Shown here: piece by piece, positions 1 to 64,000 of the stretch
Position numbering within the stretch: position 1 is the first letter of the stretch
Layout of the letters: each line of letters begins with the position of its first letter
DNA from: Nitrospirota bacterium
GTDB lineage: Bacteria; Nitrospirota; Thermodesulfovibrionia; Thermodesulfovibrionales; Dissulfurispiraceae
NCBI GenBank assembly: GCA_963790025.1
Contig: CAWBMP010000005.1
Location: 416,001-480,000 of the forward strand
Direction: 5' to 3'
Length of the DNA stretch: 64,000 nucleotides
Made by a program: the position numbers and the translations under genes
The notes under the pieces: generated by a model
Seen by the model: the letters and a program-made list of their open reading frames with translations, nothing else
Told to the model about the DNA's origin: nothing
Database searches by the model: none

Positions 1-317
1 TGGTAGTGCCATATATGCATACTTCGTCATTTGATAATCTTCGTGATGCCGACCTGCTCGACATCATGAAACTTGCGCGGTTCTCCATCGATTGCCTTAA
101 GAAGGCCTTTCATCCGGAAGGGTTTAATGGTGGAGTTAATATCGGCGAAGTTGCAGGTGCCGGAATCAAGGAGCACCTGCACATGCATATTGTACCCCGG
201 TGGGCCGGAGATTCGAACTTTATGGCGGTCACCGGCGAGATACGGGTCATCCCGGAGCATATACTCGAAACCTACGACAAACTTTACCCGTTTTTTGCCG
301 GCAACGTACCGGTTTAG
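1..317 (+). CDS. HIT family hydrolase / Ap4A phosphorylase (5' truncated by window edge)
   Basis: Histidine triad motif HLHMHIVPRW and GFNGGVNIGEVAGAG; stop at 315-317. Confidence 0.88.
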   Translation, partial: VVPYMHTSSFDNLRDADLLDIMKLARFSIDCLKKAFHPEGFNGGVNIGEVAGAGIKEHLHMHIVPRWAGDSNFMAVTGEIRVIPEHILETYDKLYPFFAGNVPV

Positions 318-330
318 GAGTTCCTGCTGC

Positions 331-360
331 TTGACTCCACCTTTTTAGCCTGTGTAAACT
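331..360 (+). promoter_or_regulatory. sigma70-type promoter, probably leaderless, for gmhA
   Basis: TTGACT(331-336)-18 nt-TAAACT(355-360) with an extended -10 TG; ATG follows 6 nt later; no SD. Confidence 0.6.
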
Positions 361-366
361 AACCTG

Positions 367-951
367 ATGGAAAAAAAGATACTCAGGGCCTTCGAAGATA
401 GCATTGCGGTAAAGGAAAAATTTGTTAAAGAGAACGTGTCGCTGATCGCCGAGATTTCAAAACTCATCGCCGATGCGTTCAATGACGGAAAAAAGCTGTT
501 GTTGTTCGGCAATGGAGGGAGCGCTTGCGATGCTTCGCACATTGCAGCCGAATTCGTTAACCGGTTTAAAAGAGACCGTCCAGGCCTTCCCTCAATAGCA
601 TTGAATACCGATATGGCGGTGATTACTTCTATTGCGAATGATTATGATTATTCCGAAATCTTCGCAAGGCAGGTCAAGACGTTGGGTGAGGCGGGGGATG
701 TCGCTATCGCGCTAAGCACAAGCGGAAGCTCAAAAAATATCCTTAAAGCGGTTGATGTGGCAAAAAAGAAAGGCATCCTGACGATTGCCTTTACAGGCCT
801 GAAGGGTGAAAAATTTGCCGCGAAAAACGACTATGCCTTCATTGTTCCCTCTGAAGATACCCCGCGTGTCCAGGAGGTGCATATAACTCTTGCTCACGTT
901 ATATGTCAGATAGTGGAAGAGATACTTTTTGAAGCCCCGAGAAAAAAATAA
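367..951 (+). CDS. gmhA: D-sedoheptulose 7-phosphate isomerase
   Basis: SIS-fold motifs GNGGSACDASHIAAEF, NDYDY, STSGSS and QEVH. Confidence 0.96.
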   Translation: MEKKILRAFEDSIAVKEKFVKENVSLIAEISKLIADAFNDGKKLLLFGNGGSACDASHIAAEFVNRFKRDRPGLPSIALNTDMAVITSIANDYDYSEIFARQVKTLGEAGDVAIALSTSGSSKNILKAVDVAKKKGILTIAFTGLKGEKFAAKNDYAFIVPSEDTPRVQEVHITLAHVICQIVEEILFEAPRKK

Positions 952-958
952 AAAAGGA

Positions 959-1471
959 ATGAAGATTCTAGGTATTGATCCTGGAAGCATTTATTGCGGT
1001 TATGGTTTTATAAAGGCGCCTGACAGAAAGGCGCATTTGGCCGCCAATCGGAGGGGCTGTCAGCCGTTGTACCTGGCTTCCGGCAGAATTATTCTCCCGG
1101 CGCGCAAACCGCTTCATATACGACTTAAAGAGCTTTATGCCACTCTTACCGAAGTAATCTCCGACTATGGGCCTGATGAAATAGTCATAGAAAAAATGTT
1201 TTTTGCAAAGGGGATAAAGGCTGCCCTGAGTCTTGGACACACGAGGGGTGTTGTTCTTATTGCCGCTGCCCTCACAAACCTCGATATCTACGAATATTCT
1301 CCGCTTGAAGTAAAGAAAGCAGTCGTCGGCTATGGAAAGGCGGACAAAAACCAGGTGCAGATGATGGTTAAAGAAATCCTTGCGATAGGACATTCCCTGT
1401 CTCCGGACAGTGCCGATGCACTGGCACTGGCGCTTTGCCACGCACATACAAGAAGGTTCGACAGTCCCTAA
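959..1471 (+). CDS. ruvC: Holliday junction resolvase RuvC
   Basis: ILGIDPG, EYSPLEVKKAVVGYGKADK and DSADALALA motifs; start moved to ATG 959; ~12 aa insertion after GYGFI. Confidence 0.95.
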   Translation: MKILGIDPGSIYCGYGFIKAPDRKAHLAANRRGCQPLYLASGRIILPARKPLHIRLKELYATLTEVISDYGPDEIVIEKMFFAKGIKAALSLGHTRGVVLIAAALTNLDIYEYSPLEVKKAVVGYGKADKNQVQMMVKEILAIGHSLSPDSADALALALCHAHTRRFDSP

Positions 1472-1500
1472 CAAAAGGGCATCTCTTGATTAGGGGCCCT

Positions 1501-1533
1501 AAAATATACGTTGATGCCGACGCCTGCCCAGTC
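1501..1533 (+). pseudogene. N-terminal remnant of a YaiI/YqxD (DUF188) family gene
   Basis: Translates to KIYVDADACPV, the signature N-terminus of the family; no start codon; similarity ends immediately. Confidence 0.6.
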
Positions 1534-1714
1534 AGTTATCGGAGGAAAGCGATAAACCAGCTCAACGTGCTCAAAAAATGCATAAAACCGGTGGAAAGCG
1601 ATGAACCTGCTACCGGACCAATATATTTTTTGGCATAGCATACAAAAAAATGTTATTTTAAAAGAGGAGCTTATAAAGATTAACCTGATTATAGAGGCGG
1701 ATTTAAACGCCGAT

Positions 1715-2602
1715 ATGAAAGCAATGGAAAATATAAAGTTATTATTAATTGAAGACGATCCGGCAGATGCAGAGCTTTTCCGGCGTATGTTGGACGACAT
1801 ACGGCATGCGACAATAGAGCTCGTATGTGCCAATAATATATCGTCAGGATTTAAACATTTCGACCGTGGCGGCATACAAATAATTCTTACCGATCTTAAT
1901 CTGTCGGACAGCCGCGGACTTGAAACAATTGCCAGAATAAACGAGCAAATACCGGAAGTGCCTATTATCGTATTGTCCGGCCTCGACGATGAAGAACTTG
2001 CAATCGAGGCACTAAAATCGGGCGCTCAGGACTATCTGATAAAGGGACGGATCGATGCCGATCGCCTGATACGCTCGATACGCTATTCTATTGAACGGCA
2101 TCGGCTGATTCAAAAACTCAAATCAATATCCATTACCGACGAACTAACTGGCCTTTATAACAGGCGCGGGTTTCTGGTACTTGCAAAAAAACAGCTGGAA
2201 ATGGCCGCACGTCTCAATAAATTATTATGGTTGATTTACCTGGATATAGATAACATGAAATGGATTAACGATAACCTTGGACACAGGGAAGGGGATGAAT
2301 CATTAATTGACATGGCTAATATCCTGAAGCAGACATTCCGTGGATCGGATATAATTGCCCGCATAGGTGGCGACGAGTTTGCAATCATTGCTCTGAACGA
2401 CTTTGAACCGGATTCTAAAGAAATGATTGAGCGCGTTCGGGAAAACACAGCGAACTTTAATGCAAATGGGGAACGACACTATAAATTATCGGTAAGCATA
2501 GGATTAGTTCCCTGCGATACCGTACCTGACTGCAATATCAATGAGTTGCTGGTCATAGCAGATAAATTTATGTATAAAGAAAAAATGAGTAAGAAAATAT
2601 AA
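1715..2602 (+). CDS. Response regulator receiver-diguanylate cyclase (REC-GGDEF)
   Basis: REC motifs LLIEDD, TDLNL, GAQDYLIK; DELTGLYNRRGF; intact GGDEF with RxxD I-site (RGSD); start likely 1715 or 1724. Confidence 0.92.
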   Translation: MKAMENIKLLLIEDDPADAELFRRMLDDIRHATIELVCANNISSGFKHFDRGGIQIILTDLNLSDSRGLETIARINEQIPEVPIIVLSGLDDEELAIEALKSGAQDYLIKGRIDADRLIRSIRYSIERHRLIQKLKSISITDELTGLYNRRGFLVLAKKQLEMAARLNKLLWLIYLDIDNMKWINDNLGHREGDESLIDMANILKQTFRGSDIIARIGGDEFAIIALNDFEPDSKEMIERVRENTANFNANGERHYKLSVSIGLVPCDTVPDCNINELLVIADKFMYKEKMSKKI

Positions 2603-2603
2603 T

Positions 2604-3191
2604 ATGATTGCGTCGTTGCGTGGGAAGCTTCTTTCGAAGAGACCGGACAGTCTGATCGTTGATGTACATGGTGTTGGATACGGCGTTCAGGTGCCCTTGA
2701 CCCTCATTTCATCCCTTCCCGGCGAACAGTCAGAGATTTTTCTCCATATACATACGCATGTGAGGGAAGATACATTACAGCTCTACGGGTTCCAGGCGGA
2801 AGATGAAAAGAGGATATTTACAACCTTGATCGGTATCTCAGGTATAGGACCTAAGACCGCGCTCAACCTCCTTTCAACTATCCCTCCCGAAAAATTTTAT
2901 ACTGCTGTCGATGCCGAAGATGTCGATGTTTTGTGCAGGGTGCCGGGACTCGGCAAGAAAACGGCCCACCGGTTGATTCTTGAGTTGAAAGATAAGCTGC
3001 CTTCATTCAGGGAGAAAAAGAATACTGTGTATGACGACACGCTTTCCGCACTGGTGAACCTGGGTTATAAAAAGAGCATAGCCATGGAGGCCCTTGAAAA
3101 GGCCTCCGGCATCGGGATGAACGATATTGAAGGTTTGCTGAGGGAGGCTTTAAAATATTTAACAACAGGCAAAGGTACAGGTAAAGGTTGA
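2604..3191 (+). CDS. ruvA: Holliday junction branch migration protein RuvA
   Basis: MIASLRG, VHGVGY, HVRED..LYGF, GIGPKTA, LVNLGY. Confidence 0.97.
   Translation: MIASLRGKLLSKRPDSLIVDVHGVGYGVQVPLTLISSLPGEQSEIFLHIHTHVREDTLQLYGFQAEDEKRIFTTLIGISGIGPKTALNLLSTIPPEKFYTAVDAEDVDVLCRVPGLGKKTAHRLILELKDKLPSFREKKNTVYDDTLSALVNLGYKKSIAMEALEKASGIGMNDIEGLLREALKYLTTGKGTGKG
3167..3190 (+). repeat. Hexamer tandem repeat (AGGYAA-like x4) encoding the RuvA C-terminal GKGTGKG
   Basis: aggcaa aggtac aggtaa aggttg. Confidence 0.55.
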
Positions 3192-3212
3192 GAAAAGCCT
3201 GATTTTAAACTT

Positions 3213-4280
3213 ATGAGAATAGAGGATAAAGAAATTGGGCCTTTGTCTCCTGAAGCTGAGGACCAGGAGGAGATAACTTATGAGAATAATCTGCGGCCCC
3301 GCTCACTTGATGAATTTATCGGACAGCAGAGGACCAAAGAGAACCTGAAGGTTTTCATCGCCGCTGCGGCCCTCAGGAAGGAGCCCCTTGACCACGCACT
3401 TTTTTTTGGGCCGCCTGGACTAGGCAAAACTACTCTTGCCACGATCATAGCCAATGAGTTGGCTGTGAATATTAAGAGCACATCCGGCCCGGTACTCGAA
3501 AGACCAGGTGATCTGGCAGCAATATTGACCAATCTTGCCGACCGCGACATACTGTTTATTGATGAGATCCACCGGCTGCCGAGAATTGTGGAAGAGGTGC
3601 TATATCCTGCCATGGAAGACTTTAACCTTGACATTATTATAGGTCAGGGCCCCAATGCGCGGACGTTAAAGTTGAACCTCCCTCGTTTTACGCTGGTAGG
3701 GGCCACCACCCGTACAGGACTCTTAACTTCGCCGCTGCGTGACCGGTTTGGCGTCATATGCAGACTCGAGTTTTATACGCCTGAGGAGTTGAAAGAAATA
3801 ATTGGACGGTCCTCGCACCTGCTTGAAATGCAGATAAAAGAGGATGCGGCCATCGAGATTGCAAGGCGATCACGAGGCACGCCCAGGATAGCTAACAGGC
3901 TGCTCAAGAGGATCAGGGATTTTGCCCAGGTTAAAGGGGATGGCGGCATAAACATGACGATAGCGAGAGAGGCCCTGACAGCACTTGAAGTTGACCATCG
4001 CGGCCTTGATGAAATCGATAGAAAATTGCTTCGCACCATCATGGATAAGTTCAATGGCGGCCCGGCCGGTGTTGAGGCCATTGCTGCCTCTATGAGGGAG
4101 GACCGGGAAACTATTGAAGATGTGTATGAGCCGTATTTGCTTCAGGAGGGTCTGATTGAGCGGACGGCGCGGGGAAGGCTTGCTACGAGATTGGCCTACG
4201 AGCATTTAGGGAAAAAGCCGCCTCGAGGGTTGTCCAAAAAGTCACAAGATTTTTTGGGGGACCCGGACGGCCTCTTCTAA
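3213..4280 (+). CDS. ruvB: Holliday junction branch migration helicase RuvB
   Basis: [12 protein letters not shown] Walker A, FIDEIHR, SRGTPR, EPYLLQ. Confidence 0.98.
4231..4264 (+). repeat. In-frame palindromic element, copy 1 (AAAGTC...GGGGACCC family)
   Basis: tgtccaaaaagtcacaagattttttgggggaccc; aligns with 63007-63040 and the reverse complement of 54163-54190. Confidence 0.7.
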
Positions 4281-4284
4281 CGTA

Positions 4285-4851
4285 ATGAAACTACTGATGC
4301 ATATCTGCTGTGCAAACTGCGCAACATATCCCTTATCAGTGGTCAAAAAAAGGGGTATTACGGTAACGGGTCTTTGGTACAACCCGAATATCCATCCCTA
4401 TATGGAATATAAAAACAGACTGGAATCACTTCGGAAACTTCAGCAATTATGGGACCTGAATATTGAGTACGATGACTACTACGGCTTACAGGAATACCTG
4501 AGGAATGTGGTCGGAAATGAGGGCGGCAGATGCGAATACTGCTATACGGTGAGACTTGAGCAGGCGGCTCTCAAGGCCCTGGAGATAAAGGCCGATGCGT
4601 TTTCAACCACTCTCCTTGTGAGCCCGCATCAGAAATTTGATATGATTCTCGGCATCGGGCGGCTGATGCAGGACCGGTATGCCGTGGAATTTTATGCCGA
4701 GGATTTCAGAAGCGGCTTTCGCGAGGGCAGGGAAGAAGCCAAAACAATGGATCTCTACCGTCAGCAATACTGCGGATGCATCTATTCCGAGATGGAAAGA
4801 TACCAAAAAAGACAGACAAAGGCAGAGGTAAAGACTTTACCTTGTTTTTAG
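4285..4851 (+). CDS. queH: Epoxyqueuosine reductase QueH (DUF208)
   Basis: LLMHICCANC, YNPNIHP, RCEYCY, YRQQYCGC. Confidence 0.9.
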   Translation: MKLLMHICCANCATYPLSVVKKRGITVTGLWYNPNIHPYMEYKNRLESLRKLQQLWDLNIEYDDYYGLQEYLRNVVGNEGGRCEYCYTVRLEQAALKALEIKADAFSTTLLVSPHQKFDMILGIGRLMQDRYAVEFYAEDFRSGFREGREEAKTMDLYRQQYCGCIYSEMERYQKRQTKAEVKTLPCF

Positions 4852-4853
4852 AT

Positions 4854-5078
4854 ATGGACGGCTTACAGCACTTAGGGAAGTTATTGATTGTTATCGGCAT
4901 CGTCTGTGCCGCTGCCGGGGGGCTGCTGCTGCTTTCCGGAAAGGTCCCATGGCTCGGCAGGCTTCCAGGAGATATTATTTTACAGAGGAAAAATTTCACT
5001 TTTTATTTCCCTCTGGCGACCAGCATCATTGTAAGTATTCTATTGACGCTGTTATTCTGGATTATAGGTAAAAGATAA
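4854..5078 (+). CDS. DUF2905 family small membrane protein
   Basis: LGRLPGDI...FYFPLATSIIVSILLTL; typical ruvB-queA neighbourhood. Confidence 0.88.
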   Translation: MDGLQHLGKLLIVIGIVCAAAGGLLLLSGKVPWLGRLPGDIILQRKNFTFYFPLATSIIVSILLTLLFWIIGKR

Positions 5079-5208
5079 AAGGGTAAAAGGTTAATGGCTG
5101 AAGGCAAAAGGTTAAAAGTTAAAAAGTCACTAAACGAAAAAATAAAGAATTTATTTTTATTGTGCTCTTTACCCTTTTACCTTTTGTCTTTTACCCTTAG
5201 CCTTTCCT
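5067..5208. repeat. Heptamer-based inverted repeat (GGTAAAA)n...(TTTTACC)n
   Basis: About 8 degenerate left-arm units (5067-5123) and about 5 complementary right-arm units (5167-5208). Confidence 0.8.
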
Positions 5209-6152
5209 CTGTATCTTTTGCCCAACCCTGTATTCGTGTGCTCCTTGTCGATAACAAAAACGCAAGAATACCTCAAAAAGATGAGAAGGTTGAGAGGGTA
5301 GGCGGTACCAATGGAGAGGTGATCCTGAACGGAATGAAATACTCCGGCAATTTAGAGGTCTGGAAGAGCGATAAGGGACTCTACATTATCGACGAGATCA
5401 GCATGGAGGATTACGTTAAAGGCGTGGTGGCTGCCGAAGAAGGAGGTCAATGGGATATCGAGGCGCTAAAAGCACAGGCAGTTGCTGCGCGGACGTATGC
5501 GCTGCGCCAGTGGTTGGGCGGCGGAACGTCTAAAATGCCCTATAATCTTACTTCTACAGTCCTGCACCAGGCTTACAGGGGAAATAACATTCCCGAGCGG
5601 ATAGTAAAAGCGGTAGACGATACAAAAGGTGAAGTGCTTATGTATGAAGGTGCCCCTATCGTTGCCTACTATCACTCGACGAGCGGAGGGATGACCGAGG
5701 ACCCGCTTGAGGTTTTTGGAAAAGCCTATCCTTATTTAAAACCTGTGAAGACAAACTGCGAGCTGTCGCCATATTATATGTGGGAAAAGAGAATAGCGAC
5801 GGCAGATATCGAGAAGGTAATGAACGTATCCGGTCTGAAGGACATTATCATCGACTCATATACTGTTTCGAACCGCGTCAAGGTCTTCAGGCTTTTAACT
5901 GAAAATGGTGAAGTCGAAGTCCCCGGCCCGGATTTCAGAAAGAATATAGGCTGGGAACAGCTGCCAAGCACAATGATTACAAGTCTTAACAAGGACGGAA
6001 ATGTATATGTCTTTGAGGGAAAAGGTTACGGCCATGGTGTCGGAATGTGCCAGTGGTCCGCCCTTGAAATGGCAAAAGAGGGAAAGGATTACAGGGAGAT
6101 ACTCTCCACGTTTTATCCGGGTACTACTATTGGGGTCTATGAAGACCGCTGA
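5094..6152 (+). CDS. SpoIID/LytB domain protein (peptidoglycan lytic transglycosylase-like)
   Basis: EDYVKGVVAAE, EALKAQAVAARTYA, YHSTSGG, GYGHGVGMCQW; N-terminal signal peptide. Confidence 0.92.
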   Translation: MAEGKRLKVKKSLNEKIKNLFLLCSLPFYLLSFTLSLSSVSFAQPCIRVLLVDNKNARIPQKDEKVERVGGTNGEVILNGMKYSGNLEVWKSDKGLYIIDEISMEDYVKGVVAAEEGGQWDIEALKAQAVAARTYALRQWLGGGTSKMPYNLTSTVLHQAYRGNNIPERIVKAVDDTKGEVLMYEGAPIVAYYHSTSGGMTEDPLEVFGKAYPYLKPVKTNCELSPYYMWEKRIATADIEKVMNVSGLKDIIIDSYTVSNRVKVFRLLTENGEVEVPGPDFRKNIGWEQLPSTMITSLNKDGNVYVFEGKGYGHGVGMCQWSALEMAKEGKDYREILSTFYPGTTIGVYEDR

Positions 6153-7173
6153 TTTTTATTTTAATCTTCCCCAGGAACTGATTGCCTCACGGCCTTCCGA
6201 AAAGAGAGATTATTCACGACTGCTGGTCCTTCACAGAGATGGGTCTGTTGAGCATAAGCGCTTCTTCGAAATCTTGGACTATCTTGAAGAAGGCGACATG
6301 ATGCTCATGAACAATACCAAGGTATTTCCCGCGCGCATTATGGGGAAAAAGAAGGGAGGAAAGACGGTCGATATGCTGTTGGTCAGTGAAACGGCTGATA
6401 AAACAATATGGGAAATATTGTGCAGGGGCCATGCTGACGGTCCTGTAACCATTTTTGACGATGTTAATGCAGAGATTGAATCGCATTATTCAGGTAATAA
6501 AAACGAAAAAAAAAGATATCTGAAGATACCTGAAAGCGCTGTATCAGAACTGAACGACCTGTTCTGGAAATATGGATACATGCCGCTGCCTCCCTATATC
6601 AAGCGCATGCCTGAAGATGTTGACAAGGAGCGCTACCAGACAGTCTATGCCGAGAGGCAGGGCTCCATAGCTGCGCCGACTGCCGGACTTCATTTTACCA
6701 ATGAGCTTATACGGAAGATACAGGATAAAGGAGTATCTGTCAGGTTTTTGACATTGCATGTTGGGACGGGTACATTCAAGCCGGTGAGGGCCGAATCTTT
6801 GGAAGACCACCATATGGATGCTGAATATTTTGAACTGAATAAATCCATTATACAAGAACTGCGGCAGGTAAAGAAGAGCGGCAGAAAGCTTATATCAGTT
6901 GGCACCACAACAACCAGGGCACTCGAAAGCATTCAATTTGAGGATTCCCCGTGTCCGGACGTTATAAAGGGGACTACCGATATCTTTATTTATCCCGGGT
7001 ACAGCTTCAAGACAGTCGACTGTCTTCTCACTAATTTTCATCTGCCCAGTTCAACACCGATGATGCTCGTATCAGCATTAGCCGGATTTGGCAAAATAAC
7101 AAAGGCGTATAAGGAAGCTGTTGCTATGGATTATAGATTTTTCTCCTATGGTGATGCTATGCTAATTTTATGA
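6139..7173 (+). CDS. queA: S-adenosylmethionine:tRNA ribosyltransferase-isomerase
   Basis: MKTADFYFNLP, PLPPYI, AAPTAGLHF, VGTT, TNFHLP, YRFFSYGDAM; start moved to ATG 6139. Confidence 0.97.
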   Translation: MKTADFYFNLPQELIASRPSEKRDYSRLLVLHRDGSVEHKRFFEILDYLEEGDMMLMNNTKVFPARIMGKKKGGKTVDMLLVSETADKTIWEILCRGHADGPVTIFDDVNAEIESHYSGNKNEKKRYLKIPESAVSELNDLFWKYGYMPLPPYIKRMPEDVDKERYQTVYAERQGSIAAPTAGLHFTNELIRKIQDKGVSVRFLTLHVGTGTFKPVRAESLEDHHMDAEYFELNKSIIQELRQVKKSGRKLISVGTTTTRALESIQFEDSPCPDVIKGTTDIFIYPGYSFKTVDCLLTNFHLPSSTPMMLVSALAGFGKITKAYKEAVAMDYRFFSYGDAMLIL

Positions 7174-7967
7174 TAGGGAGGGGGCCGGAAAGATCATCAA
7201 TCTTACTGCTGGGCCGAAATTCAGTAGTTATTGGTGCGCTTCTCATCACCATAACCAGTTTCGGAGCAGGATATTTTTTTGGCTATAAGAGTAGTGAACC
7301 GTCAGAACAAGAGAAACAGGTTGCCGAGAGCTCGAGGCCGGGTGAAGTGGTCCCTCTCGGAGAGAAGCGGATTATCGAGGTTCCTGCTGCAAAAGATGTA
7401 GTGGTCAAGCAGTCTGCTGCCCCCCCTGTTTCCGGGAAGCCTTCTGATCCGATTGCCGAAGCCTCTGGGCATAAGTCACAGGAAGCGGCAGTTCTAAATG
7501 CAAAAGGGGAGACGTCCGGGAATAAACCTGATAAGTCCTCCATCGAACCTAAGAAAAGCGGGGTCGATGTTGCTGCAGCCGGAGCAAATAAGGTGCAGCA
7601 GGAAAATACTTCTGGACAATCTACCCAGGCTACTCAGGCTGCTCAGTCAGGAAATGCCGACTCCAAAAGCAGCAAGCAAGTACGCGAGAAGGCAGCAAAG
7701 AAGGCAAAGAAGGCAAAGAAGAGGGCTTCTACCGGTAAATTATACACAGTGCAATTGGGAGCGTTTCCAAATAAAGAAGGAGCGGAACAACTGTCTCAGC
7801 ATCTTAAGTCTAACGGCTATGCGCCTTACATTGTAAACGGAAACGGAAGCGACAGCTATTTCAAAGTGAGATTAGGGACCTTTAAGAGTAAAGAAGCAGC
7901 AGAAAAAAGTGCAGCGGCGCTTTTGAAAAAAACGGGATCGCAGAATTTTGTGACAGTGGCACAATAG
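7170..7967 (+). CDS. SPOR domain protein (FtsN/DedD-like)
   Basis: N-terminal TM, low-complexity linker, C-terminal YTVQLGAF...FKVRLGTF. Confidence 0.85.
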   Translation: MIGRGPERSSILLLGRNSVVIGALLITITSFGAGYFFGYKSSEPSEQEKQVAESSRPGEVVPLGEKRIIEVPAAKDVVVKQSAAPPVSGKPSDPIAEASGHKSQEAAVLNAKGETSGNKPDKSSIEPKKSGVDVAAAGANKVQQENTSGQSTQATQAAQSGNADSKSSKQVREKAAKKAKKAKKRASTGKLYTVQLGAFPNKEGAEQLSQHLKSNGYAPYIVNGNGSDSYFKVRLGTFKSKEAAEKSAAALLKKTGSQNFVTVAQ

Positions 7968-7995
7968 AGAATTCCCTCCAATGTCAGGAAATCCC

Positions 7996-8085
7996 AATGA
8001 GTTATAAGACATGAGTGAATGGGCTTTTAGAACGGGACCGCTTTGTCCATCAATACCCATTTGCCCATATGATCATTTACCCATA
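7996..8085. repeat. Octamer-based inverted repeat (ATGRGTRA)n...(TACCCATW)n
   Basis: atgagtgaatgggc ... tacccatt tgcccata tgatcatt tacccata; same unit as 37445-37548. Confidence 0.6.
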
Positions 8086-8096
8086 ATACTAAGAAA

Positions 8097-9074
8097 ATGG
8101 AGACCCTCACGAGAACGATAGAACTTGAACTTGACGAAGTAAAGGAGTATCCTTTTCTTCATGGAGGAGTCGATAAGACCCTTAAGGTCATCGAGGAATC
8201 CCTCGGAGTTGTTATCAGTGTGAGAGGAAATATGCTGATTATCAGGGGTGATGATGAAAAAATCGAGGTTGCGGAACGATTGATCGAGGAACTCCGGTCT
8301 GTCAACAGGAACGGTTATACCCTTAAACCTGAAGATATAATTTATGCGGTAAAATCGATGTCTGAAGGCCAGGTTATTTCTGTCAAAGAACTTTTTTCCA
8401 ACAATATCCCGGTAGCATCGAAGAGAAGGTTTATAATACCCAAGACGGAAACGCAGCGGCGTTATATCGACGCCATACGGACGTATGATATTGTATTCGG
8501 CATAGGTCCGGCGGGCACCGGTAAGACATATCTTGCTATGGCCATGGCCATCAGCGCATTTCTGACAAAACAGGTTTCGAGGATCGTTCTGGTAAGGCCT
8601 GCGGTGGAAGCCGGGGAAAAACTCGGATTTCTCCCGGGCGATATAGCTGAAAAAGTCAGTCCATATCTAAGGCCGCTTTACGATGCATTGTTCGACATGA
8701 TGGAAATTGACAAGGCTTCAAAGCTTATCGAGAGGGGCATTATAGAAATAGCCCCTCTTGCCTTTATGAGGGGGAGAACGCTGAACGATTCCTTTGTCAT
8801 ACTCGACGAAGCTCAGAACACCACGCCTGAGCAGATGAAGATGTATCTGACCAGGCTTGGATTCGGCTCAAAAACAGTGGTTACCGGAGATATCACTCAG
8901 ATTGACCTGCCGGCGGACAGGATCTCAGGACTTGTAGAGGGTATCAGAATACTCAAAAACATCGAGGACATAAAAATTATACATTTTACCGAGCGGGATG
9001 TCGTTCGGCACCGGCTCGTCCAGGAAATCGTACGGGCATACGAAAAATATGAAAAACGTAACGCCGAAGAGTAA
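8097..9074 (+). CDS. phoH: PhoH-like ATPase (YbeZ family)
   Basis: GPAGTGKTYLA, RPAVEAGEKLGFLPGD, MRGRT, DEAQN. Confidence 0.95.
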   Translation: METLTRTIELELDEVKEYPFLHGGVDKTLKVIEESLGVVISVRGNMLIIRGDDEKIEVAERLIEELRSVNRNGYTLKPEDIIYAVKSMSEGQVISVKELFSNNIPVASKRRFIIPKTETQRRYIDAIRTYDIVFGIGPAGTGKTYLAMAMAISAFLTKQVSRIVLVRPAVEAGEKLGFLPGDIAEKVSPYLRPLYDALFDMMEIDKASKLIERGIIEIAPLAFMRGRTLNDSFVILDEAQNTTPEQMKMYLTRLGFGSKTVVTGDITQIDLPADRISGLVEGIRILKNIEDIKIIHFTERDVVRHRLVQEIVRAYEKYEKRNAEE

Positions 9075-10701
9075 TCAGGCTAAAAAGACCAGGACTGCAG
9101 TGGAGTTCCTAAGGGAATTTCTGCATCAGCACAAGGACGACTTCTCGAAGCTGTATGTCCTGCTGGGACTGGGCCTCGTATGCGCTCTCCTCATACAGGA
9201 GCGTATGGGCATCGATCACCTCCTGGGAAGTTTTTTCATAGCTGCGATGATCCTTTTCATTTTTTACCGCGATATAAAGCGGTACAAACCGGTTTACCTC
9301 AATAATCACAAAATGATGCTGCTGCTGGGGTTTCTTCTTTCAGGCACGCTCCTGTTAGGCCGTGTTTTCGGGTATTTGCTTTCAGGGCTCCACAGGGGTC
9401 TTGTCCTGCCGGGAAGCGGTGCTTATTTGTTCGGCATCCCCATTCCTGTGGGGGCAATGCTGGTCACGCTCATATTCGACTTTCATACAGCCATAATTTT
9501 CTCTTTTGTCACCAGTATCATGACAGGCATATGGCTCAATAATCCGCTGTATACGGTGTATGTGTTCATAGGAAGTCTGACTGCTGCATTCAGTGTCATC
9601 AGATGCAAAAGACGCTCCTCTCTTCTGAAGGGGGGGCTTTTTGTAAGCGCTGTCAATATTTTCACATCCGGCGTTCTGCTGCTCTTTGACGGCAAGCTCT
9701 TTACTCCGATGGCGCCGCATGCCTTATTGTTTGCCGCAATGTCCGGTATAATGGTTTCCGCTGTCGCATCCATTGTCCTCCCCGTAGTTGAATATGTCTT
9801 CACTATTACTACCGATATCAGCCTTATTGAACTGGTGGACCTTGAGCAGCCGTTGATGCATAATCTAATGATCGCCGCACCCGGCACCTACCATCACAGT
9901 ATTATTGTGGGAAATCTTGCGGAGACTGCGGCCGAGGCGGTAGGAGCAAATCCACTGCTTGCACGGGTGACCGCCTGTTACCATGATATCGGGAAAATAC
10001 GCATGCCCGAATATTTCGTCGAGAACCAGAGTAATATTGCAAACAAACATGAAAAACTTGCGCCTCACATGAGCAGCATGATCCTGATGTCTCATGTCAA
10101 AGAGGGCGTGGAGCTGGCTCGGCAATATAAGTTGCCCAAAGACATTGTGGACATTATTCAACAGCATCACGGCACCAGCCTGATCACCTTTTTTTATCAA
10201 AAAGCACTTGAGCATACAAAAGACGTGCTTCCCCTCCAGGAAGATTACCGGTATCCGGGGCCGAAGCCCCAGACACGGGTGGCGGCTATTGTGATGATGG
10301 CTGATACTGTTGAGGCGGCCTCGCGCACACTTGCCGAGCCCACACCTGCAAGGATTTCCGCACTGGTGGATAAAATAATCAACCATATTTTTCTCGACGG
10401 ACAGATCGATGAATGCGAACTCACACTGAAGGACATTTCCGAAATAAAGAAACGGTTTACTTACATCCTCACCGGTATATTCCACAGGAGAATACAATAT
10501 CCTGAAGTCATAATAAAAGGTGCGCAGCAAAAGGGTACAACAGATGCAGCAATAGCCAGGAGCGCGGCTGATAAGGACATTGCCGGCGCTGCGCCTCGGG
10601 GAAATGGAAATAGTAATAAAGAACAACCAAAAGCTGATAAAGGCAAGCCATCGGACGATAAAGAAGGTGCTCAGGAGAGCCCTCACCCATTTAACACATA
10701 A
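9049..10701 (+). CDS. 7TM-HD phosphohydrolase (PgpH-like cyclic di-AMP phosphodiesterase) lacking the extracellular domain
   Basis: Multiple TM helices, then APGTYHHS, YHDIGK, QHHGTS, YPGPKP, MMAD; phoH-ybeY context. Confidence 0.88.
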   Translation: MKNVTPKSNQAKKTRTAVEFLREFLHQHKDDFSKLYVLLGLGLVCALLIQERMGIDHLLGSFFIAAMILFIFYRDIKRYKPVYLNNHKMMLLLGFLLSGTLLLGRVFGYLLSGLHRGLVLPGSGAYLFGIPIPVGAMLVTLIFDFHTAIIFSFVTSIMTGIWLNNPLYTVYVFIGSLTAAFSVIRCKRRSSLLKGGLFVSAVNIFTSGVLLLFDGKLFTPMAPHALLFAAMSGIMVSAVASIVLPVVEYVFTITTDISLIELVDLEQPLMHNLMIAAPGTYHHSIIVGNLAETAAEAVGANPLLARVTACYHDIGKIRMPEYFVENQSNIANKHEKLAPHMSSMILMSHVKEGVELARQYKLPKDIVDIIQQHHGTSLITFFYQKALEHTKDVLPLQEDYRYPGPKPQTRVAAIVMMADTVEAASRTLAEPTPARISALVDKIINHIFLDGQIDECELTLKDISEIKKRFTYILTGIFHRRIQYPEVIIKGAQQKGTTDAAIARSAADKDIAGAAPRGNGNSNKEQPKADKGKPSDDKEGAQESPHPFNT

Positions 10702-11086
10702 AGGGTGTAACTCACTCTTGTCGGGCCGACAGGTTTTAATGCACCTCGAAGTAAGTGTCCTTTTCGTGAATGATGCCGCGATGAGGAGGCTCAATCGCCT
10801 CTATCGCGGCATTGACAGGACAACAGATGTGCTGTCCTTCCCGTTACAGATAAACAAGAAGTGGCTGCTTCCTGATTCTGACTTGTTGTTGGGTGACATC
10901 GTTATAAGCCTTCCCCGGGCCAAAAGGCAGGCAAAGGAGTACGAGACCACTTTTTACCGTGAACTCGGGCGTCTGCTTATACATGGGCTTCTTCACCTGC
11001 TTGGCTATGACCACGAAAAGAGCGGCTATCAGGCGGTTAAAATGAGGCGGATGGAAGCGGAACTGGCAAAGGTAATATGCCTCTAA
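10604..11086 (+). CDS. ybeY: rRNA maturation endoribonuclease YbeY
   Basis: TDVLSFP, LGDIVIS, HGLLHLLGYDH; start at ATG 10604. Confidence 0.93.
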   Translation: MEIVIKNNQKLIKASHRTIKKVLRRALTHLTHKGCNSLLSGRQVLMHLEVSVLFVNDAAMRRLNRLYRGIDRTTDVLSFPLQINKKWLLPDSDLLLGDIVISLPRAKRQAKEYETTFYRELGRLLIHGLLHLLGYDHEKSGYQAVKMRRMEAELAKVICL

Positions 11087-11775
11087 GAAAGTGGGTTGAC
11101 AGCGCCGGGTATGCTATTGAGGGGATAATCTATGCGGCCAGGACCCAGCGCCATCTCCGCTATCATCTTTATACTGCGGCGTTTGTTCTTATTTTGAGTT
11201 ATGTCCTCGGCCTGACGAGAACGGATTTTCTGATCATCGCCATAGCTCTGATCCTGGTCCTTATCGCCGAGATGATCAATACCGCGATTGAGTATGTTGT
11301 TGATTTGCTGTCGCCTGAACACAATGAGAGTGCGCGGATTGCGAAAGACGTTGCCGCCGGTGCGGTGCTCATTTCCGCTTTTGGTGCTCTTGTGATCGGG
11401 TATATCATACTGTTCCCTTATTTCAGCGTGGAATTTCAGAAAGGCATACATATAGCAAAGCATTCAAAGGAAGAAATTACCCTTATTTCGGCCATTCTGG
11501 TGATTATAACGGTCATCGTACTGAAATCACGGTTTGGCAGGGGGCATCCGCTTCGCGGAGGCATGCCCAGCGGCCACGCTGCCCTGGCTTTTGCGGTATG
11601 GGTCGCCATCACTTACACCACTGAAAGTTTTGCCGTATCGCTGCTTTCCTTTGCGCTGGCAGTTGTAATCGCCCAGAGCAGGGTCACTGTGAGGGCGCAC
11701 AACCCTTTCGAAGTCATTACAGGAGCTGTGCTTGGCGCCGGCCTCACACTCCTGCTCTTTGTCATTTTTTACTGA
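11077..11775 (+). CDS. dgkA: Diacylglycerol/undecaprenol kinase fused to a PAP2-like domain
   Basis: EMINTAIEYVVDL and AKDVAAGAVL (DgkA); MPSGHA and SRVTVRAH (PAP2 motifs). Confidence 0.85.
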   Translation: MPLRKWVDSAGYAIEGIIYAARTQRHLRYHLYTAAFVLILSYVLGLTRTDFLIIAIALILVLIAEMINTAIEYVVDLLSPEHNESARIAKDVAAGAVLISAFGALVIGYIILFPYFSVEFQKGIHIAKHSKEEITLISAILVIITVIVLKSRFGRGHPLRGGMPSGHAALAFAVWVAITYTTESFAVSLLSFALAVVIAQSRVTVRAHNPFEVITGAVLGAGLTLLLFVIFY

Positions 11776-11792
11776 AGGTTAAGTGTTTGTTT

Positions 11793-12704
11793 ATGCCGTC
11801 CTACATAAAAGCCCATAGGACCGGAAAGCTGGCCGATAATATCAAAAAAGCATACGCGACACTGGAAAATTGTCGTCTTTGCCCGCGAGAGTGTCAAGTA
11901 AACAGACTGAAAGATGAAAAAGGTACTTGTCGTACCGGCCTGTCAGCCATGGTCTCGAGCTTTAATCCTCATTTTGGAGAAGAACGACCTTTGGTAGGGA
12001 GAAATGGTTCAGGGACCATCTTCATGACCCACTGCAATCTGCTCTGTGTATTTTGTCAAAACTGGGAAATCAGCCATTTGGGCGAAGGGAGAAAAGTGAA
12101 CTCAACAACCCTCGCCGGCATGATGCTCGATCTTCAGAGACGGGGATGCCATAACATTAATTTTGTTACACCGAGCCATGCAGTCCCTCAAATCCTGGAT
12201 GCCTTGCCCGCTGCCGTAGAGGGCGGCTTGCACGTGCCCCTGGTCTATAATACCGGTGGCTATGATGCCGTTGAAAGCCTGAAACTATTAGAGGGTATCT
12301 TCGATATTTATATGCCGGATTTTAAAATCTGGGACCCTGAAATGGCGCGTGAGTACCTGAAGACCGCGGATTATCCGGAAAAGGCGAGGGAGGCCATAAA
12401 AGAGATGCATCGTCAGGTTGGCGATCTCACCCTTGATGAAAAAGGCATCGCTTTGAAAGGAATTCTTCTGCGGCATTTGGTAATGCCTGGAGGAATAGCA
12501 GGGACCAGAAACATAATGCGTTTTATCGCCGGAGAGATATCACCAAATACTTATGTGAATGTAATGGACCAATACCATCCATGCGGTAATGCCAAGAAAT
12601 ACCCGTTGCTGGATAGAGCCATCAGCCGTGATGAATACGAAGAGACTTTGATGGCGGCCCATGAAGAAGGCATCACCAGACTTCATGGAAGAGAAAGATG
12701 GTGA
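11793..12704 (+). CDS. Radical SAM protein, PflX-like
   Basis: CRLCPREC, HFGEE, CNLLCVFCQN (CxxxCxxC), YMPDFK, RHLVMPG. Confidence 0.88.
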   Translation: MPSYIKAHRTGKLADNIKKAYATLENCRLCPRECQVNRLKDEKGTCRTGLSAMVSSFNPHFGEERPLVGRNGSGTIFMTHCNLLCVFCQNWEISHLGEGRKVNSTTLAGMMLDLQRRGCHNINFVTPSHAVPQILDALPAAVEGGLHVPLVYNTGGYDAVESLKLLEGIFDIYMPDFKIWDPEMAREYLKTADYPEKAREAIKEMHRQVGDLTLDEKGIALKGILLRHLVMPGGIAGTRNIMRFIAGEISPNTYVNVMDQYHPCGNAKKYPLLDRAISRDEYEETLMAAHEEGITRLHGRERW

Positions 12705-12732
12705 GTATTATAGGATTTATGAATAATTTGGG

Positions 12733-13572
12733 CTAAGGCTTTGCAGCCGGGGAAACAATCGGCGAAGGTATGGTGCCGGAGGGCCCGGCAGGAACTTCTT
12801 TTACTGTCTCGTCAGCTTCTTTCTCGGAAGGGGCTGTCATGACTTCCTCATACTGGGGGATGACAATCCCCCTTTTTACCATGATGCTGTAGATAATCCG
12901 GGACCTGTTTGCCACATAGCGTGCAGTTCCGAGGGGATTATATTTCCGCGGGTTGGGAAGAACGGCGGCCAGTCGTGCGGCCTCTTCAGGGCCGAGAGCG
13001 GATGCGGACTTGCCGTAGTAGGCCCGCGAGGCGGCTTCTATACCGAATATGCCTTCTCCCCATTCCGCCACATTCAGGTATATCTCCAGTATCCTTCGTT
13101 TGGTGAGCCTTTTCTCCATCCTCCATGTGAGTATTGCCTCTTTTACCTTCCTGAGGGGATTTTTCGAGGGTGTAAGGTAAAGATTTTTTGCGAGCTGCTG
13201 GCTGATAGTGCTTGCGCCGAACTTGAATTTTTTCACCCTGATGTCTTTTTCAACTGCCTTTTCCATCGCTTCAAAATCAAAGCCTTCATGCTTCCAGAAC
13301 TTGTCGTCCTCGGAAATGAGCACGGCTTTAACAAGATAGGGCGAGATTTGAGAGAGGGGCGTCCATATCTGCCGGATCTTTATTTTTTTCCCTTCCCGCT
13401 GCCATTCTTTTTCCCGGTACTCCATGAAGGAGGTCTTCTTGATGTTCCCTTTTCTGAGGTCAGACACATCGGGGAAAAAAAAGTAGTAGCCCACGCTCAG
13501 TACGGTGGCGGCAAAGAGAAGGGCCACGGCTATTCTTAAACGGCGTATCCAGGGTTTCTTCTTGCGCGGCAT
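12733..13572 (-). CDS. mtgA: Monofunctional biosynthetic peptidoglycan transglycosylase
   Basis: EDDKFWKHEGFD, GASTISQQLAKNL, RKVKE, YLNVAEWG. Confidence 0.93.
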   Translation of the reverse strand: MPRKKKPWIRRLRIAVALLFAATVLSVGYYFFFPDVSDLRKGNIKKTSFMEYREKEWQREGKKIKIRQIWTPLSQISPYLVKAVLISEDDKFWKHEGFDFEAMEKAVEKDIRVKKFKFGASTISQQLAKNLYLTPSKNPLRKVKEAILTWRMEKRLTKRRILEIYLNVAEWGEGIFGIEAASRAYYGKSASALGPEEAARLAAVLPNPRKYNPLGTARYVANRSRIIYSIMVKRGIVIPQYEEVMTAPSEKEADETVKEVPAGPSGTIPSPIVSPAAKP

Positions 13573-13878
13573 GATGAAATTCTATATGGCGTAAATATTC
13601 ATTGATTTTATAAAAAAGCGTCTTTGTAAATTCTATTCTTTATTCTCGAGTATATTTGGATGCTACATCTCCAATACTGATTTCGAGCTATATTAACATA
13701 TTCCAAGGTGCTCATTCTGCAAGAATTTCGAACTTTTGTCTCAGCACCTTTGTGAATAAACATGGTAATTGTCCCCATATTTTTACCAGAAAATGCTTGC
13801 AACTCGTACACTAGCTTGCGCCCTTCTTGCTGTCTGATATAATTTGAGAAAGCATCAAAATAATCTGTTATTTTACAT

Positions 13879-14679
13879 ATGAGAGAAGAAATGGAAAAAA
13901 TGGCAACGTGGAACCCGCAGCAATATCTCAAATTTAAAAATGAACGAACTCAACCCTCAATAGATCTTGCAGCAAAGGTCAGAATTGAAAACCCCGCTAC
14001 TGTTATTGATATTGGATGCGGACCTGGAAATAGCACTCAAGTTTTGCGTCAGCGCTGGCCAAATGCTCGTATTACTGGTCTTGACAGCTCACGAGAGATG
14101 ATCGAAAGAGCAAAGACGGATTTTCCGGATCAGGAGTGGTTACTGGCTGATGCCTCAAAGCTGGAACCGTATCAGACTTATGACGTCGTTTTCTCAAATG
14201 CGGCTTTACAGTGGATACCGGATCATGATATTCTGATCCCTCGGCTCCTACAGATTGTCAGCGCCGGTGGAGCGCTGGCTATACAGGTGCCAGCGAATGT
14301 CGAGTCACCTTTGCACAAGGCATTACTTGCCGTATCTTCGAGGGAAAGATGGTCCCAGTTTACTGCCGGGTGCGAGAAGCTGTTAAGCTATCATACTGTC
14401 GAGTATTATTACAACATACTCTACCCGATAGCCTCCTTCGGCCTCGACATTTGGGAAACCACTTACTACCATGTGCTGAGTTCTCATGCTGCGCTCATAG
14501 AATGGTATAAGGGCACCGGATTACGGCCTTATCTGGAAAAGCTGCCGCACGATGAATACAAAAAGGAGTTTATGAGCGAGATAATGGATGAGTGCAGGCA
14601 GGCATATGCAATTCAGAGAGACGGCAATATCCTTTTTCCGTTCAGGAGGATTTTCTTCGTTGCCTATAAAAGCGGATAG
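13879..14679 (+). CDS. tam: Trans-aconitate 2-methyltransferase
   Basis: WNPQQYLKF..ER, DIGCGPGNST, SNAALQW, LFPFRRIFFVA; true start may be 13900. Confidence 0.85.
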   Translation: MREEMEKMATWNPQQYLKFKNERTQPSIDLAAKVRIENPATVIDIGCGPGNSTQVLRQRWPNARITGLDSSREMIERAKTDFPDQEWLLADASKLEPYQTYDVVFSNAALQWIPDHDILIPRLLQIVSAGGALAIQVPANVESPLHKALLAVSSRERWSQFTAGCEKLLSYHTVEYYYNILYPIASFGLDIWETTYYHVLSSHAALIEWYKGTGLRPYLEKLPHDEYKKEFMSEIMDECRQAYAIQRDGNILFPFRRIFFVAYKSG

Positions 14680-14774
14680 CTTCCAAATGTTGTTCAAACC
14701 GCTGGTGTTTTCGGACTGCATGTTACCCTACTACTATCGTTTTTTGAATATCCAAAATTCTGAGGAATACTGTA

Positions 14775-14823
14775 AGAAAGTGAGATTTTATCGTCGCAAG
14801 TCTGGAATCTCAATTCTTTCTGG
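14775..14823. repeat. ~50 bp hairpin repeat, copy 1
   Basis: agaaagTGAGATtttatcgtcgcaagtctggaATCTCAattctttctgg; second copy at 18030-18080. Confidence 0.75.
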
Positions 14824-15057
14824 GTAACTGTTAGTGTTGGAGGCTTAAGCTTCACAAGGGTTTCTCCAAGTAATTTCACTTTATCGACCTCAAAAGTTTT
14901 GTTTCATCCTACCTTACCTGTATATATCTTTGGCCTGTCCCCTTTAAACCGGTCCGGATGGTATGTAGTATATTGAACTGATAATTAAATAAAAGATATA
15001 TCCCTATCTGTAACTTTTTTTATGGTATACTGCAACTAAAAAGATACCAGGAGCGAC

Positions 15058-17160
15058 ATGGGGCAAGTAATGATAGACACTGACAGGGACAAGGGAAAAA
15101 GCAATCCCCTTGGCGCCACTATCTATCGTGACGGCGTCAACTTCAGTGTTTTTTCGAAGAACAGCACTGCCATCGAGCTGCTTCTTTTTGACAACGCTGA
15201 TGACGCAAAACCGGCCCGCGTTGTCCGCCTCGACCCTGAAATAAACAAAACATATCACTATTGGCATATCTTTGTACCCGGTATCAAGCCGGGACAGATA
15301 TACGGCTACCGTGTCTACGGTCTCTTCGACCCTTCCCGCGGCTTCTGTTTTGATCCTGATAAAGTGCTTCTCGATCCGTATGGGAAGGCAATATCGGTCC
15401 CTGAAGGTTACAGCCGCCTTAAGGCGAGCCTTCCAGGTGACGACATCTCTGCGACAATGAAGAGCATCGTCACAGACCTTCGCGGCTACGACTGGGAAGG
15501 CGACAGCCCTCTCAAGAGGCACTTTTCAAAAACCGTCATCTACGAGATGCATGTGGGCGGCTTCACCAGACACCCGAACTCCGGCATTGCCTGTGAAAAG
15601 CGCGGCACATACGCTGGAGTCATAGAGAAGATACCCTACCTGCAGGATCTCGGCATCACCGCGGTGGAACTGCTTCCGGTATTTCAGTTTGACCCACAGG
15701 ACTGCCCCCAAGGTCTAGTCAATTACTGGGGATACTGCCCTGTCTCCTTCTTTGCTCCGCACCACGCCTATAGCTCCCGGAGAGACCCCTTCGGTGCCAT
15801 CGATGAGTTTCGCGATATGGTGAAGGCCCTGCACAAGGCGGGTATAGAGGTCATTCTCGATGTGGTATACAATCACACTGCAGAGGGCAATCACCAGGGG
15901 CCCACCTTTTGTTTCCGGGGTCTTGAAAATAGCGTCTATTATATACTGGAAAAGGACCAGTCAAAGTATGCGAACTATTCCGGAACCGGTAATACCCTCA
16001 ATACAAACCAGACCATAGTCAGGAGAATGATCCTTGACAGCCTGCGTTACTGGGTGCAGGTAATGCATGTGGACGGGTTCAGGTTCGACCTTGCGTCAAT
16101 ACTCTCACGGGATGAACATGGACAGCCTCTTGAGAACCCCCCCATTATATGGGACATCGAATCTGAACCGGTGCTGGCAGGCATCAAACTTATCGCTGAA
16201 GCTTGGGACGCAGGAGGGCTCTACCAGGTGGGCTCTTTTGTCGGCGACAGCTGGAAGGAATGGAACGGGAAATTCCGCGATGATGTCCGCAGGTTTTTGA
16301 AGGGCGACAACGGCTCTGTCTCGCGGCTTCCGTCCAGGCTTCTGGGCAGCCCTGACCTCTATGAGGGCCATGAACGCGAACCCGAACTGAGCATTAACTT
16401 TGTCACCTGCCACGACGGCTTTACGCTGAACGATCTTGTTACCTATAACAACAAGCATAACGAGGTCAACGGAGAAAACAACCAGGACGGCAATGACAAC
16501 AATCTAAGCTGGAACTGCGGGACCGAGGGACCTGCCCAAGAACCGGCGGTGGAGAGGCTCCGCAACAGGCAGGTGAAAAACTTCATCACACTTACCTTCC
16601 TCGCCCTGGGGACACCCATGCTCCCAATGGGCGATGAAGTCAGGCGTACTCAGCACGGCAACAACAATGCTTACTGCCAGGACAATGAAATGAGCTGGTT
16701 CGATTGGAAGCTGCTGGATAAGCATCCTGATGTCCACCGATTTGTAAAAGAGTTCATTCATTACCGGCTGCACCGCGAAACTCTGCGCGGGGAGGGCAGC
16801 CTGAGCCTCAACCAGTTCCTTCACCAGGCCTGCTTCCAGTGGCACGGCATTACGCTGGACCAGCCGGACTGGTCGGAATTTTCCCACAGCCTTGCTTTTA
16901 CCGCATGTGGCGAAAAAGGAAAACTTCTGACCCATGTCATGCTGAATGCCTACCGGGAGCCCCTCACCTTCGAACTCCCGAAGTCCTCAGCGCCATGGAA
17001 GCGCTGGATCGATACCTATCTGGATTCTCCCGAAGATATTTCTGCATGGGAGAGCGCACCTAGTATACAGGGAAAGGCCTATACTGTCCAGTCCTATTCC
17101 TCTGTGGTATTGTTCAGCATGACGGACGGGGATGAGCATCCTGTTAACTGTCACCATTAA
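15058..17160 (+). CDS. glgX: Glycogen debranching enzyme / isoamylase (GH13)
   Basis: NYWGY, DVVYNHT, DGFRFDLA, IAEAWD, FVTCHDGFTL, NNNAYCQDNE; SD AGGAG. Confidence 0.96.
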   Translation: MGQVMIDTDRDKGKSNPLGATIYRDGVNFSVFSKNSTAIELLLFDNADDAKPARVVRLDPEINKTYHYWHIFVPGIKPGQIYGYRVYGLFDPSRGFCFDPDKVLLDPYGKAISVPEGYSRLKASLPGDDISATMKSIVTDLRGYDWEGDSPLKRHFSKTVIYEMHVGGFTRHPNSGIACEKRGTYAGVIEKIPYLQDLGITAVELLPVFQFDPQDCPQGLVNYWGYCPVSFFAPHHAYSSRRDPFGAIDEFRDMVKALHKAGIEVILDVVYNHTAEGNHQGPTFCFRGLENSVYYILEKDQSKYANYSGTGNTLNTNQTIVRRMILDSLRYWVQVMHVDGFRFDLASILSRDEHGQPLENPPIIWDIESEPVLAGIKLIAEAWDAGGLYQVGSFVGDSWKEWNGKFRDDVRRFLKGDNGSVSRLPSRLLGSPDLYEGHEREPELSINFVTCHDGFTLNDLVTYNNKHNEVNGENNQDGNDNNLSWNCGTEGPAQEPAVERLRNRQVKNFITLTFLALGTPMLPMGDEVRRTQHGNNNAYCQDNEMSWFDWKLLDKHPDVHRFVKEFIHYRLHRETLRGEGSLSLNQFLHQACFQWHGITLDQPDWSEFSHSLAFTACGEKGKLLTHVMLNAYREPLTFELPKSSAPWKRWIDTYLDSPEDISAWESAPSIQGKAYTVQSYSSVVLFSMTDGDEHPVNCHH

Positions 17161-17352
17161 CTATTTATTAACCTAGGTGTACATGTTAAACCCTGCTGTT
17201 GACGGTGTTACCGACACCTTCATTGGCAACTAAAGGCCATTTATTTCTGGTTGTACGACGCAGAATTATAACAAATCCAAAACCGCATACTTCATGAAGA
17301 AAGCAAGAGGCATAGGGCAGAGCCGAACAGTCTGTATTCTCCCCGTATTACT

Positions 17353-17389
17353 AAAACAGAAAGGGCATGCCGTAACCGGCAAGCCCTTC
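17353..17389 (-). terminator. Rho-independent terminator of the ACT-domain gene
   Basis: Minus strand GGGCTTGCCG-GTTA-CGGCATGCCC followed by TTTCTGTTTT. Confidence 0.75.
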
Positions 17390-17425
17390 GCCATCTTCGG
17401 CATACGAACTGTTGATAGAATGTGT

Positions 17426-17839
17426 CTAGCTTGCCCTCAGCGACTTGGCAGCCTTGTTTACGTCCTTAGTCTCGACCCATAGGATAGCAGCATAACGGCC
17501 TGAACCAGCCGAAACCGCGTCAATGGCTGTAACGTTAATCTTCTTTTCCGCTAATCTTTTTAGCAGATCCGCCACAGCGCCCTTCCGATCATCACCTTGG
17601 GCCAGGAACCCAAACTTCTGTGGGCGCGTCCTGATCTTCGCCGCCTTGACAGCTTTCTTAAAGACTGCCACATCCTCGGGAATGAAGTCGAGCTGGGCCT
17701 TCCTCCCACTTGGGAATCCTGAGAATGCCAACAGGTTCACGCCCGCCTCTGCCAAAGTCCCGAGCACCCGCGCTCCTTCACCTGGTCTGTTCGGGACATC
17801 CACTGCAAAATATGCCACCTTCCTGATAATGTCCGCCAT
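17426..17839 (-). CDS. Stand-alone double ACT-domain-like protein
   Basis: VDVPNRPGEGARVLGTLAEAGVNL and GDDRKGAVADLLKRLAEKKINV; strong SD AAGGAGGT. Confidence 0.75.
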   Translation of the reverse strand: MADIIRKVAYFAVDVPNRPGEGARVLGTLAEAGVNLLAFSGFPSGRKAQLDFIPEDVAVFKKAVKAAKIRTRPQKFGFLAQGDDRKGAVADLLKRLAEKKINVTAIDAVSAGSGRYAAILWVETKDVNKAAKSLRAS

Positions 17840-18029
17840 ATACGACACCTCCTTCCTCTTTGAATGATTTCTAATTGAAGTTTATAAGATTCAGAGAAAG
17901 GTTACAACCGTTTAGTTCAGGAAGCAATCGCGCCTATCATCGCACATTCTCTGTCCGATGTTGCTGCAAGTAATCCGCCTGAGATTTTGTACTAATAAAA
18001 ATTATAGCAGACCTCGTGCACAATGTCTC

Positions 18030-18080
18030 AGAAAAAAAGTGAGATTTTATCCTAGCGAGTCTGGTATCTCATTCTTCTGG
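18030..18080. repeat. ~50 bp hairpin repeat, copy 2
   Basis: agaaaaaaagTGAGATtttatcctagcgagtctggtATCTCAttcttctgg. Confidence 0.75.
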
Positions 18081-18111
18081 AAACAAATAAGAGCATTCTC
18101 AAATGTTTCTT

Positions 18112-18913
18112 CTATATATACGTTTCAGGTTCTTTCCTTTCACGACAGTTCTCGTTTAACCATTCAGCCAACTGCCGTATTTGCGAATCCTCCATTTTTC
18201 GCGCGCCCGTCGGGCAGTTCTTGATGCAGGAGCAGCACCTGATACACAGATTTCGATTCGTAAGAATTGTTTTCTCCGCAGTAATGGCTGCTGTTGGACA
18301 GGCAAAAACACAAGCTAAACATTTTGCGCATACTGCTTCGTGTGTAACAGGAGATATGTTTGATAACAGTCCTCGCCTTTTATAAGGGTATTTCCCGGGG
18401 ACCTGAATGAGGGACATTTCCTCGCTCGTCCGAATGTTCTTTAACTTTTCATGGATATTTATTCCGAATTCAGTTGCTTTTAGCAGAATCTTCTGTGTCA
18501 GGCCGTCCTGCGGCAACCGGAGCAGCATCAGTGGAATATGAATGTTCCCCGATAAAAGCAGCGGCAGCAATAGGTTTGAACCCCACATCCAGGGCAATAT
18601 CCCTTAATTCCAAAAGGGCATCTTCGTATGCGCGGTTCCCATACACAACAACAATAGCCGCTGGTGCGCCATTTCCTCTGAGTCGCAGCAACCTGGAGAC
18701 CGCATCAGTCGGGAGCCTTCCACCGTACACCGGCGATCCTATAATGACGAACCCGTCATGAATTTGCACGATTTTCTGTCTTCTTGCAGTGGGCGGAGTT
18801 AAGTCAATACGTTCAGCCGGGTTAATCTGAACTCCCTTTGCAATACCCTCAACAACTTTTCTTGTCGTACGGGTTGGTGAAAAGTAGATCAGTTTTATCG
18901 AGTCGATAGTCAT
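18112..18913 (-). pseudogene. Flavodoxin-like/4Fe-4S dicluster ferredoxin (EFR1-like), split by a +1 frameshift
   Basis: YFSPT..T, PVYGGR and VVYGNRAYEDAL in one frame; two CxxCxxCxxxCP motifs in the next; removing one T in GAAGATTCTG (~18488) restores DTED-LLKATEFG. Confidence 0.8.
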
Positions 18914-18926
18914 GTTTCACGGGGTT

Positions 18927-20735
18927 TCAGGCCCGCTCAGGTCTCGGCCTCTTCTGTGCTTCCAAAAACTTTTTCCTCAGCCTGACTGATGTGGGGGTCA
19001 CTTCCACCAGTTCGTCTTCTTTTATGAACTCCAGTGCCTGTTCGAGATTCAGTACACGGGGAGGGATCAGTTGTATGGTGTCATCGGCACTCGCTGCACG
19101 CATGTTCGTCATTTTTTTCTCTTTTGTGACGTTGACATCCAGATCGGCTTCGCGGGCATTCTCTCCTATAAGCATCCCTTCATATACCTGGGTGTTTTCC
19201 GTGATGAAGAGCGTTCCCCTGGGCTGCAGATGAAAGAGGGCATAAGTAGTAGATTTACCGGCCCTGTCCGCAACGAGGGCGCCGGATTGCCTTTTTGAAA
19301 GATGTCCGTGCCATGGTTCATACCCATCGAAGAGGTGGTTCAGGAGGCCTGTCCCTTTCGTGTCGGTGAGGAACTGTGATCTGAAACCTATCAGGCCCCT
19401 GGAGGGTATCCTGAATTCCAGCCGTGCCCTGCCGTGGCCGTTGTTTTGCATCTTATGCATTCTCCCTTTTCTCATGCCCAACTGCTGCGTAACGACGCCC
19501 ACATATTCTTCTGGTACATCGATAACCAGCAATTCCATGGGTTCGTTCAGTACGCCCTTGATCGTTTTAGTTATTGTTTCCGGCATGGATACGGAAAGCT
19601 CGTAACCTTCACGCCGCATCATTTCGATAAGGATGGCAAGCTGTAATTCGCCGCGTCCCATGACATTGAAGGAATCGGTCGCATCGAAATCCACCTTTAT
19701 CGCTACATTATAGAGCAGTTCTTTCTCGAGCCGCTCCCTGAGATTCCGGGACGTGACGTATTTGCCGTCCCTTCCGGCGAAAGGTGAGGTGTTCACCGAG
19801 AAGACCATGGATATGGTGGGCTCGTCAACAGTTATTCTCGGCAGCGGCTTCGGGTCTTCGATGTTTGTAATGGTATCGCCGATATTGATTCCTTCTATGC
19901 CGGCAAGGGCCACGATCTCGCCTGCTGATGCCTCTTTTGCCTCACTGCGCTCAAGGCCCTGGAAGGTATAAAGCGAGGTCACCTTGGTCTTGATTACCTC
20001 ACCGCTGCTGTTTACCATCGCGACAAGATCGCCGACCTTTACGGTGCCTGAGAAGACGCGCGCGATAGCGAGCCTTCCGACGTAATCATTGTAATCTATG
20101 TTGGTGACAAGGAGCTGTAAAACACCTTGAGGATCGCCTTTAGGCGCTGGGATTGTCCTGAGAATAAGATCAAAGAGCGGCTTGAGATTTTCTGCTTCGC
20201 CGCTGCCGTCCATCTGGGCAGTGCCTTTCCTGGCGTTTGTATAGACTATGGGAAATTCAAGCTGAGCTTCGGTTGCATCGAGATCGATAAAAAGGTCGTA
20301 CACCTCATTGAGCACTTCCTGTATCCTGGCATCGGGCCGGTCGATCTTATTGATTACAAGTATCGGAGGCAGATTGAGTTCGAGTGCCTTCTTAAGAACA
20401 AAGCGGGTCTGCGGAAGCGGTCCTTCAGAGGCGTCGACCAGCAGCAGCACCCCATCCACCATCTTGAGCGTCCTTTCGACTTCACCTCCGAAATCCGCAT
20501 GGCCGGGCGTATCGACAATATTTATTTTTGTACCGTTATATGCCACGGCGGTATTTTTTGCCATAATGGTGATGCCGCGTTCCCGTTCGAGATCGATATT
20601 GTCCATGACTCTTTCCTGCACTCTCTCATTGTCCCGCCATGTCCCTGCCTGCCTGAGCAAGCCGTCGACAAGGGTTGTCTTGCCGTGGTCAACATGTGCA
20701 ATTATCGCGATATTTCTTAGGTTATTCTGTTCCAT
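18927..20735 (-). CDS. typA: Translational GTPase TypA/BipA
   Basis: [44 protein letters not shown]. Confidence 0.98.
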
Positions 20736-20882
20736 TGATTTAGTGTCCCCCGGTCAACTTCACTTTATTTGTCACCAGCGCGGATAACGATTATGTCGCC
20801 TTATTAATCAACTCATTAGTAAATGCTGAGAGAAAAAAATCCGGCGGGCTTGGAAACATGCTACTGGACTATTATACTCTAT

Positions 20883-21680
20883 TTACTGTCTAAAATACCA
20901 TTGCAGTATGACCTCTCCATAAAACAACGTCACGAGCGCACCAAGCGCCAGGAACGGTCCGAAGGGTATTTTTGACTTCCTGCCTTTTCCTTTTGCGACT
21001 ATAAGAAAAATGCCGGCCAGAGAGCCGGTTACACTGCCGACAAACGTGGTAAGGAGGACCGCCTTCCATCCCATGAAGGCGCCGACCATAGTCATCAGTT
21101 TGATGTCGCCGCCTCCCAATGCATCCGTTCCTGACATTAGCCGTCCCAAGTTGGCGATAAGATAGAACAGACCCCCCCCGAGCAGGAGGCCGGCAAGAGA
21201 ATTTGTAACCCCGACTATTTCATGTCCCGCATCTCCTGCCAGGAACGGGTCCGGAAACAGAAAAGATGCCGACACAAGACCAATGACAATGCCTGGAAGG
21301 GTCAGGGCATCGGGGATGATCTGGAAATCGAGGTCGATAAACGTTATGACGACAAGGGCAGAAACGAGCATGCATATGAGAAGCGTATGCATGCCCATGC
21401 CGAAGGAAGTGACAACCGTCAAGTATAAAAAACCATTGAGCAGTTCGACCAGCGGATAACGGAACGAAATGGGTCCTCCGCAATTTCTGCATTTGCCTTG
21501 CAGTACAATAAAGCTTATGACAGGGACATTATGCCAGGGCTTGATCGACTCATGACAGCGTGGACATGCGGAGGGGGGGCTCACGATCGACAGCGACCTG
21601 GGAAGCCGGTAGATGCATACGTTGAGGAAAGACCCGACGATGAGACCGATGATAAAAGAAATAATTTGTATGTAGCTCAT
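20883..21680 (-). CDS. pilD: Type IV prepilin peptidase/N-methyltransferase
   Basis: GSFLNVCIYRLP, two CxxC pairs, FIDLDFQIIPD, GGGDIKL, IPFGPFL. Confidence 0.94.
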   Translation of the reverse strand: MSYIQIISFIIGLIVGSFLNVCIYRLPRSLSIVSPPSACPRCHESIKPWHNVPVISFIVLQGKCRNCGGPISFRYPLVELLNGFLYLTVVTSFGMGMHTLLICMLVSALVVITFIDLDFQIIPDALTLPGIVIGLVSASFLFPDPFLAGDAGHEIVGVTNSLAGLLLGGGLFYLIANLGRLMSGTDALGGGDIKLMTMVGAFMGWKAVLLTTFVGSVTGSLAGIFLIVAKGKGRKSKIPFGPFLALGALVTLFYGEVILQWYFRQ

Positions 21681-21988
21681 GTGTTGAGCTTGTTCAGTTC
21701 GGCAACCTTTTCCATAGCTTCCTTGATTTCGAGTTCCAGCAATTCAACGGACCTGATCGCGGCCATGATCTCTTTGCCGCCGTAAACGTTCTTATCATTG
21801 CCCCTCATTTCGTAGACTTCCTCGCCGATCTGCCGCAGCAGTTCGTCTCTTTTTTTCTTCAATTCCTCGGACTTGTAGAGGAGCTTGAAAATGGTTATTT
21901 CGATCTTCATCCTTTCTGACAGAAGTTCGGAAAACCACTTCACTTTTTTTATGCCGTTTTCGAAATCTTCTTTAATCCTGCTTAACAT
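21677..21988 (-). CDS. Conserved hypothetical coiled-coil protein coupled to pilD
   Basis: ATGA overlap with pilD; helical charged composition; upstream TGnTAAAAT. Confidence 0.7.
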   Translation of the reverse strand: MLSRIKEDFENGIKKVKWFSELLSERMKIEITIFKLLYKSEELKKKRDELLRQIGEEVYEMRGNDKNVYGGKEIMAAIRSVELLELEIKEAMEKVAELNKLNT

Positions 21989-22013
21989 AACGCCTCAGAC
22001 ATCATTTTACCAT

Positions 22014-22067
22014 AGTCAGCGGTCGGAGGTCAGATATCTGTATCCCTGTCCAGCCCCTGACCTTGAC
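22014..22067. repeat. Degenerate heptamer inverted repeat (GGTCAGA)n...(CTGACC)
   Basis: agtcagc ggtcgga ggtcaga ... cctgacc ttgac. Confidence 0.45.
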
Positions 22068-22081
22068 GATGTCATTGCATT

Positions 22082-23719
22082 ATGCTAAGTATTATATTAG
22101 TTATGCTGAAATGTACTTTTCTGCCATCATTTATGAAGACCGGGCCATCAGACTCTAAACTTGAGGAGAAGAGATCTTGCGGAGATTTTTTATTCCTGCT
22201 GCATTTTCTTCCGATATTCATGGTCCTTCTCGGCGCTGCATCCCCGGCCTGGGCCGTTGTCCAGGACAATACATTTGGAGCCAAAAACTTCTGGACTACG
22301 GAAAGGGTTGCCGCTTTTACGGCGTCACTATTGTTTATGACTGTCTGCATCATGATTTTGTGGCGATATCGGTCTTTACTCAAACTTAATCGGGAACTGA
22401 GAAGAAACATTGCCGAGCGCAAACAGGCAGAGGAGAAAATCTCCGAGCAGCGTGTGATCCTGGAACATATTTTGGAACAGTCTCTTGCCGGTTACTGGGA
22501 CTGGCGCAAGAAGGAGGGAATGGAATATTTCAGTCCTACATTCAAGAAAATGTTGGGTTATGAAGACCATGAACTGTCCAATATACCTGAAACATGGAGA
22601 AGGCTTATATTACCTGAAGATCTGCCCGGAGTTCATGAAGTATTCCGCAAGCATGTCGAAAGTCACGGAGTGGATCCTTTTTACAATGAGGTGAAATACC
22701 GGCATAAAAACGGTTCTGTAGTATGGGTCATATGTACCGGCACCGTCGTAGAATGGGATGAAGACGGACAACCGCTGCGAATGATAGGCTGTCATGTTGA
22801 TATAACCAGGCGCAAGAATCTCGAGGCGGAAATACAAAAGGCCCATGACGAATTGGAGCGTCGTGTAGGGGAGCGCACCCAGGAATTATCAGAACTGAAT
22901 GCTCAATTAAAAACAGAAATAGAGGTTCGCAGGCTTATGGAGGATGCGCTGTTGAGGTCTCATGAGGAACTGGAAAGAAGAGTTCAGGAGCGGACTTCTG
23001 AGCTTGCGGAAGCTAATATAATATTGGAAGATGAAATTGAGCATCGACGTCAGGCTGATGCGGCATTGACATTGAATCAAGTGCGCTTGCGGAACCTTTA
23101 TTTAAATCTGCAGTCCATGAGGGAGGAAGAACGGGCCAACATAGCCCGCGAAATACATGATGAACTAGGACAGATTATGACAGCAATAAAGATGGATATA
23201 GCATGGATCAAAGGAAAATATTGCGATCACGAATCTATTTGTAAAAAGACATCGGCAACTTTAAATCTCATTGATGCAACAATAAAATCGGTCAGGAGGA
23301 TATGCACGGAACTGAGGCCGGAAATACTGGACCATATGGGACTCGGTGCAGCAATTGAGTGGCAGGCCGAAGAATTCCAAAACCGGACCGGGATCCAATG
23401 CGAAGTCGCCGTGGAAGATGACCTTGCGATGGACAATGATCGCTCCACTGCTCTGTTCAGGATTTTTCAGGAGGCGCTGACAAATATCCTGCGCCATTCA
23501 AATGCTACAAAAATGACGGCAAGCCTGAAAAGCGGCGATGATAAAGTAATACTTCAAATCAGTGATAACGGCTCCGGAATTACCGAAGAGGAGATTTCAA
23601 AACCAGATTCATTCGGGCTTTTAGGCATGCATGAACGCGTCTTTCCATGGAGAGGAAGCGTAATTATCAGCGGCAGTCCAAACAAAGGCACCAGAATCGA
23701 AGTAACAATGCCAGTCTAA
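22082..23719 (+). CDS. PAS-domain sensor histidine kinase (HisKA_3, NarX/UhpB type)
   Basis: PAS/PAC (GYWDW, YRHKNGSVVWV, IGCHVDIT), IAREIHDELGQ, LRP, QEALTNILRHS, DNGSG; start uncertain. Confidence 0.9.
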   Translation: MLSIILVMLKCTFLPSFMKTGPSDSKLEEKRSCGDFLFLLHFLPIFMVLLGAASPAWAVVQDNTFGAKNFWTTERVAAFTASLLFMTVCIMILWRYRSLLKLNRELRRNIAERKQAEEKISEQRVILEHILEQSLAGYWDWRKKEGMEYFSPTFKKMLGYEDHELSNIPETWRRLILPEDLPGVHEVFRKHVESHGVDPFYNEVKYRHKNGSVVWVICTGTVVEWDEDGQPLRMIGCHVDITRRKNLEAEIQKAHDELERRVGERTQELSELNAQLKTEIEVRRLMEDALLRSHEELERRVQERTSELAEANIILEDEIEHRRQADAALTLNQVRLRNLYLNLQSMREEERANIAREIHDELGQIMTAIKMDIAWIKGKYCDHESICKKTSATLNLIDATIKSVRRICTELRPEILDHMGLGAAIEWQAEEFQNRTGIQCEVAVEDDLAMDNDRSTALFRIFQEALTNILRHSNATKMTASLKSGDDKVILQISDNGSGITEEEISKPDSFGLLGMHERVFPWRGSVIISGSPNKGTRIEVTMPV

Positions 23720-23806
23720 AGATAGGTAAAGATATAGGTTAAGAAAACTAATAGAGGCTTTGTTTAAACCTTCCTTTACCTCTGCCTATACCTTTACCTG
23801 TTTTAC
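23717..23806. repeat. Hexamer-based inverted repeat (AGGTAA)n...(TTACCT)n between convergent genes
   Basis: taaagataggtaaagatataggttaag ... ttacct ctgcct atacct ttacct; contains both stop codons. Confidence 0.6.
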
Positions 23807-24277
23807 TTGGTAGTACTCTAACCAGGTGGACTTAGGCGATTCCGGATTCTCTTTCAATACTACCAGAGCTCCCTCCCTCTCTTGAGGATACGCCTTTCCC
23901 CAACCCGAGAAATTATTTGAAAGCATTTCGAGGCTTAATAGAACGGCGGCAAGAAACTTCCATCCATCCTTTTCGCGAACAGATATAATTCTGTCCGCAA
24001 GAAATATCAGGCCTATTGCTGAAAGGGTCCACCAGGGAATTAAAAAGGAAAGGCAAACGACACCGATGCTCGCCAAAAAACAGAATTTCCGGATTTTAAA
24101 ATACCGGTTAGTAATGTTTAGAACTGCAGAAGCTTCCGGGACCAACCTGATAGCATTTAAGTTATCATCTGTTGCGATTTTTACAGAAAGATTGCTAAAG
24201 CCATGTTTTCTGTGAAATTGCTTGACAACGTCAGTGCAAATGCTGAAAAGCTCGGCCGGTATAAAACCTATTTTCAT
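23786..24277 (-). CDS. Hypothetical membrane protein
   Basis: ORF with two adjacent TM segments; SD GGAGG before ATG 24277. Confidence 0.6.
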   Translation of the reverse strand: MKIGFIPAELFSICTDVVKQFHRKHGFSNLSVKIATDDNLNAIRLVPEASAVLNITNRYFKIRKFCFLASIGVVCLSFLIPWWTLSAIGLIFLADRIISVREKDGWKFLAAVLLSLEMLSNNFSGWGKAYPQEREGALVVLKENPESPKSTWLEYYQVKQVKV

Positions 24278-24419
24278 TGCCCCTCCCATCCTCACCTTCT
24301 CCCTTTTGCAGCGTTTAAACCTATTACTGTACTATAATAAGATTATATTAATAATACAACCCATTCTATGTCTTTGCCTTTGACGTTGAACGCTGTAAGA
24401 TGAACGCTATAACGAGTTT

Positions 24420-26546
24420 TTATCCTGTCTTAAAGAGTTCCAGTTTCCTTCCCCAGAAGTCTTCGATAGAGCGCCTTAGCTTTGGATATTGCCGAAGCTC
24501 CGGGTCTTTTTCGATAAGTGCGAAGGCCGCCTTGCGTGCCGTTTCAAGCAGCTTTGCATCTCTCACAATATTCGCAACTTTCAGATCCGGCAGTCCAGAC
24601 TGTTTTGTGCCGAAAAACTCGCCCGGACCTCTTATTGCAAGATCTTCCTCGGCTATTTTAAAACCATCGTTCGTACTGACCATTACCCCAAGCCTTCGCC
24701 TGGCATCTTCGGCCCCCCCGTAATGCAGGAGAACGCAGTGCGACTGGCTGCCGCCCCTGCCCACGCGTCCGCGAAGCTGGTGGAGTTGTGCAAGGCCGAA
24801 CCGCTCGGCATGTATAATCACCATGAGCGTAGCATTAGGCACATCGACCCCGACCTCTATTACTGTTGTTGAAACGAGTATCTGCAGCGGGCCGTTTTTA
24901 AACTCCCGCATCACTTCCTCCCTCTCTGCAGGCTTTATTCTTCCGTGGAGCAGTCCGACCCTGAACCGCGGGAACTTCACCTTTAACGCCTCCATACCTG
25001 TTATAGCGGCTTTAAGGTTTACTTTGTCCGATTCCTCTATGATGGGATAGACAATGTACACCTGTCTCCCTTCGGAGACCTCATCCTCTATGATCCGGTA
25101 GATATAGTCTTTCTGCTTTTCAGAAAGCTGCCGCGTAATGACAGGACTCCGGTTGGGCGGTAGTTCGTCGATGACCGAGTAGTCGAGGTCTCCGTAAAGG
25201 GTGAGAGCGAGGGTCCTGGGAATTGGCGTTGCAGTCATGATGAGAGTGTCGGGGTTGGCCCCTTTTTTTTTGAGTGTGGCCCGTTGCATGACACCAAAGC
25301 GGTGCTGTTCATCTATGACGATGAGCCCCAGTTTTTTGAAAGAGACGCCTTCCTGAATCAGTGCATGTGTGCCGACCACAATGTCGGCATCGCCCGATGA
25401 GATTGTCTGAATGTTTTTATTTTTTCTGCTTCCAGTCAGCAAATGGATTTTCAATCCGAGGTTTTCTACAAGCGTGTGAATATTCAAATAATGTTGTTCG
25501 GCGAGTATTTCCGTAGGCGCCATAAGTGCCGCCTGGTAGCCGGACTCGACTGCGGCAAGCATTGACAGGAGTGCCACGATAGTTTTGCCGGAGCCCACGT
25601 CGCCCTGAATGAGACGGTTCATAGGGGCCGCCGATCTCATATCATTCATTATGTCGCCCAAAACGCGTTCCTGGGCCCCGGTGAGCTTGAAAGGCAAAGC
25701 GGCGAGCAAACGCTCCGTCAGTTTTCCATCCGGAAGGAATGCAATGCCCTTTCTGAGGACCTCCCCCTTTTTTATGATTGCAAGACCGGCCTGGAATGTA
25801 AAAAGTTCATCAAAGGAAAGGCGCTGATGGTAAGGACTGGCGCCGCTGTTAAGCATATCGAGGGACACCTGAGGAACAGGAAAATGGATGTTTGATATAC
25901 TCTCGCTGAGGCCGGGCAAATCGAGCGGGGCAATAATTTCCTGCGGGATAGTGTCCGGTATGGACGATGCTGCGCCGTTCACCACAGCATACATGATGTT
26001 TCTCAGCTGTTTTTGTGAGAGGCCTTCAGTCAGACGGTAAACAGGGACGATACGTCCCGTATGTATTTGCTCGTCCGGCCGATCACTCAAATCGCTTTCG
26101 GGTTGAGTATTGAGCGCCTGGTCATCGATGATTTCATATTCCGGATTGGTCATCTCGAAACCAGAGCCCCAATAGTCCCGTTTGACCGTGCCGTACAAAA
26201 CGACTTCCTGCCCGGGCTTGAAAAGTTTTTTCAGGTATGCCTGGTTAAACCATTTCGCTTTTAAGACACCGCTGCCGTCGGTAATAACCAGTTCGAATAA
26301 ACGCAGGCGGGGTCTTCTGGGATTTGGAGTGATGATCTCTGCTCCGGCCACCTTACCGGCAACGGTATGCAACCGGTCCGGGGAAAGCTGGGCTATCTTG
26401 ATTAAAGTGCTTCGGTCCTCATAGCGGTAAGGCAGGTGAAATAGAGCATCTCTGATCGTGTTTATTCCGAGGCGTGCAAGAAGGCGGGCCCTTTGGGGGC
26501 CGACGCCTTTTACGTACTGTACCGGGGAAGCAGGATCATAACTCAT
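24420..26546 (-). CDS. recG: ATP-dependent DNA helicase RecG
   Basis: QGDVGSGKT, APTEILAEQH, DEQHRFGV, MTATPIPRTL, QLRGRVGRG. Confidence 0.98.
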   Translation of the reverse strand: MSYDPASPVQYVKGVGPQRARLLARLGINTIRDALFHLPYRYEDRSTLIKIAQLSPDRLHTVAGKVAGAEIITPNPRRPRLRLFELVITDGSGVLKAKWFNQAYLKKLFKPGQEVVLYGTVKRDYWGSGFEMTNPEYEIIDDQALNTQPESDLSDRPDEQIHTGRIVPVYRLTEGLSQKQLRNIMYAVVNGAASSIPDTIPQEIIAPLDLPGLSESISNIHFPVPQVSLDMLNSGASPYHQRLSFDELFTFQAGLAIIKKGEVLRKGIAFLPDGKLTERLLAALPFKLTGAQERVLGDIMNDMRSAAPMNRLIQGDVGSGKTIVALLSMLAAVESGYQAALMAPTEILAEQHYLNIHTLVENLGLKIHLLTGSRKNKNIQTISSGDADIVVGTHALIQEGVSFKKLGLIVIDEQHRFGVMQRATLKKKGANPDTLIMTATPIPRTLALTLYGDLDYSVIDELPPNRSPVITRQLSEKQKDYIYRIIEDEVSEGRQVYIVYPIIEESDKVNLKAAITGMEALKVKFPRFRVGLLHGRIKPAEREEVMREFKNGPLQILVSTTVIEVGVDVPNATLMVIIHAERFGLAQLHQLRGRVGRGGSQSHCVLLHYGGAEDARRRLGVMVSTNDGFKIAEEDLAIRGPGEFFGTKQSGLPDLKVANIVRDAKLLETARKAAFALIEKDPELRQYPKLRRSIEDFWGRKLELFKTG

Positions 26547-27651
26547 TACTCTTCGCGTGCTTTGTCTCTAACAATGCTTTGTCGAGGGATTTGTCCGTTT
26601 CTTCCATTTTTATTTTTGCATATTCTGTTTCACTTAATATCTCTATTTCCCATCCAGTCAGTTTCGTGGCCAACTTTATGTTTTGCCCGCGCTTCCCTAT
26701 GGCCAGCGATAATTGCTGGTCATCAGCTATGACCATTGCCGTTTTCTCATCGTCATTTATGCCGACCCTGTCAACCGTTGCGGGCGTGAGCGCCCTTGCG
26801 ATGAATATGCGGGGGTCCTCGCTCCAGGGAATAATATCGATCCTCTCCCCCCTCAGTTCCCTCACGATCGATTGCACCCTTGTTCCCTTCATCCCCACGC
26901 AGGCACCGACGGCGTCTATTGAGGTGTCTTTGGAAAACACCGCTATCTTCGTCCTCTCTCCCGGCTCCCTGGCTATGCCCTTTACCACAACGACCCCGTC
27001 GTTTATTTCAGGGACCTCCATTTTAAAAAGGCCCACAATGAAGTTTGGATCGGTTCTGGAAAGCATTATTGCAGGACCTTTAGCACTCTGGCGCACTTCT
27101 GAGAGGTAGGCTTTCACCATATCTCCTCTTTTCAGGGTCTCTGTGGGCAATGCCTCCCGTTGGAGCATGACAGCCTCTGCCTTTCCGAGACTGATGAAGT
27201 AAACGTTTTTTTCCTTTCTTAATACCGTGCCGCTGATGATTTGCCCGGCCTTATCTTTGAATTCCTCAAAAATAATGTCGCGTTCGGCCTCCCTCACTCT
27301 TTGAAACAGCACCTGCTTTGCGGTCTGGGCCGCTATCCTCCCAAAATCCTGGAGTTGGATCGGCATTTCAATCTCATCTCCCATTTTTGAATCAGGAAAT
27401 GTCTTCAAAGCCTCATCCAGGGTGATCTCTTCATCTCTGTTCGTGACAACTTCGGACACTCTTTTGGTCTCATAAACCTGAATGTTGCAGGTTTTGGGAT
27501 CGATCCGCAGATTTATATTAGTTCTGCCGCCGTATTTCTTTCTGGCCGCTGACAGAAGCGCAGACTCAAGGACCTTGAGGAGTGCTTCACGGGAGATACC
27601 TTTCTCCCTGCTGATCTGATCTATTACAGAAGACAGTTCTTTTGTCATCAT
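26536..27651 (-). CDS. nusA: Transcription termination/antitermination factor NusA
   Basis: FGRIAAQTAKQV, AREPGERTKIAV, GACVGMKG, SLAIGKRGQN. Confidence 0.97.
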   Translation of the reverse strand: MMTKELSSVIDQISREKGISREALLKVLESALLSAARKKYGGRTNINLRIDPKTCNIQVYETKRVSEVVTNRDEEITLDEALKTFPDSKMGDEIEMPIQLQDFGRIAAQTAKQVLFQRVREAERDIIFEEFKDKAGQIISGTVLRKEKNVYFISLGKAEAVMLQREALPTETLKRGDMVKAYLSEVRQSAKGPAIMLSRTDPNFIVGLFKMEVPEINDGVVVVKGIAREPGERTKIAVFSKDTSIDAVGACVGMKGTRVQSIVRELRGERIDIIPWSEDPRIFIARALTPATVDRVGINDDEKTAMVIADDQQLSLAIGKRGQNIKLATKLTGWEIEILSETEYAKIKMEETDKSLDKALLETKHAKSNEL

Positions 27652-27672
27652 GGCCGCTACCTCTCATTTTAT

Positions 27673-28170
27673 TTAAAAATCCTTTGGATTGCTTTTTTTC
27701 ATCTCAATTTCGAGCCGTGCCTTTGAGATCTTGTCGGAGGGAACAAAAATGTCCTTTCCCCCTCCTTTTGTCTCGATTTTTATCCTTACCCAGCCTTCGC
27801 CGACATCGACTATCCTTCCTATCAAAAAAGTCTGTTCATCTATTTTTTCTGTGGTAACAATCCTCGCCAGCTTGCCGATATTCTTCTCAAAATCCCTTTG
27901 CGTTACAAGGGGCCTGTCAAGACCAGGAGACGATACCTCCAGCACATACGACCCCTTTATCGGGTCCTCAACGTCCAGAAGCGCTTCAAGGCCCCTGCTC
28001 ATTCTCTCACAATCCCCTATAGTCACTCCCCCTGTCTTGTCCACTACTACTCTCAGCAGAAGCCGCCTGCCGCTGCCCAGCATATCGGTGCTGATAACTT
28101 CCAGTCCCTCGTCTTCAGCTACCTGACAAGCCAACAGGTGTACCTTATGTTTTATTGAACTCGTTTCCAT
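27673..28170 (-). CDS. rimP: Ribosome maturation factor RimP
   Basis: GVTIGDC, LEVSSPGLDRPL; upstream of nusA. Confidence 0.95.
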   Translation of the reverse strand: METSSIKHKVHLLACQVAEDEGLEVISTDMLGSGRRLLLRVVVDKTGGVTIGDCERMSRGLEALLDVEDPIKGSYVLEVSSPGLDRPLVTQRDFEKNIGKLARIVTTEKIDEQTFLIGRIVDVGEGWVRIKIETKGGGKDIFVPSDKISKARLEIEMKKSNPKDF

Positions 28171-28178
28171 ATCTCACT

Positions 28179-28207
28179 AAAATAAAAGAGTGGGACTTCC
28201 CACTCTT
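28179..28207 (-). promoter_or_regulatory. rimP leader terminator/attenuator hairpin
   Basis: Minus strand AAGAGTGGGA-AG-TCCCACTCTT plus TTATTTT, just upstream of rimP; matches the known rimP leader motif. Confidence 0.75.
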
Positions 28208-28250
28208 AACGGGTACTTACATCTGCTGTAAATATAACAGTTTTTTCGAC

Positions 28251-28294
28251 AAAAAAGCAACACCATGAGGGCACTTGGCCCTCATGGTGTTTTT
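28251..28294 (-). terminator. Strong, possibly bidirectional terminator after the Pro-Ala lipoprotein gene
   Basis: AACACCATGAGGGC-acttg-GCCCTCATGGTGTT 14 bp stem with T tracts on both strands. Confidence 0.85.
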
Positions 28295-28303
28295 ATAAGC
28301 AGG

Positions 28304-28519
<216 letters not shown>

Positions 28520-28877
28520 TTTTGTCACCTCCTTCCAAAATTCTTTGCATTCTTCTCAGCCAAACGTCTCAACCAAAAATTTACCAAAAATTGGGGTATT
28601 GCTATACCATCTCAATTATTAACATATACGCAGGTTCTTGTCAAGAACTAAAAAATCAGGAGTTCCCCCAATTTTTTTACGCGCTTGTCCGGAATAGCAA
28701 TTCCTGAGCATATTTTTTCCGGCTATCGCCGGGGTCTAATATGACAAGCGTATCTTTGCCAATTAAAGGGGCACTTTCCTCAGCAGATTCTTTTGTAGCC
28801 CTTCCCCTAACCCTCTCCGCATTGACTGCCGCGACAGTCGCTCCTGCTAAAAAATGGGCCCAACTGTTTTGATAATG

Positions 28878-29648
28878 CTATTTTCTCCTTTCGAAGACGT
28901 TTCCGGCTATCATGACAAAGACGATAGAAGCGGCAGCTATGACCGCTATATCGAGACCCAGGGGAAAATCATGCTCTATAAGCATGCTCCGGGCGAAGAT
29001 CATGTGTTTCAGCGCATCGATACCGTATGTCAAGGGGTTGATTCTCGTAAACAGGCCGAGTACATGAGGGAGCAATTTGACCGGATACATTGCGCCTGAT
29101 AAAAAAAACATGGGCATGACGATAAAATTCATAATGACGCTGAAACTTTCAAAACTTTCGTAAAAGCTGGCGATAAGAATGCCAAGTGACGACAGGCAGA
29201 AAGACAGCAGCATTGAAATGAACAGGACAAGCACAATTTGTACTATCCCGAGTTTGAGGCCCAGGATGGGGAAAAGCAGCACGATAAGGAGCGCCTGGAT
29301 GGTGGAGACCGCCATACCGCTGAGCGATTTTCCGACTACTATCGAAAACCTCGATACAGGCGCAGCAAGCATCTCTTTCATGAAACCGAATTCCTTGTCC
29401 CAAATTATGGATATTGAGGAGAAAATGGAACTGAAGAGAATGGTCATTCCGATAATGCCCGGGAAGATAAACTGCATATACGGGACACCCATAGTGGGCG
29501 AAACGACCCGGGACATGCCGCCGCCGACAAGAAAGAGCCATATCAACGGGCGGGCGAGCGTTGAAATCAGCCTGCCCCGCTCCCTCACAAATTTTATGAG
29601 TTCCCGTGCTACAACAACGTAAATGGCGTTAAGGTCAGCTTGTATCAT
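28878..29648 (-). CDS. ABC-2 type exporter permease (DrrB-like)
   Basis: DKEFGFMKEMLAAPVSR, FFLSGAMYP, NPLTYGID. Confidence 0.93.
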   Translation of the reverse strand: MIQADLNAIYVVVARELIKFVRERGRLISTLARPLIWLFLVGGGMSRVVSPTMGVPYMQFIFPGIIGMTILFSSIFSSISIIWDKEFGFMKEMLAAPVSRFSIVVGKSLSGMAVSTIQALLIVLLFPILGLKLGIVQIVLVLFISMLLSFCLSSLGILIASFYESFESFSVIMNFIVMPMFFLSGAMYPVKLLPHVLGLFTRINPLTYGIDALKHMIFARSMLIEHDFPLGLDIAVIAAASIVFVMIAGNVFERRK

Positions 29649-30631
29649 TTGTCGAACTTTTTCCTGTACGACCGTATGGAGTTCCTGATTTCGTCGTTGC
29701 CCGAAATCGTTTCAGGTCGCATATCTTTACCGGTCAGTTTCAAAAAAACATCGTTCAGCGTCGGCCTCTGCAGACGCACCGAAATTACGCTGTCTTGGAG
29801 AGCGCCGATCAGTTTTGGAATACAAGCATCGCCGCCTCCGGCAATCGGAATAAAAACTTCGCCGTTCAGTTCCTCGGCGTCGAGGTGAAACTGGGTTTGT
29901 ATCACACGCAGCGCAATTGCATTGTCCTTAGTCTTCAGGTAAATGACATCCCCGCCGACCATTTTTTTCAGCTCCTCGGGCGAGCCCTGGGCAATGATTT
30001 TTCCCTTATCGATGACAGCTATTCTGTTGCATATTTCGGCCTCTTCCATGTAATGAGTGGTCATGAAAATGGTGACTCCCTGCTGTTGCGGCAGCCTTGA
30101 AATGAATTCCCACAGGTTCGTCCTGCTCTGGGGGTCCAGTCCCAGTGTCGGCTCGTCTAGGAACAATACCCTGGGCTGATGGATGATGCTTCGCGCAACT
30201 TCCAGCCGCCTCTTCATTCCGCCGGAAAACTTTTTTACCGGATCGTTTTTTCGCTCATGAAGTCCCACGAACTGTAATGCGTCCTCTATCCTTTTTTTGC
30301 GCCCGGTCTTGGGTACGCTGTAAAGATAGGAGTGAAAGAGCAGGTTTTCGTATGCAGTTAGCTCCTTGTCCAGGGTATTGTCCTGGAAGACTATACCTAT
30401 TTTTTTCCTGACCTCGGAGGATTCTTTCACGCAGTCGTTGCCGTCAATCGTTGCATTGCCGGAAGTCGGGGAGAGGAGCGTGCATAGAATATTTATAGTT
30501 GTGGTCTTTCCAGCCCCGTTGGGGCCGAGGAAGCCGAAAATGGAACCTTGCTCCACCGCAAAAGATATCCCGTCCACGGCAGTAGTGCTGCCGAATTTCT
30601 TTGTCAGGTTATTTACGGTGATTATGGACAT
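29645..30631 (-). CDS. ABC exporter ATP-binding protein (DrrA-like)
   Basis: GPNGAGKTT, FSGGMKRR, LDEPTLGLD, TTHYMEEA. Confidence 0.94.
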   Translation of the reverse strand: MSIITVNNLTKKFGSTTAVDGISFAVEQGSIFGFLGPNGAGKTTTINILCTLLSPTSGNATIDGNDCVKESSEVRKKIGIVFQDNTLDKELTAYENLLFHSYLYSVPKTGRKKRIEDALQFVGLHERKNDPVKKFSGGMKRRLEVARSIIHQPRVLFLDEPTLGLDPQSRTNLWEFISRLPQQQGVTIFMTTHYMEEAEICNRIAVIDKGKIIAQGSPEELKKMVGGDVIYLKTKDNAIALRVIQTQFHLDAEELNGEVFIPIAGGGDACIPKLIGALQDSVISVRLQRPTLNDVFLKLTGKDMRPETISGNDEIRNSIRSYRKKFDK

Positions 30632-30655
30632 ACTATTAAGTCTAACTTAATTCCG

Positions 30656-32269
30656 CTAGTTATACCACTCGATGCGATTGCGGGGCACATACCAGTGTAT
30701 GAAATCGTAGTCTATTCCTATGGGTGCCTTTACTACGCCCTTGAAGCGTTTGTGCAGTACAAGAAGGGCATCGGGGACGTAGAGGAATGCATACGGTTGT
30801 TCTTCGGCGAGTATCTCGTGTATTCTGTGATAAATCTTTTTCCTTTTTTCCAAGGTAAAGGTGCGCCTGCCTGCTAGCAGTAACCGGTCAACTTCCTCAT
30901 TTTTGTAAGAGATGAAATTGAATTCCCCTTCTTTTGTTTTCGAGGAATGCCAAATGTCGTAGATATCAGGGTCTCTAGAGAGGGCCCAGCCCATAATAAT
31001 GGCTTCGAAACGTTTTTTATCGATAAATTCGTGCAGCATCGCCTGCCACTCGAGTACTTTTATGTGTAATTCTATACCGACCCGATTTAGTTGTTCTTTC
31101 AGTATCTGGGCAGTCTTGAGTCTCGCATCGTTACCCTGGGTTACAAGAACGGTGAAAGAAAATGTCCTGCCGTCTTTCTCTATCAGTCCCGATTTGTTCA
31201 TCCTCCATCCAGCTTCTGCAAGCAGTTCACGTGCCATGGCTGGGTTGTAGTCGTAATCCCTGACAGCCGGATTGTAGGCCCATGATTCAGGGGGGAAGGG
31301 GCCGGTACAGGGAGTTCCGTATCCTAATAGCACCCCGGCTATAATCTCTTTTTTGTTGATTGCATGAGCTATTGCCTGCCTTACACGCACGTCCTTGAAA
31401 AGTGGGTCGAGCAGATTGTATCCCATATATGTGTATCCGAAGGAGGGATACCTGAACTTCTGAAAAAACCTATTGAAGAATGCATTGTTTACCTGAAGTT
31501 TATATTGAGGCGGAGTTACACCCATGAAATCGATGCCGCCGAATTTCAGCTCTAAAAACATCGTCGAAGAATCGGGAATTACGCGAAACAGCACTCTGTC
31601 GATATTCGGTCTTCCTTCGAAGTAATGATCGAAGGCAGTGAGTATGATTTTTTGTCCGGTCACCCATTCGGCAAGCCGGTATGGGCCGTTCCCGGTTGGG
31701 TTCCGGTTTATTTCAGGAGACGAAAGGTCCTTTCCCTCAAGAAGGTGCTTTGGCACGATCCCCATGCCCCAGGATTCTAATGCAGGGGCAAAAGGTTCCT
31801 TGTAAATTACTTTGACCGTATATTTGTCGGGAGCCTCAACGCTCTTAACGGGTCCGTAGATGCTGCTATACGGTGTCGGCACTGATGGATCGATAACTTT
31901 ATTGTAGGTAAAAACAACGTCATCAGCGGTGAGTTCCGTTCCATCATGCCACTTGATACCCTTGTGGAGATGAAAGATTATCTGCAGACCGTCAGGACTT
32001 ACTTCCCATGACTCGGCAAGGTCACCGGTCAGCCTGATATTTTTGTCATACTTTACCAGTCCGTGATAGATAAATCCGCTTATTTCTCCAGATGCGCTGT
32101 CCGAGGCAAGGAATGGAAGAAGCCTTTTGGCATCGGCACCCAAGCCCATTGTAATGGCATTCGGGTATTTGATCTCGGGCTCGCGGGAACAAGAGGAAAA
32201 AAAAGTTAATAGTGACAGTGTCAGCAGAACAAAATTATTTCTTAAAATTCCTGTACCGGTCTTTTTCAT
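30656..32269 (-). CDS. ABC peptide-binding lipoprotein (SBP family 5, AppA/OppA-like)
   Basis: Lipobox FSSC, GDLAESWEVS, WHDG..LTADDV, GNGPY, DVRVRQAI; no cognate permeases adjacent. Confidence 0.92.
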   Translation of the reverse strand: MKKTGTGILRNNFVLLTLSLLTFFSSCSREPEIKYPNAITMGLGADAKRLLPFLASDSASGEISGFIYHGLVKYDKNIRLTGDLAESWEVSPDGLQIIFHLHKGIKWHDGTELTADDVVFTYNKVIDPSVPTPYSSIYGPVKSVEAPDKYTVKVIYKEPFAPALESWGMGIVPKHLLEGKDLSSPEINRNPTGNGPYRLAEWVTGQKIILTAFDHYFEGRPNIDRVLFRVIPDSSTMFLELKFGGIDFMGVTPPQYKLQVNNAFFNRFFQKFRYPSFGYTYMGYNLLDPLFKDVRVRQAIAHAINKKEIIAGVLLGYGTPCTGPFPPESWAYNPAVRDYDYNPAMARELLAEAGWRMNKSGLIEKDGRTFSFTVLVTQGNDARLKTAQILKEQLNRVGIELHIKVLEWQAMLHEFIDKKRFEAIIMGWALSRDPDIYDIWHSSKTKEGEFNFISYKNEEVDRLLLAGRRTFTLEKRKKIYHRIHEILAEEQPYAFLYVPDALLVLHKRFKGVVKAPIGIDYDFIHWYVPRNRIEWYN

Positions 32270-32300
32270 CCCTGACACTTAGCACTGCAACCGACACTTA
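32204..32300. repeat. Degenerate AGTGTCAG/CTGACACT inverted element spanning the secG stop and the lipoprotein signal peptide
   Basis: agtgtcag 32217-32224 versus ctgacact 32272-32279 and ccgacact 32291-32298. Confidence 0.5.
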
Positions 32301-32609
32301 CTTTTTCATTGGTTGCTGAGGCAGTTGTTGAGGAAAGGCCTTACCCTGTCCGGCAGGTGTCCCTTCCTTGATCACCGATGCGTGTTTATTGGCCACCATC
32401 GATAAGGTCAGTGATGTCAGCATAAAGACAACAGCAGCACCAGTTGTCAGTTTACTCAGGAAAGTGGCCGCTCCCCTGCTGCCGAAAATAGTCTGACTTG
32501 AGCCGCCGAATGCCGCACCTATCTCGGCGCCTTTACCGCCCTGCAACAAGACTATTGAAATCAGGAACAGACATGCAACGGCATGTACAATAATCAAAAA
32601 CATGGTCAT
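32298..32609 (-). CDS. secG: Preprotein translocase subunit SecG
   Basis: VLLQGGKGAEIGAAFGG, FLSKLT; follows tpiA. Confidence 0.95.
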   Translation of the reverse strand: MTMFLIIVHAVACLFLISIVLLQGGKGAEIGAAFGGSSQTIFGSRGAATFLSKLTTGAAVVFMLTSLTLSMVANKHASVIKEGTPAGQGKAFPQQLPQQPMKK

Positions 32610-32623
32610 AAGAAAACCTCCAT

Positions 32624-33370
32624 TTACTTTTTGAATTTTACGATCCTAGAAAAGCTGTCGGCCTTCAAGCTGGCCCCGCCGACAAGGGCGCCATCTACAT
32701 CGCCACATTTCATAAGGGCATCTATATTATCGGGTGTCACGCTGCCGCCGTATAGAATCCTGATCTCCAGGGAAGCAGGACCGCCGTATAATGCGGCGAG
32801 CCGTTCGCGTATATAGTGATGGGCATCCTGTGCCTGTTCGGTTGTTGCTGTCTTGCCTGTGCCGATAGCCCATATCGGCTCATAGGCCACGACTATGCAA
32901 TCCGGTGGGACCTCTTTCAGCCCTTCCTCTATTTCACGTTTCAGGATATCCAGAGTCCTTCCCGCCTCACGCTCCTCAAGAGACTCCCCGATACAAAAGA
33001 TCACCTCAAGGCCATGCTTCCTTGCTATCTTCGCCTTCCTGTTAAGCATTTCATCGGTTTCTTTGAAGTACTGCCGTCTTTCCGAATGGCCGAGAATAAC
33101 GTGGCTGCAGCCTGCATCCGTAAGCATTGCCGGAGCAATCTCACCGGTATAGGCGCCTTTCTCCTCATAGTAAAGGTTCTGAGCTGCGAGGCGTATGGTA
33201 CTGTTGGCCATGAGAGCTGCCGCGGCATGAAGAGAGGTAAATGGCGGAGCGATGACAATGTCGACGGCAGCAGCATCCTGCACGAGCGGCATAAACTCGT
33301 TCAGGAACGCACGGGTTTCCCCGATTGTCTTATTCATTTTCCAGTTGGCGGCTATACACGGTCGTCGCAT
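32624..33370 (-). CDS. tpiA: Triose-phosphate isomerase
   Basis: ANWKM, GHSERR, AYEPIWAIGTG, YGGSV, LVGGASL. Confidence 0.98.
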   Translation of the reverse strand: MRRPCIAANWKMNKTIGETRAFLNEFMPLVQDAAAVDIVIAPPFTSLHAAAALMANSTIRLAAQNLYYEEKGAYTGEIAPAMLTDAGCSHVILGHSERRQYFKETDEMLNRKAKIARKHGLEVIFCIGESLEEREAGRTLDILKREIEEGLKEVPPDCIVVAYEPIWAIGTGKTATTEQAQDAHHYIRERLAALYGGPASLEIRILYGGSVTPDNIDALMKCGDVDGALVGGASLKADSFSRIVKFKK

Positions 33371-33376
33371 CTATAT

Positions 33377-33405
33377 ACAATATCGTAACGGGCAATACCT
33401 GTCAA
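33377..33405 (-). promoter_or_regulatory. sigma70 promoter for leaderless tpiA
   Basis: TTGACA-17 nt-TATTGT, 6 nt before ATG; no SD; the -35 overlaps the PKS stop codon. Confidence 0.65.
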
Positions 33406-34448
33406 GCCTTTCTCAGAAGACAAGCGTGGGCCGACAGGCCTGCTCCAAAGGCAACCATAACGCACCATTCGCCTTTTTTGATGCCGCTGTCAAGGAGTCT
33501 CTTCAAAACGAATATTACCGTGGGCGAAGACATATTCCCATAATCCAGGAGGACACTTCTCGTTGCGCTCAACTGTTCCTCGGCCAGTCCCACCTCATCC
33601 CTGATCGCATTTATGATCTTTTCCCCGCCCGTATGGAGTGCCCAGTGAGCGATGTCTGCGAGCCGCAGAGATCTCCTCGATAGCAGCTCTTTGACTACCG
33701 CGGCAACGGCTTTTTTTATGTAGTTGTCAAGTTTCATCGAGAGCTGATTGCAGAGTTGACCATTCTTGTGGACGTAACGAATATATTCGCGTTCTTCAGG
33801 AATACTGATGCCAAGCGAATCGACTATTTCGAAACCCTCAGGTCTTTTGCTTACAACGGCTGCTGAGGCGCCGTCACCAAAGAGGGTATTGGAGACGAGA
33901 AGACTGAGGTCGTCGGACATCTGAAACGTGGCGCTGCATATCTCGGAAGAGACGCTTACAATAATTCCTTCCCGCGTCTGTTGTGCCAGGGCATCAGCCA
34001 GTTGGAGATTAGGAATCGCCCCGCCGCACCCGCTGCCCACCAGATCGTAGACCCGCACATCCCTGCGCAATCCGAGTCTCTCGACAAGATATGTCGAAAT
34101 GCCCGGGCAGATATATCCTGTGCAGGTATTGACTATAAGTCCTTTAACGTCATCAACGCCGGCCCTTACTTCATTCAGGGCCTGTGTTATGGCGTCAGAA
34201 GAGAGGGTTACAGACCACTCTGTAAACCGGGCAATGCGGCTGTCAATATCTTCTGTAAATAATGTCTTGGAATTGTCTATGGCAAAGGAGCGGTAGGCGA
34301 TAGATGGATGATCGAAAAGTTTATGCAGAAGGGAAATGCTCCGACGGTTCAGCTTGTCCGAGTAATGCTCCGCCAGGATCTTTCCCCCTTCTTTCTGGCT
34401 GACCCGGAAAGGCGGTGTTGCTGTGCCAAGAGAGGCTATATAGGTCAT
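33402..34448 (-). CDS. Type III polyketide synthase (chalcone synthase-like)
   Basis: TCTG..CPG, catalytic Cys (GSGCGG), LFGDGA, His (HTGG), Asn (GNMSS), FGAGL. Confidence 0.92.
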   Translation of the reverse strand: MTYIASLGTATPPFRVSQKEGGKILAEHYSDKLNRRSISLLHKLFDHPSIAYRSFAIDNSKTLFTEDIDSRIARFTEWSVTLSSDAITQALNEVRAGVDDVKGLIVNTCTGYICPGISTYLVERLGLRRDVRVYDLVGSGCGGAIPNLQLADALAQQTREGIIVSVSSEICSATFQMSDDLSLLVSNTLFGDGASAAVVSKRPEGFEIVDSLGISIPEEREYIRYVHKNGQLCNQLSMKLDNYIKKAVAAVVKELLSRRSLRLADIAHWALHTGGEKIINAIRDEVGLAEEQLSATRSVLLDYGNMSSPTVIFVLKRLLDSGIKKGEWCVMVAFGAGLSAHACLLRKA

Positions 34449-34840
34449 TTCACTACTTCAATTTGGCCCTTCATGCCGAATGAGGAATGCAGCGGTTTGT
34501 CGCAATAGTAGTCATATTTTCCAGGTTCGGAGAGGGTGAACTTGATCTCTGTCGTTTTTTTGAAGGGAAGGTCCACACTTTGGATTATCTGTCCCAGTGT
34601 ATCTTTTATTGTGAAATTATGCCCGGCATCCGATATATTCGATATTTTGAGCACTATTACATCTCCCTGGTATGCTTTTATATTGTTCGGTGTGAAATAA
34701 AAGCTGCTTGCTTCCATTGTTATCACTTTCTCACCTTTTCCAGGGCTGACTGCAACCTGTTGCTGCAAGCTTGCACAAGCTGCAAGCATGAACAGCATAC
34801 CAAGGAATGCCTTCAGCAGCCGCTTAGATCTGTTTTGCAT
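34445..34840 (-). CDS. Cupredoxin-domain lipoprotein
   Basis: Lipobox LAAC; type-1 Cu ligands HNF and YYCDKPLHSSFGM. Confidence 0.88.
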   Translation of the reverse strand: MQNRSKRLLKAFLGMLFMLAACASLQQQVAVSPGKGEKVITMEASSFYFTPNNIKAYQGDVIVLKISNISDAGHNFTIKDTLGQIIQSVDLPFKKTTEIKFTLSEPGKYDYYCDKPLHSSFGMKGQIEVVK

Positions 34841-34908
34841 AAATGCCCTCCACTTTGTTTTTCAATGGCCACTCCAATGAATAGAGTATATCATGCAAAA
34901 TGAGATTT

Positions 34909-34953
34909 AAATCGACCGGGAAAGGCAGATGCCCATCCCGGTCGATTTTTTTT
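34909..34953. terminator. Stem-loop / terminator
   Basis: AATCGACCGGG...CCCGGTCGATT followed by a T tract on the + strand. Confidence 0.6.
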
Positions 34954-34978
34954 ATCGCCGCTTTTTGTACTATGGTGT

Positions 34979-35392
34979 CTAAGGAGATACACCACCTGTA
35001 CCTTCGTCAGGCGGAGACGAAGGAGGTACCACCTTCTCCCAGCCATCGGCACACTGTTTCACGTACGGATAGTAGGTCTGGGTATTTTTACAGAAATACC
35101 AGTACTTCTGGTCCTGCTGCTGGGACGGCTGAACATATACCTGCGGCTGCTGTTGAATGACCACAGGTGGAACTGGATAGTACGGAGAATAGTAAGGATA
35201 CGTGTCCCACCATGGGTCCCATCCCGGACCGATCCATACACCACCCCTAAAAATGAATCGATCATGCCCACGTCCAACAAAGCTATGGTGAACATGTCCG
35301 CCAAAATGACCGTGATCAGCATATACGGGCACAGCAGTTGTAAATAGCAGAGCCAGGACAGCAAGAACAAGAAGAATAATACTTTTTTTCAT
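34979..35392 (-). CDS. Exported His/Pro/Tyr-rich hypothetical protein
   Basis: Signal peptide; DHGHFGGHVHH; YWYFC...YYPYVKQC..GW; SD AAGGAGGA. Confidence 0.8.
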   Translation of the reverse strand: MKKSIILLVLAVLALLFTTAVPVYADHGHFGGHVHHSFVGRGHDRFIFRGGVWIGPGWDPWWDTYPYYSPYYPVPPVVIQQQPQVYVQPSQQQDQKYWYFCKNTQTYYPYVKQCADGWEKVVPPSSPPDEGTGGVSP

Positions 35393-35786
35393 CTCATCCT
35401 CCTTTCCATGAAACTCATGGAATCTGACGTTTATTGTTTTATTAACCCCGGCTGAACGTTTTTATGAGTAGATCTGCTCAACTTGGGTTTAAATTCTATC
35501 TTCCTCTACTTACATTTTAGTCGATAAAAGCAATCGAAAGGTTACGAAAAACTCATAGACTAAAAATATAATTATTACAATAAGTTGCATGCACGCAGGC
35601 GAATGCATTTAACAGTTGTAAAATTGGCGTGACATTTCATTTGTTAAACTCCTTCACACCTATTGATAAAATATGAAACTATCTGCTATTATCACTTACT
35701 AATTTGAGGCCGCGAATGCTTGCACAACGACAACCATGAAGGCTGAACACTTCATGGTTTCTTTTTTTACGGGAAGGAGAATATAC

Positions 35787-37442
35787 ATGAAAGCCGGCTT
35801 GGATTTAAACTTTTCGTTAACTGCCGCGTTACTATCGATCATGTCCCTGCTTTTGCCGGCTTTCACCTGCCCGGCACATGCAGAAGAAAACCACATCATA
35901 GCGGCAGACAAGAGAAGCGCCACGCTGGCCAATTTTATCAAAAACCTTGCGGACAACGGAGTTACTGCTGATGAGGCTATTGTTATCGCCCGCATATTGA
36001 ACAGCCATAACAAACCTCCGTTATCCGAGCAAGAAGTGGATGATGCCGTTATAAATGTGTATAACAAACCATTGACTTCTGAAGAAGAAAAAAATGATCC
36101 GCCGGCGGCTATTTCCGAAAAAAAGATTGACGCAGGGCCTGCTGTGCAGCAGCCAGTGTTGAAAATAGAAGGGTTGCCATCGTGGGTGCCAAAAGTGCTG
36201 GGATTGCAATTCAACGGTATATACCAGAACGTGCCGGGTTTCCGCAGTTCCTACGTAGGTGCCCACAGCTTCAGGACCGATGGCGGTGAGGGACACAACA
36301 TAACCCATATATATGGAGTATATCTGGGTTCACAGTTGGCTGATACACTTCAGACATATGTCGATATTGAAATGGCCAAGGGCAGCGGGGTGAGCAAAGG
36401 CCAGGGACTCGGCGGCTATCCCGATGGCGATGTAATCAGGGTCGGTTCGGTTGGTCTGGGCAACGGCCCATACATAGCACGCGCCTATATGCGCTATTAC
36501 TATCCATTGGCATCGAATACGGAAGATGTGGAGCGCGGCCAGGACCAACTGCCGGGAAAAGAGCCTGTCAGCAGGTTCGAGGTAAAGGCCGGCAAAATGT
36601 CGTTGGCAGATGATTTCGACCTTAACCGTTATTCCAACAACACGCGCACCCAGTTTTTTAACTACAGCTTTATTAACAACACTGCTTGGGATTATGCGGC
36701 TGATACCAGGGGCTACAGTTATGGGGTAGTTGCATCCGTGTACCAGCCGACATGGAGATTGGCCTTTGCCAGTTTTGCTGAAGTTACATTTGCAAACGGC
36801 GCGACAATAGACACACAAATCTTCAAGGCCCAGGGAAACAATCTTGAATTTACTGTGAAACCTAATGACATTGGCACAGTTGTTCGCGTGCTCGCCTATC
36901 TGAATCGGGGGCGTCTGGGCAATTATGCTCATGCGATAGCCATAGGGCGTGAGACTTCTGCGATCCCCGATGTCAGAGCCGACGAGAACGAGAATCTGGT
37001 CCGTACCAAGTGGGGTTATGGCCTGAATTTCGAGCAGCCGCTGGCAGATAAGGGAGAAACGGGTATTTTCGGGCGTCTAGGCTGGAACGATGGAAAAAAC
37101 GAGACTTTTTCTTATACCGAAGTGGACCGGACTATCAGTCTGGGATTACAGGTGAACGGAGTACATTGGGGCAGGGACGTGGACCAGTTGGGAATTGCGT
37201 ATGCATTTGATGGCCTGTCATCCGACCACAAGAAATATCTTGCGGCCGGCGGACTTGGCATGTTGTTGGGTGATGGAAAACTGAATTACGGCCTGGAGCA
37301 GGTATTAGAGGCATACTACCGGATACAGATAGGGAAATATGTTCAGGTTTCTCCCGATTTCCAGTTAATACAGAACCCTGGATACAACCGCGACAGGGGA
37401 CCGGCTGAAGTATATTCCATGCGTTTGCGGCTGAGCTATTGA
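35787..37442 (+). CDS. OprB-family outer-membrane porin (MnoP-like)
   Basis: Signal peptide, AWDYAADTRGYSYG, GLEQVLEAYY, NPGYNRDRGP; terminal aromatic residue. Confidence 0.82.
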   Translation: MKAGLDLNFSLTAALLSIMSLLLPAFTCPAHAEENHIIAADKRSATLANFIKNLADNGVTADEAIVIARILNSHNKPPLSEQEVDDAVINVYNKPLTSEEEKNDPPAAISEKKIDAGPAVQQPVLKIEGLPSWVPKVLGLQFNGIYQNVPGFRSSYVGAHSFRTDGGEGHNITHIYGVYLGSQLADTLQTYVDIEMAKGSGVSKGQGLGGYPDGDVIRVGSVGLGNGPYIARAYMRYYYPLASNTEDVERGQDQLPGKEPVSRFEVKAGKMSLADDFDLNRYSNNTRTQFFNYSFINNTAWDYAADTRGYSYGVVASVYQPTWRLAFASFAEVTFANGATIDTQIFKAQGNNLEFTVKPNDIGTVVRVLAYLNRGRLGNYAHAIAIGRETSAIPDVRADENENLVRTKWGYGLNFEQPLADKGETGIFGRLGWNDGKNETFSYTEVDRTISLGLQVNGVHWGRDVDQLGIAYAFDGLSSDHKKYLAAGGLGMLLGDGKLNYGLEQVLEAYYRIQIGKYVQVSPDFQLIQNPGYNRDRGPAEVYSMRLRLSY

Positions 37443-37444
37443 AA

Positions 37445-37548
37445 AATGAGTGGGTGAATAAGAAGGTGAGTATATGAGTGAATGGGTGAATAGAAGTTTT
37501 TTATTACTGTTTTACTCATATACTCTTTTACCCATTTACTCATATACT
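37445..37548. repeat. Octamer-based inverted repeat between the convergent porin and kinase genes
   Basis: gtgagtat atgagtga atgggtga ... tactcata tactcttt tacccatt tactcata; includes the kinase stop codon. Confidence 0.75.
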
Positions 37549-38928
37549 TTTTGATCGAGTAAATATTACTTTAACAGAGGTCCCCTTGCCTTCCTTCGGC
37601 TCATTAATAAAAATACCGGCATTATGCTTTATGGCAATTTCCCTGGCTATTGCCAGTCCGAGTCCGCTTCCCTCAATATCGTTTCGCGGACCGCGCCTCA
37701 GGATACGATAGAACCGCTCAAAAACCCGTTTTTTTTCGTTTTCCGGGATTCCCGGTCCGTTATCCTCAACTATTAAACTGATGTTGTCCTGCACTTCTAC
37801 TTTTAACGTCACAACGCTGCCGAAAGGGCTGTAACGGATTGCATTGTCCACCAAGTTGTCAATCATCATTTTCAGCCGCAGGATGTCTCCCCGTATCATA
37901 GCTTTTTCGCCTGAGCAGCTAAAACCAAGGTCAATATTCTTTCTCAATGCCTCAGGGACCCATTCGTTGGCAATTTCGCGGGAAAAAATAATCAGATCCA
38001 ACTCCTTCAGGTCATTAACCGCATCAGAGTTAGGCTCCACCTGCGCCAGCGCCAGCATCTGCTTAATAAGGCGGGAGGAACGATTGACGCTTATGCTGAT
38101 CTGCTGCAGTGAATGCCTTATGTGTTCCGGATCGGCTTCCTGCAAAGCCACATCGAGTTGGGTCTTTAACCCCGTAAGGGGAGTACGCAATTGGTGGGCT
38201 GCATCGTTGATAAAACGCCGTTGCATTTGCAGGGCGTCATCCAACCGCTGTAAAAGATCGTTGACAGCCTGGGCCACCGGAAGCATTTCCAGAGGCGTAT
38301 GGCTTTCCTCGATAGGGGTCAAATCACGATGAGAGCGTGCGGCTATCTCGTCGCGCATGCGATGCAGCGGCTCTAATCCCGTCCGCACGCCCAACCAAAC
38401 TATTGTCGCAGCTATCAGGATCAGCACAAGTTGGGGAAGCACCATTGCAGTGATGATCTCTCTCTGCAGAATAGCACGCTTATTCAGGGTTTCGGCTATT
38501 TGCACCAGTACAGGTTGCCCCGCAATAGCGAAATAGCGTGAGGCGATGCGCAGTTTATGCCCCTGCATAGAACCGTAGTGCATAATGGGTGGGCCGAATG
38601 TGACCGGAGCTTCAGGCATGAGGAGGCCGGGCTCTCCTGCTATCAGCTTTCCACTGAGGTCCGAAACCTTGAAATAAATCTTATCGTATTCATCTGTCAG
38701 GAGCATCTCCACGGCAGCTCGTGGAAGGTCCAGTCTTATTTGACTGCCGACGACTGTTATCTGTTTCGATATGTCGCCGGTGAAATCAGCCAGGGCGCGA
38801 TCATAGGCGATATTCGAGAACTTTGTTGCCAGGTGATAAGCTATTGCCGCCCCTATCAGCCACAAAAACAGCAGCGGCAGGAGCAGCCAAATAAGAAGTT
38901 TGCGACGCAGTGACGTAGGCTTATGCAT
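37540..38928 (-). CDS. Sensor histidine kinase (QseC/TctE-like)
   Basis: Two TM segments, HAMP, AAHQLRTPL, NLVDNAIRYS, DNGPGI, GSGLGL. Confidence 0.93.
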   Translation of the reverse strand: MHKPTSLRRKLLIWLLLPLLFLWLIGAAIAYHLATKFSNIAYDRALADFTGDISKQITVVGSQIRLDLPRAAVEMLLTDEYDKIYFKVSDLSGKLIAGEPGLLMPEAPVTFGPPIMHYGSMQGHKLRIASRYFAIAGQPVLVQIAETLNKRAILQREIITAMVLPQLVLILIAATIVWLGVRTGLEPLHRMRDEIAARSHRDLTPIEESHTPLEMLPVAQAVNDLLQRLDDALQMQRRFINDAAHQLRTPLTGLKTQLDVALQEADPEHIRHSLQQISISVNRSSRLIKQMLALAQVEPNSDAVNDLKELDLIIFSREIANEWVPEALRKNIDLGFSCSGEKAMIRGDILRLKMMIDNLVDNAIRYSPFGSVVTLKVEVQDNISLIVEDNGPGIPENEKKRVFERFYRILRRGPRNDIEGSGLGLAIAREIAIKHNAGIFINEPKEGKGTSVKVIFTRSKSI

Positions 38929-39595
38929 CGTTTGAACAATCCATTAGATACCCGAGACCGCGTATAGTACGGATAACTATGCCGCTGTTCCCCAATTTTT
39001 TTCGTAGCCGGTGTATGTACACTTCAATGGCGTTGTCGCTCACATCCTCATCCCAGCCGTGGAGGTTGTCACGTATTTGTTCCTTGCTCACTACGTGCTC
39101 TGCCCGGAGGACCAATAATTCCAAAACACATGTCTCACGGGCAGAAAGCTCAATCATCTGTTCTCCGACAACAGCACGGCGTCCTGCCGTATCGAAGCAC
39201 AAAGGGCCAAGACGGACCTGATTACTGTTTCTATAATCGGCGCGCCTCAGCAGCGCCCGCATGCGCGCCTCCAATTCAGGCAGATCGAAGGGTTTGGTCA
39301 GATAATCGTCAGCGCCCAGGTCCAGTCCCCTCACCCGGTTTTCGAGTGCATCCTGGGCAGTGAGAATCAGAACAGGCACATGGTTCCCCCGTTCGCGCAG
39401 CCGCTGCAGAACATGGAAGCCATCCATTCGTGGCAAGCCGAGGTCGAGTATGACCAGATCATACGCTTCATGGGCCAGGATGGCGTCTGCCTCTCCGCCA
39501 TTTGTTGCCAAACCGACAACATACCCGGCACGCTTCATGGAAAACACGAGACTGTCTGTCAGTACCGTGTCATCTTCAACAATAAGAATTCTCAT
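38921..39595 (-). CDS. OmpR-family response regulator (QseB/TctD-like)
   Basis: ILIVEDD, LDLGLP, GADDYLTKPF, EVYIHRLRKK, RTIRGLGY. Confidence 0.95.
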   Translation of the reverse strand: MRILIVEDDTVLTDSLVFSMKRAGYVVGLATNGGEADAILAHEAYDLVILDLGLPRMDGFHVLQRLRERGNHVPVLILTAQDALENRVRGLDLGADDYLTKPFDLPELEARMRALLRRADYRNSNQVRLGPLCFDTAGRRAVVGEQMIELSARETCVLELLVLRAEHVVSKEQIRDNLHGWDEDVSDNAIEVYIHRLRKKLGNSGIVIRTIRGLGYLMDCSNDA

Positions 39596-39688
39596 ATTCC
39601 CTATTATGGTTTCCTGACCTCAAGTTTGGCAATCCTTTTGAAGTCTTTCTCATCGTAAGCGGGAAATGCCCTGTCATCACATTCGCAT

Positions 39689-39721
39689 TGTAAGGCTGGT
39701 GTAAGTTTCGTTTTTTATAAT
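39689..39721 (+). promoter_or_regulatory. OmpR-family direct-repeat box and -10 of the czcB1 promoter
   Basis: TGTAAG-N5-TGTAAG, 10 nt, TATAAT(39716-39721); ATG 6 nt later. Confidence 0.65.
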
Positions 39722-39727
39722 ATTGGA

Positions 39728-40939
39728 ATGACGGCTCAAAAAAATATTCAAAGTACTCTGCGGTTTCTCTTTTTCGCAGGCTCACTTTTCTTGATTGTCC
39801 TGTCAGGGACGGGTTGCCGGAGTAAAGCTGCAGAGGGCAATTCGCCGTCCACGCAGGAATTGACCCAGACGTCGAATGCTATCGACTCCGCAACAGTGAC
39901 ACTAAACGATGCTCAGCTTAAATCGGTCAAGATCGAGCCGGTAGGCCGGCATATCTTCACGGTCCAGCGGGAGGCAGTCGGCAATATCGATTTCAACCAG
40001 GACAGGTCGGTCCAGGTCTATCCGCCGAATCAGGGGAAGATCATCGAGCTGTTCGCCAACCTCGGCGATAATGTGGCCAAAGGGAAGAAGCTATACACAA
40101 TTAACAGCCCCGATCTCGCACAAGTCGAGTCGGCCTTGATTGCTGCGACAGGCGTCTTTGACCTCACCAACCATGTATTAGAGCGCGCCAGGAAGCTCTA
40201 TGAGGTGCAGGGAATTGCCCAGAAAGATCTGGAACAGGCAATCTCCGACCAGCAGACCGCAGAGGGTGCGCTAAAAGCGGCCCGCCACGCCGTCAGTATC
40301 TTCGGGAAAGACGAAACCGAGATCGATCAAATCGTGGCAAAGCGCCAAATCGACCCGGCAATGGTTGTGCTCAGCCCTATAACAGGCCGCATAACGGCCC
40401 GCAATGCTGCGCCCGGACTTTTGGTGCAACCCGGTACTCCACCTGCCCCGTACCTGGTTACCGATATCTCGACCATGTGGATGGTTGCGTTCGTTGCCGA
40501 AAGCGACAGTCCGCTTTTTCATGCAGGACAGGCAGTCAAAGTCAAGCTCATGGCCTTTCCCGGCAGGGTGTTCGAGGGAAGGATTTCTACCGTGGGAGCG
40601 ACTGTAGACCCCGCTACCCATCGGCTTATGGTGCGGTCGGCAATTCGTGATCCGAAGCACGAACTGCGGCCGGGCATGTTTGCAACTTTTACCATCAGCA
40701 CTGGTGGAGCGGTACGGTATATCGCAGTCCCGGCGGGTGGCGTGGTCCTCGAAAGCGACGGCACGATGACTGCCTGGGTGACAACCGATCGACATCACTT
40801 CGTGCAAAGGCCGCTCAAGCTTGGCTTGCAAGAGGATGGCTGGTATCAGATTGTCGAAGGTCTGCGTCCCGGTGAACTGGTTGTTACCGAGGGCGGCATA
40901 TTCCTCAGCAACTTGCTGCAAGCGCCGCCGACCGATTAG
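39728..40939 (+). CDS. Heavy-metal RND periplasmic adaptor (CzcB-like), system 1
   Basis: Lipoprotein signal (GTGC), SPITG, VDPATH, LRPGMFA. Confidence 0.9.
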   Translation: MTAQKNIQSTLRFLFFAGSLFLIVLSGTGCRSKAAEGNSPSTQELTQTSNAIDSATVTLNDAQLKSVKIEPVGRHIFTVQREAVGNIDFNQDRSVQVYPPNQGKIIELFANLGDNVAKGKKLYTINSPDLAQVESALIAATGVFDLTNHVLERARKLYEVQGIAQKDLEQAISDQQTAEGALKAARHAVSIFGKDETEIDQIVAKRQIDPAMVVLSPITGRITARNAAPGLLVQPGTPPAPYLVTDISTMWMVAFVAESDSPLFHAGQAVKVKLMAFPGRVFEGRISTVGATVDPATHRLMVRSAIRDPKHELRPGMFATFTISTGGAVRYIAVPAGGVVLESDGTMTAWVTTDRHHFVQRPLKLGLQEDGWYQIVEGLRPGELVVTEGGIFLSNLLQAPPTD

Positions 40940-40941
40940 CC

Positions 40942-43900
40942 ATGTTCAGGTCTCTCATAGCATTTTGTCTGAGCCGCCGTGCTATTATTGTTGTCGGCCT
41001 GCTGATGTTTTCAGGCGCCGCGTTTCTCGCTTTTCAAAGGCTCAACATCGAGGCCTATCCGAATCCATCGCCGGTTATCCTGGAGATTACCGCTCAAGCG
41101 CCGGGCCTCTCGGCCGAAGAGATGGAGCGTTACTACACGCGCCCGATTGAAATTGGTCTCTACACGACCCCCGGCATTTCTGTCATCCGGTCAACTTCGT
41201 TTTATGGTCTGTCTTTTGTCCGGGTCGTTTTCAAATATGGGGTGGATTATCACTTCGCCTACAGCCAGGCGGCCATAGCGTTGCAGCAAAATGTCAGCCT
41301 TCCCGGCAATCTGGTGCCCACGATTCAACAGAACAGCGGGACCGGGGAAATCTTTCGTTATCAGGTGGTCGGCCCGAAGCATTTCGGGATAACCAATCTG
41401 CGCACTGTCCAGGATTGGATCGTTGCGCGCCGGCTGTTGACCATTCCGGGTATAGTTGCCGTCAACAGTTGGGGCGGCCCGACAAAGCAGTTCGAGGTCG
41501 AGGTCGATCCGCACAAACTGGAAGCCTACAACGCTACAGTGCCCCAAATCATTACCGCGCTGGGCAACGCCAACATCAACGTGGGCGGACGGGAAATCCG
41601 GATCGGCCAGCAATCCATCAATATCCGCGGCGTCGGACTGATCGACGACGGCGGCAATGATGATTTGACCCAGGGTTGCAAGGTCGATGACATCGAAAAC
41701 GTTGTCCTGACCCAGGCTAACGGCGTTCCGGTGCTGGTAAAGGATGTCGCGAAGGTGCATGTAGGCTATAGGCCGAGGCTCGGAATCTGGGGCCACGACA
41801 TGACAGACGACGCGGTGGCGTCGATCGTGGTGATGAGCCGCACGGAACATGCTCACGACATGCTGCCGAAGGTCAAAGCCGAAATCGCCAGGATGAACGG
41901 CGACGGAAGCCTGCCGCCCGGAGTCAAGCTGGTTCCCTTTTACGATCGCGGGTCTTTGATCAGCGTCACTACCCACACCGTTTTGCACAACCTGATTTTC
42001 GGATGCCTTCTTGTCTTTCTGATCCAATGGATTTTCCTCGGCAATCTCCGCAGCGCAATCATTGTCGGGATGAATATTCCGTTTGCGCTGTTCTTTGCCG
42101 TCATTCTCCTTGTGCTTCAAGGCGAAAGCGCTAACCTGCTCTCGGTCGGCGCAGTTGATTTCGGCATTATCGTGGATTCAGCAGTAATACTGGTCGAGAA
42201 TATATTCCGGAATTTCCAGGGGGAAACGGAAGAAAGACAGCAACTCTCTGGAGCGACCTTGCGCAGGGGCATTTTGGGAACGGACCCGACAGGCCGGCAT
42301 GCATTGTCGGCCACGGTGGACGGACCGGTTGCGCCTGATCTTCATCAGCGCCCTGCAGGTGGACAAGGCGGTTTTCTTTTCGGCCTTAATCACAGTGGCC
42401 GCTTTCGTGCCGCTCTTCACCATGCAGGGAGTCGAGGGGCGATATTCGGCCCAATGGCGCGCACATATGGCTACGCGCTGGCCGGCGCCCTGATCGCAAC
42501 GTTCACAGTCACGCCTGTGCTTGCGTCCTTTCTGCTTCCCGAGGACGTGAAGGAAACTGAGACACTCGTTGTCCGCACACTGCACCGTCTTTACGATCCG
42601 GCGCTGCGTTTCGCGCTCGCCCGCCGTACGATCATGGTGGTGATCGGAATTGTTTTTATTCTGGGGGCCGGATTGCTTGGCTCTGCGGCTTGGAAGCGAA
42701 TTTCTCCCGCAACTCGAAGAAGGCAATTTCTGGATTCGCGCTTCCATGCCGATGACGCTCTCGCTGACAGACGGCGAGGCGGCGACGAGAAAAATGCGGA
42801 TGATTCTCCTGCAATATCCGGAGGTAGTCACCGTGACCTCCCAGCATGGCCGGCCCGACGACGGCAGCGATGCGTCGCCGTTTTCCAACGTCGAGTTATT
42901 CGCAGCCCTCAAGCCGCCTGACCAATGGCCGCAGGGTGTGACCAAGGAGAAACTGACCGAGCAGAGTCAACGCCGAGTTTGAGCGCGAGCTGCCGGGAGT
43001 TAACTTCAACTTCTCCCAATACATCCAGGATAACATCGAGGAGGCCATTTCAGGCGTTAAAGGCGGTCAATTCGGTGAAGATCGTCGGCCCCAATCTCGA
43101 AACCCTGACGAAGCTGGCCGCGCAAGTCCGGGACCAAATGAGCCAGGTCCGCGGCGTTGCCGACCTCGGAATCTTTCCGGTCCTTGGGCAGCCGAATCTG
43201 AACATCAAGGTAGATCGTACTAAAGCTGCACGGTATGGCCTCAATACCGGCGACATCAACTCGGTCATTCAGGCAGCGCTGGGCGGAGCTGTCGCTACGA
43301 CGGTTTTGGAGGGCGATCGCCAGTTCGAGCTGGCTGTCCGGTTCCCGGCCGAAAGCCGGGACAACATCGAAAAAATAAGCAATGTCAAGGTGGCCTATCA
43401 AACGGGCAGCGGCCCCAACGCCTACATTCCCCTGAGTGAACTGGCGACGATCGCAATGGATACGGGGGCAGCCTGGATTTATCACGAGAGCGTGCAGCGC
43501 TTCATTCCCGTCAAGTTCAGTGTTCGCGGGCGCGATTTGGCCGGCACCGTTGCCGAAGCGCAGCAGCGCATCGCAAAGAATTTGAAACTTCCGAACGGCT
43601 ATCGTCTGGTCTGGGCCGGCGAGTACGGGGAACTTCAGGCAGCCAGGAAGCGTCTGGCGATCATAGTGCCAATCAGTCTTGTGCTTATTCTGGGGCTGCT
43701 CTACGCCTTGTTCAGTTCCCTGCTGGAGAGCCTTCTGGCATTGTCCGGGATTCCCTTCGCGATCGCCGGCGGAGTTTTGGCTCTCTATGTTTCCGGTCTC
43801 AATTTCAGCATATCCGCTGCCGTCGGATTTGTCTCGCTCTTTGGTGTGTCCGTCATGAACGGCATTCTGATCATTACCTATTACAATCAGGCAAGGCTTC

Positions 43901-44145
43901 GCGGAGACATGCCCGTGGACGCTATGTTCCACGCCGCATTGACCCGTATGCGGCCGCTGCTGATGACGAGCCTCTCAGCCTGCATAGGGCTGTTACCGGC
44001 AGCAATTTCCAGGGGCATCGGCAGCGAGGTGCAGCGCCCGCTCGCTACTGTAATCGTCGGCGGTATGTTTATCGGCCCGATCATGCTGCTCGTTGTTGTG
44101 CCTGCGCTCAAAATGGTGTTCCTGGGAAAAACAAGTGAAAAGTGA
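40942..44145 (+). pseudogene. CzcA/CusA-family heavy-metal RND transporter, system 1, interrupted by at least 5 frameshifts (possibly sequence errors)
   Basis: AVDFGIIVDSAVILVEN and RMRPLLMT; CzcA homology hops frames at ~42310, 42440, 42680, 42967 and 43066. Confidence 0.8.
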
Positions 44146-44263
44146 GAGGTAAAAAGTGAAAAGTGAAAACAAAAAAAATAAAAAGCCGGAACTGGTAAGT
44201 GATCAGTCTAATTCTTTGCTTGTCAATTGTTGCTTTTCACTTTTAACTTTTAACTTCTTACTT
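44133..44263. repeat. Heptamer-based inverted repeat (AAGTGAA)n...(TTTTMAC)n
   Basis: 5 left units (44133-44167) and 4 right units (44234-44261). Confidence 0.8.
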
Positions 44264-45700
44264 GTCTTCGGTTGCGCCTTGGGTCCCGACTTCCGCAGGC
44301 CGACCTTACCTGCCATCGACGGTTATACGCCTCAGCCGCTGACTGCGACATCATCTGCTGCCGACCTGGCAAGCGGCGAGAGACAGCGATTTGCGATGGG
44401 TACGGACATTCCGCAACAGTGGTGGGCATTGTTTAAGTCGCCGGAGCTCAACGCGCTGGTCGAAAAATCGCTCAAGGCCAACCCGACGATAGACGCAGCG
44501 AAGGCAGCCTTGCGTCAGGCCCGGGAGAACGTCTATGCCCAGCAGGGCTATTACTATCCTTCAGTCCAGGCGGGTGCTTCAGTCAGCCGTGCAAAGGACC
44601 CGGGCACTATTGCGCCGGTATTGAGTTCAGGGGAAGAACCCTACAATCTCCGTACTGCACAGGTGAGTGTGGGCTTCACACCTGACGTGTTCGGCGGCAA
44701 CCGGCGGCAGGTGGAATCCCTGAATGCCCAGGCCGATTTTCAACGCTTCCAGCTCGAGGCGACTTATCTTGCGCTGACTTCGAACGTGGTTGCCGCGGCC
44801 ATCCAGGAAGCTTCATTGCGCTCTCAGATTTCCGCTACTCTCGACATCATCAAGGTCGAAACTGTGATGGTAGATCAGCTGCGCCGACAGTTCGATCTCG
44901 GGTATGTTGCCGGGCTCGATGTGGCTGTGCAGGAAGCGGCCCTTGCCCAGGTGCAGCAAACCTTGCCGCTACTGCAGAAGCAACTGGCACAAACTCGCGA
45001 TTTGCTTGCGGCCCTTGCCGGCACTTTCCCGAACCAGGAACTCGATGAAAAGTTCGAGCTCGAGGCGCTTAGCCTTCCCCAGGAACTTCCCGTCAGCCTT
45101 CCCTCCAGGCTGGTGGAGCAAAGGCCTGACGTGCGCGCTGCCGAGGAGCAAATGCATGCTGCCAGCGCCCAGGTCGGAGTTGCAGTCGCCGCTATGCTGC
45201 CGAATATCACCCTGAGCGCCAATTTGGGCAGCACCGCCACTATTATTAATAAATTGTTTACGCCGGGCACCGGCTTCTGGGGCCTGGCCGCCGATATCAC
45301 TCAACCTGTCTTCGAGGGGGGCACGTTGCTGCACAGGAAACGGGCCGCTGAAGCGGGCCTGGATCAGGCTGAGGCGCAGTACCGCAGCACGGTCATCGCC
45401 GCCTTCCAAAACGTGGCGGACACGCTGCATGCGCTCCAATCCGATGCCGATGCCCTGAAAGCTGCCGAAGCTTTCGAACAGGCCACGAGGCGGAGCCTCG
45501 ACCTTGCACGCCGGCAATTCGAACTTGGCTACGTTAATTACTTATCATTTCTTTCCGCCGAGCAGACTTACCAGCAGGCAGTGATCAATACAGTACAGGC
45601 CCAGGCCAACCGTTATGCAGACACTGCAGCTTTATTTATGGCGCTCGGCGGCGGCTGGTGGAACCGGTCCGATAAACCCGGCGCGGAATCAAGGCAATAA
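44156..45700 (+). CDS. RND outer-membrane lipoprotein (NodT/OprM family)
   Basis: Lipobox VFGC-ALGPDF, WWALF, RPDVRAAE, ALGGGW. Confidence 0.92.
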   Translation: MKSENKKNKKPELVSDQSNSLLVNCCFSLLTFNFLLVFGCALGPDFRRPTLPAIDGYTPQPLTATSSAADLASGERQRFAMGTDIPQQWWALFKSPELNALVEKSLKANPTIDAAKAALRQARENVYAQQGYYYPSVQAGASVSRAKDPGTIAPVLSSGEEPYNLRTAQVSVGFTPDVFGGNRRQVESLNAQADFQRFQLEATYLALTSNVVAAAIQEASLRSQISATLDIIKVETVMVDQLRRQFDLGYVAGLDVAVQEAALAQVQQTLPLLQKQLAQTRDLLAALAGTFPNQELDEKFELEALSLPQELPVSLPSRLVEQRPDVRAAEEQMHAASAQVGVAVAAMLPNITLSANLGSTATIINKLFTPGTGFWGLAADITQPVFEGGTLLHRKRAAEAGLDQAEAQYRSTVIAAFQNVADTLHALQSDADALKAAEAFEQATRRSLDLARRQFELGYVNYLSFLSAEQTYQQAVINTVQAQANRYADTAALFMALGGGWWNRSDKPGAESRQ

Positions 45701-45795
45701 TTAACGTCGCCGTAATAATATTGTTTTTGTTATAATGACGAATATTTTTTGGAGTTTACGACGAATACTGTTCGCTAAAATGGATCGACTTGGGC

Positions 45796-45840
45796 TTAAC
45801 ATTCCCGTAACATTCTTTTGTTACAGTAAATTGTTATTAT
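45796..45840 (+). promoter_or_regulatory. Pho-box-like 11 bp direct repeat upstream of czcCBA system 2
   Basis: TTAACATT-ccc-GTAACATT; TGtTATTAT at 45832-45840. Confidence 0.45.
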
Positions 45841-45897
45841 ATGGAGTTTAAGACGAAGAACATTCTATCAGACTAAATTCATTGCTTCACGAAAGGC

Positions 45898-47145
45898 ATG
45901 TTCCGTTCAATTAAATATATATCTATTCTCATAGTGTTATCCCTGATGACCAACGTTTGCCTATCGCTGCCGGTTGCTGCCGAGGATGAGGTTAGCCTTG
46001 ATCAGGCGGTAGAACAATTTTATAAGAACAATTTTGACGTGCTTATAAGCAAGTATGAGATCGACAAGGCATATGGGGATTATATAGGGTCACGCCTGCG
46101 TCCAAACCCGAATTTGAGCTTTAACTACACATTTATACAGCTTAAGGATTTCCCGCATGCAGGCGATAATACGCAAACCGTTACAAGAATCGACCAGTTG
46201 ATCGAGCTCGGTGGTAAAAGGGGATTGAGGACCGGTGCGGCATCCGAAACCCTGGAATCTTCAAAATTGTCTCAAAAAGATACTGTGAGGACGCTGCTCA
46301 TAGGTTTTTACACAGTTTTCTTCAATCTTAATACGGATATGCTCAACGTGGATGAGGCGCGGGAAATGCTGGAGAGATTCGACAAGATATTTGCGGTCGG
46401 CGAGAAGCGCTATCAGGCCGGTTTTTTAACACTGCTCGATTATACCAAGCTGAAGCTGGGAAGAATCGATTTCGAAAACAGCCTTGCCGGCCTTGAAACC
46501 CAGTTCAGGAACGATACTGAACAGTTCAGCTTGCTTCTTGGAAGCGCAGGACCCATGAAACCAGCCCTTCAGGTCCGGGAAGATTTCAATACCTATACGG
46601 AACAAGACCTCCTCAAGAGTGCTTATCAATACCGGTACGATCTCCTCTCGGTTGAGAAGCAGTTGAAGGCATCGGAATTTGCGGGGCAGCTTGCGAAAGC
46701 CAAGGCAGTGCCGGACATTACAGTGGGGGCAGAATTCGAAACAATAACGGCAAGGAACACGCCGGGAGTCGGCTTCGGCGTCAGTTTACCTCTTCCGCTA
46801 TTCAACAGGAACCAGGGCGAGATAGCCAGGAGGCAGGCAGAATATAGTCAGCTTGAATTACAGAAGGACAAAGTGAAGCGGCAGATTGTTTCCGATGTCC
46901 GTCAGGCCCTGAACAATTATTCCGGATCGATAAATATCTTTGAAGCCTTCAAGACGAGAAAAAATGACATGAAGGAGTTGATGTCAAAGAGCGAAAAGGC
47001 CTTTTCCCTGGGCGGGATTACCGTGCTCGATCTGCTTGATACCGAGAAGACATACAGAGATTTCATGGTAAAGTACAACCAGTCACTTGTTCAGGTCAAT
47101 CTTAACAGGCAACTCTTAAAGGTTTATACAGGAGAGATGAAGTGA
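45898..47145 (+). CDS. TolC/CzcC family outer-membrane factor, system 2
   Basis: RPNPNLS, IELGGKR, PLPLFNRNQGEI. Confidence 0.9.
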   Translation: MFRSIKYISILIVLSLMTNVCLSLPVAAEDEVSLDQAVEQFYKNNFDVLISKYEIDKAYGDYIGSRLRPNPNLSFNYTFIQLKDFPHAGDNTQTVTRIDQLIELGGKRGLRTGAASETLESSKLSQKDTVRTLLIGFYTVFFNLNTDMLNVDEAREMLERFDKIFAVGEKRYQAGFLTLLDYTKLKLGRIDFENSLAGLETQFRNDTEQFSLLLGSAGPMKPALQVREDFNTYTEQDLLKSAYQYRYDLLSVEKQLKASEFAGQLAKAKAVPDITVGAEFETITARNTPGVGFGVSLPLPLFNRNQGEIARRQAEYSQLELQKDKVKRQIVSDVRQALNNYSGSINIFEAFKTRKNDMKELMSKSEKAFSLGGITVLDLLDTEKTYRDFMVKYNQSLVQVNLNRQLLKVYTGEMK

Positions 47146-48191
47146 AAAAAACGGCGCTTATGCTGCTGATTTTAATGCTGTCCGGCTTAATTATGTTCGG
47201 CTGTTCCGGGGACGATCCTTACAAAAAGGAAACAAAGGAAGCATTGCATACCTATAAGGTGACGTTCCAGAAAGTGCAATCTTTTATAGAGGCGACGGGC
47301 TCAGTCCAGGCCGATGTGGAGGGAGGAGCAAAAATAGTTTCTCCGTTGCAGGGAACGGTGGAAAAAATCCTCGTAAAGATTGGTGACAGGGTAAAAAAGG
47401 GTACCCCGCTCATAGCATTAAGAAGTTCCGACGTGAGCGATGCGCATGCGAGTTACCTTTCGGCAATGGCCGAGCTGAGTCAGGCGGACCGGGTATATAA
47501 ATTGAATAAGCAGCTATTTGAAATCGGCGCAGTCACGAAGAACGATCTGCTTAACAGCGAGGCGAATTATGAACAGGCGAGGGCACTGGCGGAAGGCCTG
47601 AAAAAGAAGCTCGACATATACGGCGTATCCGGCGATACTATTCATGACACTCTCATCATCAGGGCGCCTATCGATGGGTCGGTTGCTGACCTCCAGGCCC
47701 ATATCGGCGACAGGTTCGACACAAGCACGCCGCTGATTACAATTGCCGACCCCGGCAAGACAGTGGTTGTTGCTAATATTTATGACACGGATGCAATGAA
47801 GATCCAGAAGGGCAGGGAGGTCGCCTTCTATGCCGATATCTTTCCGGATACCGTCTTTAAAGGTGTCATCTCGTATATAAGCGATGTCGAGGACATGGAC
47901 TCAAAGACTATCAAGACATATATCAAAAATGTAAGCGGCAAGGGCCTCTTCAGGCAGAATATGTTTTTAAAGATCAGGATACTCGCAGGGGAAAAGCTGC
48001 TCCCGATGGTCCCGAAAACAGCCCTTATCTTCAAGGACGGGAAGTTCTATGTGAACAGGAAAAGGGGTGAAAAGTTTGAGCTTCTTGAGGTCAAACCTGC
48101 GGGCAGCACTACGGACAAGCTGATGGCCGTTGAAGGACTGAGCGAGGGAGACGAGATCGCTTACTCGGCAATAGACCTGGAGAAGCCATGA
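47142..48191 (+). CDS. RND periplasmic adaptor (CzcB-like), system 2
   Basis: Lipobox FGC, GDRVKKG, RAPIDG; GTGA overlap with the upstream gene. Confidence 0.9.
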   Translation: MKKTALMLLILMLSGLIMFGCSGDDPYKKETKEALHTYKVTFQKVQSFIEATGSVQADVEGGAKIVSPLQGTVEKILVKIGDRVKKGTPLIALRSSDVSDAHASYLSAMAELSQADRVYKLNKQLFEIGAVTKNDLLNSEANYEQARALAEGLKKKLDIYGVSGDTIHDTLIIRAPIDGSVADLQAHIGDRFDTSTPLITIADPGKTVVVANIYDTDAMKIQKGREVAFYADIFPDTVFKGVISYISDVEDMDSKTIKTYIKNVSGKGLFRQNMFLKIRILAGEKLLPMVPKTALIFKDGKFYVNRKRGEKFELLEVKPAGSTTDKLMAVEGLSEGDEIAYSAIDLEKP

Positions 48192-51100
48192 GGAAATGGG
48201 TTGTTTTTGTAAGTGAACACAGCCTGCTTTTCCTGCTTGTAATAGCATCGGCGTTTGTTCTTTCCCTTTTTTTTGTGAAGAACCTTAATGTGGAGGCGTT
48301 TCCGGATCCCGCCCCACCCATTGTCGAAATCGTCACTATTTATGAAGGCAGGTCGGCGGAAGAAGTCGAAAGGCAGATAACCATCCAGCTCGAGGTCGCA
48401 CTTGCAGGGATGGAGGGTCTCGAAAAGATCAACACCATATCACTCTATGGACTTTCGGATATCAAATGCAAATTCTCTTACGGGACAGATTTCAGGAAAG
48501 CGAAACAGGAGGCCCTAAACAGGCTCGCGACCGTGACACTGCCGGATAATATATCTCCATCGATTATACCCAATCCTTTTGGAGAGATTATGAGATACAG
48601 GGTAACAGGCTCAAATAATCTTATGGAGCTCAGGACAATCCAGGACTGGACGATTGCAAGATTTTTGAAGACGGCTGAGGGAGTCGAAGACGTTTCGAGT
48701 TACGGCGGTTATATAAAGACCTATACTGTTACGGTAGCTCCCGAAAGTCTCATTAAATACGGTCTGACACTTTCCCAGGTCACAGATTCCTTATCGAAGT
48801 CCAACCTGAATGTCGGCGGCAGGGTCGTCGAAATGGGCGACCAGTATTATATGGTAAGGGGGTTGGGACTGATTAATAGTCTGAGTGACATAGAGAATGC
48901 GCTTGTTGTATCCAAGAATGGAAAGCCTGTCCTTATAAAAAATGTAGCACAGGTTGAAATCGGCAGCGTGCCGAGAACGGGTATAACAGGATTGAATAAT
49001 AATGATGAAATTGTTTGGGGAAATGTTATCCTGCGAAAAGATGCCAAGAGCATACCTTCCATAAAAGCGGTGCATGAAAGAATAAAGGAACTGAACGGGC
49101 GTATCCTGCCCAAGGGGATTAAAGTGGTACCCTTTTATGAAAGGTGGGACCTTATAATAACTGTTGTGACGAAGGTCGCAGAGACAGCTTCTGTAGGAAT
49201 CACGCTGGTAGCCGTCGCGCTGTTTATATTCCTCGGGAACATAAGGGTGGCAATTATAACTGCCATTATAATACCGGTTTCTCTTATTATAACCCTTGCA
49301 GTTATGGCCCTCAGGGGAGAATCAGCCAACCTGCTGTCCATCAGCGCTATAGATTTCGGCATCATTGCGGACATCCCGCTCATTTTGATAGAAGATTATT
49401 TCAGACTTACAAAGAAACGGGGTCCCGGTTTCAGTCCCATGATAAAGGCCTCCGAGGAGGTAGGGAGACCTATACTTTTTTCGGTGATAGTTATCCTTCT
49501 TGCCTTTATCCCTATCTTCATGATGAAGGGGGCCGAAGCCCAGATATTTAACCCTATGGCAAAGACCTATCTTTATGCTATATCCTTCACTTTGGTGCTC
49601 ACGTTTTCCTATCTCATTGCGGCAAGAAGACGTTTTCTCAGGCACGCGGAAGACAGGGAATTCAGGTTCATTTCAGTCCTGAGAGACAAGTATGTGGAAC
49701 TGATTAAATTGTTGCTCAGGAATTCTAAAAGCGTCCTTTTGATCATTTCCATTGTGGTGATGATCGGATTGGTACTGGGTATGAAGACTGTGGGCAGCCA
49801 GTTTCTACCGAAGATGGACGAGGGGAATGTGTATGCCAGGATAACCTTTCCCTATTCAATATCTCTGAACAAGACATACGAAAACGCCAAAAAGGCGAGG
49901 GACCTCTTTCTGAAACTTCCCGAGGTCCAGAGTGTCGAGTTTCAGGTTGGAAGGCCTGAGGACGGAACAGACCCTACCGGACCCTTCAATTCCGAATACT
50001 ATATCGGACTGAAACCATACGGCTCATGGAAAAGCGGCCTGACCAAGGAGAAGTTCGAAGACCGGACGAGAGAAAAGTTGAAAAAGCTTTTTCCGAATGC
50101 CGATATCAACATGTCGCAATATATAGAGGACAATCTTGAGGAAGTAATGTCCGGGGTGAAGGGCGAAAACTCTGTAAAGATATTTGGCGATGACCTTGCG
50201 GAGCTCGACAATATTGCAAAAGGCGTTGCCGAGGGGCTGGAAAAAACCGCAGGCTCAGAGGATATCGGAATATTACGGGAACTTGGACAGCCCAATCTTT
50301 TGATACAGGTCAGCAGGGAAAATGCGTCTGCCCTCGGGTTGACGGTGCAGGACATACTCGATACCGTTTCTGCCGCACTTGGCGGGAAAGAAGTCAGCAG
50401 GATAATAGAAGGAGACAGGAATTTTTCACTCATGGTAAGCCTCCCGTCTTTTTACAAGAAAGAGCCTGACAAGATAAACAGCCTGCCCATTGTATTGCCT
50501 AACGGAGGCCTTGTCGCGCTCTCAAGGATCGCAAATATACGCTATGATACCGGGGCATCATTTATTTACCGGGAAGATTTCAGGAGATACATACCGGTAA
50601 AGTTCTCTGTTACATCCAAAGACCTCGGAGGGACCGTTGAGCGCGCACAGAGGGCAGTTGCTCATATAAAACTGCCTGAAGGTTATTACATGGAATGGAG
50701 CGGGATGTTCAACGAAATGAAGGAGTCATTCAAGAGGTTCTATGTCTCGATCCCCATCGCCCTCTTCCTTATTCTTGCAGTCCTCTACCTGCTTTACAGG
50801 TCTGTGCGGAATGTGCTCATTATCATGGTTGCTCCGCTTTTTGCAGTATTGGCCGGTCTGATGAGCCTGCTTGTAACAGGTGAATCCATGAGTGTCTCAT
50901 CTATCGTCGGCTTCATATCGATTATTGGCGTTTCGGTGCTTAATGCGTCCATACTCATAGGCCATTTCATCAAGCTTGTTCTTAATGGTATGGAAAAAGA
51001 AGAAGCCATACTTCAAGCTGTCTCCGACAAATTCAGGCCGATACTTATGGCCGGTTTTGTCGCTTCACTCGGTCTCCTGCCTGCCTCGCTCTCCCACGGG

Positions 51101-51226
51101 GTCGGAAGTCAGGTTCAGAAACCATTGGCTATCGTAGTGGTAGGCGGAATGTTTATAGGTACCGCGATGATCCTTTCGATCCTGCCGCTGCTGCTGCGGT
51201 TCGTGCAGACCGAGGAATACCGGTAA
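48188..51226 (+). CDS. CzcA/CusA-family RND transporter, system 2
   Basis: VEAFPD, AEEVERQIT, AIDFGIIAD, RPILM, GSQVQKPLA. Confidence 0.93.
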   Translation: MRKWVVFVSEHSLLFLLVIASAFVLSLFFVKNLNVEAFPDPAPPIVEIVTIYEGRSAEEVERQITIQLEVALAGMEGLEKINTISLYGLSDIKCKFSYGTDFRKAKQEALNRLATVTLPDNISPSIIPNPFGEIMRYRVTGSNNLMELRTIQDWTIARFLKTAEGVEDVSSYGGYIKTYTVTVAPESLIKYGLTLSQVTDSLSKSNLNVGGRVVEMGDQYYMVRGLGLINSLSDIENALVVSKNGKPVLIKNVAQVEIGSVPRTGITGLNNNDEIVWGNVILRKDAKSIPSIKAVHERIKELNGRILPKGIKVVPFYERWDLIITVVTKVAETASVGITLVAVALFIFLGNIRVAIITAIIIPVSLIITLAVMALRGESANLLSISAIDFGIIADIPLILIEDYFRLTKKRGPGFSPMIKASEEVGRPILFSVIVILLAFIPIFMMKGAEAQIFNPMAKTYLYAISFTLVLTFSYLIAARRRFLRHAEDREFRFISVLRDKYVELIKLLLRNSKSVLLIISIVVMIGLVLGMKTVGSQFLPKMDEGNVYARITFPYSISLNKTYENAKKARDLFLKLPEVQSVEFQVGRPEDGTDPTGPFNSEYYIGLKPYGSWKSGLTKEKFEDRTREKLKKLFPNADINMSQYIEDNLEEVMSGVKGENSVKIFGDDLAELDNIAKGVAEGLEKTAGSEDIGILRELGQPNLLIQVSRENASALGLTVQDILDTVSAALGGKEVSRIIEGDRNFSLMVSLPSFYKKEPDKINSLPIVLPNGGLVALSRIANIRYDTGASFIYREDFRRYIPVKFSVTSKDLGGTVERAQRAVAHIKLPEGYYMEWSGMFNEMKESFKRFYVSIPIALFLILAVLYLLYRSVRNVLIIMVAPLFAVLAGLMSLLVTGESMSVSSIVGFISIIGVSVLNASILIGHFIKLVLNGMEKEEAILQAVSDKFRPILMAGFVASLGLLPASLSHGVGSQVQKPLAIVVVGGMFIGTAMILSILPLLLRFVQTEEYR

Positions 51227-51256
51227 TTGACTTGTCTTAATTCTGCTGAGTATAAT
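51227..51256 (+). promoter_or_regulatory. sigma70 promoter for near-leaderless lysS
   Basis: TTGACT-18 nt-TATAAT; ATG 9 nt downstream; no SD. Confidence 0.65.
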
Positions 51257-51265
51257 CAACATCTT

Positions 51266-52744
51266 ATGGAAGAAATAAACGATCTCATAGAACAGCGTAT
51301 TAAAAAACTAAATGAATTGCGGTCCGGCGGAGTCGACCCGTATGACGGAAAATTCAATCCTGAAAGCCATGCGGAGGACTTGAAAGCGGCTTACCGTGAC
51401 ACGACTAAAGAGTATCTTGAAACAGAGGCCGTCTACGCTTCTATTGCCGGCAGGCTCGTGGCGATGCGGGATTTTGGAAAGGCCTCGTTCGCCCACGTCC
51501 AGGATGCCACAGGAAAGATCCAGATATATCTGAAGAAAGACGTGCTTAAAGAACAATATGCGCTTGTGAAAAAACTCGACATCGGCGATATAATCGGCAT
51601 TTCCGGAAGGCTATTCAGGACAAGGACGGACGAACTGACAATCCAGGTGGAGATAATTGTTCTGCTGAGCAAGTCGCTCCGTCCCCTCCCGGAGAAATGG
51701 CACGGGCTGAAGGACGTGGAGATGCGCTACCGTCAGCGCTATGTCGATCTCATTGTCAATCCTGAAGTAAAAGATGTCTTTGCGAGGCGTGGTGCTATAA
51801 TCAAGGCTGCCAGGGACTTCCTCGAAGCAAAAGGTTTTATTGAAGTCGAAACTCCGATGATGCACCAGATACCCGGCGGCGCAACTGCAAGGCCGTTTAG
51901 CACGCACCATAACGCTCTCGATATCGATCTCTATCTGAGGGTCGCTCCCGAACTTTATCTTAAGAGGCTGCTCGTGGGCGGTTATGAAAGGGTTTTTGAG
52001 CTGAACAAAAATTTCAGGAACGAAGGCATATCCACTAAACATAATCCGGAATTTACGATGCTGGAATTCTATATTGCTTATAAGGATTACACTTTTTTGA
52101 TGTCCTTTACAGAGGAGTTTTTCTCTTATGTGGCAAATAAGGCACTCGGCACTTTAAAAATCCCATACGGAGATGCCATTATCGATTTGACGCCGCCATG
52201 GCCGAGGATACCGATGCTCGAGGCCCTCAGACAAAAGGGTGTGCCGGACGACGTTGTTACGGACCAGGATAAGGCCAGAGATTGGGCGAGGGTAAAGAAG
52301 CTCGATGTCCCGGACGGCGCATCTTACGGTAACGTGCTTGATGAGATTTTCAAAGAGTTGGTGGAGCCTGAATTGATACAGCCTACCTTTATCACGGATT
52401 ACCCTGTTGAACTCTCCCCTCTTGCCAAGCGGAAGGCTGATGACCCCGGACTGGTGGAACGGTTTGAGCTTTTTATCGCAGCCAGGGAGATTGCAAACGC
52501 CTTCTCCGAGTTGAATGATCCCATTGACCAGAAAATGAGATTTTTAAAACAGGTTGAGGCCAAACAAAAAGGTGACGAAGAGGCCCACTGGATGGACGAA
52601 GACTACGTGCGGGCCCTGGAATACGGCATGCCCCCGGCAGCCGGGGAGGGTATAGGCATAGACAGGCTTGTCATGCTTCTCACCGGTTCCCAATCCATAA
52701 GAGACGTTATACTCTTCCCGCAGTTGAAGCCGGAACAACAATAA
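51266..52744 (+). CDS. lysS: Lysyl-tRNA synthetase (class II)
   Basis: PLPEKWHGL, RYRQRYVDL, FRNEG..HNPEFTM, YGMPP, GIDRL. Confidence 0.98.
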   Translation: MEEINDLIEQRIKKLNELRSGGVDPYDGKFNPESHAEDLKAAYRDTTKEYLETEAVYASIAGRLVAMRDFGKASFAHVQDATGKIQIYLKKDVLKEQYALVKKLDIGDIIGISGRLFRTRTDELTIQVEIIVLLSKSLRPLPEKWHGLKDVEMRYRQRYVDLIVNPEVKDVFARRGAIIKAARDFLEAKGFIEVETPMMHQIPGGATARPFSTHHNALDIDLYLRVAPELYLKRLLVGGYERVFELNKNFRNEGISTKHNPEFTMLEFYIAYKDYTFLMSFTEEFFSYVANKALGTLKIPYGDAIIDLTPPWPRIPMLEALRQKGVPDDVVTDQDKARDWARVKKLDVPDGASYGNVLDEIFKELVEPELIQPTFITDYPVELSPLAKRKADDPGLVERFELFIAAREIANAFSELNDPIDQKMRFLKQVEAKQKGDEEAHWMDEDYVRALEYGMPPAAGEGIGIDRLVMLLTGSQSIRDVILFPQLKPEQQ

Positions 52745-52748
52745 CATA

Positions 52749-53978
52749 ATGGACCTTCCTTATCCGTTTTTTATCGCCTTACGGTACCTGAAGTCGAAGG
52801 GACAGCACAAGGGTGTTTCGTTCAATACCGTCATCTCCATAAGCGGGGTTGCTGTTGGAGTAATGGCGCTGCTTGTCGTGCTGTCGGTAATGAGCGGCTT
52901 CCAGGAGGACCTCCAGAGAAAAATTCTGGGCGCCAATGCGCATGCGATCGTCCAGAGTTACCGCGGCGCAATAGACGATTACTCACAGCTGATCACAAGG
53001 CTCAGCGGCCAACCGCATGTAGTTTCTGTTTCACCTTTTGTTATCGGCCAGGTGATGGTGACAAACGGCCATAAGGCCCACGGGGTTTTTTTGAGGGGAA
53101 TAGATCCTGTATCGGAATACGCTACGACCGACCTTTTGAAACATATTGTCTCCGGCACCAGCGCAGACCTTACGAATAAAAATGGTGTGCCCTGGATAAT
53201 TATCGGCAACGAGCTGGCATCGATGCTCGGGGTGATGGCAGGCGATAATATCTCCATTGTTTCACCGGTCGGTGAAATGGGACCTCTCGGAATGCTGCCT
53301 AAAGTGAGGCAGTTCAGGGTTGCCGCTATTTTTCAGATGGGTATGTTTGAGTATGATTCCAGCCTCGTCCTGACCGGTATGGATGCTGCCCGGAATTTCT
53401 TTGGGCTCGGAAATTCCGTTTCCGGTATCGAACTGCGTCTTGATGATATTTATAAGGCCCCGGAGGTGCGCGAATCTGTGACATCAATGCTCGGTTTTCC
53501 CTATTATGTACGGGACTGGATGCAGATGAACCGGAACCTTTTTTCAGCCTTGAAGCTCGAGAAATTTGCGATGTTTGTAATACTGATCCTCATAGTGCTG
53601 GTAGCGTCGTTTAATATCGTCAGCACTCTCATGATGAGCGTCATGGAAAAACAGAAAGAGATCGCAATATTAAAGACCATGGGTGCAACTCATCAAGGCG
53701 TTATGGCGATATTCATGCTTCAGGGCCTGCTCATCGGTCTTGTCGGCACAGCCATAGGCGTATCCGGCGGCTTTATTCTGGGCAAAGTGCTTAACAACTT
53801 CGAGTTGATAAAGCTGCCGGCTGACGTGTACTATTTGAGCAAGCTGCCGGTAAAAATGAAGCTTATCGATTTTCTTGTTGTTTCCATTTCAGCCGTTGTG
53901 ATCAGCTTCCTCTCTACGCTTTACCCGTCATATTATGCCGCAAAATTGAACCCTGCTGAACCGCTGAGGTATGAATGA
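52749..53978 (+). CDS. lolE: Lipoprotein-releasing ABC permease (LolC/E)
   Basis: VLSVMSGF, LKLEK, VASFNIVSTL, EIAILKTMGA, PAEPLRYE. Confidence 0.92.
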   Translation: MDLPYPFFIALRYLKSKGQHKGVSFNTVISISGVAVGVMALLVVLSVMSGFQEDLQRKILGANAHAIVQSYRGAIDDYSQLITRLSGQPHVVSVSPFVIGQVMVTNGHKAHGVFLRGIDPVSEYATTDLLKHIVSGTSADLTNKNGVPWIIIGNELASMLGVMAGDNISIVSPVGEMGPLGMLPKVRQFRVAAIFQMGMFEYDSSLVLTGMDAARNFFGLGNSVSGIELRLDDIYKAPEVRESVTSMLGFPYYVRDWMQMNRNLFSALKLEKFAMFVILILIVLVASFNIVSTLMMSVMEKQKEIAILKTMGATHQGVMAIFMLQGLLIGLVGTAIGVSGGFILGKVLNNFELIKLPADVYYLSKLPVKMKLIDFLVVSISAVVISFLSTLYPSYYAAKLNPAEPLRYE

Positions 53979-54346
53979 TGTTCAGGTTTATTAGAACAAT
54001 TCTTCGTTTGTTTGTGGCAGCGCTGATTATCTTTTTTGCCTTCTCCATGTGGAAGGGCGGCGGGGAATTCAGGTGGTTCGGGGAGAAACTGGGTGAGAAG
54101 GCCGACGAGATCAAGTTAAAAAAAGATGAAGCCGTTGAAAAGATAAAAAAATTGACAGGCATGGGAGTCCCCGAAAAGTCACAGACTTTTAATAAACATC
54201 ATGTCAAAACGGATGAAACTTCGAAGAAAAAGACAAAAGAGACCGACCCTGAAGTTGTCGGGGGAGGCAGTGATGAAAATAAGCCGTCAGAAAGTTTATG
54301 GGACACTATATGGAAAAAGATGAAAGCGCTGATGCAAAAGGCTTAA
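53975..54346 (+). CDS. Hypothetical membrane-anchored protein inserted between lolE and lolD
   Basis: ATGA overlap; N-terminal TM; Lys/Glu-rich. Confidence 0.7.
   Translation: MMFRFIRTILRLFVAALIIFFAFSMWKGGGEFRWFGEKLGEKADEIKLKKDEAVEKIKKLTGMGVPEKSQTFNKHHVKTDETSKKKTKETDPEVVGGGSDENKPSESLWDTIWKKMKALMQKA
54163..54190 (-). repeat. In-frame palindromic element, copy 2 (reverse orientation)
   Basis: Reverse complement AAAAGTCTGTGACTTTTCGGGGACTCCC. Confidence 0.65.
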
Positions 54347-54457
54347 CCACAGAGTTCACAGAGGAAAGAATCAGAGCAGCGAGAGGAATAAATATCATTA
54401 AAAAGAATAAGCTTCTCTGTGAACTCTTTTTTCTGAAACTCAGTGTTCTCTGTGGTT
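54345..54457. repeat. MITE-like nonamer palindrome AACCACAGAG...CTCTGTGGTT
   Basis: Perfect 10 bp terminal inverted repeats with internal CACAGAG/CTCTGTG units. Confidence 0.8.
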
Positions 54458-54496
54458 CATATTTTTTTGCAAAAGACACAAAGGAGTAGCTGCCGG

Positions 54497-55243
54497 ATGC
54501 TGGAACTGATAAAGGTTGCCGGACTCAAAAAGTCTTTTTTTACTCCTGCTGGAGAATTAAGGGTATTGCAGGGCCTGGACACTGTTTTCAGCGAGGGAGA
54601 GATAGTCAGTATAATTGGTGTTTCGGGAGCGGGGAAAAGCACTTTTCTGCACATCCTGGGGACGCTCGACCGGCCCACGGAAGGCTCAGTCACTTATACG
54701 ATTGATGGAGGCGCTATTGACCCATTCATGCTTGGCGACGGCGAGTTAGCCTCGTTCCGGAACAGCGTAATCGGGTTTGTGTTCCAGTTCCACTATCTCC
54801 TGCCTGAGTTCAGCGCACTTGAGAATGTGATGATGCCGGGCCTTCTCATCCAACGAGGAAGGAAACGACCTTTTGACAGGTCCGGTGACCGGTCCGGCGA
54901 GCGGACGGCATATGAGACGGGGGCAGTAAAGGACCGGGCCGAGCGGCTGCTGAATGATCTCGGTGTTTTTGCACGGCGGTATCACAAACCTGGAGAGCTG
55001 TCCGGCGGCGAGCAGCAGCGCGTGGCTGTTGCAAGGGCGCTCCTGCTGGAACCGAGAGTTGTGCTTGCCGATGAGCCGACCGGCAACCTCGACAGCGCTA
55101 CGGGGGAGGAGCTTTTCAAGCTTTTAATGGAGATGAACACAAAAAGCGGCGTTACTTTCGTTGTGGTGACACATAACGAGCCCCTGTCTAAAAAGTGCCA
55201 CAGGACGATCGAGATGTTTGACGGCAGGATGGTCCATCATTAG
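54497..55243 (+). CDS. lolD: Lipoprotein-releasing ABC ATP-binding protein
   Basis: GVSGAGKST, GFVFQFHYLL, LSGGEQQR, ADEPTGNLD; ~18 aa insertion. Confidence 0.93.
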   Translation: MLELIKVAGLKKSFFTPAGELRVLQGLDTVFSEGEIVSIIGVSGAGKSTFLHILGTLDRPTEGSVTYTIDGGAIDPFMLGDGELASFRNSVIGFVFQFHYLLPEFSALENVMMPGLLIQRGRKRPFDRSGDRSGERTAYETGAVKDRAERLLNDLGVFARRYHKPGELSGGEQQRVAVARALLLEPRVVLADEPTGNLDSATGEELFKLLMEMNTKSGVTFVVVTHNEPLSKKCHRTIEMFDGRMVHH

Positions 55244-55593
55244 TACAAAAAAGATTTCCAGACGGAACTGACTCGGCGCCAAGTACTCCCTCAGGTTGAC
55301 AGGCAAGGCACATCATCAGAGATTTTGAATAACCTCTGAATGACCGATAGTTTCAAAGTTATGTTATGAGTTCACTTATGTTGTGAAGTCAGATGATCCG
55401 CCTAATTTAAATGTTTTTTCTTGATTTGACACCACATAAATAATTCTTTTACATGACTGGCTGTTCCTAGTGTAGTGCGTCATAAATCAACTGGTTGACA
55501 TTAGCCAAAAATAAGGTACAGTTAAATTAGCAAGTGGTCCGGCAGGTTCCAGGAAATATATTAAGTTCGAATTGATTTCGTACAGGAGGTTTT

Positions 55594-55938
55594 ATGAGGA
55601 ATGATAATGTTGTCAAGGTCGGGGCAGTTTTTTTGATGGGGGGTGCAATCGGCGCGGCCATTGCACTGCTTTATGCACCTCAGTCGGGCCCGGAGACGAG
55701 AAAGGACATCAAGCGGACGGCAAGGCGGGTGAAGAACGAGGCCGTCGACCTCGTCGAGGAAACCATAGACAGCGTCGATGATTTCGTGGATGAAACGAAA
55801 GACAGGGTTACAGAACTCATTGACAGGAGCATCGAGCTTTCGGGAGCTGCAAAAAAGGAGATCATCAAGACTCTGGAGCATGGACAGAAGGCCATCGAGA
55901 AACAGAAGAACAGGGTTATTGAGGCCATTGGTCTGTAA
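55594..55938 (+). CDS. YtxH domain protein
   Basis: GGAIGAAIALLYAPQSGPETR; SD AGGAGG. Confidence 0.88.
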   Translation: MRNDNVVKVGAVFLMGGAIGAAIALLYAPQSGPETRKDIKRTARRVKNEAVDLVEETIDSVDDFVDETKDRVTELIDRSIELSGAAKKEIIKTLEHGQKAIEKQKNRVIEAIGL

Positions 55939-56012
55939 ACCGTGCCCTATGATCCGATAATATCAAACTCCTTTTCTTAACTCGAATTCAACAAGCCTCG
56001 GGATCATCTCAG

Positions 56013-56053
56013 GTTCAGCAACAGCGGCGCTACTGAAACCGCTGTTGCTGAAC
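56013..56053. repeat. Perfect 15 bp stem-loop
   Basis: GTTCAGCAACAGCGG-11 nt-CCGCTGTTGCTGAAC. Confidence 0.8.
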
Positions 56054-56315
56054 TCGAAAAGCAATAGCCCGATGAGTATTCTGAGAAATGATGACAGGGT
56101 GACGGACATTTCCGAAGAATATATCTTACTAACTTCTTGCATAAGATCATTGTTGTGGTTATTTTATATTGATTTATTTAAGTTGCGTTTTGTAACCAAG
56201 CTGCTATATTATTCAACATTATTCTTGATAAAATGGTATTGAACAGCAGATAATAAGCCTTAATTTGGTGGAGGCTACTTTTTTTAAAGAATAATAATGA
56301 TTTGGAGGAAGTTTA

Positions 56316-58283
56316 ATGTTTAAGAATTTCAAAATCGGGTTCCGGCTTGGATTGGGTTTTGGCGTAGTGTTATTTTTCACCACAGCCATCCTGCTGCTGG
56401 GATTATACAAAATGGCAGAGATGAATGATAAATTGAATCGTATAGTCAATGTTAACAACGTCAAAATGGAGAATGCCAATGCAGCCGCAATGGCTGTTCT
56501 TAACATTTCAAACAACTTAAGGATAACTGATGATGAAGCGGCCAAATTCGAACAGAAAAATAAAATCGAGGCCGCAAGAAAAATTTACGGAGACGCAATA
56601 GCCAAACTCAAAGAACTGGAAAAATTCGAAGAAGGCATTCAGGCAATAAAGAGAGTAGAGGAAGCAATTGTTCCTGCTAAAGAAGCTAACAAAAAATTCA
56701 TGGATTTATATGTTGCAAATAAATATGCTGAAGCCGGTGCAACCCTTGTAAAGGAATCAATCCCTCTTGCGGAAAAAGTTTCAGAAGAGTTGAATAAATT
56801 AATCAGATTTGAGGATCAGCGAAATAAAATAAGATATGAAGAAGCAAAGCAGGCTTATAACAGTCAAAAATCACTAATGATAATCTTCGGCATAGCCGCA
56901 ATAGTAATGGCGGTAATTATCGCTTTATTTACAACAAGTATGATTACAGTTCCTCTTCGGGATTTAATAAACAAGATAGAGGAACTGGCCAAGGGAAATC
57001 TCAGGGTGTCCGTTGATACTGACAGAAAAGATGAAATAGGCGAACTTTCCAGCAGCTTGAGCAGAATGATTCAGTCCTTTAATAAGATGATCAATAATAT
57101 CCTCACCTCAGCCAATAACGTGGTGTCAACAGTCGATCTTCTTAGGGCCAAGGCAGACAGGTCGGCAGAAGGAGCCCGGCAGCAATCCGGCCAGGCAGCC
57201 CAGATCGCAACAGCAGCAGAGGAGATGAGCCAGACTATCACAGATATCGCCAAGAATGCTTCTATAGCTTCTGAGACCTCTGCCGAGGCCATGCAAGTGG
57301 CGAGAGGCGGACAGGAAGTGGCTAACAATGCGGTAGAAACCGTGAATAGGGTCTACACCTCGACAGTAGAGCTTGCCAGCATGGTTGAAAAGCTTAACAG
57401 CAGATCTTCTGAGATTGGAGACATTATAACGGTCATCAAAGATATAGCTGACCAGACAAATCTCCTTGCCTTAAACGCTGCAATAGAAGCAGCCAGAGCA
57501 GGGGAACAGGGGAGAGGATTCGCAGTTGTTGCCGATGAAGTGAGGAAACTGGCGGAGAGAACAATCAAAGCCACAACTGAAATATCCGACAAGATCGGGG
57601 CGGTGCAGGAAGAATCTACCCATACACAGGAATCCATGTCCGAAGCATCAGATGAGGTAACGAAGGCTACGGAATACATACGGAACGTGGGGACCTCATT
57701 GGAGTCTATTGTGGAAGCGGTGCATAAGGTTAGAGACCAGATTACTCAGATAGCAACAGCTGTGGACGAACAGTCGGCTGCATCGGAAGAAGTTGCAAGT
57801 AACATAGAGAAGACATCGGATATTGCAAAAGAGATGGAAGGCAACTCGGGTGAGGTGATGAATTCGGTAACCAAGCTGCTCACTATAGCTGAGGAATTGA
57901 GAGGAACGGCAGGGGTATTTGTAACCGAGGGCAGTCATCTGATCATGTGCGACACGGCAAGGCTTGACCACAGAATGTTTGTAGCCAAAATAAACTCTCA
58001 CCTGAAGGGAGCCATGACACTTGATGCATCAAAATTGCCGGACCACCATACGTGCAGGTTTGGGAAATGGTACGATACGCTCGGAAAAGAAATTTGCGGC
58101 GACCTGCCCAGTTACAAAGCGTTAAATGGACCACATGAGAGAATCCATGCCTTGGCAAAAGATGCCGTTTCCGCATACAGTTCTGGAGATAGGGAAAGAG
58201 CAGCTCGAATATACGAAGACATTGAGACTTTATCGGCACAGGTTACGGATCTTCTCGAAAATATAAAAAGGGAATCTTGCTGA
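56316..58283 (+). CDS. Methyl-accepting chemotaxis protein (4HB sensor, HAMP, signalling domain, C-terminal CZB)
   Basis: [40 protein letters not shown] motifs [17 protein letters not shown]. Confidence 0.95.
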
Positions 58284-58341
58284 TTAGATGGCAAGATGTC
58301 CCGATTTGTGAAAAAAAAGGGGATGTGATAAACTCTTCAGC

Positions 58342-58770
58342 ATGCCGGGTGAAGAAAGAAGAAATTCAAGACGAATAGCCGTCGGTTTTCCTGCAACGAT
58401 CAGATCAGGAAGCAGGTGTTATGAGGGATATTTAACCGATGTATCCGAGCACGGGATTGGCTACGTAATAACCTCACTGATTCAGTCTGCAGAGGTCTAT
58501 TTCCCAAAGCGTTTTGATGATGCAGAGCACTCAATCGGCTCTTTAAAATCGATAGCAGATGATTTCGCTTCGGGAAAAATTATTGAACTCAGTTTCACTA
58601 TTCCTTCCGGCGATAAAGTTGATTTAAAGTGCAGCCTGGCATGGTTCCTGGATGACGCATCAAAGAGTAATGCGACCATAGGTATGAGAATTACAGATAA
58701 TTCCCCGGCATTCTTACAATTGATGAAAGATCTGGACGAAGAGCAAAGCGGCTTCTCCCGAGGCAAGTAA
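58342..58770 (+). CDS. PilZ-domain protein
   Basis: ERRNSRR (RxxxR) and DVSEHG (DxSxxG). Confidence 0.8.
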   Translation: MPGEERRNSRRIAVGFPATIRSGSRCYEGYLTDVSEHGIGYVITSLIQSAEVYFPKRFDDAEHSIGSLKSIADDFASGKIIELSFTIPSGDKVDLKCSLAWFLDDASKSNATIGMRITDNSPAFLQLMKDLDEEQSGFSRGK

Positions 58771-58840
58771 GTACTCATCTATTGAATAGATAGTTATAGA
58801 TGGGTTATCATACTAAGCTATTATTTTTGGAGGAGTTGCC

Positions 58841-60733
58841 ATTAAAATTTTATTGCCTGACGGCTCGGAAAAAGTAGTTGAGAAGTCCGAGCTGCAAAAA
58901 CATATCGAAGCATCTCGCGCTTTCGGAATTAGGGTGAATGGAGAGTTCAGGGATTTGGCATCTCTCGATACCTTGCCTCCAGAAGCTGTTGTCGAACCAA
59001 TCACCTTTAATTCGAAAGAAGGAAAGGACATATACCGCCACAGCGCATCTCATATCATGGCCCATGCCGTAAAGGAATTGTTCCCAGGGGTCAAATTCGC
59101 CATAGGTCCCTCCATAGAAGAAGGTTTTTATTACGACCTCGAAAGTGCGGAACACTTTGCCCCCGAGGACCTCGAAAAGATTGAAAAAAAGATGAAGGAG
59201 ATTATCAAGCGGAACAACCCCTTTGTCAGAAAGGAGGTTGCGAGGGATGAAGCTATAGAGCTTTTCAGGAAAATGGATGAGCCATACAAGGTCGAGCTGC
59301 TTCAGGAGATCCCGGATGCTGCGGTCTCTTTGTATGAAGAAGGAGGGTTTGTTGACCTCTGCAGAGGGCCGCACCTGCCGAAGACCGGAAGAGTGAAGGC
59401 ATTCAAACTGTTGAGTATTGCGGGGGCTTACTGGCGCGGCAACGAAAAGAACAAAATGCTCCAGAGGATATACGGAACTGCTTTTGACACGAAGGAGGAG
59501 CTCAAGTCCTATCTCGATTTCCTTGAAGAAGTGAAGAAGCGGGACCACCGGAAGCTCGGTAAAGAGCTCGATCTTTTCAGCATAAGCGACGATATAGGTC
59601 CTGGCCTCATACTTTGGCACCCTAATGGCGCAATTATAAGAAAAACGATAGAGGACTTCTGGAGGGACGAGCATGTCAAGGCCGATTATAAACTCCTCTT
59701 TTCTCCCCACATTGCCCGGTTGCATTTATGGCAGGAGAGCGGTCACTGGGACTTTTACAGGGAAAATATGTACTCCCCCATGGAGATCGAAGAGATTGCC
59801 TATGAGTTGAAGCCGATGAATTGTCCTTTTCACATTGCTATCTATAAAAGTATGCTCAGGAGTTACCGGAATTTGCCGCTGCGATATGCGGAACTCGGCA
59901 CGGTATACCGCTACGAAAGGTCAGGAACGCTCCACGGTCTTATGCGGGTCAGGGGCTTCACGCAGGATGACGCGCATATTTTCTGCAGAGAGGACCAGAT
60001 CGAGGAGGAAATTGTAAATGTTCTCGATCTAACGCTCTTTGTTCTGAAGACCTTCGGGTTCGACTCATATGACATATATCTTTCTACCAGACCCGAAAAA
60101 TATGTGGGGGCGGTTGAAAACTGGGAGAGCGCAACGAATGCCCTGAAGCACGCGCTTGAGAAAAAAGGGTTGCCGTATGCCGTGGACCCGGGCGAGGGGG
60201 TTTTCTATGGCCCCAAGATAGATATAAAAATAAAGGACTCGCTCAACAGATCGTGGCAGTGCAGCACTATACAGGTTGATTTTAATCTTCCCGAACGGTT
60301 CGATACCGTATATCGCGGGACCGACGGCAAAGAACAAAGGCCGATAATGATCCACCGTGCATTGATGGGATCACTGGAGCGTTTTTTCGGCATCCTTATC
60401 GAACACCACGCCGGAATTTTCCCGCTTTGGCTTTCTCCTGTGCAGGTGTCGGTTTTGACAATTGCGGAAAGACATGAAGCCTATGCCGGGCAGGTATACG
60501 GGGAACTTAAAGGCGTGGGCATAAGGGCTGAACTGAATGCCGATAATGAGAAAATAGGGTACAAGATCCGTGAGGCCACGATGAGAAAAGTGTCGTATTT
60601 GATTATAATAGGGGATAAGGAAGTTGAGGACCGGACAATTACGGTGAGAAAACGGAACGGCGATAATATCGGGCCATTTACAACCGGAGAGTTTATAGCC
60701 ATAATAGAAGAAGAAGTAAAAAGTAAAAAGTAA
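58841..60733 (+). CDS. thrS: Threonyl-tRNA synthetase (probable ATT start)
   Basis: IKILLPDGS, HSASH, DLCRGPH, RDHRKLG, KPMNCP, STIQVDF, HRALMGS; SD GGAGG 7 nt before in-frame ATT 58841. Confidence 0.97.
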   Translation: MKILLPDGSEKVVEKSELQKHIEASRAFGIRVNGEFRDLASLDTLPPEAVVEPITFNSKEGKDIYRHSASHIMAHAVKELFPGVKFAIGPSIEEGFYYDLESAEHFAPEDLEKIEKKMKEIIKRNNPFVRKEVARDEAIELFRKMDEPYKVELLQEIPDAAVSLYEEGGFVDLCRGPHLPKTGRVKAFKLLSIAGAYWRGNEKNKMLQRIYGTAFDTKEELKSYLDFLEEVKKRDHRKLGKELDLFSISDDIGPGLILWHPNGAIIRKTIEDFWRDEHVKADYKLLFSPHIARLHLWQESGHWDFYRENMYSPMEIEEIAYELKPMNCPFHIAIYKSMLRSYRNLPLRYAELGTVYRYERSGTLHGLMRVRGFTQDDAHIFCREDQIEEEIVNVLDLTLFVLKTFGFDSYDIYLSTRPEKYVGAVENWESATNALKHALEKKGLPYAVDPGEGVFYGPKIDIKIKDSLNRSWQCSTIQVDFNLPERFDTVYRGTDGKEQRPIMIHRALMGSLERFFGILIEHHAGIFPLWLSPVQVSVLTIAERHEAYAGQVYGELKGVGIRAELNADNEKIGYKIREATMRKVSYLIIIGDKEVEDRTITVRKRNGDNIGPFTTGEFIAIIEEEVKSKK

Positions 60734-60802
60734 AAAGTGACAGACATGTAGGCGATAAGCGGTAAGCGGCAAAAACGTATTTTTACTTTTTACTTTTTAC
60801 TT
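60714..60802. repeat. Heptamer inverted repeat (AAGTAAA)3-4...(TTTTTAC)3 with a nested (GCGRYAA)3
   Basis: Read directly from the sequence; contains the thrS stop codon. Confidence 0.85.
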
Positions 60803-60823
60803 AATTCTTTAGGAGGTGAGAAC

Positions 60824-61324
60824 ATAAGCAAGGACATCAGAGTTAATGAAGGTATCAGGACAAGAGAAGTGCGGTTGATCGGCGGAATGGGAGAACAGCT
60901 TGGCGTGGTGTCAATACAGGAAGCGCTGAGGATATCAAGGGAAAGCGGTTACGACCTTGTTGAGGTTGCCCCTAATGCTACACCGCCGGTGTGCAGGGTG
61001 ATGGACTTCGGCAAGTATAAGTACCAAATGAGCAAAAAACATACTGCACGAAAGACCGCTGACCTTAAAGAAGTGAAGATCAGGCCCCAAATAACCGAGC
61101 ACGATCTGGAACTCAAAGTCAAGAACATCAGGCGTTTTCTTGATGAAGGAGATAAAGCCAAGGTTACCATGTTTTTCAGGGGACGGGAAATCGTGAGACC
61201 GGAAATGGGTATGAAAGTATTTGAGAAAATTACTGTGTTGCTTACGGGGAAATATAATGTCGAACAGCAACCCAAGCTGGAAGGCAATCATATTACGATG
61301 GTGATCACCCCCAGTACAAAATAA
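60824..61324 (+). CDS. infC: Translation initiation factor IF-3 (ATA start)
   Basis: SD AGGAGGTGA then in-frame ATA-AGC-AAG ([17 protein letters not shown]); [21 protein letters not shown]. Confidence 0.96.
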
Positions 61325-61349
61325 AAAGCGAAGGAGAGGAGGGAATTCA

Positions 61350-61550
61350 ATGCCAAAGATGAAAACTCACAGGGGCGCTGCGAAGCGTTTTAAAGTGACC
61401 GGCAGCGGGAAGATAAAGAGGAGCAAGGCTTTTAAGGGTCATCTTTTGACGGGCAAGTCTTCCAAAAGGGGCAGGAACCTCAGGAAAAGTACTTTAGTAC
61501 CTGAAGTGCAGTACGATAATGTTAAAAAACTTCTGCCGTATTCGTTTTAA
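61350..61550 (+). CDS. rpmI: 50S ribosomal protein L35
   Basis: [21 protein letters not shown]. Confidence 0.97.
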
Positions 61551-61554
61551 AGCA

Positions 61555-61641
61555 CGTTCAGCGTACAGCGTTCTCCGCAAGAGAAATGAATAATACGGGT
61601 TTTTGCTTTGCCGTTAACGCTGAACGCTGAACGCCTTACGC
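61555..61641. repeat. Heptamer inverted repeat (CGTTCAG)n...(TGAACGC)n
   Basis: cgttcag cgtacag cgttctc ... ttaacgc tgaacgc tgaacgc; the same unit occurs at 24380-24407. Confidence 0.75.
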
Positions 61642-61733
61642 GTTTTTTCCTTGACGCTTTGGTGCCGGATTAATTAAAATGTATGCTCTTAAATTGAAGT
61701 AATAAGTTTTTCAGTACAGTTAAGGAGGATAAG

Positions 61734-62087
61734 ATGCCGAGGGCAAAAGGTGGCTTTAAGGCCAAACGATATCATAAGAAGGTTCTTGATAATGCAAAGG
61801 GGTATTATGGCGCGAGAAGCCGTTTATACCGCATTGCGACGCAAGTTGTCGACAAGGCCCTAATTGCTGCATATAAGGACAGGAGACTTAAAAAACGGGA
61901 ATTCAGGGCACTCTGGATAGCGCGAATCAATGCAGCGGTCAGGTCTCTGAACATGCCTTACGGTCAATTTATGAACGGTTTAAAAAAGGCCAATGTCAAT
62001 TTGAACAGAAAGGCCCTTGCCGATCTCGCTTGTAATGACTTCGAGAACTTTAGCAAACTTGTCGAGCAAGTTAAAAGCAGCAAGTAA
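61734..62087 (+). CDS. rplT: 50S ribosomal protein L20
   Basis: [39 protein letters not shown]. Confidence 0.97.
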
Positions 62088-62089
62088 TA

Positions 62090-62192
62090 AAAGCAGGCAG
62101 TAAGCAGTACGCAGTAGGCAGCCAAAGGATAAAGTGTTAACTTGTAGTTTTCTCTCTATGCTGCTTACTCCTTACAGCTTACTGCCTGCTTT
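62090..62192. repeat. Heptamer inverted repeat (GCAGTAA)n...(TTACTGC)n
   Basis: Perfect 16 bp outer arms AAAGCAGGCAGTAAGC / GCTTACTGCCTGCTTT. Confidence 0.8.
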
Positions 62193-62203
62193 CATTTAAA
62201 CTA

Positions 62204-63250
62204 ATGATAATTGAAGATCTGAGACAGAAATTCCTGAATGAGCTTGCGTCCATTACCAATGCTGCTGATCTTTTTCAGCTTAGAGTCAATTATCTGGGCA
62301 AAAAGGGGGCAGTCACTACGGCGCTCAAGGCGCTATCTTCGGCATCTCCGGAAGAAAGGCCGCTTCTCGGCAAAAAGATAAACGATGTAAAACAATTCAT
62401 TGAAGACCAGCTTGCATCAAGAGAGACATTACTAAAAAACGAAGCGTTGAAAAAACAATTGCTGGCAGATTCCATTGATATAACGCTGCCCGGCAAATAT
62501 AACGCTTTCGGCAAAGAACATCCTATTAATAAAGTGCTTTTTGAGATAGTGGACATTTTTGTAAGGATGGGATTCAGTGTTGAACAAGGGCCGGAAGTGG
62601 AACACGATTATTATAACTTCGAGGCACTGAATTTCCCCCGGGAACATCCGGCCCGGGACATGCAGGATACCTTTTTTGTCAGTGATGATATTGTACTCAG
62701 GACCCATACATCTCCGGTTCAGGTCAGGGAAATGGAAAAAAGAAAGCCCCCTGTCAGGTTTATTGCTCCCGGCAAGGTGTACCGTTGCGATGCCGATATT
62801 ACGCATACTCCCATGTTCCATCAGGTCGAGGGGCTTATGGTGGACAAGGATATCACCTTCAGCAATTTGAAAGGGATACTTGAAGCATTTCTTCACACGA
62901 TGTTCGGTCCCGGTACTCCGGTGCGGTTCAGGCCGAGTTTTTTCCCTTTCACCGAACCCTCTGCAGAGGTCGATATAGGTTGCATACTGTGTGGAGGTTC
63001 CGGCTCTGCCCCAGAAAGTCTTCGAGTTTCCGGGGACCCCTGCAGGGTTTGCAAAGGATCAGGGTGGCTTGAAATCCTCGGTGCCGGTATGGTTGACCCG
63101 GCAGTTTTTGGATATGTCGGATATGATACGGAAGTATATTCGGGGTTTGCCTTCGGGATGGGGATTGAAAGGATCGCAATGCTGAAATACTCGATTGACG
63201 ACATCCGGTTGTTTTATGAGAACGATGTCAGGTTCCTGGGGCAATTTTAG
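62204..63250 (+). CDS. pheS: Phenylalanyl-tRNA synthetase alpha subunit
   Basis: [42 protein letters not shown]. Confidence 0.98.
63007..63040 (+). repeat. In-frame palindromic element, copy 3, inside pheS
   Basis: tgccccagaaagtcttcgagtttccggggacccc; encodes [11 protein letters not shown] between two CxxC motifs. Confidence 0.7.
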
Positions 63251-64000
63251 ATGAGGGCCTCTCTGGAGTGGCTTAAAGAATTTGTACCGGTCAGCGCACC
63301 CGCTTTGGAAATTGCACACCGGCTCACTATGCTCGGCCTTGAAGTCGAGGCAGTGGAGCAGGTTGACAGAGATACTGTATTTGAGATCAATGTGACCCCG
63401 AACAGGCCTGATTGCCTGAGCATTATAGGTGTTGCTCGCGAGCTTTCCGCCGCCTTCGGCGCAGCGCTTACTTTCCCTGAGCATGAGGTCCAGGCGGAGA
63501 CAGGAGGACCGGACTTTAATGTAGATATCCACGATCCCGCCCTTTGCCGCCGGTATGCCGGGAGAATTGTCAAGGGGCTCAAAACGGGACCTTCCCCTGA
63601 GTGGCTTAAGTCCAGACTCGAAAAATGCGGGATCAGATCAAAAAACAATGTTGTTGATATAACTAACTATGTCCTTTTGGAACTTGGGCATCCGCTCCAC
63701 GCCTTCGACCTGGGTACCATCAAAGGACGTCGCATACAGGCCGGCACGACGAAGGATGTGAAGGGCCGTCCTGAAAAGTTGCTATTCCGTGCCCTTGACG
63801 GGAATGAACGGGAACTGCCTGAAGATGCTTTGCTTATATGGGACGCTGAAGACCCCATAGCTATTGCAGGGATCATGGGCGGACTGGAAACCGAAGTCAG
63901 TGGCACAACCGTGGATATTTTTATTGAAAGTGCTTATTTCGACCCTCTAACTGTAAGAAGGACCTCAAGGGCCACCGGCCTGAAGACCGAAGCATCGTTC
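63251..64000 (+). CDS. pheT: Phenylalanyl-tRNA synthetase beta subunit (runs off the window end)
   Basis: Manual translation MRASLEWLKEFV...LTMLGLEVE...VTPNRPDCLS..GVARE; NNVVDITNYV, GHPLHAFD. Confidence 0.95.
   Translation, partial: MRASLEWLKEFVPVSAPALEIAHRLTMLGLEVEAVEQVDRDTVFEINVTPNRPDCLSIIGVARELSAAFGAALTFPEHEVQAETGGPDFNVDIHDPALCRRYAGRIVKGLKTGPSPEWLKSRLEKCGIRSKNNVVDITNYVLLELGHPLHAFDLGTIKGRRIQAGTTKDVKGRPEKLLFRALDGNERELPEDALLIWDAEDPIAIAGIMGGLETEVSGTTVDIFIESAYFDPLTVRRTSRATGLKTEASF

Follow-up and report, generated by a model that had tools for sequence, protein, structure and literature searches.

Inverted tandem-repeat hairpins at gene borders of a Nitrospirota bacterium as probable gene-less copies of a four-helix-bundle gene cassette

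MITEs are defined by target-site duplication and by uniform copies with a cognate transposase, and the STRRs of cyanobacteria by short tandemly repeated heptamers in intergenic DNA. An intervening sequence (IVS) of rRNA sits inside a 16S or 23S gene in place of a small helix loop, and RNase III removes it from the RNA, the fragments staying unjoined. The known system that comes closest to the elements described here is the ORF-bearing IVS of 23S rRNA rather than the STRR, to which there is a resemblance only. According to the accessible part of the published account, the helix-45 23S IVS of Coxiella burnetii carries an S23p ORF, tandem heptamers precede this gene, and the first repeat is where RNase III cleaves (PMC4990558). 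For the heptamer arrays of cyanobacteria and Beggiatoaceae, which in Maribeggiatoa comprise 169 direct sets and a single inverted one, a role in regulation has been proposed; the available portions of these reports neither identify a binding protein nor draw a link to an enclosed gene (PMC4679880; bioRxiv 2022.06.06.494920). In the literature covered, with most subscription journals outside it, an arm-flanked gene cassette of the kind considered below is described only inside rRNA, and none was found elsewhere.

We analysed a stretch of 64,000 nt from a Nitrospirota bacterium (GCA_963790025.1, CAWBMP010000005.1:416001-480000), hereafter the window, in which coordinates without a C prefix are counted. 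A first-pass annotation had listed palindromes of short tandem units at 14 places, and the units named were present at all 14 (Table 1). Its contacts with stop codons (DUF2905, the distal czcA piece, thrS, secG, both kinases and the lolE-lolD insert) were also correct, while the element at 22014 lies between divergent starts and touches no stop. Nine full two-armed elements exceeded the genome-wide threshold (5067, 7996, 23717, 37445, 44133, 54345, 60714, 61555 and 62090); in 8/9 the fold has a z of −2.9 to −7.3 against dinucleotide shuffles, the exception being 7996, and the complementary termini thus form a long stem, as in IVSs. The element at 4814, though short, is complete; decay is evident at 22014 and 32204, 3167 consists of little more than a left arm, and 24380 of a right arm alone. 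Rfam covariance models gave only two plant miRNA models in the window (E 0.28 and 0.48) and no family match, Gut-1 included. A consensus scan of 53000-64000 for rho-independent terminators, whose short GC-rich stems carry a small loop and end in a U tract, gave 8 sites where 11.2 were expected. It listed none of this region's four full hairpins whole, and one sub-site fell at the edge of 61555.

Table 1. Hairpin elements of the window, their surroundings, and the corresponding junctions in related genomes
Position	Element	Placement and reading	Fold z	Orthologous junction
3165..3191	half element, AGGYAA left arm; clear right arm absent	last codons of ruvA	0	congeners: other units or no arm
4818..4849	short complete AGGYAA hairpin	within last codons of queH	−2.3	nine genus genomes: about six unit types and one bare allele
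5067..5209	GGYWAAA hairpin	contains DUF2905 stop; loop and right arm read as signal peptide of SpoIID/LytB protein (start 5094)	−4.4	element in G005, G007; absent from G002, G003, G004, G006, G008, G009
7996..8084	ATGRGTRA octamer hairpin	between SPOR gene and phoH	−1.1	bare in G003, G006, G007; GCGTTCA type in G008; CACAGAG type in G004
22011..22071	decayed GAGGTCA/AGAGGTT-type hairpin; right arm below threshold	between divergent genes	−2.0	hairpin not seen in G007
23717..23805	AGGTAA hairpin, unit family of the arms of the genome's two four-helix-bundle genes	between convergent stops of kinase and 169-aa ORF	−5.3	different unit in G007
24380..24413	half element, GCGTTCA-type arm	just past recG stop		
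32204..32300	decayed AGTGTC hairpin	at secG stop; minus strand reads as lipoprotein signal peptide of ABC substrate-binding protein		GCAGTAA type in G003, G007; GTGAAT type in G002, G006, G008
37446..37551	ATGRGTRA hairpin	between convergent oprB and kinase stops	−7.2	not found within the relatives' stretches compared
44130..44265	AAGTRAA hairpin	contains stop of distal czcA piece; reads as lipoprotein signal peptide of NodT (start 44156)	−7.3	
54345..54456	CACAGAG nonamer hairpin, unit family also surrounding GxxExxY (PF13366) genes in relatives	just upstream of old stop of lolE-lolD insert		bare in 5/5 aligned congeners
60707..60809	AAGTAAA hairpin; loop with units of another type	at thrS stop	−5.6	congeners: other units or none
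61555..61634	GCGTTCA hairpin	past rpmI stop, upstream of promoter-like site for rplT (61651-61680)		bare in G005, G007
62090..62192	GCAGTAA hairpin	between rplT and pheS	−6.1	congeners: other units

Such elements are commoner in the genome than chance would give, since tandem arrays no more than 150 nt apart formed 138 inverted pairs (vs. 8 mirror, 35 complement-only and 19 direct), and inverted pairs at 150-1500 nt numbered only 5-13 per bin. A unit-profile scan of the whole genome found 269 hairpins with units of 6-9 nt, belonging to 13 unit families, ten of which have 10-64 copies. The arm order is fixed (301 pairs against 4 in the opposite order), and beyond the closest range profile-based arm pairs amount to 3-6 per further 170-nt bin. 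The units therefore form shared families, so that the annotation's notion of a structure-defined element with unshared sequence is not supported: membership of sequence families is what defines the elements, and the presence of these families follows that of a protein clade. Its notion of a non-autonomous mobile element is supported by bare, empty and gene-bearing alleles at the same junctions. Tandem heptamers occur among the units, but 6-, 8- and 9-mers do so too, and the arrays stand in inverted pairs.

The ORF-enclosing form that the annotation had envisaged exists in this genome, outside the window. Arms of AGGTWA, the commonest empty family (64/269), flank each of the genome's two PF05635 genes, which belong to TIGR02436/PF05635 and match 2GSC with an E of 4e-17. 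We know of no catalytic activity in this four-helix-bundle family. By a strict exact-word test, inverted tandem arms flank four-helix-bundle genes at 60 of 110 sampled loci and are seen at 2 of 462 host genes of similar length, and the four-helix-bundle gene is co-oriented with both neighbours in 48/52 called contexts. For other units of the window, 25/45 and 3/3 matches to gene-bearing patterns enclose a four-helix-bundle gene. The gene-bearing AAGTAAA/GCAGTAA pattern occurs at 45 loci in all genomes and in 0/401 genomes of the phylum, and cyanobacterial contigs are among the gene-bearing matches. CACAGAG arms were seen at 2 of the 7 GxxExxY loci listed, and a GxxExxY gene was not found in this genome, where an intact cognate gene is lacking for 12 of the 13 hairpin families. 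In different phyla the AAGTAAA unit surrounds members of several protein clades, so that the specificity of unit and protein may be looser than one-to-one. No transposase lay between the arms in the long arm pairs inspected.

The likeness to ORF-bearing IVSs, as far as the accessible text describes them (PMC4990558), extends to the protein family (TIGR02436, PF05635), to complementary ends that bear tandem heptamers, to a sporadic distribution with reductive ORF loss, and to the copies found here within 23S rRNA. Some IVSs carry an S23p/TIGR02436 ORF, and here there are two arm-flanked genes and one relic. The 14 elements of the window lie at protein-gene borders, and two sister copies with the same arms interrupt both 23S rRNA genes of this genome; the helix near position 279 is expanded in 16/26 23S copies, by differing units, two of them within one genome. 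The elements here differ from IVSs in several respects: the rRNA insert sits near position 280 rather than at helices 9, 25 or 45, gene-less copies at the borders of mRNAs and tRNAs number in the hundreds, one genome has 13 unit families, and units are swapped at one site.

REPIN-RAYT systems, in the available parts of their descriptions, also combine one or two repeat-flanked genes with hundreds of gene-less inverted doublets bearing a spacer, favour gene ends and tandem or convergent junctions, and pair each repeat group with a specific protein, but a REPIN pairs two inverted REP palindromes of 20-40 bp that mostly bear a GTAG/CGTC tag, whereas the arms here are tandem 6-9-mers without that tag (PMC3116915, PMC3733652). 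The doublets here are over-represented, extragenic and hairpin-forming as in REPINs, and the flanked genes are TIGR02436 or PF13366 and not a RAYT tyrosine transposase. Unlike MITEs, the elements have mostly unique loops and flanking direct repeats at the level of the shuffled null, with the caveat that their ends are fuzzy and that old duplications could be lost at the distance of the nearest compared relative (~82% identical). Dispersed identical free copies are absent from this genome. Seven identical hairpins in genome G027 were rejected as free MITEs, as they ride within a larger repeat of ~140-200 bp; a follow-up pattern matched in 0/68 genomes, its gap being too short for this count to carry weight. 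The automatic count of nested elements was 0, yet one nested case is visible at C5:553475. With heptamer arrays, in the portions of the accounts available, the elements share short tandem units beside start and stop codons and a patchy distribution across phyla, those arrays, however, being direct repeats (PMC4679880; bioRxiv 2022.06.06.494920). The Avd protein of DGRs has a homologous pentameric four-helix-bundle fold, according to the accessible text (PMC6182149, PMC10053308). The match to NF033474 (Avd) is weak (E 5e-6, far below the model cut-off), arms are missing from L073, the only Avd-like locus in the sample, and, unlike DGRs, in which Avd lies next to a reverse transcriptase and a template repeat, this 98.8% complete genome contains no PF00078 reverse transcriptase.

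Comparison of orthologous junctions showed gain, loss and unit swapping, the relatives' junctions being filled, empty with another unit, or bare. Among 50 gene-bearing loci tested, 11 (10 junctions) were collinear with this genome, where six of these junctions are bare, two are empty with another unit, one holds a relic and one is filled. In the relic (C2:471161) the first ~30 codons of the four-helix-bundle gene are fused to its last few; the loop still matches the family profile (E 9e-9), and the gene is intact at that junction in two congeners (G002 and G009). Loops align at a score of at least 34 in 42/1744 same-family pairs vs. 3/1744 shuffled and 42/12117 cross-family pairs, which suggests that empty hairpins are copied together with their loops.

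The match of unit to protein was followed across 68 genomes of the family with the strict hexamer pattern AGGYWD, the matching protein clade being set at 55% identity or more, which gave exactly 8/68 carriers. AGGYWD hairpins were found in 8/8 carriers (4-116 matches) vs. 10/60 other genomes, though the genomes are kin and the Fisher p (~6e-6) therefore overstates the significance. In two genera the lone carrier has 44 and 10 matches, and its sister genomes have 0. GTGAAW hairpins occur in 5/5 carriers vs. 3/63 others. A third unit fits only in part: one carrier (G007) leads with 85, but another (G009) has just 4, below four non-carrier congeners. Against the match also stand two non-carriers, G004 and G001, with 43 and 21 hexamer matches.

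Taken together, these results lead us, on balance, to read the hairpins as gene-less copies of an arm-flanked small-gene cassette, likely spreading non-autonomously while a unit-matched protein is present. The full cassette would consist of a TIGR02436/PF05635 gene, or a GxxExxY gene for the CACAGAG unit, between inverted arrays of one 6-9-nt unit. The protein of this gene likely spreads empty hairpins of its own repeat type in trans: a pentamer related to Avd would recognise its own unit arrays, and the transcript may be cut at the hairpin, probably by RNase III, as in rRNA IVSs; the RNase III gene rnc is present in the genome. We propose that hairpins persist at the borders of functional RNAs (stops, starts, tRNA ends, a variable rRNA helix) because the transcript can be cut there, and also because most arms supply stop codons. 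As to copying, it is possible, though doubtful, that the protein binds the excised hairpin RNA and that a reverse transcriptase working in trans copies it; we narrowly favour this over protein-guided DNA recombination between the arms, which appears slightly less probable still. Counted against our reading are the missing target duplication and reverse transcriptase, the families without a cognate gene, the non-carriers with hexamer matches, the only partly fitting third test, the several protein clades flanked by AAGTAAA, the lack of dispersed identical free copies and of any known catalytic activity, and a sense strand with no surplus of G·U pairs (266 vs. 243, p 0.33). Sense-strand preference was only 107 vs. 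81 for arm duplexes (p 0.07), though 118/190 for whole elements.

The filled and empty alleles at one junction, together with the one clear relic, would also be expected if the gene-bearing cassette were the sole mobile unit and each hairpin a remnant left after deletion of the gene between its arms, which would likewise make units track resident genes. We think this unlikely, as just 1 of 204 loops resembles any of the 110 sampled genes, hexamer loops are no closer to the ends of cognate cassettes than other loops are (likeness 20.1 vs. 20.1), so that most loops were rejected as remnants of a resident cassette, and unlinked empty hairpins share loop lineages.

Equally improbable, in our estimate, is that the hairpins are RNA signals serving the host, whether as bidirectional terminators, as 3′ stabilisers or as RNase III sites. 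Selection would then maintain them without active mobility, and the four-helix-bundle protein would bind RNA to regulate both its own flanks and the empty sites. Their placement speaks for such a role: convergent junctions are enriched (48/345 vs. 190/2446 tandem junctions, p 3e-4), arms begin −30 to +15 nt from the upstream stop in 154/190 tandem cases, A-rich outer flanks give U tails in both directions, junctions are reused, and ~16/180 hairpins, judged by eye, read as signal peptides. It does not account for the 22 hairpins between divergent starts and the two in 23S rRNA, for core operons in which bare alleles are common, for the lack of a G·U bias, or for the unit at shared junctions, which differs in 11/11 cases vs. 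five congeners and in 4/11 vs. G007, swaps that point mutation could hardly produce.

Less probable again is passive spread, in which hairpins and cassettes would move only when flanking host DNA recombines homologously between lineages or when like arms undergo gene conversion, the protein being a hitchhiker. It fails to predict that one unit floods the carrier of the matching protein while sister genomes hold none, or that hairpins arrive for the first time at bare junctions, even though it fits the two rRNA operons of G004, which differ in unit and helix base, the single hairpin common to both tuf copies, and the horizontal movement of IVSs reported in the accessible text (PMC4990558). Origin de novo, in which slippage during replication and template switching would produce the hairpins and no underlying element exists, is already disfavoured and very improbable: unit copy number does vary between arms, and heptamer slippage is discussed for other bacteria in the available part of one report (PMC4679880), but the units form a closed set of 13 in one fixed order, the same kinds of arm surround one gene family in many phyla, and arms are not inverted duplications of each other, own arms pairing no better than those of other family members (132/259).

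More tentatively than the cassette reading itself, we suggest that such elements may form a widespread class, in which a small protein, either a non-catalytic pentamer resembling Avd or a GxxExxY protein with a nuclease fold, recognises its own unit and drives gene-less hairpins to be copied into RNA borders throughout the genome, where they overwrite older hairpins; IVSs and heptamer repeats would then be two faces of one parasite, which supplies stops and new signal peptides. The cassette reading joins three puzzles, namely the origin of IVSs, the role of the common "four helix bundle protein", and the hundreds of heptamer repeats in some bacteria. The match of unit to protein names a candidate ligand for a protein with a solved structure but no known function, and, if mobilisation in trans is true, this would be a REPIN-like system run by a protein without a transposase fold. 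The elements also reshape the proteins of their host, to which they provide stop codons and, in this genome, about 16 signal peptides as judged by eye.

The Nitrospirota genome (3.45 Mb, five contigs C1-C5, 98.8% complete) was scanned, irrespective of unit family, for inverted pairs of tandem 6-9-nt arrays. The scan revealed 138 inverted pairs at spacings of up to 150 nt, compared to 8 control pairs in mirror, 35 in complement-only and 19 in direct arrangement, and 5-13 inverted pairs per bin at longer spacings. Unit profiles trained on these pairs and run genome-wide gave 301 pairs in one arm order vs. 4 in the reverse order and, after merging, 269 elements (262 with an extended profile set) of 13 families, with a median length of 91 bp and a loop G+C of 34%; the purine-richer arm leads in 115 of 127 pairs. 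The first-pass annotation had assigned units to 14 places of the window, C5:416001-480000, whose gene content is ordinary housekeeping, and all 14 are present. The architecture ascribed to them is complete, above the genome-wide threshold, in nine elements, while the rest are short (4814), decayed (22014, 32204) or half elements (3167, 24380). The impression that the units are unshared was an effect of the small window, as they fall into the 13 shared families.

Gene contexts came from our own simple gene caller, which misplaces some starts. Elements occupy 190 of 2446 junctions between tandem genes, 48 of 345 between convergent ones and 22 of 342 between divergent ones, and nine lie inside called genes; convergent junctions are enriched (p 3e-4), and divergent ones show no depletion (p 0.45). 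The suspected proximity to stop codons was borne out: for 154 of 190 tandem cases, the arm begins at -30 to +15 nt relative to the upstream stop. Where at least 120 bases are free (n = 32), contact with the stop persists in 13 cases, 7 elements are close to the next start, and 12 are at neither place. Most units contain stop codons, and an arm blocks on average 1.5-2.6 reading frames in eight families and less than one frame in the other five families. The next ORF is able to start inside the element in 33 of 180 tandem cases. About 16 elements, judged by eye, read as signal peptides, including those of SpoIID and NodT in the window, and the decayed element 32204 likewise reads by eye as that of an ABC binding protein. 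Furthermore, 14 of 49 tRNA genes have an element within ~40 nt, and an element also occurs in both 23S genes, near position 280-380. The C2 rRNA operon includes tRNA-Ile and tRNA-Ala, next to which hairpins lie; the spacer of the C4 operon is 84 nt long and lacks tRNAs, and the C4 23S gene is identical to the C2 copy.

Copies enclosing a small ORF, which the first-pass annotation had suggested as an autonomous form, do exist: the genome's two four-helix-bundle genes (TIGR02436/PF05635), whose products resemble 2GSC and 2RLD, each lie between AGGTWA arms. Among 110 four-helix-bundle loci fetched from relatives, with some partial matches left out, a strict exact-word test found inverted tandem arms at 60, the two resident genes included, vs. 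2 of 462 host genes similar in length and 6% of pairings obtained by shuffling; imperfect arms are visible by eye at several loci that the test missed. In 48 of 52 called contexts, the gene and the neighbours on both sides point in one direction, and in a quick tree the units cluster by clade within this family. Pattern scans covered window units lacking a gene in this genome: AAGTAAA/GCAGTAA arm pairs from many phyla enclose a four-helix-bundle gene in 25 of 45 cases (24 flagged, and locus L311 by coordinates), and GCGTTCA pairs in 3 of 3, two of which enclose the same protein. Of the 7 GxxExxY loci (PF13366) listed from 9 fetched, 2 are flanked by CACAGAG arms. No cassette with the exact ATGRGTRA unit turned up; related octamers did. 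In the relative G003, one four-helix-bundle protein (L072, contig C104) has the right arm translated as a long Asp-Thr repeat tail, and an Avd-like four-helix-bundle gene without arms (L073, contig C5) adjoins an apparent DGR template repeat.

The comparison of orthologous junctions revealed filled, empty, bare and relic alleles, in line with the occupied and vacant sites anticipated for a mobile element. Of 50 gene-bearing loci tested, 11 are collinear in this genome, at 10 junctions, of which 6 are bare, 2 hold an empty element of another unit, 1 is filled and 1 is a relic. The relic, the only one of 204 loops to match the four-helix-bundle family, fuses the gene start to the last codons, and the gene is intact at the same junction in G002 and G009. 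Across nine genomes of the genus, the queH-DUF2905 junction varies, with roughly six different units and a single bare allele; element 54345 is bare in all five congeners aligned, and element 7996 in three, with other units in the remaining ones. A comparison with 460 kb of G007 showed 11 junctions with an element in both genomes, 18 with one only here, 5 with one only in G007 and 154 with none in either, and the unit differs at 4 of the 11 occupied in both. In stretches of five further congeners it differs in 11 of 11 cases of joint occupancy, junctions being counted more than once. Of 26 copies of the 23S helix from 18 genomes, 10 are plain and 16 expanded; the helix is plain in G001, and the two operons of G004 hold different units. 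The 23S of G016 has an extra hexamer insert near position 1226, which we take to be the helix-45 site.

Among the 68 family genomes, which are kin and thus non-independent, and several incomplete, the clade of the resident gene occurs in exactly 8 (55-74% identity; next matches at most 44%), one copy being broken. Strict hexamer hairpins were found in 8 of 8 carriers vs. 10 of 60 non-carriers, the latter including G004 and G001 (43 and 21 matches, overlapping ones counted). Within the genera g19 and g10 they are confined to the carrier, and in g8 the carrier has 12 matches vs. 4-9 in four sisters, on the same count. GTGAAW hairpins, with carriers defined by the arms of their own genes, occur in 5 of 5 carriers vs. 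3 of 63 others, and not in the genome under study. For GGCDAA, carrier G007 is highest (85), and carrier G009 (4) ranks below G004, G002, G005 and the present genome. Since one unit flanks several protein clades across phyla, the match of unit to protein need not reflect a strict code.

An element's own arms pair no better than those of other family members (132 of 259), and the arms therefore act like arrays of a degenerate site that are independent of each other. Loops fall into lineages: pairs scoring at least 34 numbered 42 of 1744 within families vs. 3 after shuffling, a count inflated by leftover units and a nested palindrome; a plain loop lineage is seen in four unlinked GCAGTAA copies. 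The loops of hexamer hairpins show no resemblance to the ends of cassettes. Loops are enriched for AAGTCT/AGACTT and related words (23 of 223, with 4.4 expected), possibly a shared recognition word. The sense strand folds better in 118 of 190 whole elements (arms alone, 107 vs. 81), with no G·U strand bias, and RNase III is present. No target duplication was found at element flanks, and no reverse transcriptase (PF00078) match in the genome.

Identical hairpins in G027 were rejected as free copies, being passengers of a larger dispersed repeat (~140-200 bp, locus-specific outer stem, conserved core), at least seven G027 copies of which hold a hexamer hairpin in one loop. Its G002 and G006 copies have a different loop in the core; it has no Rfam match and was not found in the genome under study. 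A small GC-rich REP-like palindrome is nested in five GCAGTAA loops, and another palindrome in G007 loops. In the window, an in-frame stop divides the first RND permease of CzcA/CusA type into two ORFs, the first piece running ~230 residues past its profile match. LolD matches TIGR02211 in two stretches around a ~25-residue insert containing a short tandem repeat. A 123-aa ORF between lolE and lolD matches nothing in Pfam or NCBIfam and contains a hydrophobic N-terminal stretch; in congeners there is sequence with a similar end before lolD.

Coordinates of individual features
Feature	Sequence	Position
Relic	C2	471161
Nested REP-like palindrome	C2	665553
Nested REP-like palindrome	C2	722370
Nested REP-like palindrome	C4	110925
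Nested REP-like palindrome	C4	925209
Nested REP-like palindrome	C5	127834
Dispersed repeat	L249-L255 (G027)	
Dispersed repeat	L213 (G006)	80-230
Dispersed repeat	L216 (G002)	7880-8040
CzcA/CusA, first ORF	window	40942-42921
CzcA/CusA, second ORF	window	42925-44145
123-aa ORF	window	53975-54346
LolD	window	54497-55243
Tandem repeat of LolD insert	window	54874-54897

In the accessible text of PMC4990558, Coxiella 23S rRNA's intervening sequence (IVS) carries a four-helix-bundle gene preceded by tandem heptamers, RNase III cuts at the first heptamer, and the idea that the IVS ORF aids mobility is cited. Heptamer repeats are treated as direct and regulatory in the portions available of PMC4679880 and bioRxiv 2022.06.06.494920, and the part available of PMC2864571 holds nothing further on repeats. 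Avd, a pentameric, positively charged reverse transcriptase partner, resembles PF05635 (PMC6182149 and PMC10053308, in part). Our literature search found no published description of the cassette outside rRNA. REPINs, as far as described in the portions of PMC3116915 and PMC3733652 available, served as a working analogy, but their palindrome, tag and RAYT features fail for the hairpins here. By this analogy, the cassette appears to operate in the manner of REPINs without being one of them. The hairpins are a real family, the gene-less members of an IVS-like cassette. That the cognate protein mobilises them in trans is the preferred reading and a somewhat probable one.

Follow-up and report, generated by a model that had tools for sequence, protein, structure and literature searches.

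A heptamer-repeat hairpin at the junction of a czcA-like and a NodT-family gene in a Nitrospirota bacterium encodes a predicted lipoprotein signal peptide

In cyanobacteria, according to the available part of one account, STRR heptamer hairpins lie at gene junctions within operons, for example hupS-hupL, and are proposed to act in transcript stability or translational coupling (PMC2670836). Heptamers of the sequence TAACTGA in Beggiatoaceae, cyanobacteria and Bacteroidetes form arrays directly 5' of start codons; as forward repeats they provide stops in all three frames, often overlapping the stop of the upstream gene, and they occasionally encode residues at protein ends (MacGregor 2015, PMC4679880, in its available text). 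A repeat-derived signal peptide has a precedent in the accessible portion of Delihas 2007, where RU-2 (YPAL), a MITE-like repeat, is described at Y. pestis YPO1552, whose signal peptide is unrelated to those of its homologues in other genera (PMC2759123). In Neisseria Opa, pyrimidine-rich CTCTT tandem repeats lie inside the signal-peptide coding region (PMC3960869, as excerpted), and REP/BIME elements are multi-copy palindromes, short (20-40 bp) and rich in G+C, whose ends carry a conserved GTAG or CGTC (PMC3733652, as excerpted).

Here we describe a hairpin-forming heptamer array that joins two metal-efflux genes, a czcA-like and a NodT-family one. The window, that is, the whole 64-kb stretch of DNA analysed, contains eight significant hairpins with repeats of 7-8 nt, this one included, and the repeat unit is different in every one of them. 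Palindromic repeats are tolerated in coding sequence at nodT as they are said to be in the case of the Rickettsia palindromic elements, which Ogata et al. reportedly described in 2000 as inserted in frame in protein genes, with a fixed sequence and not as signal peptides. The window hairpins resemble the cyanobacterial STRR in that tandem 7-bp units form hairpins at gene junctions inside operons, but the host belongs to Nitrospirota (its closest homologues carry the source names Nitrospirota, Thermodesulfovibrionales and Dissulfurispiraceae, which place it in Thermodesulfovibrionia), the units, rich in A+T, change from locus to locus, and the arms are translated as a predicted signal peptide, of which the available text of PMC2670836 contains no report. 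RU-2 and the present case are alike in the unrelated signal peptides of homologues elsewhere; RU-2 as presented in the accessible text is, however, a fixed-sequence, multi-copy element of 168 bp, whereas here each hairpin has its own unit, the arms give an n-region and an h-region together with the upstream stop, ribosome site and start, and the pattern recurs across many orthologues. The Opa units, in the excerpted source, are pentamers without an inverted partner arm and function in phase variation, for which there is no evidence at nodT. TAACTGA arrays have one unit sequence in almost always direct repeats (one indirect case is reported), unlike the inverted arrays of the window, and no hairpin or signal-peptide role is reported for them in the available text of PMC4679880. 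In the literature searched, heptamer hairpins in Nitrospirota are not described, nor, apart from Delihas 2007, are hairpin arms that encode both halves of a signal peptide.

The two genes and the hairpin between them comprise the following features, all numbered by position in the window.

40942..44145, plus strand: czcA-like RND pump gene, with Pfam ACR_tran on both pieces, ending T-S-E-K plus stop in the 5' arm
44128..44184, plus strand: 5' purine-rich arm, (AAGTGAA)n at 44133-44169 and then an A-rich tail
44143..44145, plus strand: czcA stop TGA, within a repeat unit of the 5' arm
44144..44149, plus strand: Shine-Dalgarno-like GAGAGG, overlapping the czcA stop, 6 nt before the GTG and paired in the predicted stem
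44150..44152, plus strand: TAA closing the nodT frame, just 5' of the GTG start
44156..44158, plus strand: GTG start of the NodT-family gene, two of its three bases paired in the predicted stem
44156..45700, plus strand: gene for a NodT-family outer-membrane factor lipoprotein of 514 aa (TIGR01845, Pfam OEP)
44185..44226, plus strand: spacer between the arms, with a small internal stem, encoding the polar linker PELVSDQSNSLLVN
44227..44268, plus strand: 3' pyrimidine-rich arm, (CTTTTAA)n at 44233-44256, encoding the h-region CCFSLLTFNFLLVF
44261..44275, plus strand: lipobox L-V-F-G-C, with L, V and F from the arm; homology with relatives resumes at G-C

The hairpin is an imperfect palindrome of about 140 bases (44128-44268) in which a 42-nt spacer separates the (AAGTGAA)n arm from the (CTTTTAA)n arm. 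It holds the last czcA codons with their TGA, the GAGAGG, the GTG and 37 of the 39 residues that precede the lipobox Cys, whose codon is TGC at 44273-44275. From 44156 the N-terminus reads (V/M)KSENKKNKK, and residues 27-36 read FSLLTFNFLL (44234-44263), followed by V-F-G-C. The positions of the TGA and the GTG and the readings of both arms had been given in a preliminary description of the sequence, and all hold; so does its view of the palindrome as the source of the upstream stop, the start and the signal peptide up to the lipobox, to which the ribosome site can be added. As that description also proposed, the purine-rich arm encodes the basic, Lys-rich n-region of the predicted signal peptide and the complementary pyrimidine-rich arm its hydrophobic, Phe/Leu-rich h-region. 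Translation from downstream of the repeat finds no start, since no in-frame ATG, GTG or TTG lies between the 3' arm and the lipobox Cys; the lone alternative in-frame start is a TTG at 44216, in the spacer and without a ribosome site. The stretch filled by the hairpin, from czcA ..F-L-G to the Gly-Cys of nodT, is exactly that without protein constraint.

Tandem Repeats Finder detects a period of 7 in both arms (AAGTGAA at 44133-44169, 5.3 copies with 80% matches; CTTTTAA at 44233-44256, 3.4 copies with 94% matches), and the arms align as inverted repeats of 40 nt (44137-44176 / 44227-44266, 80% complementary) or 36 nt (44128-44163 / 44233-44268, 81% complementary). The predicted RNA fold of 44120-44280 has an energy of -46 kcal/mol compared with -28.9 +/- 3.5 in 200 dinucleotide shuffles (z -4.87), none of which folds as well as the native sequence. 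Allowing up to two mismatches, 13 copies of the 13-mer AAGTGAAAAGTGA are present in the window, where 2.0 would be expected and shuffles reach at most 6. GC content is 29.8% in the junction hairpin, 56.6% in the czc cluster and 47.5% in the rest of the window, and the GC-rich czc operon was probably acquired. An assignment to REP/BIME was rejected for this AT-rich, 141-bp element with locus-specific units. No Rfam family matches any part of the window at its gathering score, and the sub-threshold matches at 44121-44274 are only to plant miRNA-precursor models, generic long hairpins. The only intrinsic terminator that a consensus scan of 43800-44600 predicts is at 44410-44426, outside the hairpin, and a promoter scan yields nothing at the hairpin.

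The NodT protein scores 427 bits against TIGR01845 (cut-off 210), with residues 35-500 on profile positions 5-460 of 460, and contains two Pfam OEP stretches. Its lipobox L-V-F-G-C40 is followed by ALGPDFRRP, in alignment with ..SGC-AVGPDFHRP of homologues, so that the conserved xxGPDF(H/R)RP segment of the NodT family stands directly after the lipobox Cys. The head has its Cys at position 40, a long n-region with acidic residues and Phe at lipobox position -2, a geometry that is atypical of signal peptides. The nodT frame is the sole open frame across the head and stays open in 643 of 5000 skew-preserving and 132 of 1000 neighbour-preserving shuffles; at about 13% of shuffles, its openness is only mildly improbable. 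Within the czcA-like gene the frame shifts twice, near 42685 and near 43060, with an in-frame TGA between them at 42919, and tblastn with the L002 CzcA protein places the change of frame at 42689-42964 and the return by about 43060. These frameshifts may be indel errors of the assembly; if instead they are real, the operon is possibly decaying, and coupling from a full-length czcA is impossible.

Heads were measured in those 115 of the 120 listed NodT homologues that have a recognisable lipobox anchor, and their median length is 22 residues. The preliminary description had expected similarity to homologues only from the Cys onwards; alignments indeed begin at Gly-Cys, and the N-termini of repeat-free homologues differ from that of the window protein. 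In close plain-headed homologues, with mature parts 82-84% identical, the place of the hairpin head is occupied by an ordinary signal peptide of about 22 residues that is unrelated to it. The heads of P0005 and P0008 (83% and 82% mature identity) match the window head at 4 of 22 aligned residues, and the score of 18 for P0005, the one plain head scored against shuffles, is equalled by 611 of 1000 shuffles. The heads of P0003, P0004 and P0069, on mature parts 65-84% identical to window NodT, are open and homologous to the window head: their scores of 94, 86 and 112 exceed the shuffle maxima of 65, 46 and 80, with none of 1000 shuffles reaching any of them. All three end in F-G-C, and P0003 and P0004 start V-K-(S/G) like the window protein. 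From their protein sequences we infer palindromes at the loci of P0003, P0004, P0069 and P0073.

At the nucleotide level, the syntenic czcA-nodT junction of L009 consists of czcA ending ..LFLGKKGETEEMIV and stop, 14 nt, and MKVVCSKFFSLIAAALAAVALLSGC, with no hairpin and a fold z of +0.43. In alignment A1, homology stops at TTCCTGGG and restarts at GGTTGC; the junction measures 145 nt with the hairpin and roughly 120 nt in the hairpin-free L009, which indicates replacement, not addition. Among eight related Nitrospirota loci (88,908 nt) a tandem-repeat palindrome is present in L002 only and absent from the other seven; there, an A-type remnant, AAAAAGTGAAAAGAGTGAGG, lies 5' of a different palindrome. 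As a whole, the NodT heads are not enriched in lag-7 periodicity (3/115). A query with the head peptide (residues 1-40), run over proteins of 282-900 aa sharing 5-residue words with it, gave five candidates, of which window NodT was the sole scoring protein, and blastn of the element against plasmids gave no match. A back-translation test that looked in homologue heads for n-regions complementary, in inverted orientation, to the h-regions missed the known positives P0002 and P0123 and was discarded; it lacks power because degenerate codon sets saturate the score.

Trees of the mature proteins were compared with the distribution of heads. The AU test rejects a single clade of P0001, P0003, P0004 and P0069 (delta lnL 327, p-AU 1e-4) and likewise one of P0007 and P0073, a group chosen after inspection of the tree (delta lnL 237, p-AU 1e-5). 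Two head types are thus each found on two separate NodT clades, so that the history of the heads is not that of the bodies. The quick free tree, which would give the KSENK head three separate origins, is suboptimal: a tree joining P0001, P0003 and P0004 is better by 37.6 lnL (p-AU 0.89), and the three-origin reading was rejected. For the type-A (KSENK) head we claim two placements only, clade I and P0069.

The other hairpins of the window are these.

5059..5222, plus strand: second signal-peptide hairpin, at a DUF2905/SpoIID-like junction; fold -54.5 kcal/mol, z -6.07
23705..23815, unstranded: tandem-repeat hairpin between convergent genes; z -3.31
37445..37555, unstranded: tandem-repeat hairpin between convergent OprB-like porin and sensor kinase genes (Pfam); z -5.61
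54330..54475, plus strand: tandem-repeat hairpin ending 22 nt 5' of the ATG (54497) of a cytoplasmic ABC ATPase gene (Pfam); z -4.25
60700..60820, plus strand: (AAGTAAA)n hairpin between thrS and infC (Pfam); z -6.62
61540..61655, plus strand: tandem-repeat hairpin between rpmI and rplT (Pfam); z -2.83
62075..62205, plus strand: tandem-repeat hairpin between rplT and pheS (Pfam), ending about 8 nt before the pheS ATG at 62204; z -6.04

Their units (AAGTGAA at the nodT junction, AAGTAAA, GGTAAAAG and others) differ from what we take to be the STRR units, and within the 64-kb window a unit similar to that of the junction hairpin occurs only at 60714-60802. The thrS-infC hairpin carries the thrS stop TAA (60731-60733) in its 5' arm and ends just before the likely ATA start of infC (60824). 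None of the four hairpins upstream of cytoplasmic genes (ABC ATPase, infC, rplT, pheS) reaches the start codon.

The hairpin at 5059-5222 has the same layout as that between czcA and nodT. Its 5' arm contains the stop of the DUF2905 gene (TAA, 5076-5078), the SpoIID-like ATG (5094) and the n-region; its 3' arm encodes the h-region, and the hairpin ends at the Ala43 codon, before a predicted SFA-Q cleavage site. The SpoIID-like frame through the hairpin stays open in 3-9% of shuffles. Since this gene has a native GC content (46%), heading by a hairpin is not specific to horizontally acquired genes. Of 116 SpoIID homologue heads, 24 show lag-7 periodicity, though as relatives of one another these are not independent events; periodicity at lags 4-6 and 8-10 is seen in 1-10 of the 116. 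The lag-7 signal occurs in none of 580 mature windows and in 10 of 580 shuffled heads. One periodic head is that of P0152, the SpoIID homologue of the cultured relative Dissulfurispira thermophila. Repeat units differ among orthologous SpoIID loci. An SBP_bac_5 lipoprotein gene on the minus strand (30656..32278) was considered as a third case, but the inverted repeat around its start is weak and folds no better than shuffles (z +0.41; 129 of 200 fold as well), and it was not counted. The hydrophobicity screen of 59 ORFs was crude and served only to spot candidates.

The explanation that we favour, and hold as a whole to be fairly probable, combines a lineage-specific heptamer hairpin that fills the junction, arms that serve as a signal peptide, import by recombination, and translational coupling. 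The junction element would belong to a population, specific to this lineage, of AT-rich inverted arrays whose tandem repeats of 7-8 nt fold into hairpins; purines prevail in the 5' arms and pyrimidines in the 3' arms, and the structure is like that of cyanobacterial STRR hairpins. At the nodT junction the 5' arm contributes the end of czcA with its TGA, the ribosome-binding site and GTG of nodT and the Lys-rich n-region, and the 3' arm contributes the Phe/Leu-rich h-region and the first lipobox residues; codons with a middle A and their middle-T complements would yield first charge and then hydrophobicity. Because a signal peptide needs just positive charge followed by hydrophobicity, such a hairpin would be tolerated and used, and we infer from the sequence that the NodT head which it encodes acts as an export signal. 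Where the downstream gene is cytoplasmic, the hairpin would instead halt short of the start codon. Since the type-A head is also found on a distant NodT clade, it was most likely imported into the czc operon by recombination with the junction of a resident paralogue, transposition being the less likely route. The modelled -46 kcal/mol stem across the nodT start site should lower translation, and, as the ribosome site and GTG are paired within it, nodT translation is probably coupled to the arrival of ribosomes finishing czcA, whose stop lies 10 nt upstream.

The preliminary description had pictured such elements as ready-made cassettes, and a MITE-type transposable palindrome that carries stop, start and signal peptide and re-heads acquired genes of any family would fit both the different histories of the nodT head and mature part and the foreign composition of the czc cluster. 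A fixed-sequence mobile element is nevertheless at odds with eight hairpins that have eight different units, one similar unit at 60714-60802 apart, with a head query that finds only window NodT and an element without a plasmid match, with a junction that was replaced rather than enlarged, and with common heads only among NodT genes, which fits homologous recombination; we consider this explanation improbable. Known types of small mobile repeat (RU-1, RU-2, Correia-like) were rejected, near-identical copies being absent within the 64-kb window. The proposed re-heading of acquired genes is upheld in part, by the composition of the czc cluster and the separate head and body histories, but does not extend to the SpoIID-like gene of native GC. 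Growth in place, through slippage and template switching at a native junction seeded by AAR (Lys) / YTT (Phe/Leu) complementarity, would account for a hairpin that exactly fills an unconstrained spacer at a length similar to the hairpin-free junction, for units that vary by locus and among orthologous loci (window versus L002; SpoIID heads) and for the A-type remnant that L002 retains upstream of a different palindrome. It does not readily account for a type-A head that is homologous across two NodT clades about 65% identical while many closer relatives are plain-headed; this distribution points to recombination transfer at the nodT locus rather than independent growth, and we regard growth in place as unlikely, though deserving of some weight.

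The hairpin could also be an accident in a decaying operon, with a fortuitously open frame and a nodT gene that is silent or whose product stays unexported. The two frameshifts of czcA and its internal TGA, the sequestered ribosome site and start of nodT, the share of shuffles that keep the frame open and the atypical head geometry would all agree with this. Yet errors in the assembly may account for the czcA frameshifts, NodT has a complete mature region with a strong match to TIGR01845, P0003, P0004 and P0069 keep an open homologous head ending in F-G-C, the SpoIID-like gene of the same layout is open in few shuffles, and 7-residue periodic heads are common in SpoIID homologues; the chance that decay explains the locus seems small to us. 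A phase-variation switch, in which slippage in 7-nt units or in the A8 run (44171-44178) toggles NodT, draws on a unit length that is not a multiple of three, on the location of the repeats and A8 tract within the coding head and on the Opa leader CTCTT precedent in the excerpted source (PMC3960869). With only two perfect consecutive units in either arm, and with like hairpins at the housekeeping thrS-infC-rpmI-rplT-pheS junctions and between convergent genes, such a switch is highly improbable.

Taken together, the findings suggest that in Thermodesulfovibrionia such hairpins repeatedly make and swap export signals. Signal peptides evolve fast, but their replacement is rarely visible, and the nodT locus offers a concrete route: a structured repeat takes over a gene junction, and translation of its complementary arms yields the charged part of an export signal from one and the hydrophobic part from the other. 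If the pattern is genome-wide, it would link otherwise unexplained heptamer hairpins to protein targeting and translational coupling, provide a natural test of the minimal sequence information for a Sec or lipoprotein signal, and caution annotators against treating long low-complexity N-termini in these genomes as start-codon errors, since they are probably real. More tentatively, and with doubts that outweigh our confidence, the heptamer hairpins of Thermodesulfovibrionia may be a lineage-wide generator and exchanger of signal peptides, with fast turnover and recombination between paralogues. The arrays would invade every unconstrained junction, with a different unit in nearly every orthologue; upstream of exported proteins they would always be translated, since a complementary pair of arms yields an n-region and an h-region of its own accord. 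If this is true, newly acquired genes would receive a host-type head together with translational coupling enforced by the hairpin.

A single imperfect palindrome at the junction of a czcA-like efflux gene with nodT supplies the stop codon of the first gene and the start codon and head of the second (the residues N-terminal of the lipobox Cys). This is what the preliminary description had proposed, with coordinates that all proved correct; the ribosome site is supplied as well. The features of the locus are as follows.

39728..40939, membrane-fusion protein gene, upstream of nodT
40942..44145, RND pump gene (czcA-like), upstream of nodT
44128-44268, hairpin element (placement chosen here; GC 29.8%)
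44143-44145, TGA stop of the czcA-like RND gene
44144-44149, GAGAGG ribosome site, absent from the preliminary description
44150-44152, TAA closing the nodT frame, likewise absent from it
44156..45700, nodT ORF, 514 aa, with GTG start at 44156

The left stretch (44133-44169) comprises five imperfect AAGTGAA units and the right stretch (44233-44256) ~3.4 CTTTTAA units; the two are inverted repeats, 80% complementary over 40-nt arms and 81% over 36-nt arms. The RNA of 44120-44280 folds at -46 kcal/mol compared with -28.9 +/- 3.5 for shuffles (z -4.87; 0 of 200 shuffles fold equally well), and in the predicted stem the nodT start codon GTG and its ribosome site are both base-paired, a feature that had escaped the earlier reading. 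The resulting head is (M)KSENKKNKKPELVSDQSNSLLVNCCFSLLTFNFLLVFGC, followed by ALGPDFRRP. Its frame is the only open one across the hairpin; skew-keeping shuffles are open in 643 of 5000 cases. Translation from downstream of the repeat, which would have refuted the proposal, has no start codon available: no in-frame ATG, GTG or TTG lies between the 3' arm and the nodT Cys. The sole alternative start, TTG 44216, lies within the spacer without a ribosome site, and from there the h-region would still need the 3' arm.

The nodT product belongs to the NodT family of outer-membrane factors: it scores 427 bits with TIGR01845, whose cut-off is 210, and the model begins at residue 35. GC content is 56.6% in the czc cluster versus 47.5% in the rest of the window, and the closest homologues carry source names that point to Nitrospirota, Thermodesulfovibrionales and Dissulfurispiraceae. 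The czcA frame is lost at ~42685 and regained at ~43060, where AAAGGCGGTC contains an extra G; the annotated frame meets a TGA at 42919, and 42689-42964 has a homologous reading in another frame, 89% identical to CzcA of the related Nitrospirota locus L002. These changes may represent real decay to a pseudogene or a pair of indels introduced in assembly. The GC-rich cluster is followed immediately by another efflux system, whose GC is native (45898-51226, 47-49%): a TolC-like outer-membrane protein, a membrane-fusion lipoprotein and an RND pump, each with an ordinary N-terminus.

Comparison with relatives places the hairpin precisely. A lipobox anchor is recognizable in 115 of the 120 listed NodT homologues, whose heads have a median of 22 residues and typically read MSAKYF..ALLSGC. 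Nor do the repeat-less homologues share the window protein's N-terminus, the other result that would have refuted the proposal: past the Cys, identity to the window protein is 83% for P0005 and 82% for P0008, with 4 of 22 aligned residues matching ahead of it, and the head of P0005, the single plain head compared with shuffles, does no better than they do. A Nitrospirota locus with identical czcA-nodT order, L009, has the junction ..LFLGKKGETEEMIV*, 14 nt, MKVVCSKFFSLIAAALAAVALLSGC, which shows no structure when folded against shuffles (z +0.43). In a four-way DNA alignment, homology ends at czcA ..TTCCTGGG and, as had been anticipated, restarts only at GGTTGC (Gly-Cys); the hairpin therefore fills exactly the unconstrained stretch between both proteins. 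Among eight related Nitrospirota loci (88,908 nt), L002 alone has such a hairpin: at the same junction (5940-6082), a palindrome (GAAGTTGA)n/(CAACTTCT)n with a unit unlike the window's (z -3.74). There the 5' arm contains the czcA stop, and nodT begins with an ATG that overlaps the end of czcA; just upstream, AAAAAGTGAAAAGAGTGAGG looks like a remnant of a window-type AAGTGAA arm.

Eight hairpins of this kind occur within the window, all folding more stably than their shuffles do (z -2.8 to -6.6) and each with its own 7-8-nt unit:

5059-5222, unit GGTAAAAG
23705-23815, unit AGGTAAAGAT
37445-37555, unit GAGTGAATGG-like
44128-44268, unit AAGTGAA
54330-54475, unit CACAGAGTT-like
60700-60820, unit AAGTAAA
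61540-61655, unit CGTTCAG / CGTACAG
62075-62205, unit GCAGTAA

The 5' arm is purine-rich and the 3' arm pyrimidine-rich in 8/8, which for a palindrome holds on either strand. All four hairpins preceding cytoplasmic genes (ABC ATPase, infC, rplT, pheS) end ahead of the start codon, and two of the eight lie between convergent genes. In the thrS-infC-rpmI-rplT-pheS row (60700-62205), three of four junctions carry a hairpin (thrS/infC, rpmI/rplT, rplT/pheS), with units all different; the thrS stop, TAA 60731-60733, falls within the 5' arm of the 60700-60820 hairpin. The infC start is probably a non-canonical ATA (60824-60826), 5 nt past a GGAGGTG ribosome site: the IF3_N profile matches from position 1 when infC is read from ATA 60824, and from position 11 when read from the listed GTG 60869. 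Two further genes end in short purine-rich repeats, ORF 2604..3191 at 3165-3191 (ACAGGCAAAGGT x2) and queH at 4808-4851 (AAAGACAGACAAAGGCAGAGGTAAAG, where AGGTAAAG/CTTTACCT form a small stem); these may be hairpins of this type that are small or just emerging. At 28330-28435, the GC-rich tandem repeat (GCTGGT/GCAGGA)n, with a period of 6/12/18 nt, encodes repeated Gly-Ala in one of its frames (ORF 28314..28622).

The 5059-5222 hairpin (-54.5 kcal/mol, z -6.07) provides a second case. Its 5' arm includes the last codons of a DUF2905 gene and their TAA (5076-5078); the ATG of a SpoIID/LytB-like gene follows 15 nt later, at 5094. The head is MAEGKRLKVKKSLNEKIKN-LFLLCSLPFYLLSFTLSLSSVSFA/QP (slash, predicted cleavage site); its Lys-rich part is encoded by the 5' arm and its hydrophobic part by the 3' arm. 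The hairpin ends with the Ala43 codon, immediately before the likely cleavage site. The used frame is again the only open one (467 of 5000 skew-keeping shuffles are open). Across 4854-5222, the single (GGTAAAAG)n hairpin encodes DUF2905 stop, SpoIID-like start and signal peptide, repeating the nodT layout.

Plain heads, for example MRPIYLTFFLVSLILCLAAHPSLSIA/EP, are found in the closest repeat-less SpoIID homologues. Many others among P0124-P0242 have long heads (median 40 residues to the conserved motif) with a 7-residue period, as a translated 7-nt repeat yields, and with residues differing in nearly each; examples are P0149 (NAKCKMQNAKYK...ILIFAFCILHFAF), P0166, P0182 and P0152 (D. thermophila). 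With periodicity defined as at least 5 identities per 14-position window, lag 7 was found in 24 of 116 heads, which are mutually related and so do not represent 24 independent events, compared with 1-10 of 116 at lags 4-6 and 8-10, 10/580 shuffled heads and 0/580 equally long mature-protein windows. NodT heads as a set show no lag-7 excess (3/115). Some plain SpoIID heads are also 7-residue periodic, for example P0131 (LTLFLAALVLCLAAL). A long N-terminal extension in P0191 (LLRCARNDSEK...LLRYARNDD) looks like a different repeated DNA element in translation and is probably an annotation artefact.

The NodT head would be a lipoprotein signal peptide, judging from its L-V-F-G-C, a hydrophobic stretch of 19 residues and an excess of positive charge close to the N-terminus. 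Codons with middle A specify hydrophilic residues and their complements, with middle T, hydrophobic ones; by this rule the two arms would yield the charged and hydrophobic halves. The predicted stem encloses the nodT start site, so that translation there is probably coupled to termination of czcA, whose stop lies 10 nt before the start; the DUF2905/SpoIID junction, with its 15-nt gap, would have the same geometry. The observation is confirmed, and its interpretation partly supported. The core idea has a precedent that limits its novelty, Delihas 2007 on Y. pestis YPO1552 with the enterobacterial RU-2 repeat (PMC2759123). The literature search returned no report of the two-arm n-region/h-region division, of the whole junction package (stop, ribosome site and start) or of lineage-wide recurrence together with head swapping.

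The suggestion that such elements are ready-made cassettes fails for a mobile element of fixed sequence: the eight window hairpins have eight units, and NodT residues 1-40 as a query drew five candidates, with the protein itself the sole scoring match. Plasmid and Rfam searches gave no match. The closest published structural relatives are cyanobacterial STRR hairpins, in which 7-bp repeats fold between hupS and hupL; stabilization of the transcript or coupling of translation has been proposed as their role (PMC2670836). The further claim, that these elements re-head horizontally acquired genes, holds in so far as heads and bodies (mature parts) have different histories, but the effect is not tied to horizontal transfer, since the SpoIID-like gene has native GC (46%).

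At the protein level, the heads of P0003, P0004 and P0069 are homologous to that of the window protein, P0001 (VKSENKK...FYFLL(V/F)FGC); the P0001-P0003, P0001-P0069 and P0003-P0069 scores lie well above all 1000 shuffles. A clade of P0001, P0003 and P0004 was not rejected, the constrained tree being better than the quick free tree. The mature part of P0069 has only 65% identity to the others with this head; it belongs to a different clade, strongly supported, that also includes P0073, P0117, P0121, P0071, P0074 and P0086, and its addition to the P0001 clade was rejected (delta lnL 327, p-AU 1e-4). A second head type, EVEKLxSWE...LVLM(A/T)GC, joins P0007 (the L002 protein, clade I) and P0073 (clade II), with a score of 65 against a shuffle maximum of 47; a joint clade of this pair, chosen after tree inspection, was also rejected (delta lnL 237, p-AU 1e-5). 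From these sequences, the discordance would be explained most simply if paralogous or incoming operons had recombined at the junction, with the conserved 3' end of czcA and the start of the nodT mature part, right after the Cys, as possible sources of homology. Such junction recombination is what remains of the re-heading idea.

What the first reader, a model, noticed from the sequence alone, without database searches (positions are those of the whole stretch)
63005..63040. A ~34 bp palindrome is inserted in frame in PheS, RuvB and a hypothetical protein
Seen: pheS tgccccagaaagtcttcgagtttccggggacccc adds about 12 aa ([12 protein letters not shown]) inside the usual CxxCGGxG-CxxC knuckle. ruvB 4231-4264 tgtccaaaaagtcacaagattttttgggggaccc adds [13 protein letters not shown] third copy lies inverted at 54163-54190. 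The consensus is CCC(A/G)(A/G)AAAGTC-N3-5-GA(C)TTT-GGGGACCC, read in different frames and orientations. Known: Rickettsia palindromic elements insert in frame in coding genes. Inference: this is an analogous, much shorter coding-tolerant element.
Basis: partly seen in the sequence, partly recalled or inferred. Interest (0 to 1): 0.8.

Follow-up and report, generated by a model that had tools for sequence, protein, structure and literature searches.

The report
Twelve-codon hairpin repeat inside genes
A 36-base hairpin-forming DNA repeat has copied itself about forty times through this bacterial genome, often landing inside working genes such as pheS, where it adds roughly twelve amino acids; this behaviour is already known from Rickettsia and other bacteria, seen here in a new repeat family and bacterial group.

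Summary
The pheS segment at 63005-63040 is a clean 36-nt (12-aa) insertion. It is absent from PheS of all 29 relatives that gave a match, 8 of them in the same genus.

It belongs to a dispersed family, GCA-CCCC-RRAAAGTC-NNN-GACTTTYY-GGGG-ACCCCG. The family has 37 loci (43 copies) in this 3.45-Mb genome and a 12-bp stem supported by covariation.

- The inverted copy at 54162-54200 is a 5'-truncated member.
- The ruvB copy is an old, decayed relic shared by 4 of 9 genus genomes.

The unit is about 36 nt, so 12 codons, and is usually open in five or six frames. 21 of 37 loci lie inside Pfam- or orthologue-supported coding sequence, including CoaX, HypD, a histidine kinase, an ABC ATPase, RsmI, L4 and AroC.

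The family occurs in all 9 genus genomes searched and patchily in the order. It was not found elsewhere in the phylum sample. The same hairpin turns up in some Clostridia, Aquificales and Betaproteobacteria assemblies.

No transposase gene is flanked by it, so the mobilising enzyme is unknown.

Short REPs and RPEs translated inside genes are already in print (PMC3733652). This is a new member of a known kind, of moderate interest.

The parts
63005..63040 (+). Element copy inside pheS: a 36-nt in-frame insertion coding [12 protein letters not shown] (PheS residues 268-279), between the two CxxC pairs of the Cys knuckle. Its hairpin is partly degraded (GAGTTT in place of GACTTT).
   Evidence: E=1.5e-7; absent in 29 of 29 relatives; the empty site reads GGC|TGCAGG; absent in PDB 4p71; weak fold, z -1.2.
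62204..63250 (+). pheS (phenylalanyl-tRNA synthetase alpha subunit, 348 aa), host gene of the copy.
   Evidence: ORF. Pfam tRNA-synt_2d 1.3e-102, Phe_tRNA-synt_N 2.2e-21.
54162..54200 (-). Element copy in inverted orientation, truncated at its 5' (left outer) arm. It is read as GVPEKSQTF in the variable middle of a small protein.
   Evidence: E=1.7e-7; the peptide is absent from the 8 genus orthologues aligned, which vary greatly in length there.
53975..54346 (+). Hypothetical 123-aa protein with a hydrophobic N-terminus and a low-complexity middle; host of the inverted copy.
   Evidence: ORF; no Pfam family; matches in 8 of 9 other genus genomes.
4224..4265 (+). Decayed relic of the element forming a 14-aa extension ([14 protein letters not shown]) of the RuvB C-terminal tail, after the RuvB_C domain.
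   Evidence: the tail is filled in G000, G005, G007 and G009 and empty in G002, G003, G004, G006 and G008; the G007 version still reads like the consensus; only E=1.2 and 14.6 bits, so not significant alone.
3213..4280 (+). ruvB (Holliday junction helicase, 355 aa), host of the relic.
   Evidence: RuvB_N 6e-80, AAA_lid_4, and RuvB_C ending at residue 332.

Best explanation
The three sequences belong to one family of very small, non-autonomous, hairpin-forming mobile repeats of the REP kind.

The unit is about 36 nt: GCA, a 12-bp stem (CCCCRRAAAGTC / GACTTTYYGGGG) around a 3-nt loop, then an ACCCCG tail.

Shown:
- The family is dispersed, with 37 loci in this genome.
- The stem is kept by compensatory changes.
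- Copies appear as clean insertions relative to orthologues.
- Some insertions are unique to this genome (pheS, coaX, hypD, a histidine kinase, an ABC ATPase). Others are shared by part of the genus and are decaying (ruvB, rplD, rsmI).

Why genes tolerate it:
- The unit is 12 codons long.
- It usually has no stop codon in five or six frames.
- It codes Gly/Pro/Ser/Lys-rich peptides.
- It survives in loops, linkers, termini and cleaved leader peptides.

Inferred, not shown: it spreads as a single-stranded hairpin that a trans-acting enzyme recognises, most plausibly one of the genome's HUH Y1 (IS200-like) transposases. The strand beginning GGGGTCCCC would be the active one, and insertion would leave no fixed target duplication. 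I give the Y1 step itself only about one chance in three.
For: Family and significance:
- nhmmer gives 88 rows, which reduce to 53 loci at E<=2 and 43 copies at E<=0.08. The CM gives 44 matches.

Hairpin:
- 87.3% of 441 cells are paired, against 30-62% when partners are slid.
- 6 of 12 pairs change on both sides.
- 0 of 500 shuffles reach the observed covariation score.

Clean insertions:
- PheS 36 nt, absent in 29 of 29 relatives.
- CoaX 39 nt, absent in 4 of 4; HypD 36 nt, absent in 4 of 4.
- Histidine kinase 42 nt, absent in 3 of 3; ABC ATPase 51 nt, absent in 5 of 5.
- L4 tail 36 nt, filled in 4 genomes and empty in 2; RuvB tail filled in 4 and empty in 5.
- RsmI filled in 4, empty in 1, and half-deleted in 1.
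- A 36-nt insertion also sits in non-coding DNA, nested in a 125-nt MITE.

Unit and frames:
- The unit ends are set by the information profile.
- 16 of 43 copies are open in six frames and 17 of 43 in five. Random 39-mers give 4.5% and 21.5%.
- All six frames are used in host proteins.

Location and spread:
- 21 of 37 loci lie in supported coding sequence.
- The family is in 9 of 9 genus genomes at 18-62 matches each, and is patchy beyond.
- Insertions are polymorphic in both directions: relatives' copies face gaps in G000.

Single-strand hint:
- The GGGGTCCCC-first strand folds better in 28 of 39 copies. A canonical copy gives -10.1 against -7.9 kcal/mol as DNA.
- 11 Y1_Tnp ORFs are in the genome.
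Against: No enzyme is tied to the element.
- None of 8 Y1 loci in G000 has a copy within 1.5 kb.
- Only 1 of 10 Y1 loci in five element-rich genomes has one, about what chance gives.
- Y1 genes were found in 15 of 17 genomes with 5 or more copies, but also in 8 of 14 with 2 or fewer. These genomes are related and not independent.

Orientation gives no help. It shows no consistent link to the replication strand: 14 of 43 copies lie on the G-rich strand, with contigs disagreeing.

The junctions are not uniform.
- PheS and L4 share CT|element|CTGCAG.
- The kinase target already resembled the tail (GGGGACNCNGGTGT), which ends up duplicated.
- HypD shows no duplication.

Translation of the inserts is inferred from intact frames only. 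No RNA or protein data were available.

The PheS model is only moderate (mean pLDDT 72).
Confidence: 0.8

Rival explanations
1. A minimal MITE. The two stem arms are back-to-back terminal inverted repeats of a DDE-type insertion sequence, moved by cut-and-paste with a short target duplication.
For: The element is essentially two inverted 12-16-nt arms. PheS and L4 junctions can be read as a 2-nt CT duplication around a 34-nt element. The genome holds at least one classical MITE with 17-nt inverted ends.
Against: HypD shows no duplication and the kinase shows a 14-nt one. No longer element with the same ends turned up in the nhmmer or CM hits. Both ends carry asymmetric, conserved unpaired tags, GCA and ACCCCG. 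One strand folds better than the other.
Confidence: 0.12
2. Spread by copying rather than transposition. Template switching or short-patch gene conversion would place a copy at sites that happen to resemble the element's own ends.
For: The kinase target in relatives already reads GGGGACACTGGTGT or GGCGATCCCGGTGT, like the tail, and the tail is duplicated after insertion. About 7 solo loci have an ACCCC or GGGACCC box just upstream. PheS, L4 and FliK copies are all followed by CTGCAG, which resembles the CTGCA head. Arrays are all head-to-tail.
Against: HypD, RuvB and the MITE-nested insertion show no such similarity. The same facts fit a transposase whose target resembles its own right end.
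Confidence: 0.18
3. A host-useful DNA or RNA signal, such as a protein-binding site, terminator or mRNA stabiliser, kept by selection, with the intragenic copies incidental.
For: The stem is conserved by covariation. G-U or G-T pairs favour one strand. Two-copy arrays sit just before two pseudopilin genes. REPs elsewhere bind proteins and stabilise mRNA, a hypothesised role according to the abstract of PMC3733652.
Against: Copies lie in either orientation relative to host genes, 8 same and 15 opposite by my tally. Positions are not conserved between close relatives. Shared copies decay. No Rfam family matches.
Confidence: 0.1
4. A selected peptide motif, with function at the protein level, rather than a DNA element.
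For: The peptides are similar in several hosts: GVPEKSQTF in CoaX and the hypothetical protein, GSPESRRLSG in several others.
Against: All six frames are used, giving unrelated peptides. Copies also lie between genes and inside a MITE. The hosts have nothing in common functionally.
Confidence: 0.02

Closest known systems
Intragenic REPs of the GTAG and CGTC superfamilies (Di Nocera, De Gregorio and Rocco 2013, PMC3733652). I read the abstract, sections 5 and 15, discussion passages, and rows of supplementary file 3.
   Same: Palindromic repeats of 20-40 bp, dispersed and grouped into sub-families by compensatory stem changes. G-T pairing favours one strand. Some units lie wholly inside ORFs of known proteins, tRNA synthetases among them, at N-termini, C-termini and internal sites. 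The CGTC class likewise has no flanking transposase gene.
   Different: There is no GTAG or CGTC tag; the ends here are GCA and ACCCCG. The stem is 12 bp with a 3-nt loop. Arrays are head-to-tail, where the paper finds head-to-head dimers usual and head-to-tail ones rare. More than half of the loci lie in coding sequence, where the paper finds most REPs intergenic. The host group, Nitrospirota, does not occur in that paper's main text.
Rickettsia palindromic elements (RPE). Ogata et al. 2000/2002 is recalled; I saw it only as cited in PMC3733652.
   Same: Palindromic repeats inserted in frame in unrelated, often essential genes without destroying them. They are lineage-specific and decay with time.
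   Different: According to PMC3733652, RPE-1 elements are 'longer palindromic insertions', while RPE-4 and RPE-6 are short CGTC REPs. This element is 36 nt, lives in a free-living anaerobe lineage, and has no demonstrated sequence relation to RPEs (not tested).
REPIN/RAYT systems (Bertels and Rainey 2011, PMC3116915; I saw the search listing and the start of the abstract only).
   Same: Short hairpin repeats thought to be moved in trans as single strands by an IS200-like Y1 transposase.
   Different: No inverted doublets (REPINs), no single-copy RAYT flanked by the repeats, and frequent intragenic location.

Membership tests
REP (repetitive extragenic palindrome), broad sense | Short (20-40 bp) imperfect palindrome, many dispersed copies, stem kept by compensatory change | tested here: met
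   36-nt unit, 37 loci, covariation.
REP (repetitive extragenic palindrome), broad sense | Predominantly extragenic location | tested here: not met
   21 of 37 loci lie inside Pfam- or orthologue-supported coding sequence. 3 more lie at uncertain N-termini. 13 are in unsupported ORFs or between genes.
GTAG- or CGTC-tagged REP superfamilies (PMC3733652) | Unpaired GTAG or CGTC tetranucleotide at one end; CGTC stems of 8-9 bp with A/T in the first two positions and a CCA-like tail | tested here: not met
   The conserved unpaired ends are GCA and ACCCCG, and the stem is 12 bp starting CCCC. ACCCCGTC occurs in only 3 of the 31 profiled copies.
REPIN/RAYT (REPtron) | Repeats flank a single-copy Y1 transposase gene | tested here: not met
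   0 of 8 Y1 loci in G000 and 1 of 10 in five element-rich genomes have a copy within 1.5 kb.
REPIN/RAYT (REPtron) | Units paired in inverted orientation (doublets) | tested here: not met
   All close pairs and arrays are head-to-tail: C3:201285/201324, C3:205147/205186, C4:712304 x5, C4:1365829/1365890, C4:758912/758976.
Rickettsia palindromic elements | In-frame insertion in functional protein genes | tested here: met
Rickettsia palindromic elements | Sequence relation to RPE-1 to RPE-10 | not tested
   No RPE sequence was fetched, and no Rfam family matched the hairpin.
MITE | Terminal inverted repeats with a fixed-length target duplication and a parent IS with the same ends | tested here: inconclusive
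   The arms are inverted repeats. Junction duplications are 2 nt (PheS, L4), 0 nt (HypD) and 14 nt (kinase). No parent IS was seen, but it was not searched for exhaustively.

The most novel reading that the evidence does not exclude
The hairpin would be a cross-phylum module. It is found, with all 25 specified bases of a 32-nt pattern (7 positions free), in assemblies labelled Nitrospirota, Clostridia, Aquificales and Betaproteobacteria. It would be moved by machinery that is neither a flanking RAYT nor the DUF559 nuclease proposed for other hairpin repeats. It would aim at sites that resemble its own ends. Its exact 12-codon length and stop-free frames would be an adaptation for living inside genes: a 'codon-phased' mobile element that continually tries out new surface loops in essential proteins.
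Probability: 0.12. Interest if true: 0.75.

Novelty: new member of a known kind. Interest (0 to 1): 0.4.

Why it matters
Annotators and people who compare proteins should know that many lineage-specific 12-17-residue insertions in this group are repeat DNA and carry no functional signal. Examples are the PheS Cys knuckle, CoaX, HypD, the ATPase domain of a kinase, and the tails of L4 and RuvB.

The family gives a dated series: unique, shared, decayed and half-deleted copies. That series lets one follow how selfish DNA becomes ordinary protein sequence.

The unit is 12 codons long and usually stop-free. That offers a simple reason why a mobile element can sit in more than half of its sites inside genes, in a genome with little non-coding space.

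The missing transposase and the presence of the same hairpin in distant phyla are the open questions.

Tried and rejected
- REPtron test. A CM search of the flanks of 8 Y1 transposase loci in G000 gave no real match; the best was 7.4 bits. Of 10 Y1 loci in G005, G006, G011, G016 and G026, one had a match, as chance would give.
- DUF559/Vsr-like partner, a lead from earlier notes of this scan. PF04480 was not found in G000, which is 98.8% complete.
- Genes between close copies. UDP-sugar dehydrogenase-like and MoaA-like ORFs (named by eye from the translations) lie between C4:1296954 and C4:1299649, nothing transposase-like.
- Rfam. No family covers the hairpin, only tRNAs and Gut-1 nearby in Clostridia loci.
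- Replication-strand bias. Not consistent between contigs.
- Orientation relative to host genes. 8 same and 15 opposite, not significant (tally).
- Phyletic link to Y1 genes. Weak and confounded by kinship.
- RNA evidence. No RNA holder was listed for the pheS stretch, and only three DNA runs held small shares of its words.
- Literature searches for the motif and for the phenomenon in this group found nothing specific.
- Filled-versus-empty junctions taken from relatives' copies. Most lay in poorly aligned intergenic DNA or belonged to a MITE carrying a nested copy, so they gave no clean target logo.
- L4 in G002 and G004. My script ran past the stop codon, so these two were not scored. G003's L4 is in pieces and was dropped.
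- Paralogous best hits were left out of the alignments: G005 and G008 for the kinase, G005 and G007 for the pseudopilin.

Full report
**What is at the three sites**

The window is G000:C5:416001-480000, in a 3.45-Mb assembly of 5 contigs with 47-48% G+C.

- At 63005-63040, inside pheS (62204-63250), the sequence reads TCTGCCCCAGAAAGTCTTCGAGTTTCCGGGGACCCC.
- At 4231-4266, in the last codons of ruvB (3213-4280), lies a looser palindrome ending GGGGGACCC.
- At 54163-54191 the reverse strand reads AAAAGTCTGTGACTTTTCGGGGACTCCC, inside a 123-aa hypothetical ORF.

**A real repeat family**

Simple patterns already pulled out dozens of look-alikes across the genome. A profile built from 14 strict matches and run with nhmmer gave 88 rows. 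These reduce to 53 loci at E<=2 and to 43 copies in 37 loci at E<=0.08.

| Copy | nhmmer E-value |
|---|---|
| pheS | 1.5e-7 |
| inverted copy | 1.7e-7 |
| ruvB | 1.2 |

- An alignment of 37 copies supports a 12-bp stem. 87.3% of 441 cells are paired, against 30-62% when partners are slid. 6 of 12 pairs change on both sides. 0 of 500 shuffles reach the covariation score.
- The outermost A/C position pairs as G-T or G-U only on the opposite strand. Accordingly, the strand that begins GGGGTCCCC folds better in 28 of 39 copies. A canonical copy gives -10.1 against -7.9 kcal/mol as DNA.
- The per-position information of 31 copies falls to background outside GCA...ACCCCG. The unit is therefore GCA + CCCC + RRAAAGTC + 3 nt + GACTTTYY + GGGG + ACCCCG, 36 nt in all.

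**Copies are insertions, and many lie inside genes**

PheS was found in 30 of 31 genomes searched. All 29 relatives, 8 of them in the same genus, lack the 12 residues between G267 and C280. The empty site reads GGC|TGCAGG. The solved P. aeruginosa enzyme (4p71) lacks them too.

An AlphaFold model of moderate quality (mean pLDDT 72) puts the insert between two strands with almost no regular structure. The 10-residue block 271-280, which overlaps the insert (268-279), has mean pLDDT 61, against 78 and 83 for the neighbouring blocks.

Pfam on 43 ORFs that span copies showed real host genes. Orthologue alignments then gave the following results.

| Host gene | Extra length in G000 | State in relatives |
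|---|---|---|
| CoaX | 39 nt | absent in 4 of 4 |
| HypD | 36 nt | absent in 4 of 4 |
| AroC | 8 residues, in a variable loop | longer than 4 of 5 relatives |
| Histidine kinase ATPase domain | 42 nt | absent in 3 of 3 |
| ABC ATPase | 51 nt | absent in 5 of 5 |
| Two 39-nt units before the G\|F site of a type II secretion pseudopilin | 78 nt | absent in 3 of 3 |

For the pseudopilin, the only start codon with a ribosome-binding site lies upstream of the repeats.

Older copies are shared by part of the genus.

- The L4 tail is filled in G000, G006, G007 and G009 and empty in G001 and G008.
- The RuvB tail is filled in G000, G005, G007 and G009 and empty in five genomes.
- RsmI is filled in G000, G002, G007 and G008, empty in G006 and half-deleted in G005.
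- The RuvB copies no longer score with the covariance model.

My tally over the 37 loci is as follows.

| Category | Loci |
|---|---|
| Inside coding sequence, checked against orthologues | 10 |
| Inside Pfam-supported ORFs (FliH, FliK, an outer-membrane efflux protein, a NuoL-like subunit, a TauE-like protein, a peptidase S51 protein, a BPL_N protein, the CbiX-CbiC linker, an AsmA-like protein, a pilin-like protein, and a multihaem cytochrome where five 42-nt units follow the signal peptide) | 11 |
| At N-termini whose start codon is uncertain | 3 |
| In unsupported ORFs or between genes | 13 |

**Why genes tolerate it**

- Five independent insertions are exactly 36 nt: PheS, L4, HypD, RuvB as seen in G007, and a copy nested in a non-coding 125-nt MITE. 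A bare unit never shifts the frame.
- 16 of 43 copies have no stop codon in any frame and 17 have a stop in only one. Random 39-mers of this genome give 4.5% and 21.5%.
- All six frames are used, giving Gly/Pro/Ser/Lys-rich peptides such as [43 protein letters not shown] and QGPRKVDKLFG.

**Distribution**

- A covariance model matched in 20 of 31 relatives at E<=0.01. All 9 other genus genomes carry it, with 18-62 matches each. Some other genera of the family and order carry many (64, 61, 88), and 11 genomes have none.
- In a sample of 151 genomes of the phylum it matched in 10, all of the same order.
Of the 80 loci listed, 55 carry Nitrospirota-type labels and 25 others. The others are Clostridia, two Chitinilyticum, a Burkholderiales MAG, an Aquificales MAG and two unclassified 'bacterium' assemblies.
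- One Clostridia MAG has 19 model matches and the Aquificales MAG has 5. There the hairpin is the start of a longer conserved non-coding repeat, often some 60-130 nt from a tRNA gene.

**Mechanism**

Shown:
- Copies arrive as insertions and turn over within the genus.
- The stem is maintained.
- One strand folds better than the other.
- Arrays are head-to-tail.

Not shown: the enzyme.

- G000 has 11 ORFs with the Y1 transposase domain, in five length classes.
- None of the 8 Y1 loci examined is flanked by a copy. The same holds for 9 of 10 in five element-rich genomes.
- Y1 genes were found in 15 of 17 genomes with 5 or more copies and in 8 of 14 with 2 or fewer. This is weak evidence, and the genomes are not independent.
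- DUF559, proposed as partner of other hairpin repeats in earlier notes of this scan, is not found in G000.
- Junctions vary. PheS and L4 share CT|CTGCCCC...GGGGACCC|CTGCAG, and a FliK copy is also followed by CTGCAG. The kinase target already resembled the tail, which is duplicated. HypD has no duplication.
- This fits an enzyme whose target resembles the element's own end, as in the IS200/IS605 family (established knowledge, recalled). It also fits homology-guided copying, but it does not fit a fixed-duplication DDE enzyme well.

I therefore commit to trans-mobilisation of a single-stranded hairpin, and rate the Y1 step at about one in three.

**Comparison with what is known**

Di Nocera et al. 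2013 (PMC3733652; I read the abstract, sections 5 and 15, discussion passages, and rows of supplementary file 3) describe the following.

- 20-40-bp REPs of the GTAG and CGTC superfamilies lying wholly inside ORFs, tRNA synthetase genes included.
- The short R. conorii RPE-4 and RPE-6 are equated with CGTC REPs.
- CGTC REPs have no flanking transposase gene.

The present family lacks both tags, has a longer stem, forms head-to-tail arrays and is mostly intragenic. I file it as a new member of that known kind, and not as a member of either tagged superfamily or of the REPIN/RAYT systems.

Searches for the motif and for such repeats in this bacterial group found no description. PMC12306157 mentions the group only in a genome table (one passage seen).

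**Verdict**

It is a new member of a known kind, with interest 0.4. The open points are the enzyme, the target rule, and why the same hairpin occurs in distant phyla.

Noticed in passing
L072:52-157 (G000:C4:758951-759056); also G000:C5:247796-247900 and L074 (G000:C4:1299577-1299680): A second repeat family: a MITE of about 125 nt with 17-nt inverted ends (GACGGTTTCGTAAAAAG...CTTTTTACGAAACCGTC) and about 8 copies in G000. Three of them carry a nested 36-nt hairpin element. In relative G005, 7 of the 15 loci fetched have a flank matching this MITE at 90-98% identity, so the composite has multiplied there.
   Followed up: partly
L195 (G000:C5:249351-250343) and paralogues: A unit of about 993 bp coding a 316-aa Y1 (IS200-like) transposase is present in 4-5 near-identical copies (97-98%). 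Another repeat starts right after it. Two identical 162-aa Y1 genes lie 1.2 kb apart on C2.
   Followed up: partly
L134:73-290; L316; L117:188-332: In gut and rumen Clostridia assemblies the same hairpin begins a longer conserved non-coding repeat (hairpin, then AGAGGAGG..., about 75 nt more). The repeat is often 60-130 nt from a tRNA gene and sometimes tandem, with a tRNA 3' fragment between units. In a Faecalibacterium MAG the Rfam motif Gut-1 lies next to it.
   Followed up: partly
L019:1361-1572 (G000:C4:712304-712511): Five perfect 42-nt units give a 5 x 14-residue repeat (QGPRKVDKLFGAEE) directly after the signal peptide of a multihaem cytochrome.
   Followed up: no
L033, L029 and L034 (G000:C5:531227-532793): A left half-copy (C5:531227) and a right half-copy (C5:532755) bracket aroC, which itself holds a full copy. 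Both halves are weak matches (E 0.26 and 0.4), so this may be chance or the trace of a rearrangement.
   Followed up: no
L030 and L031 (G000:C5:559815-562565): The aminopeptidase N gene is bracketed by two copies in inverted orientation. One lies at codons 7-19 and the other 13 nt after the stop codon.
   Followed up: no
L023, L024, L037 and L025 (G000:C4:1352606-1365929): Five strong-to-weak copies cluster in and around cobalamin-synthesis genes (CbiX-CbiC, CbiD, a BPL_N protein).
   Followed up: no
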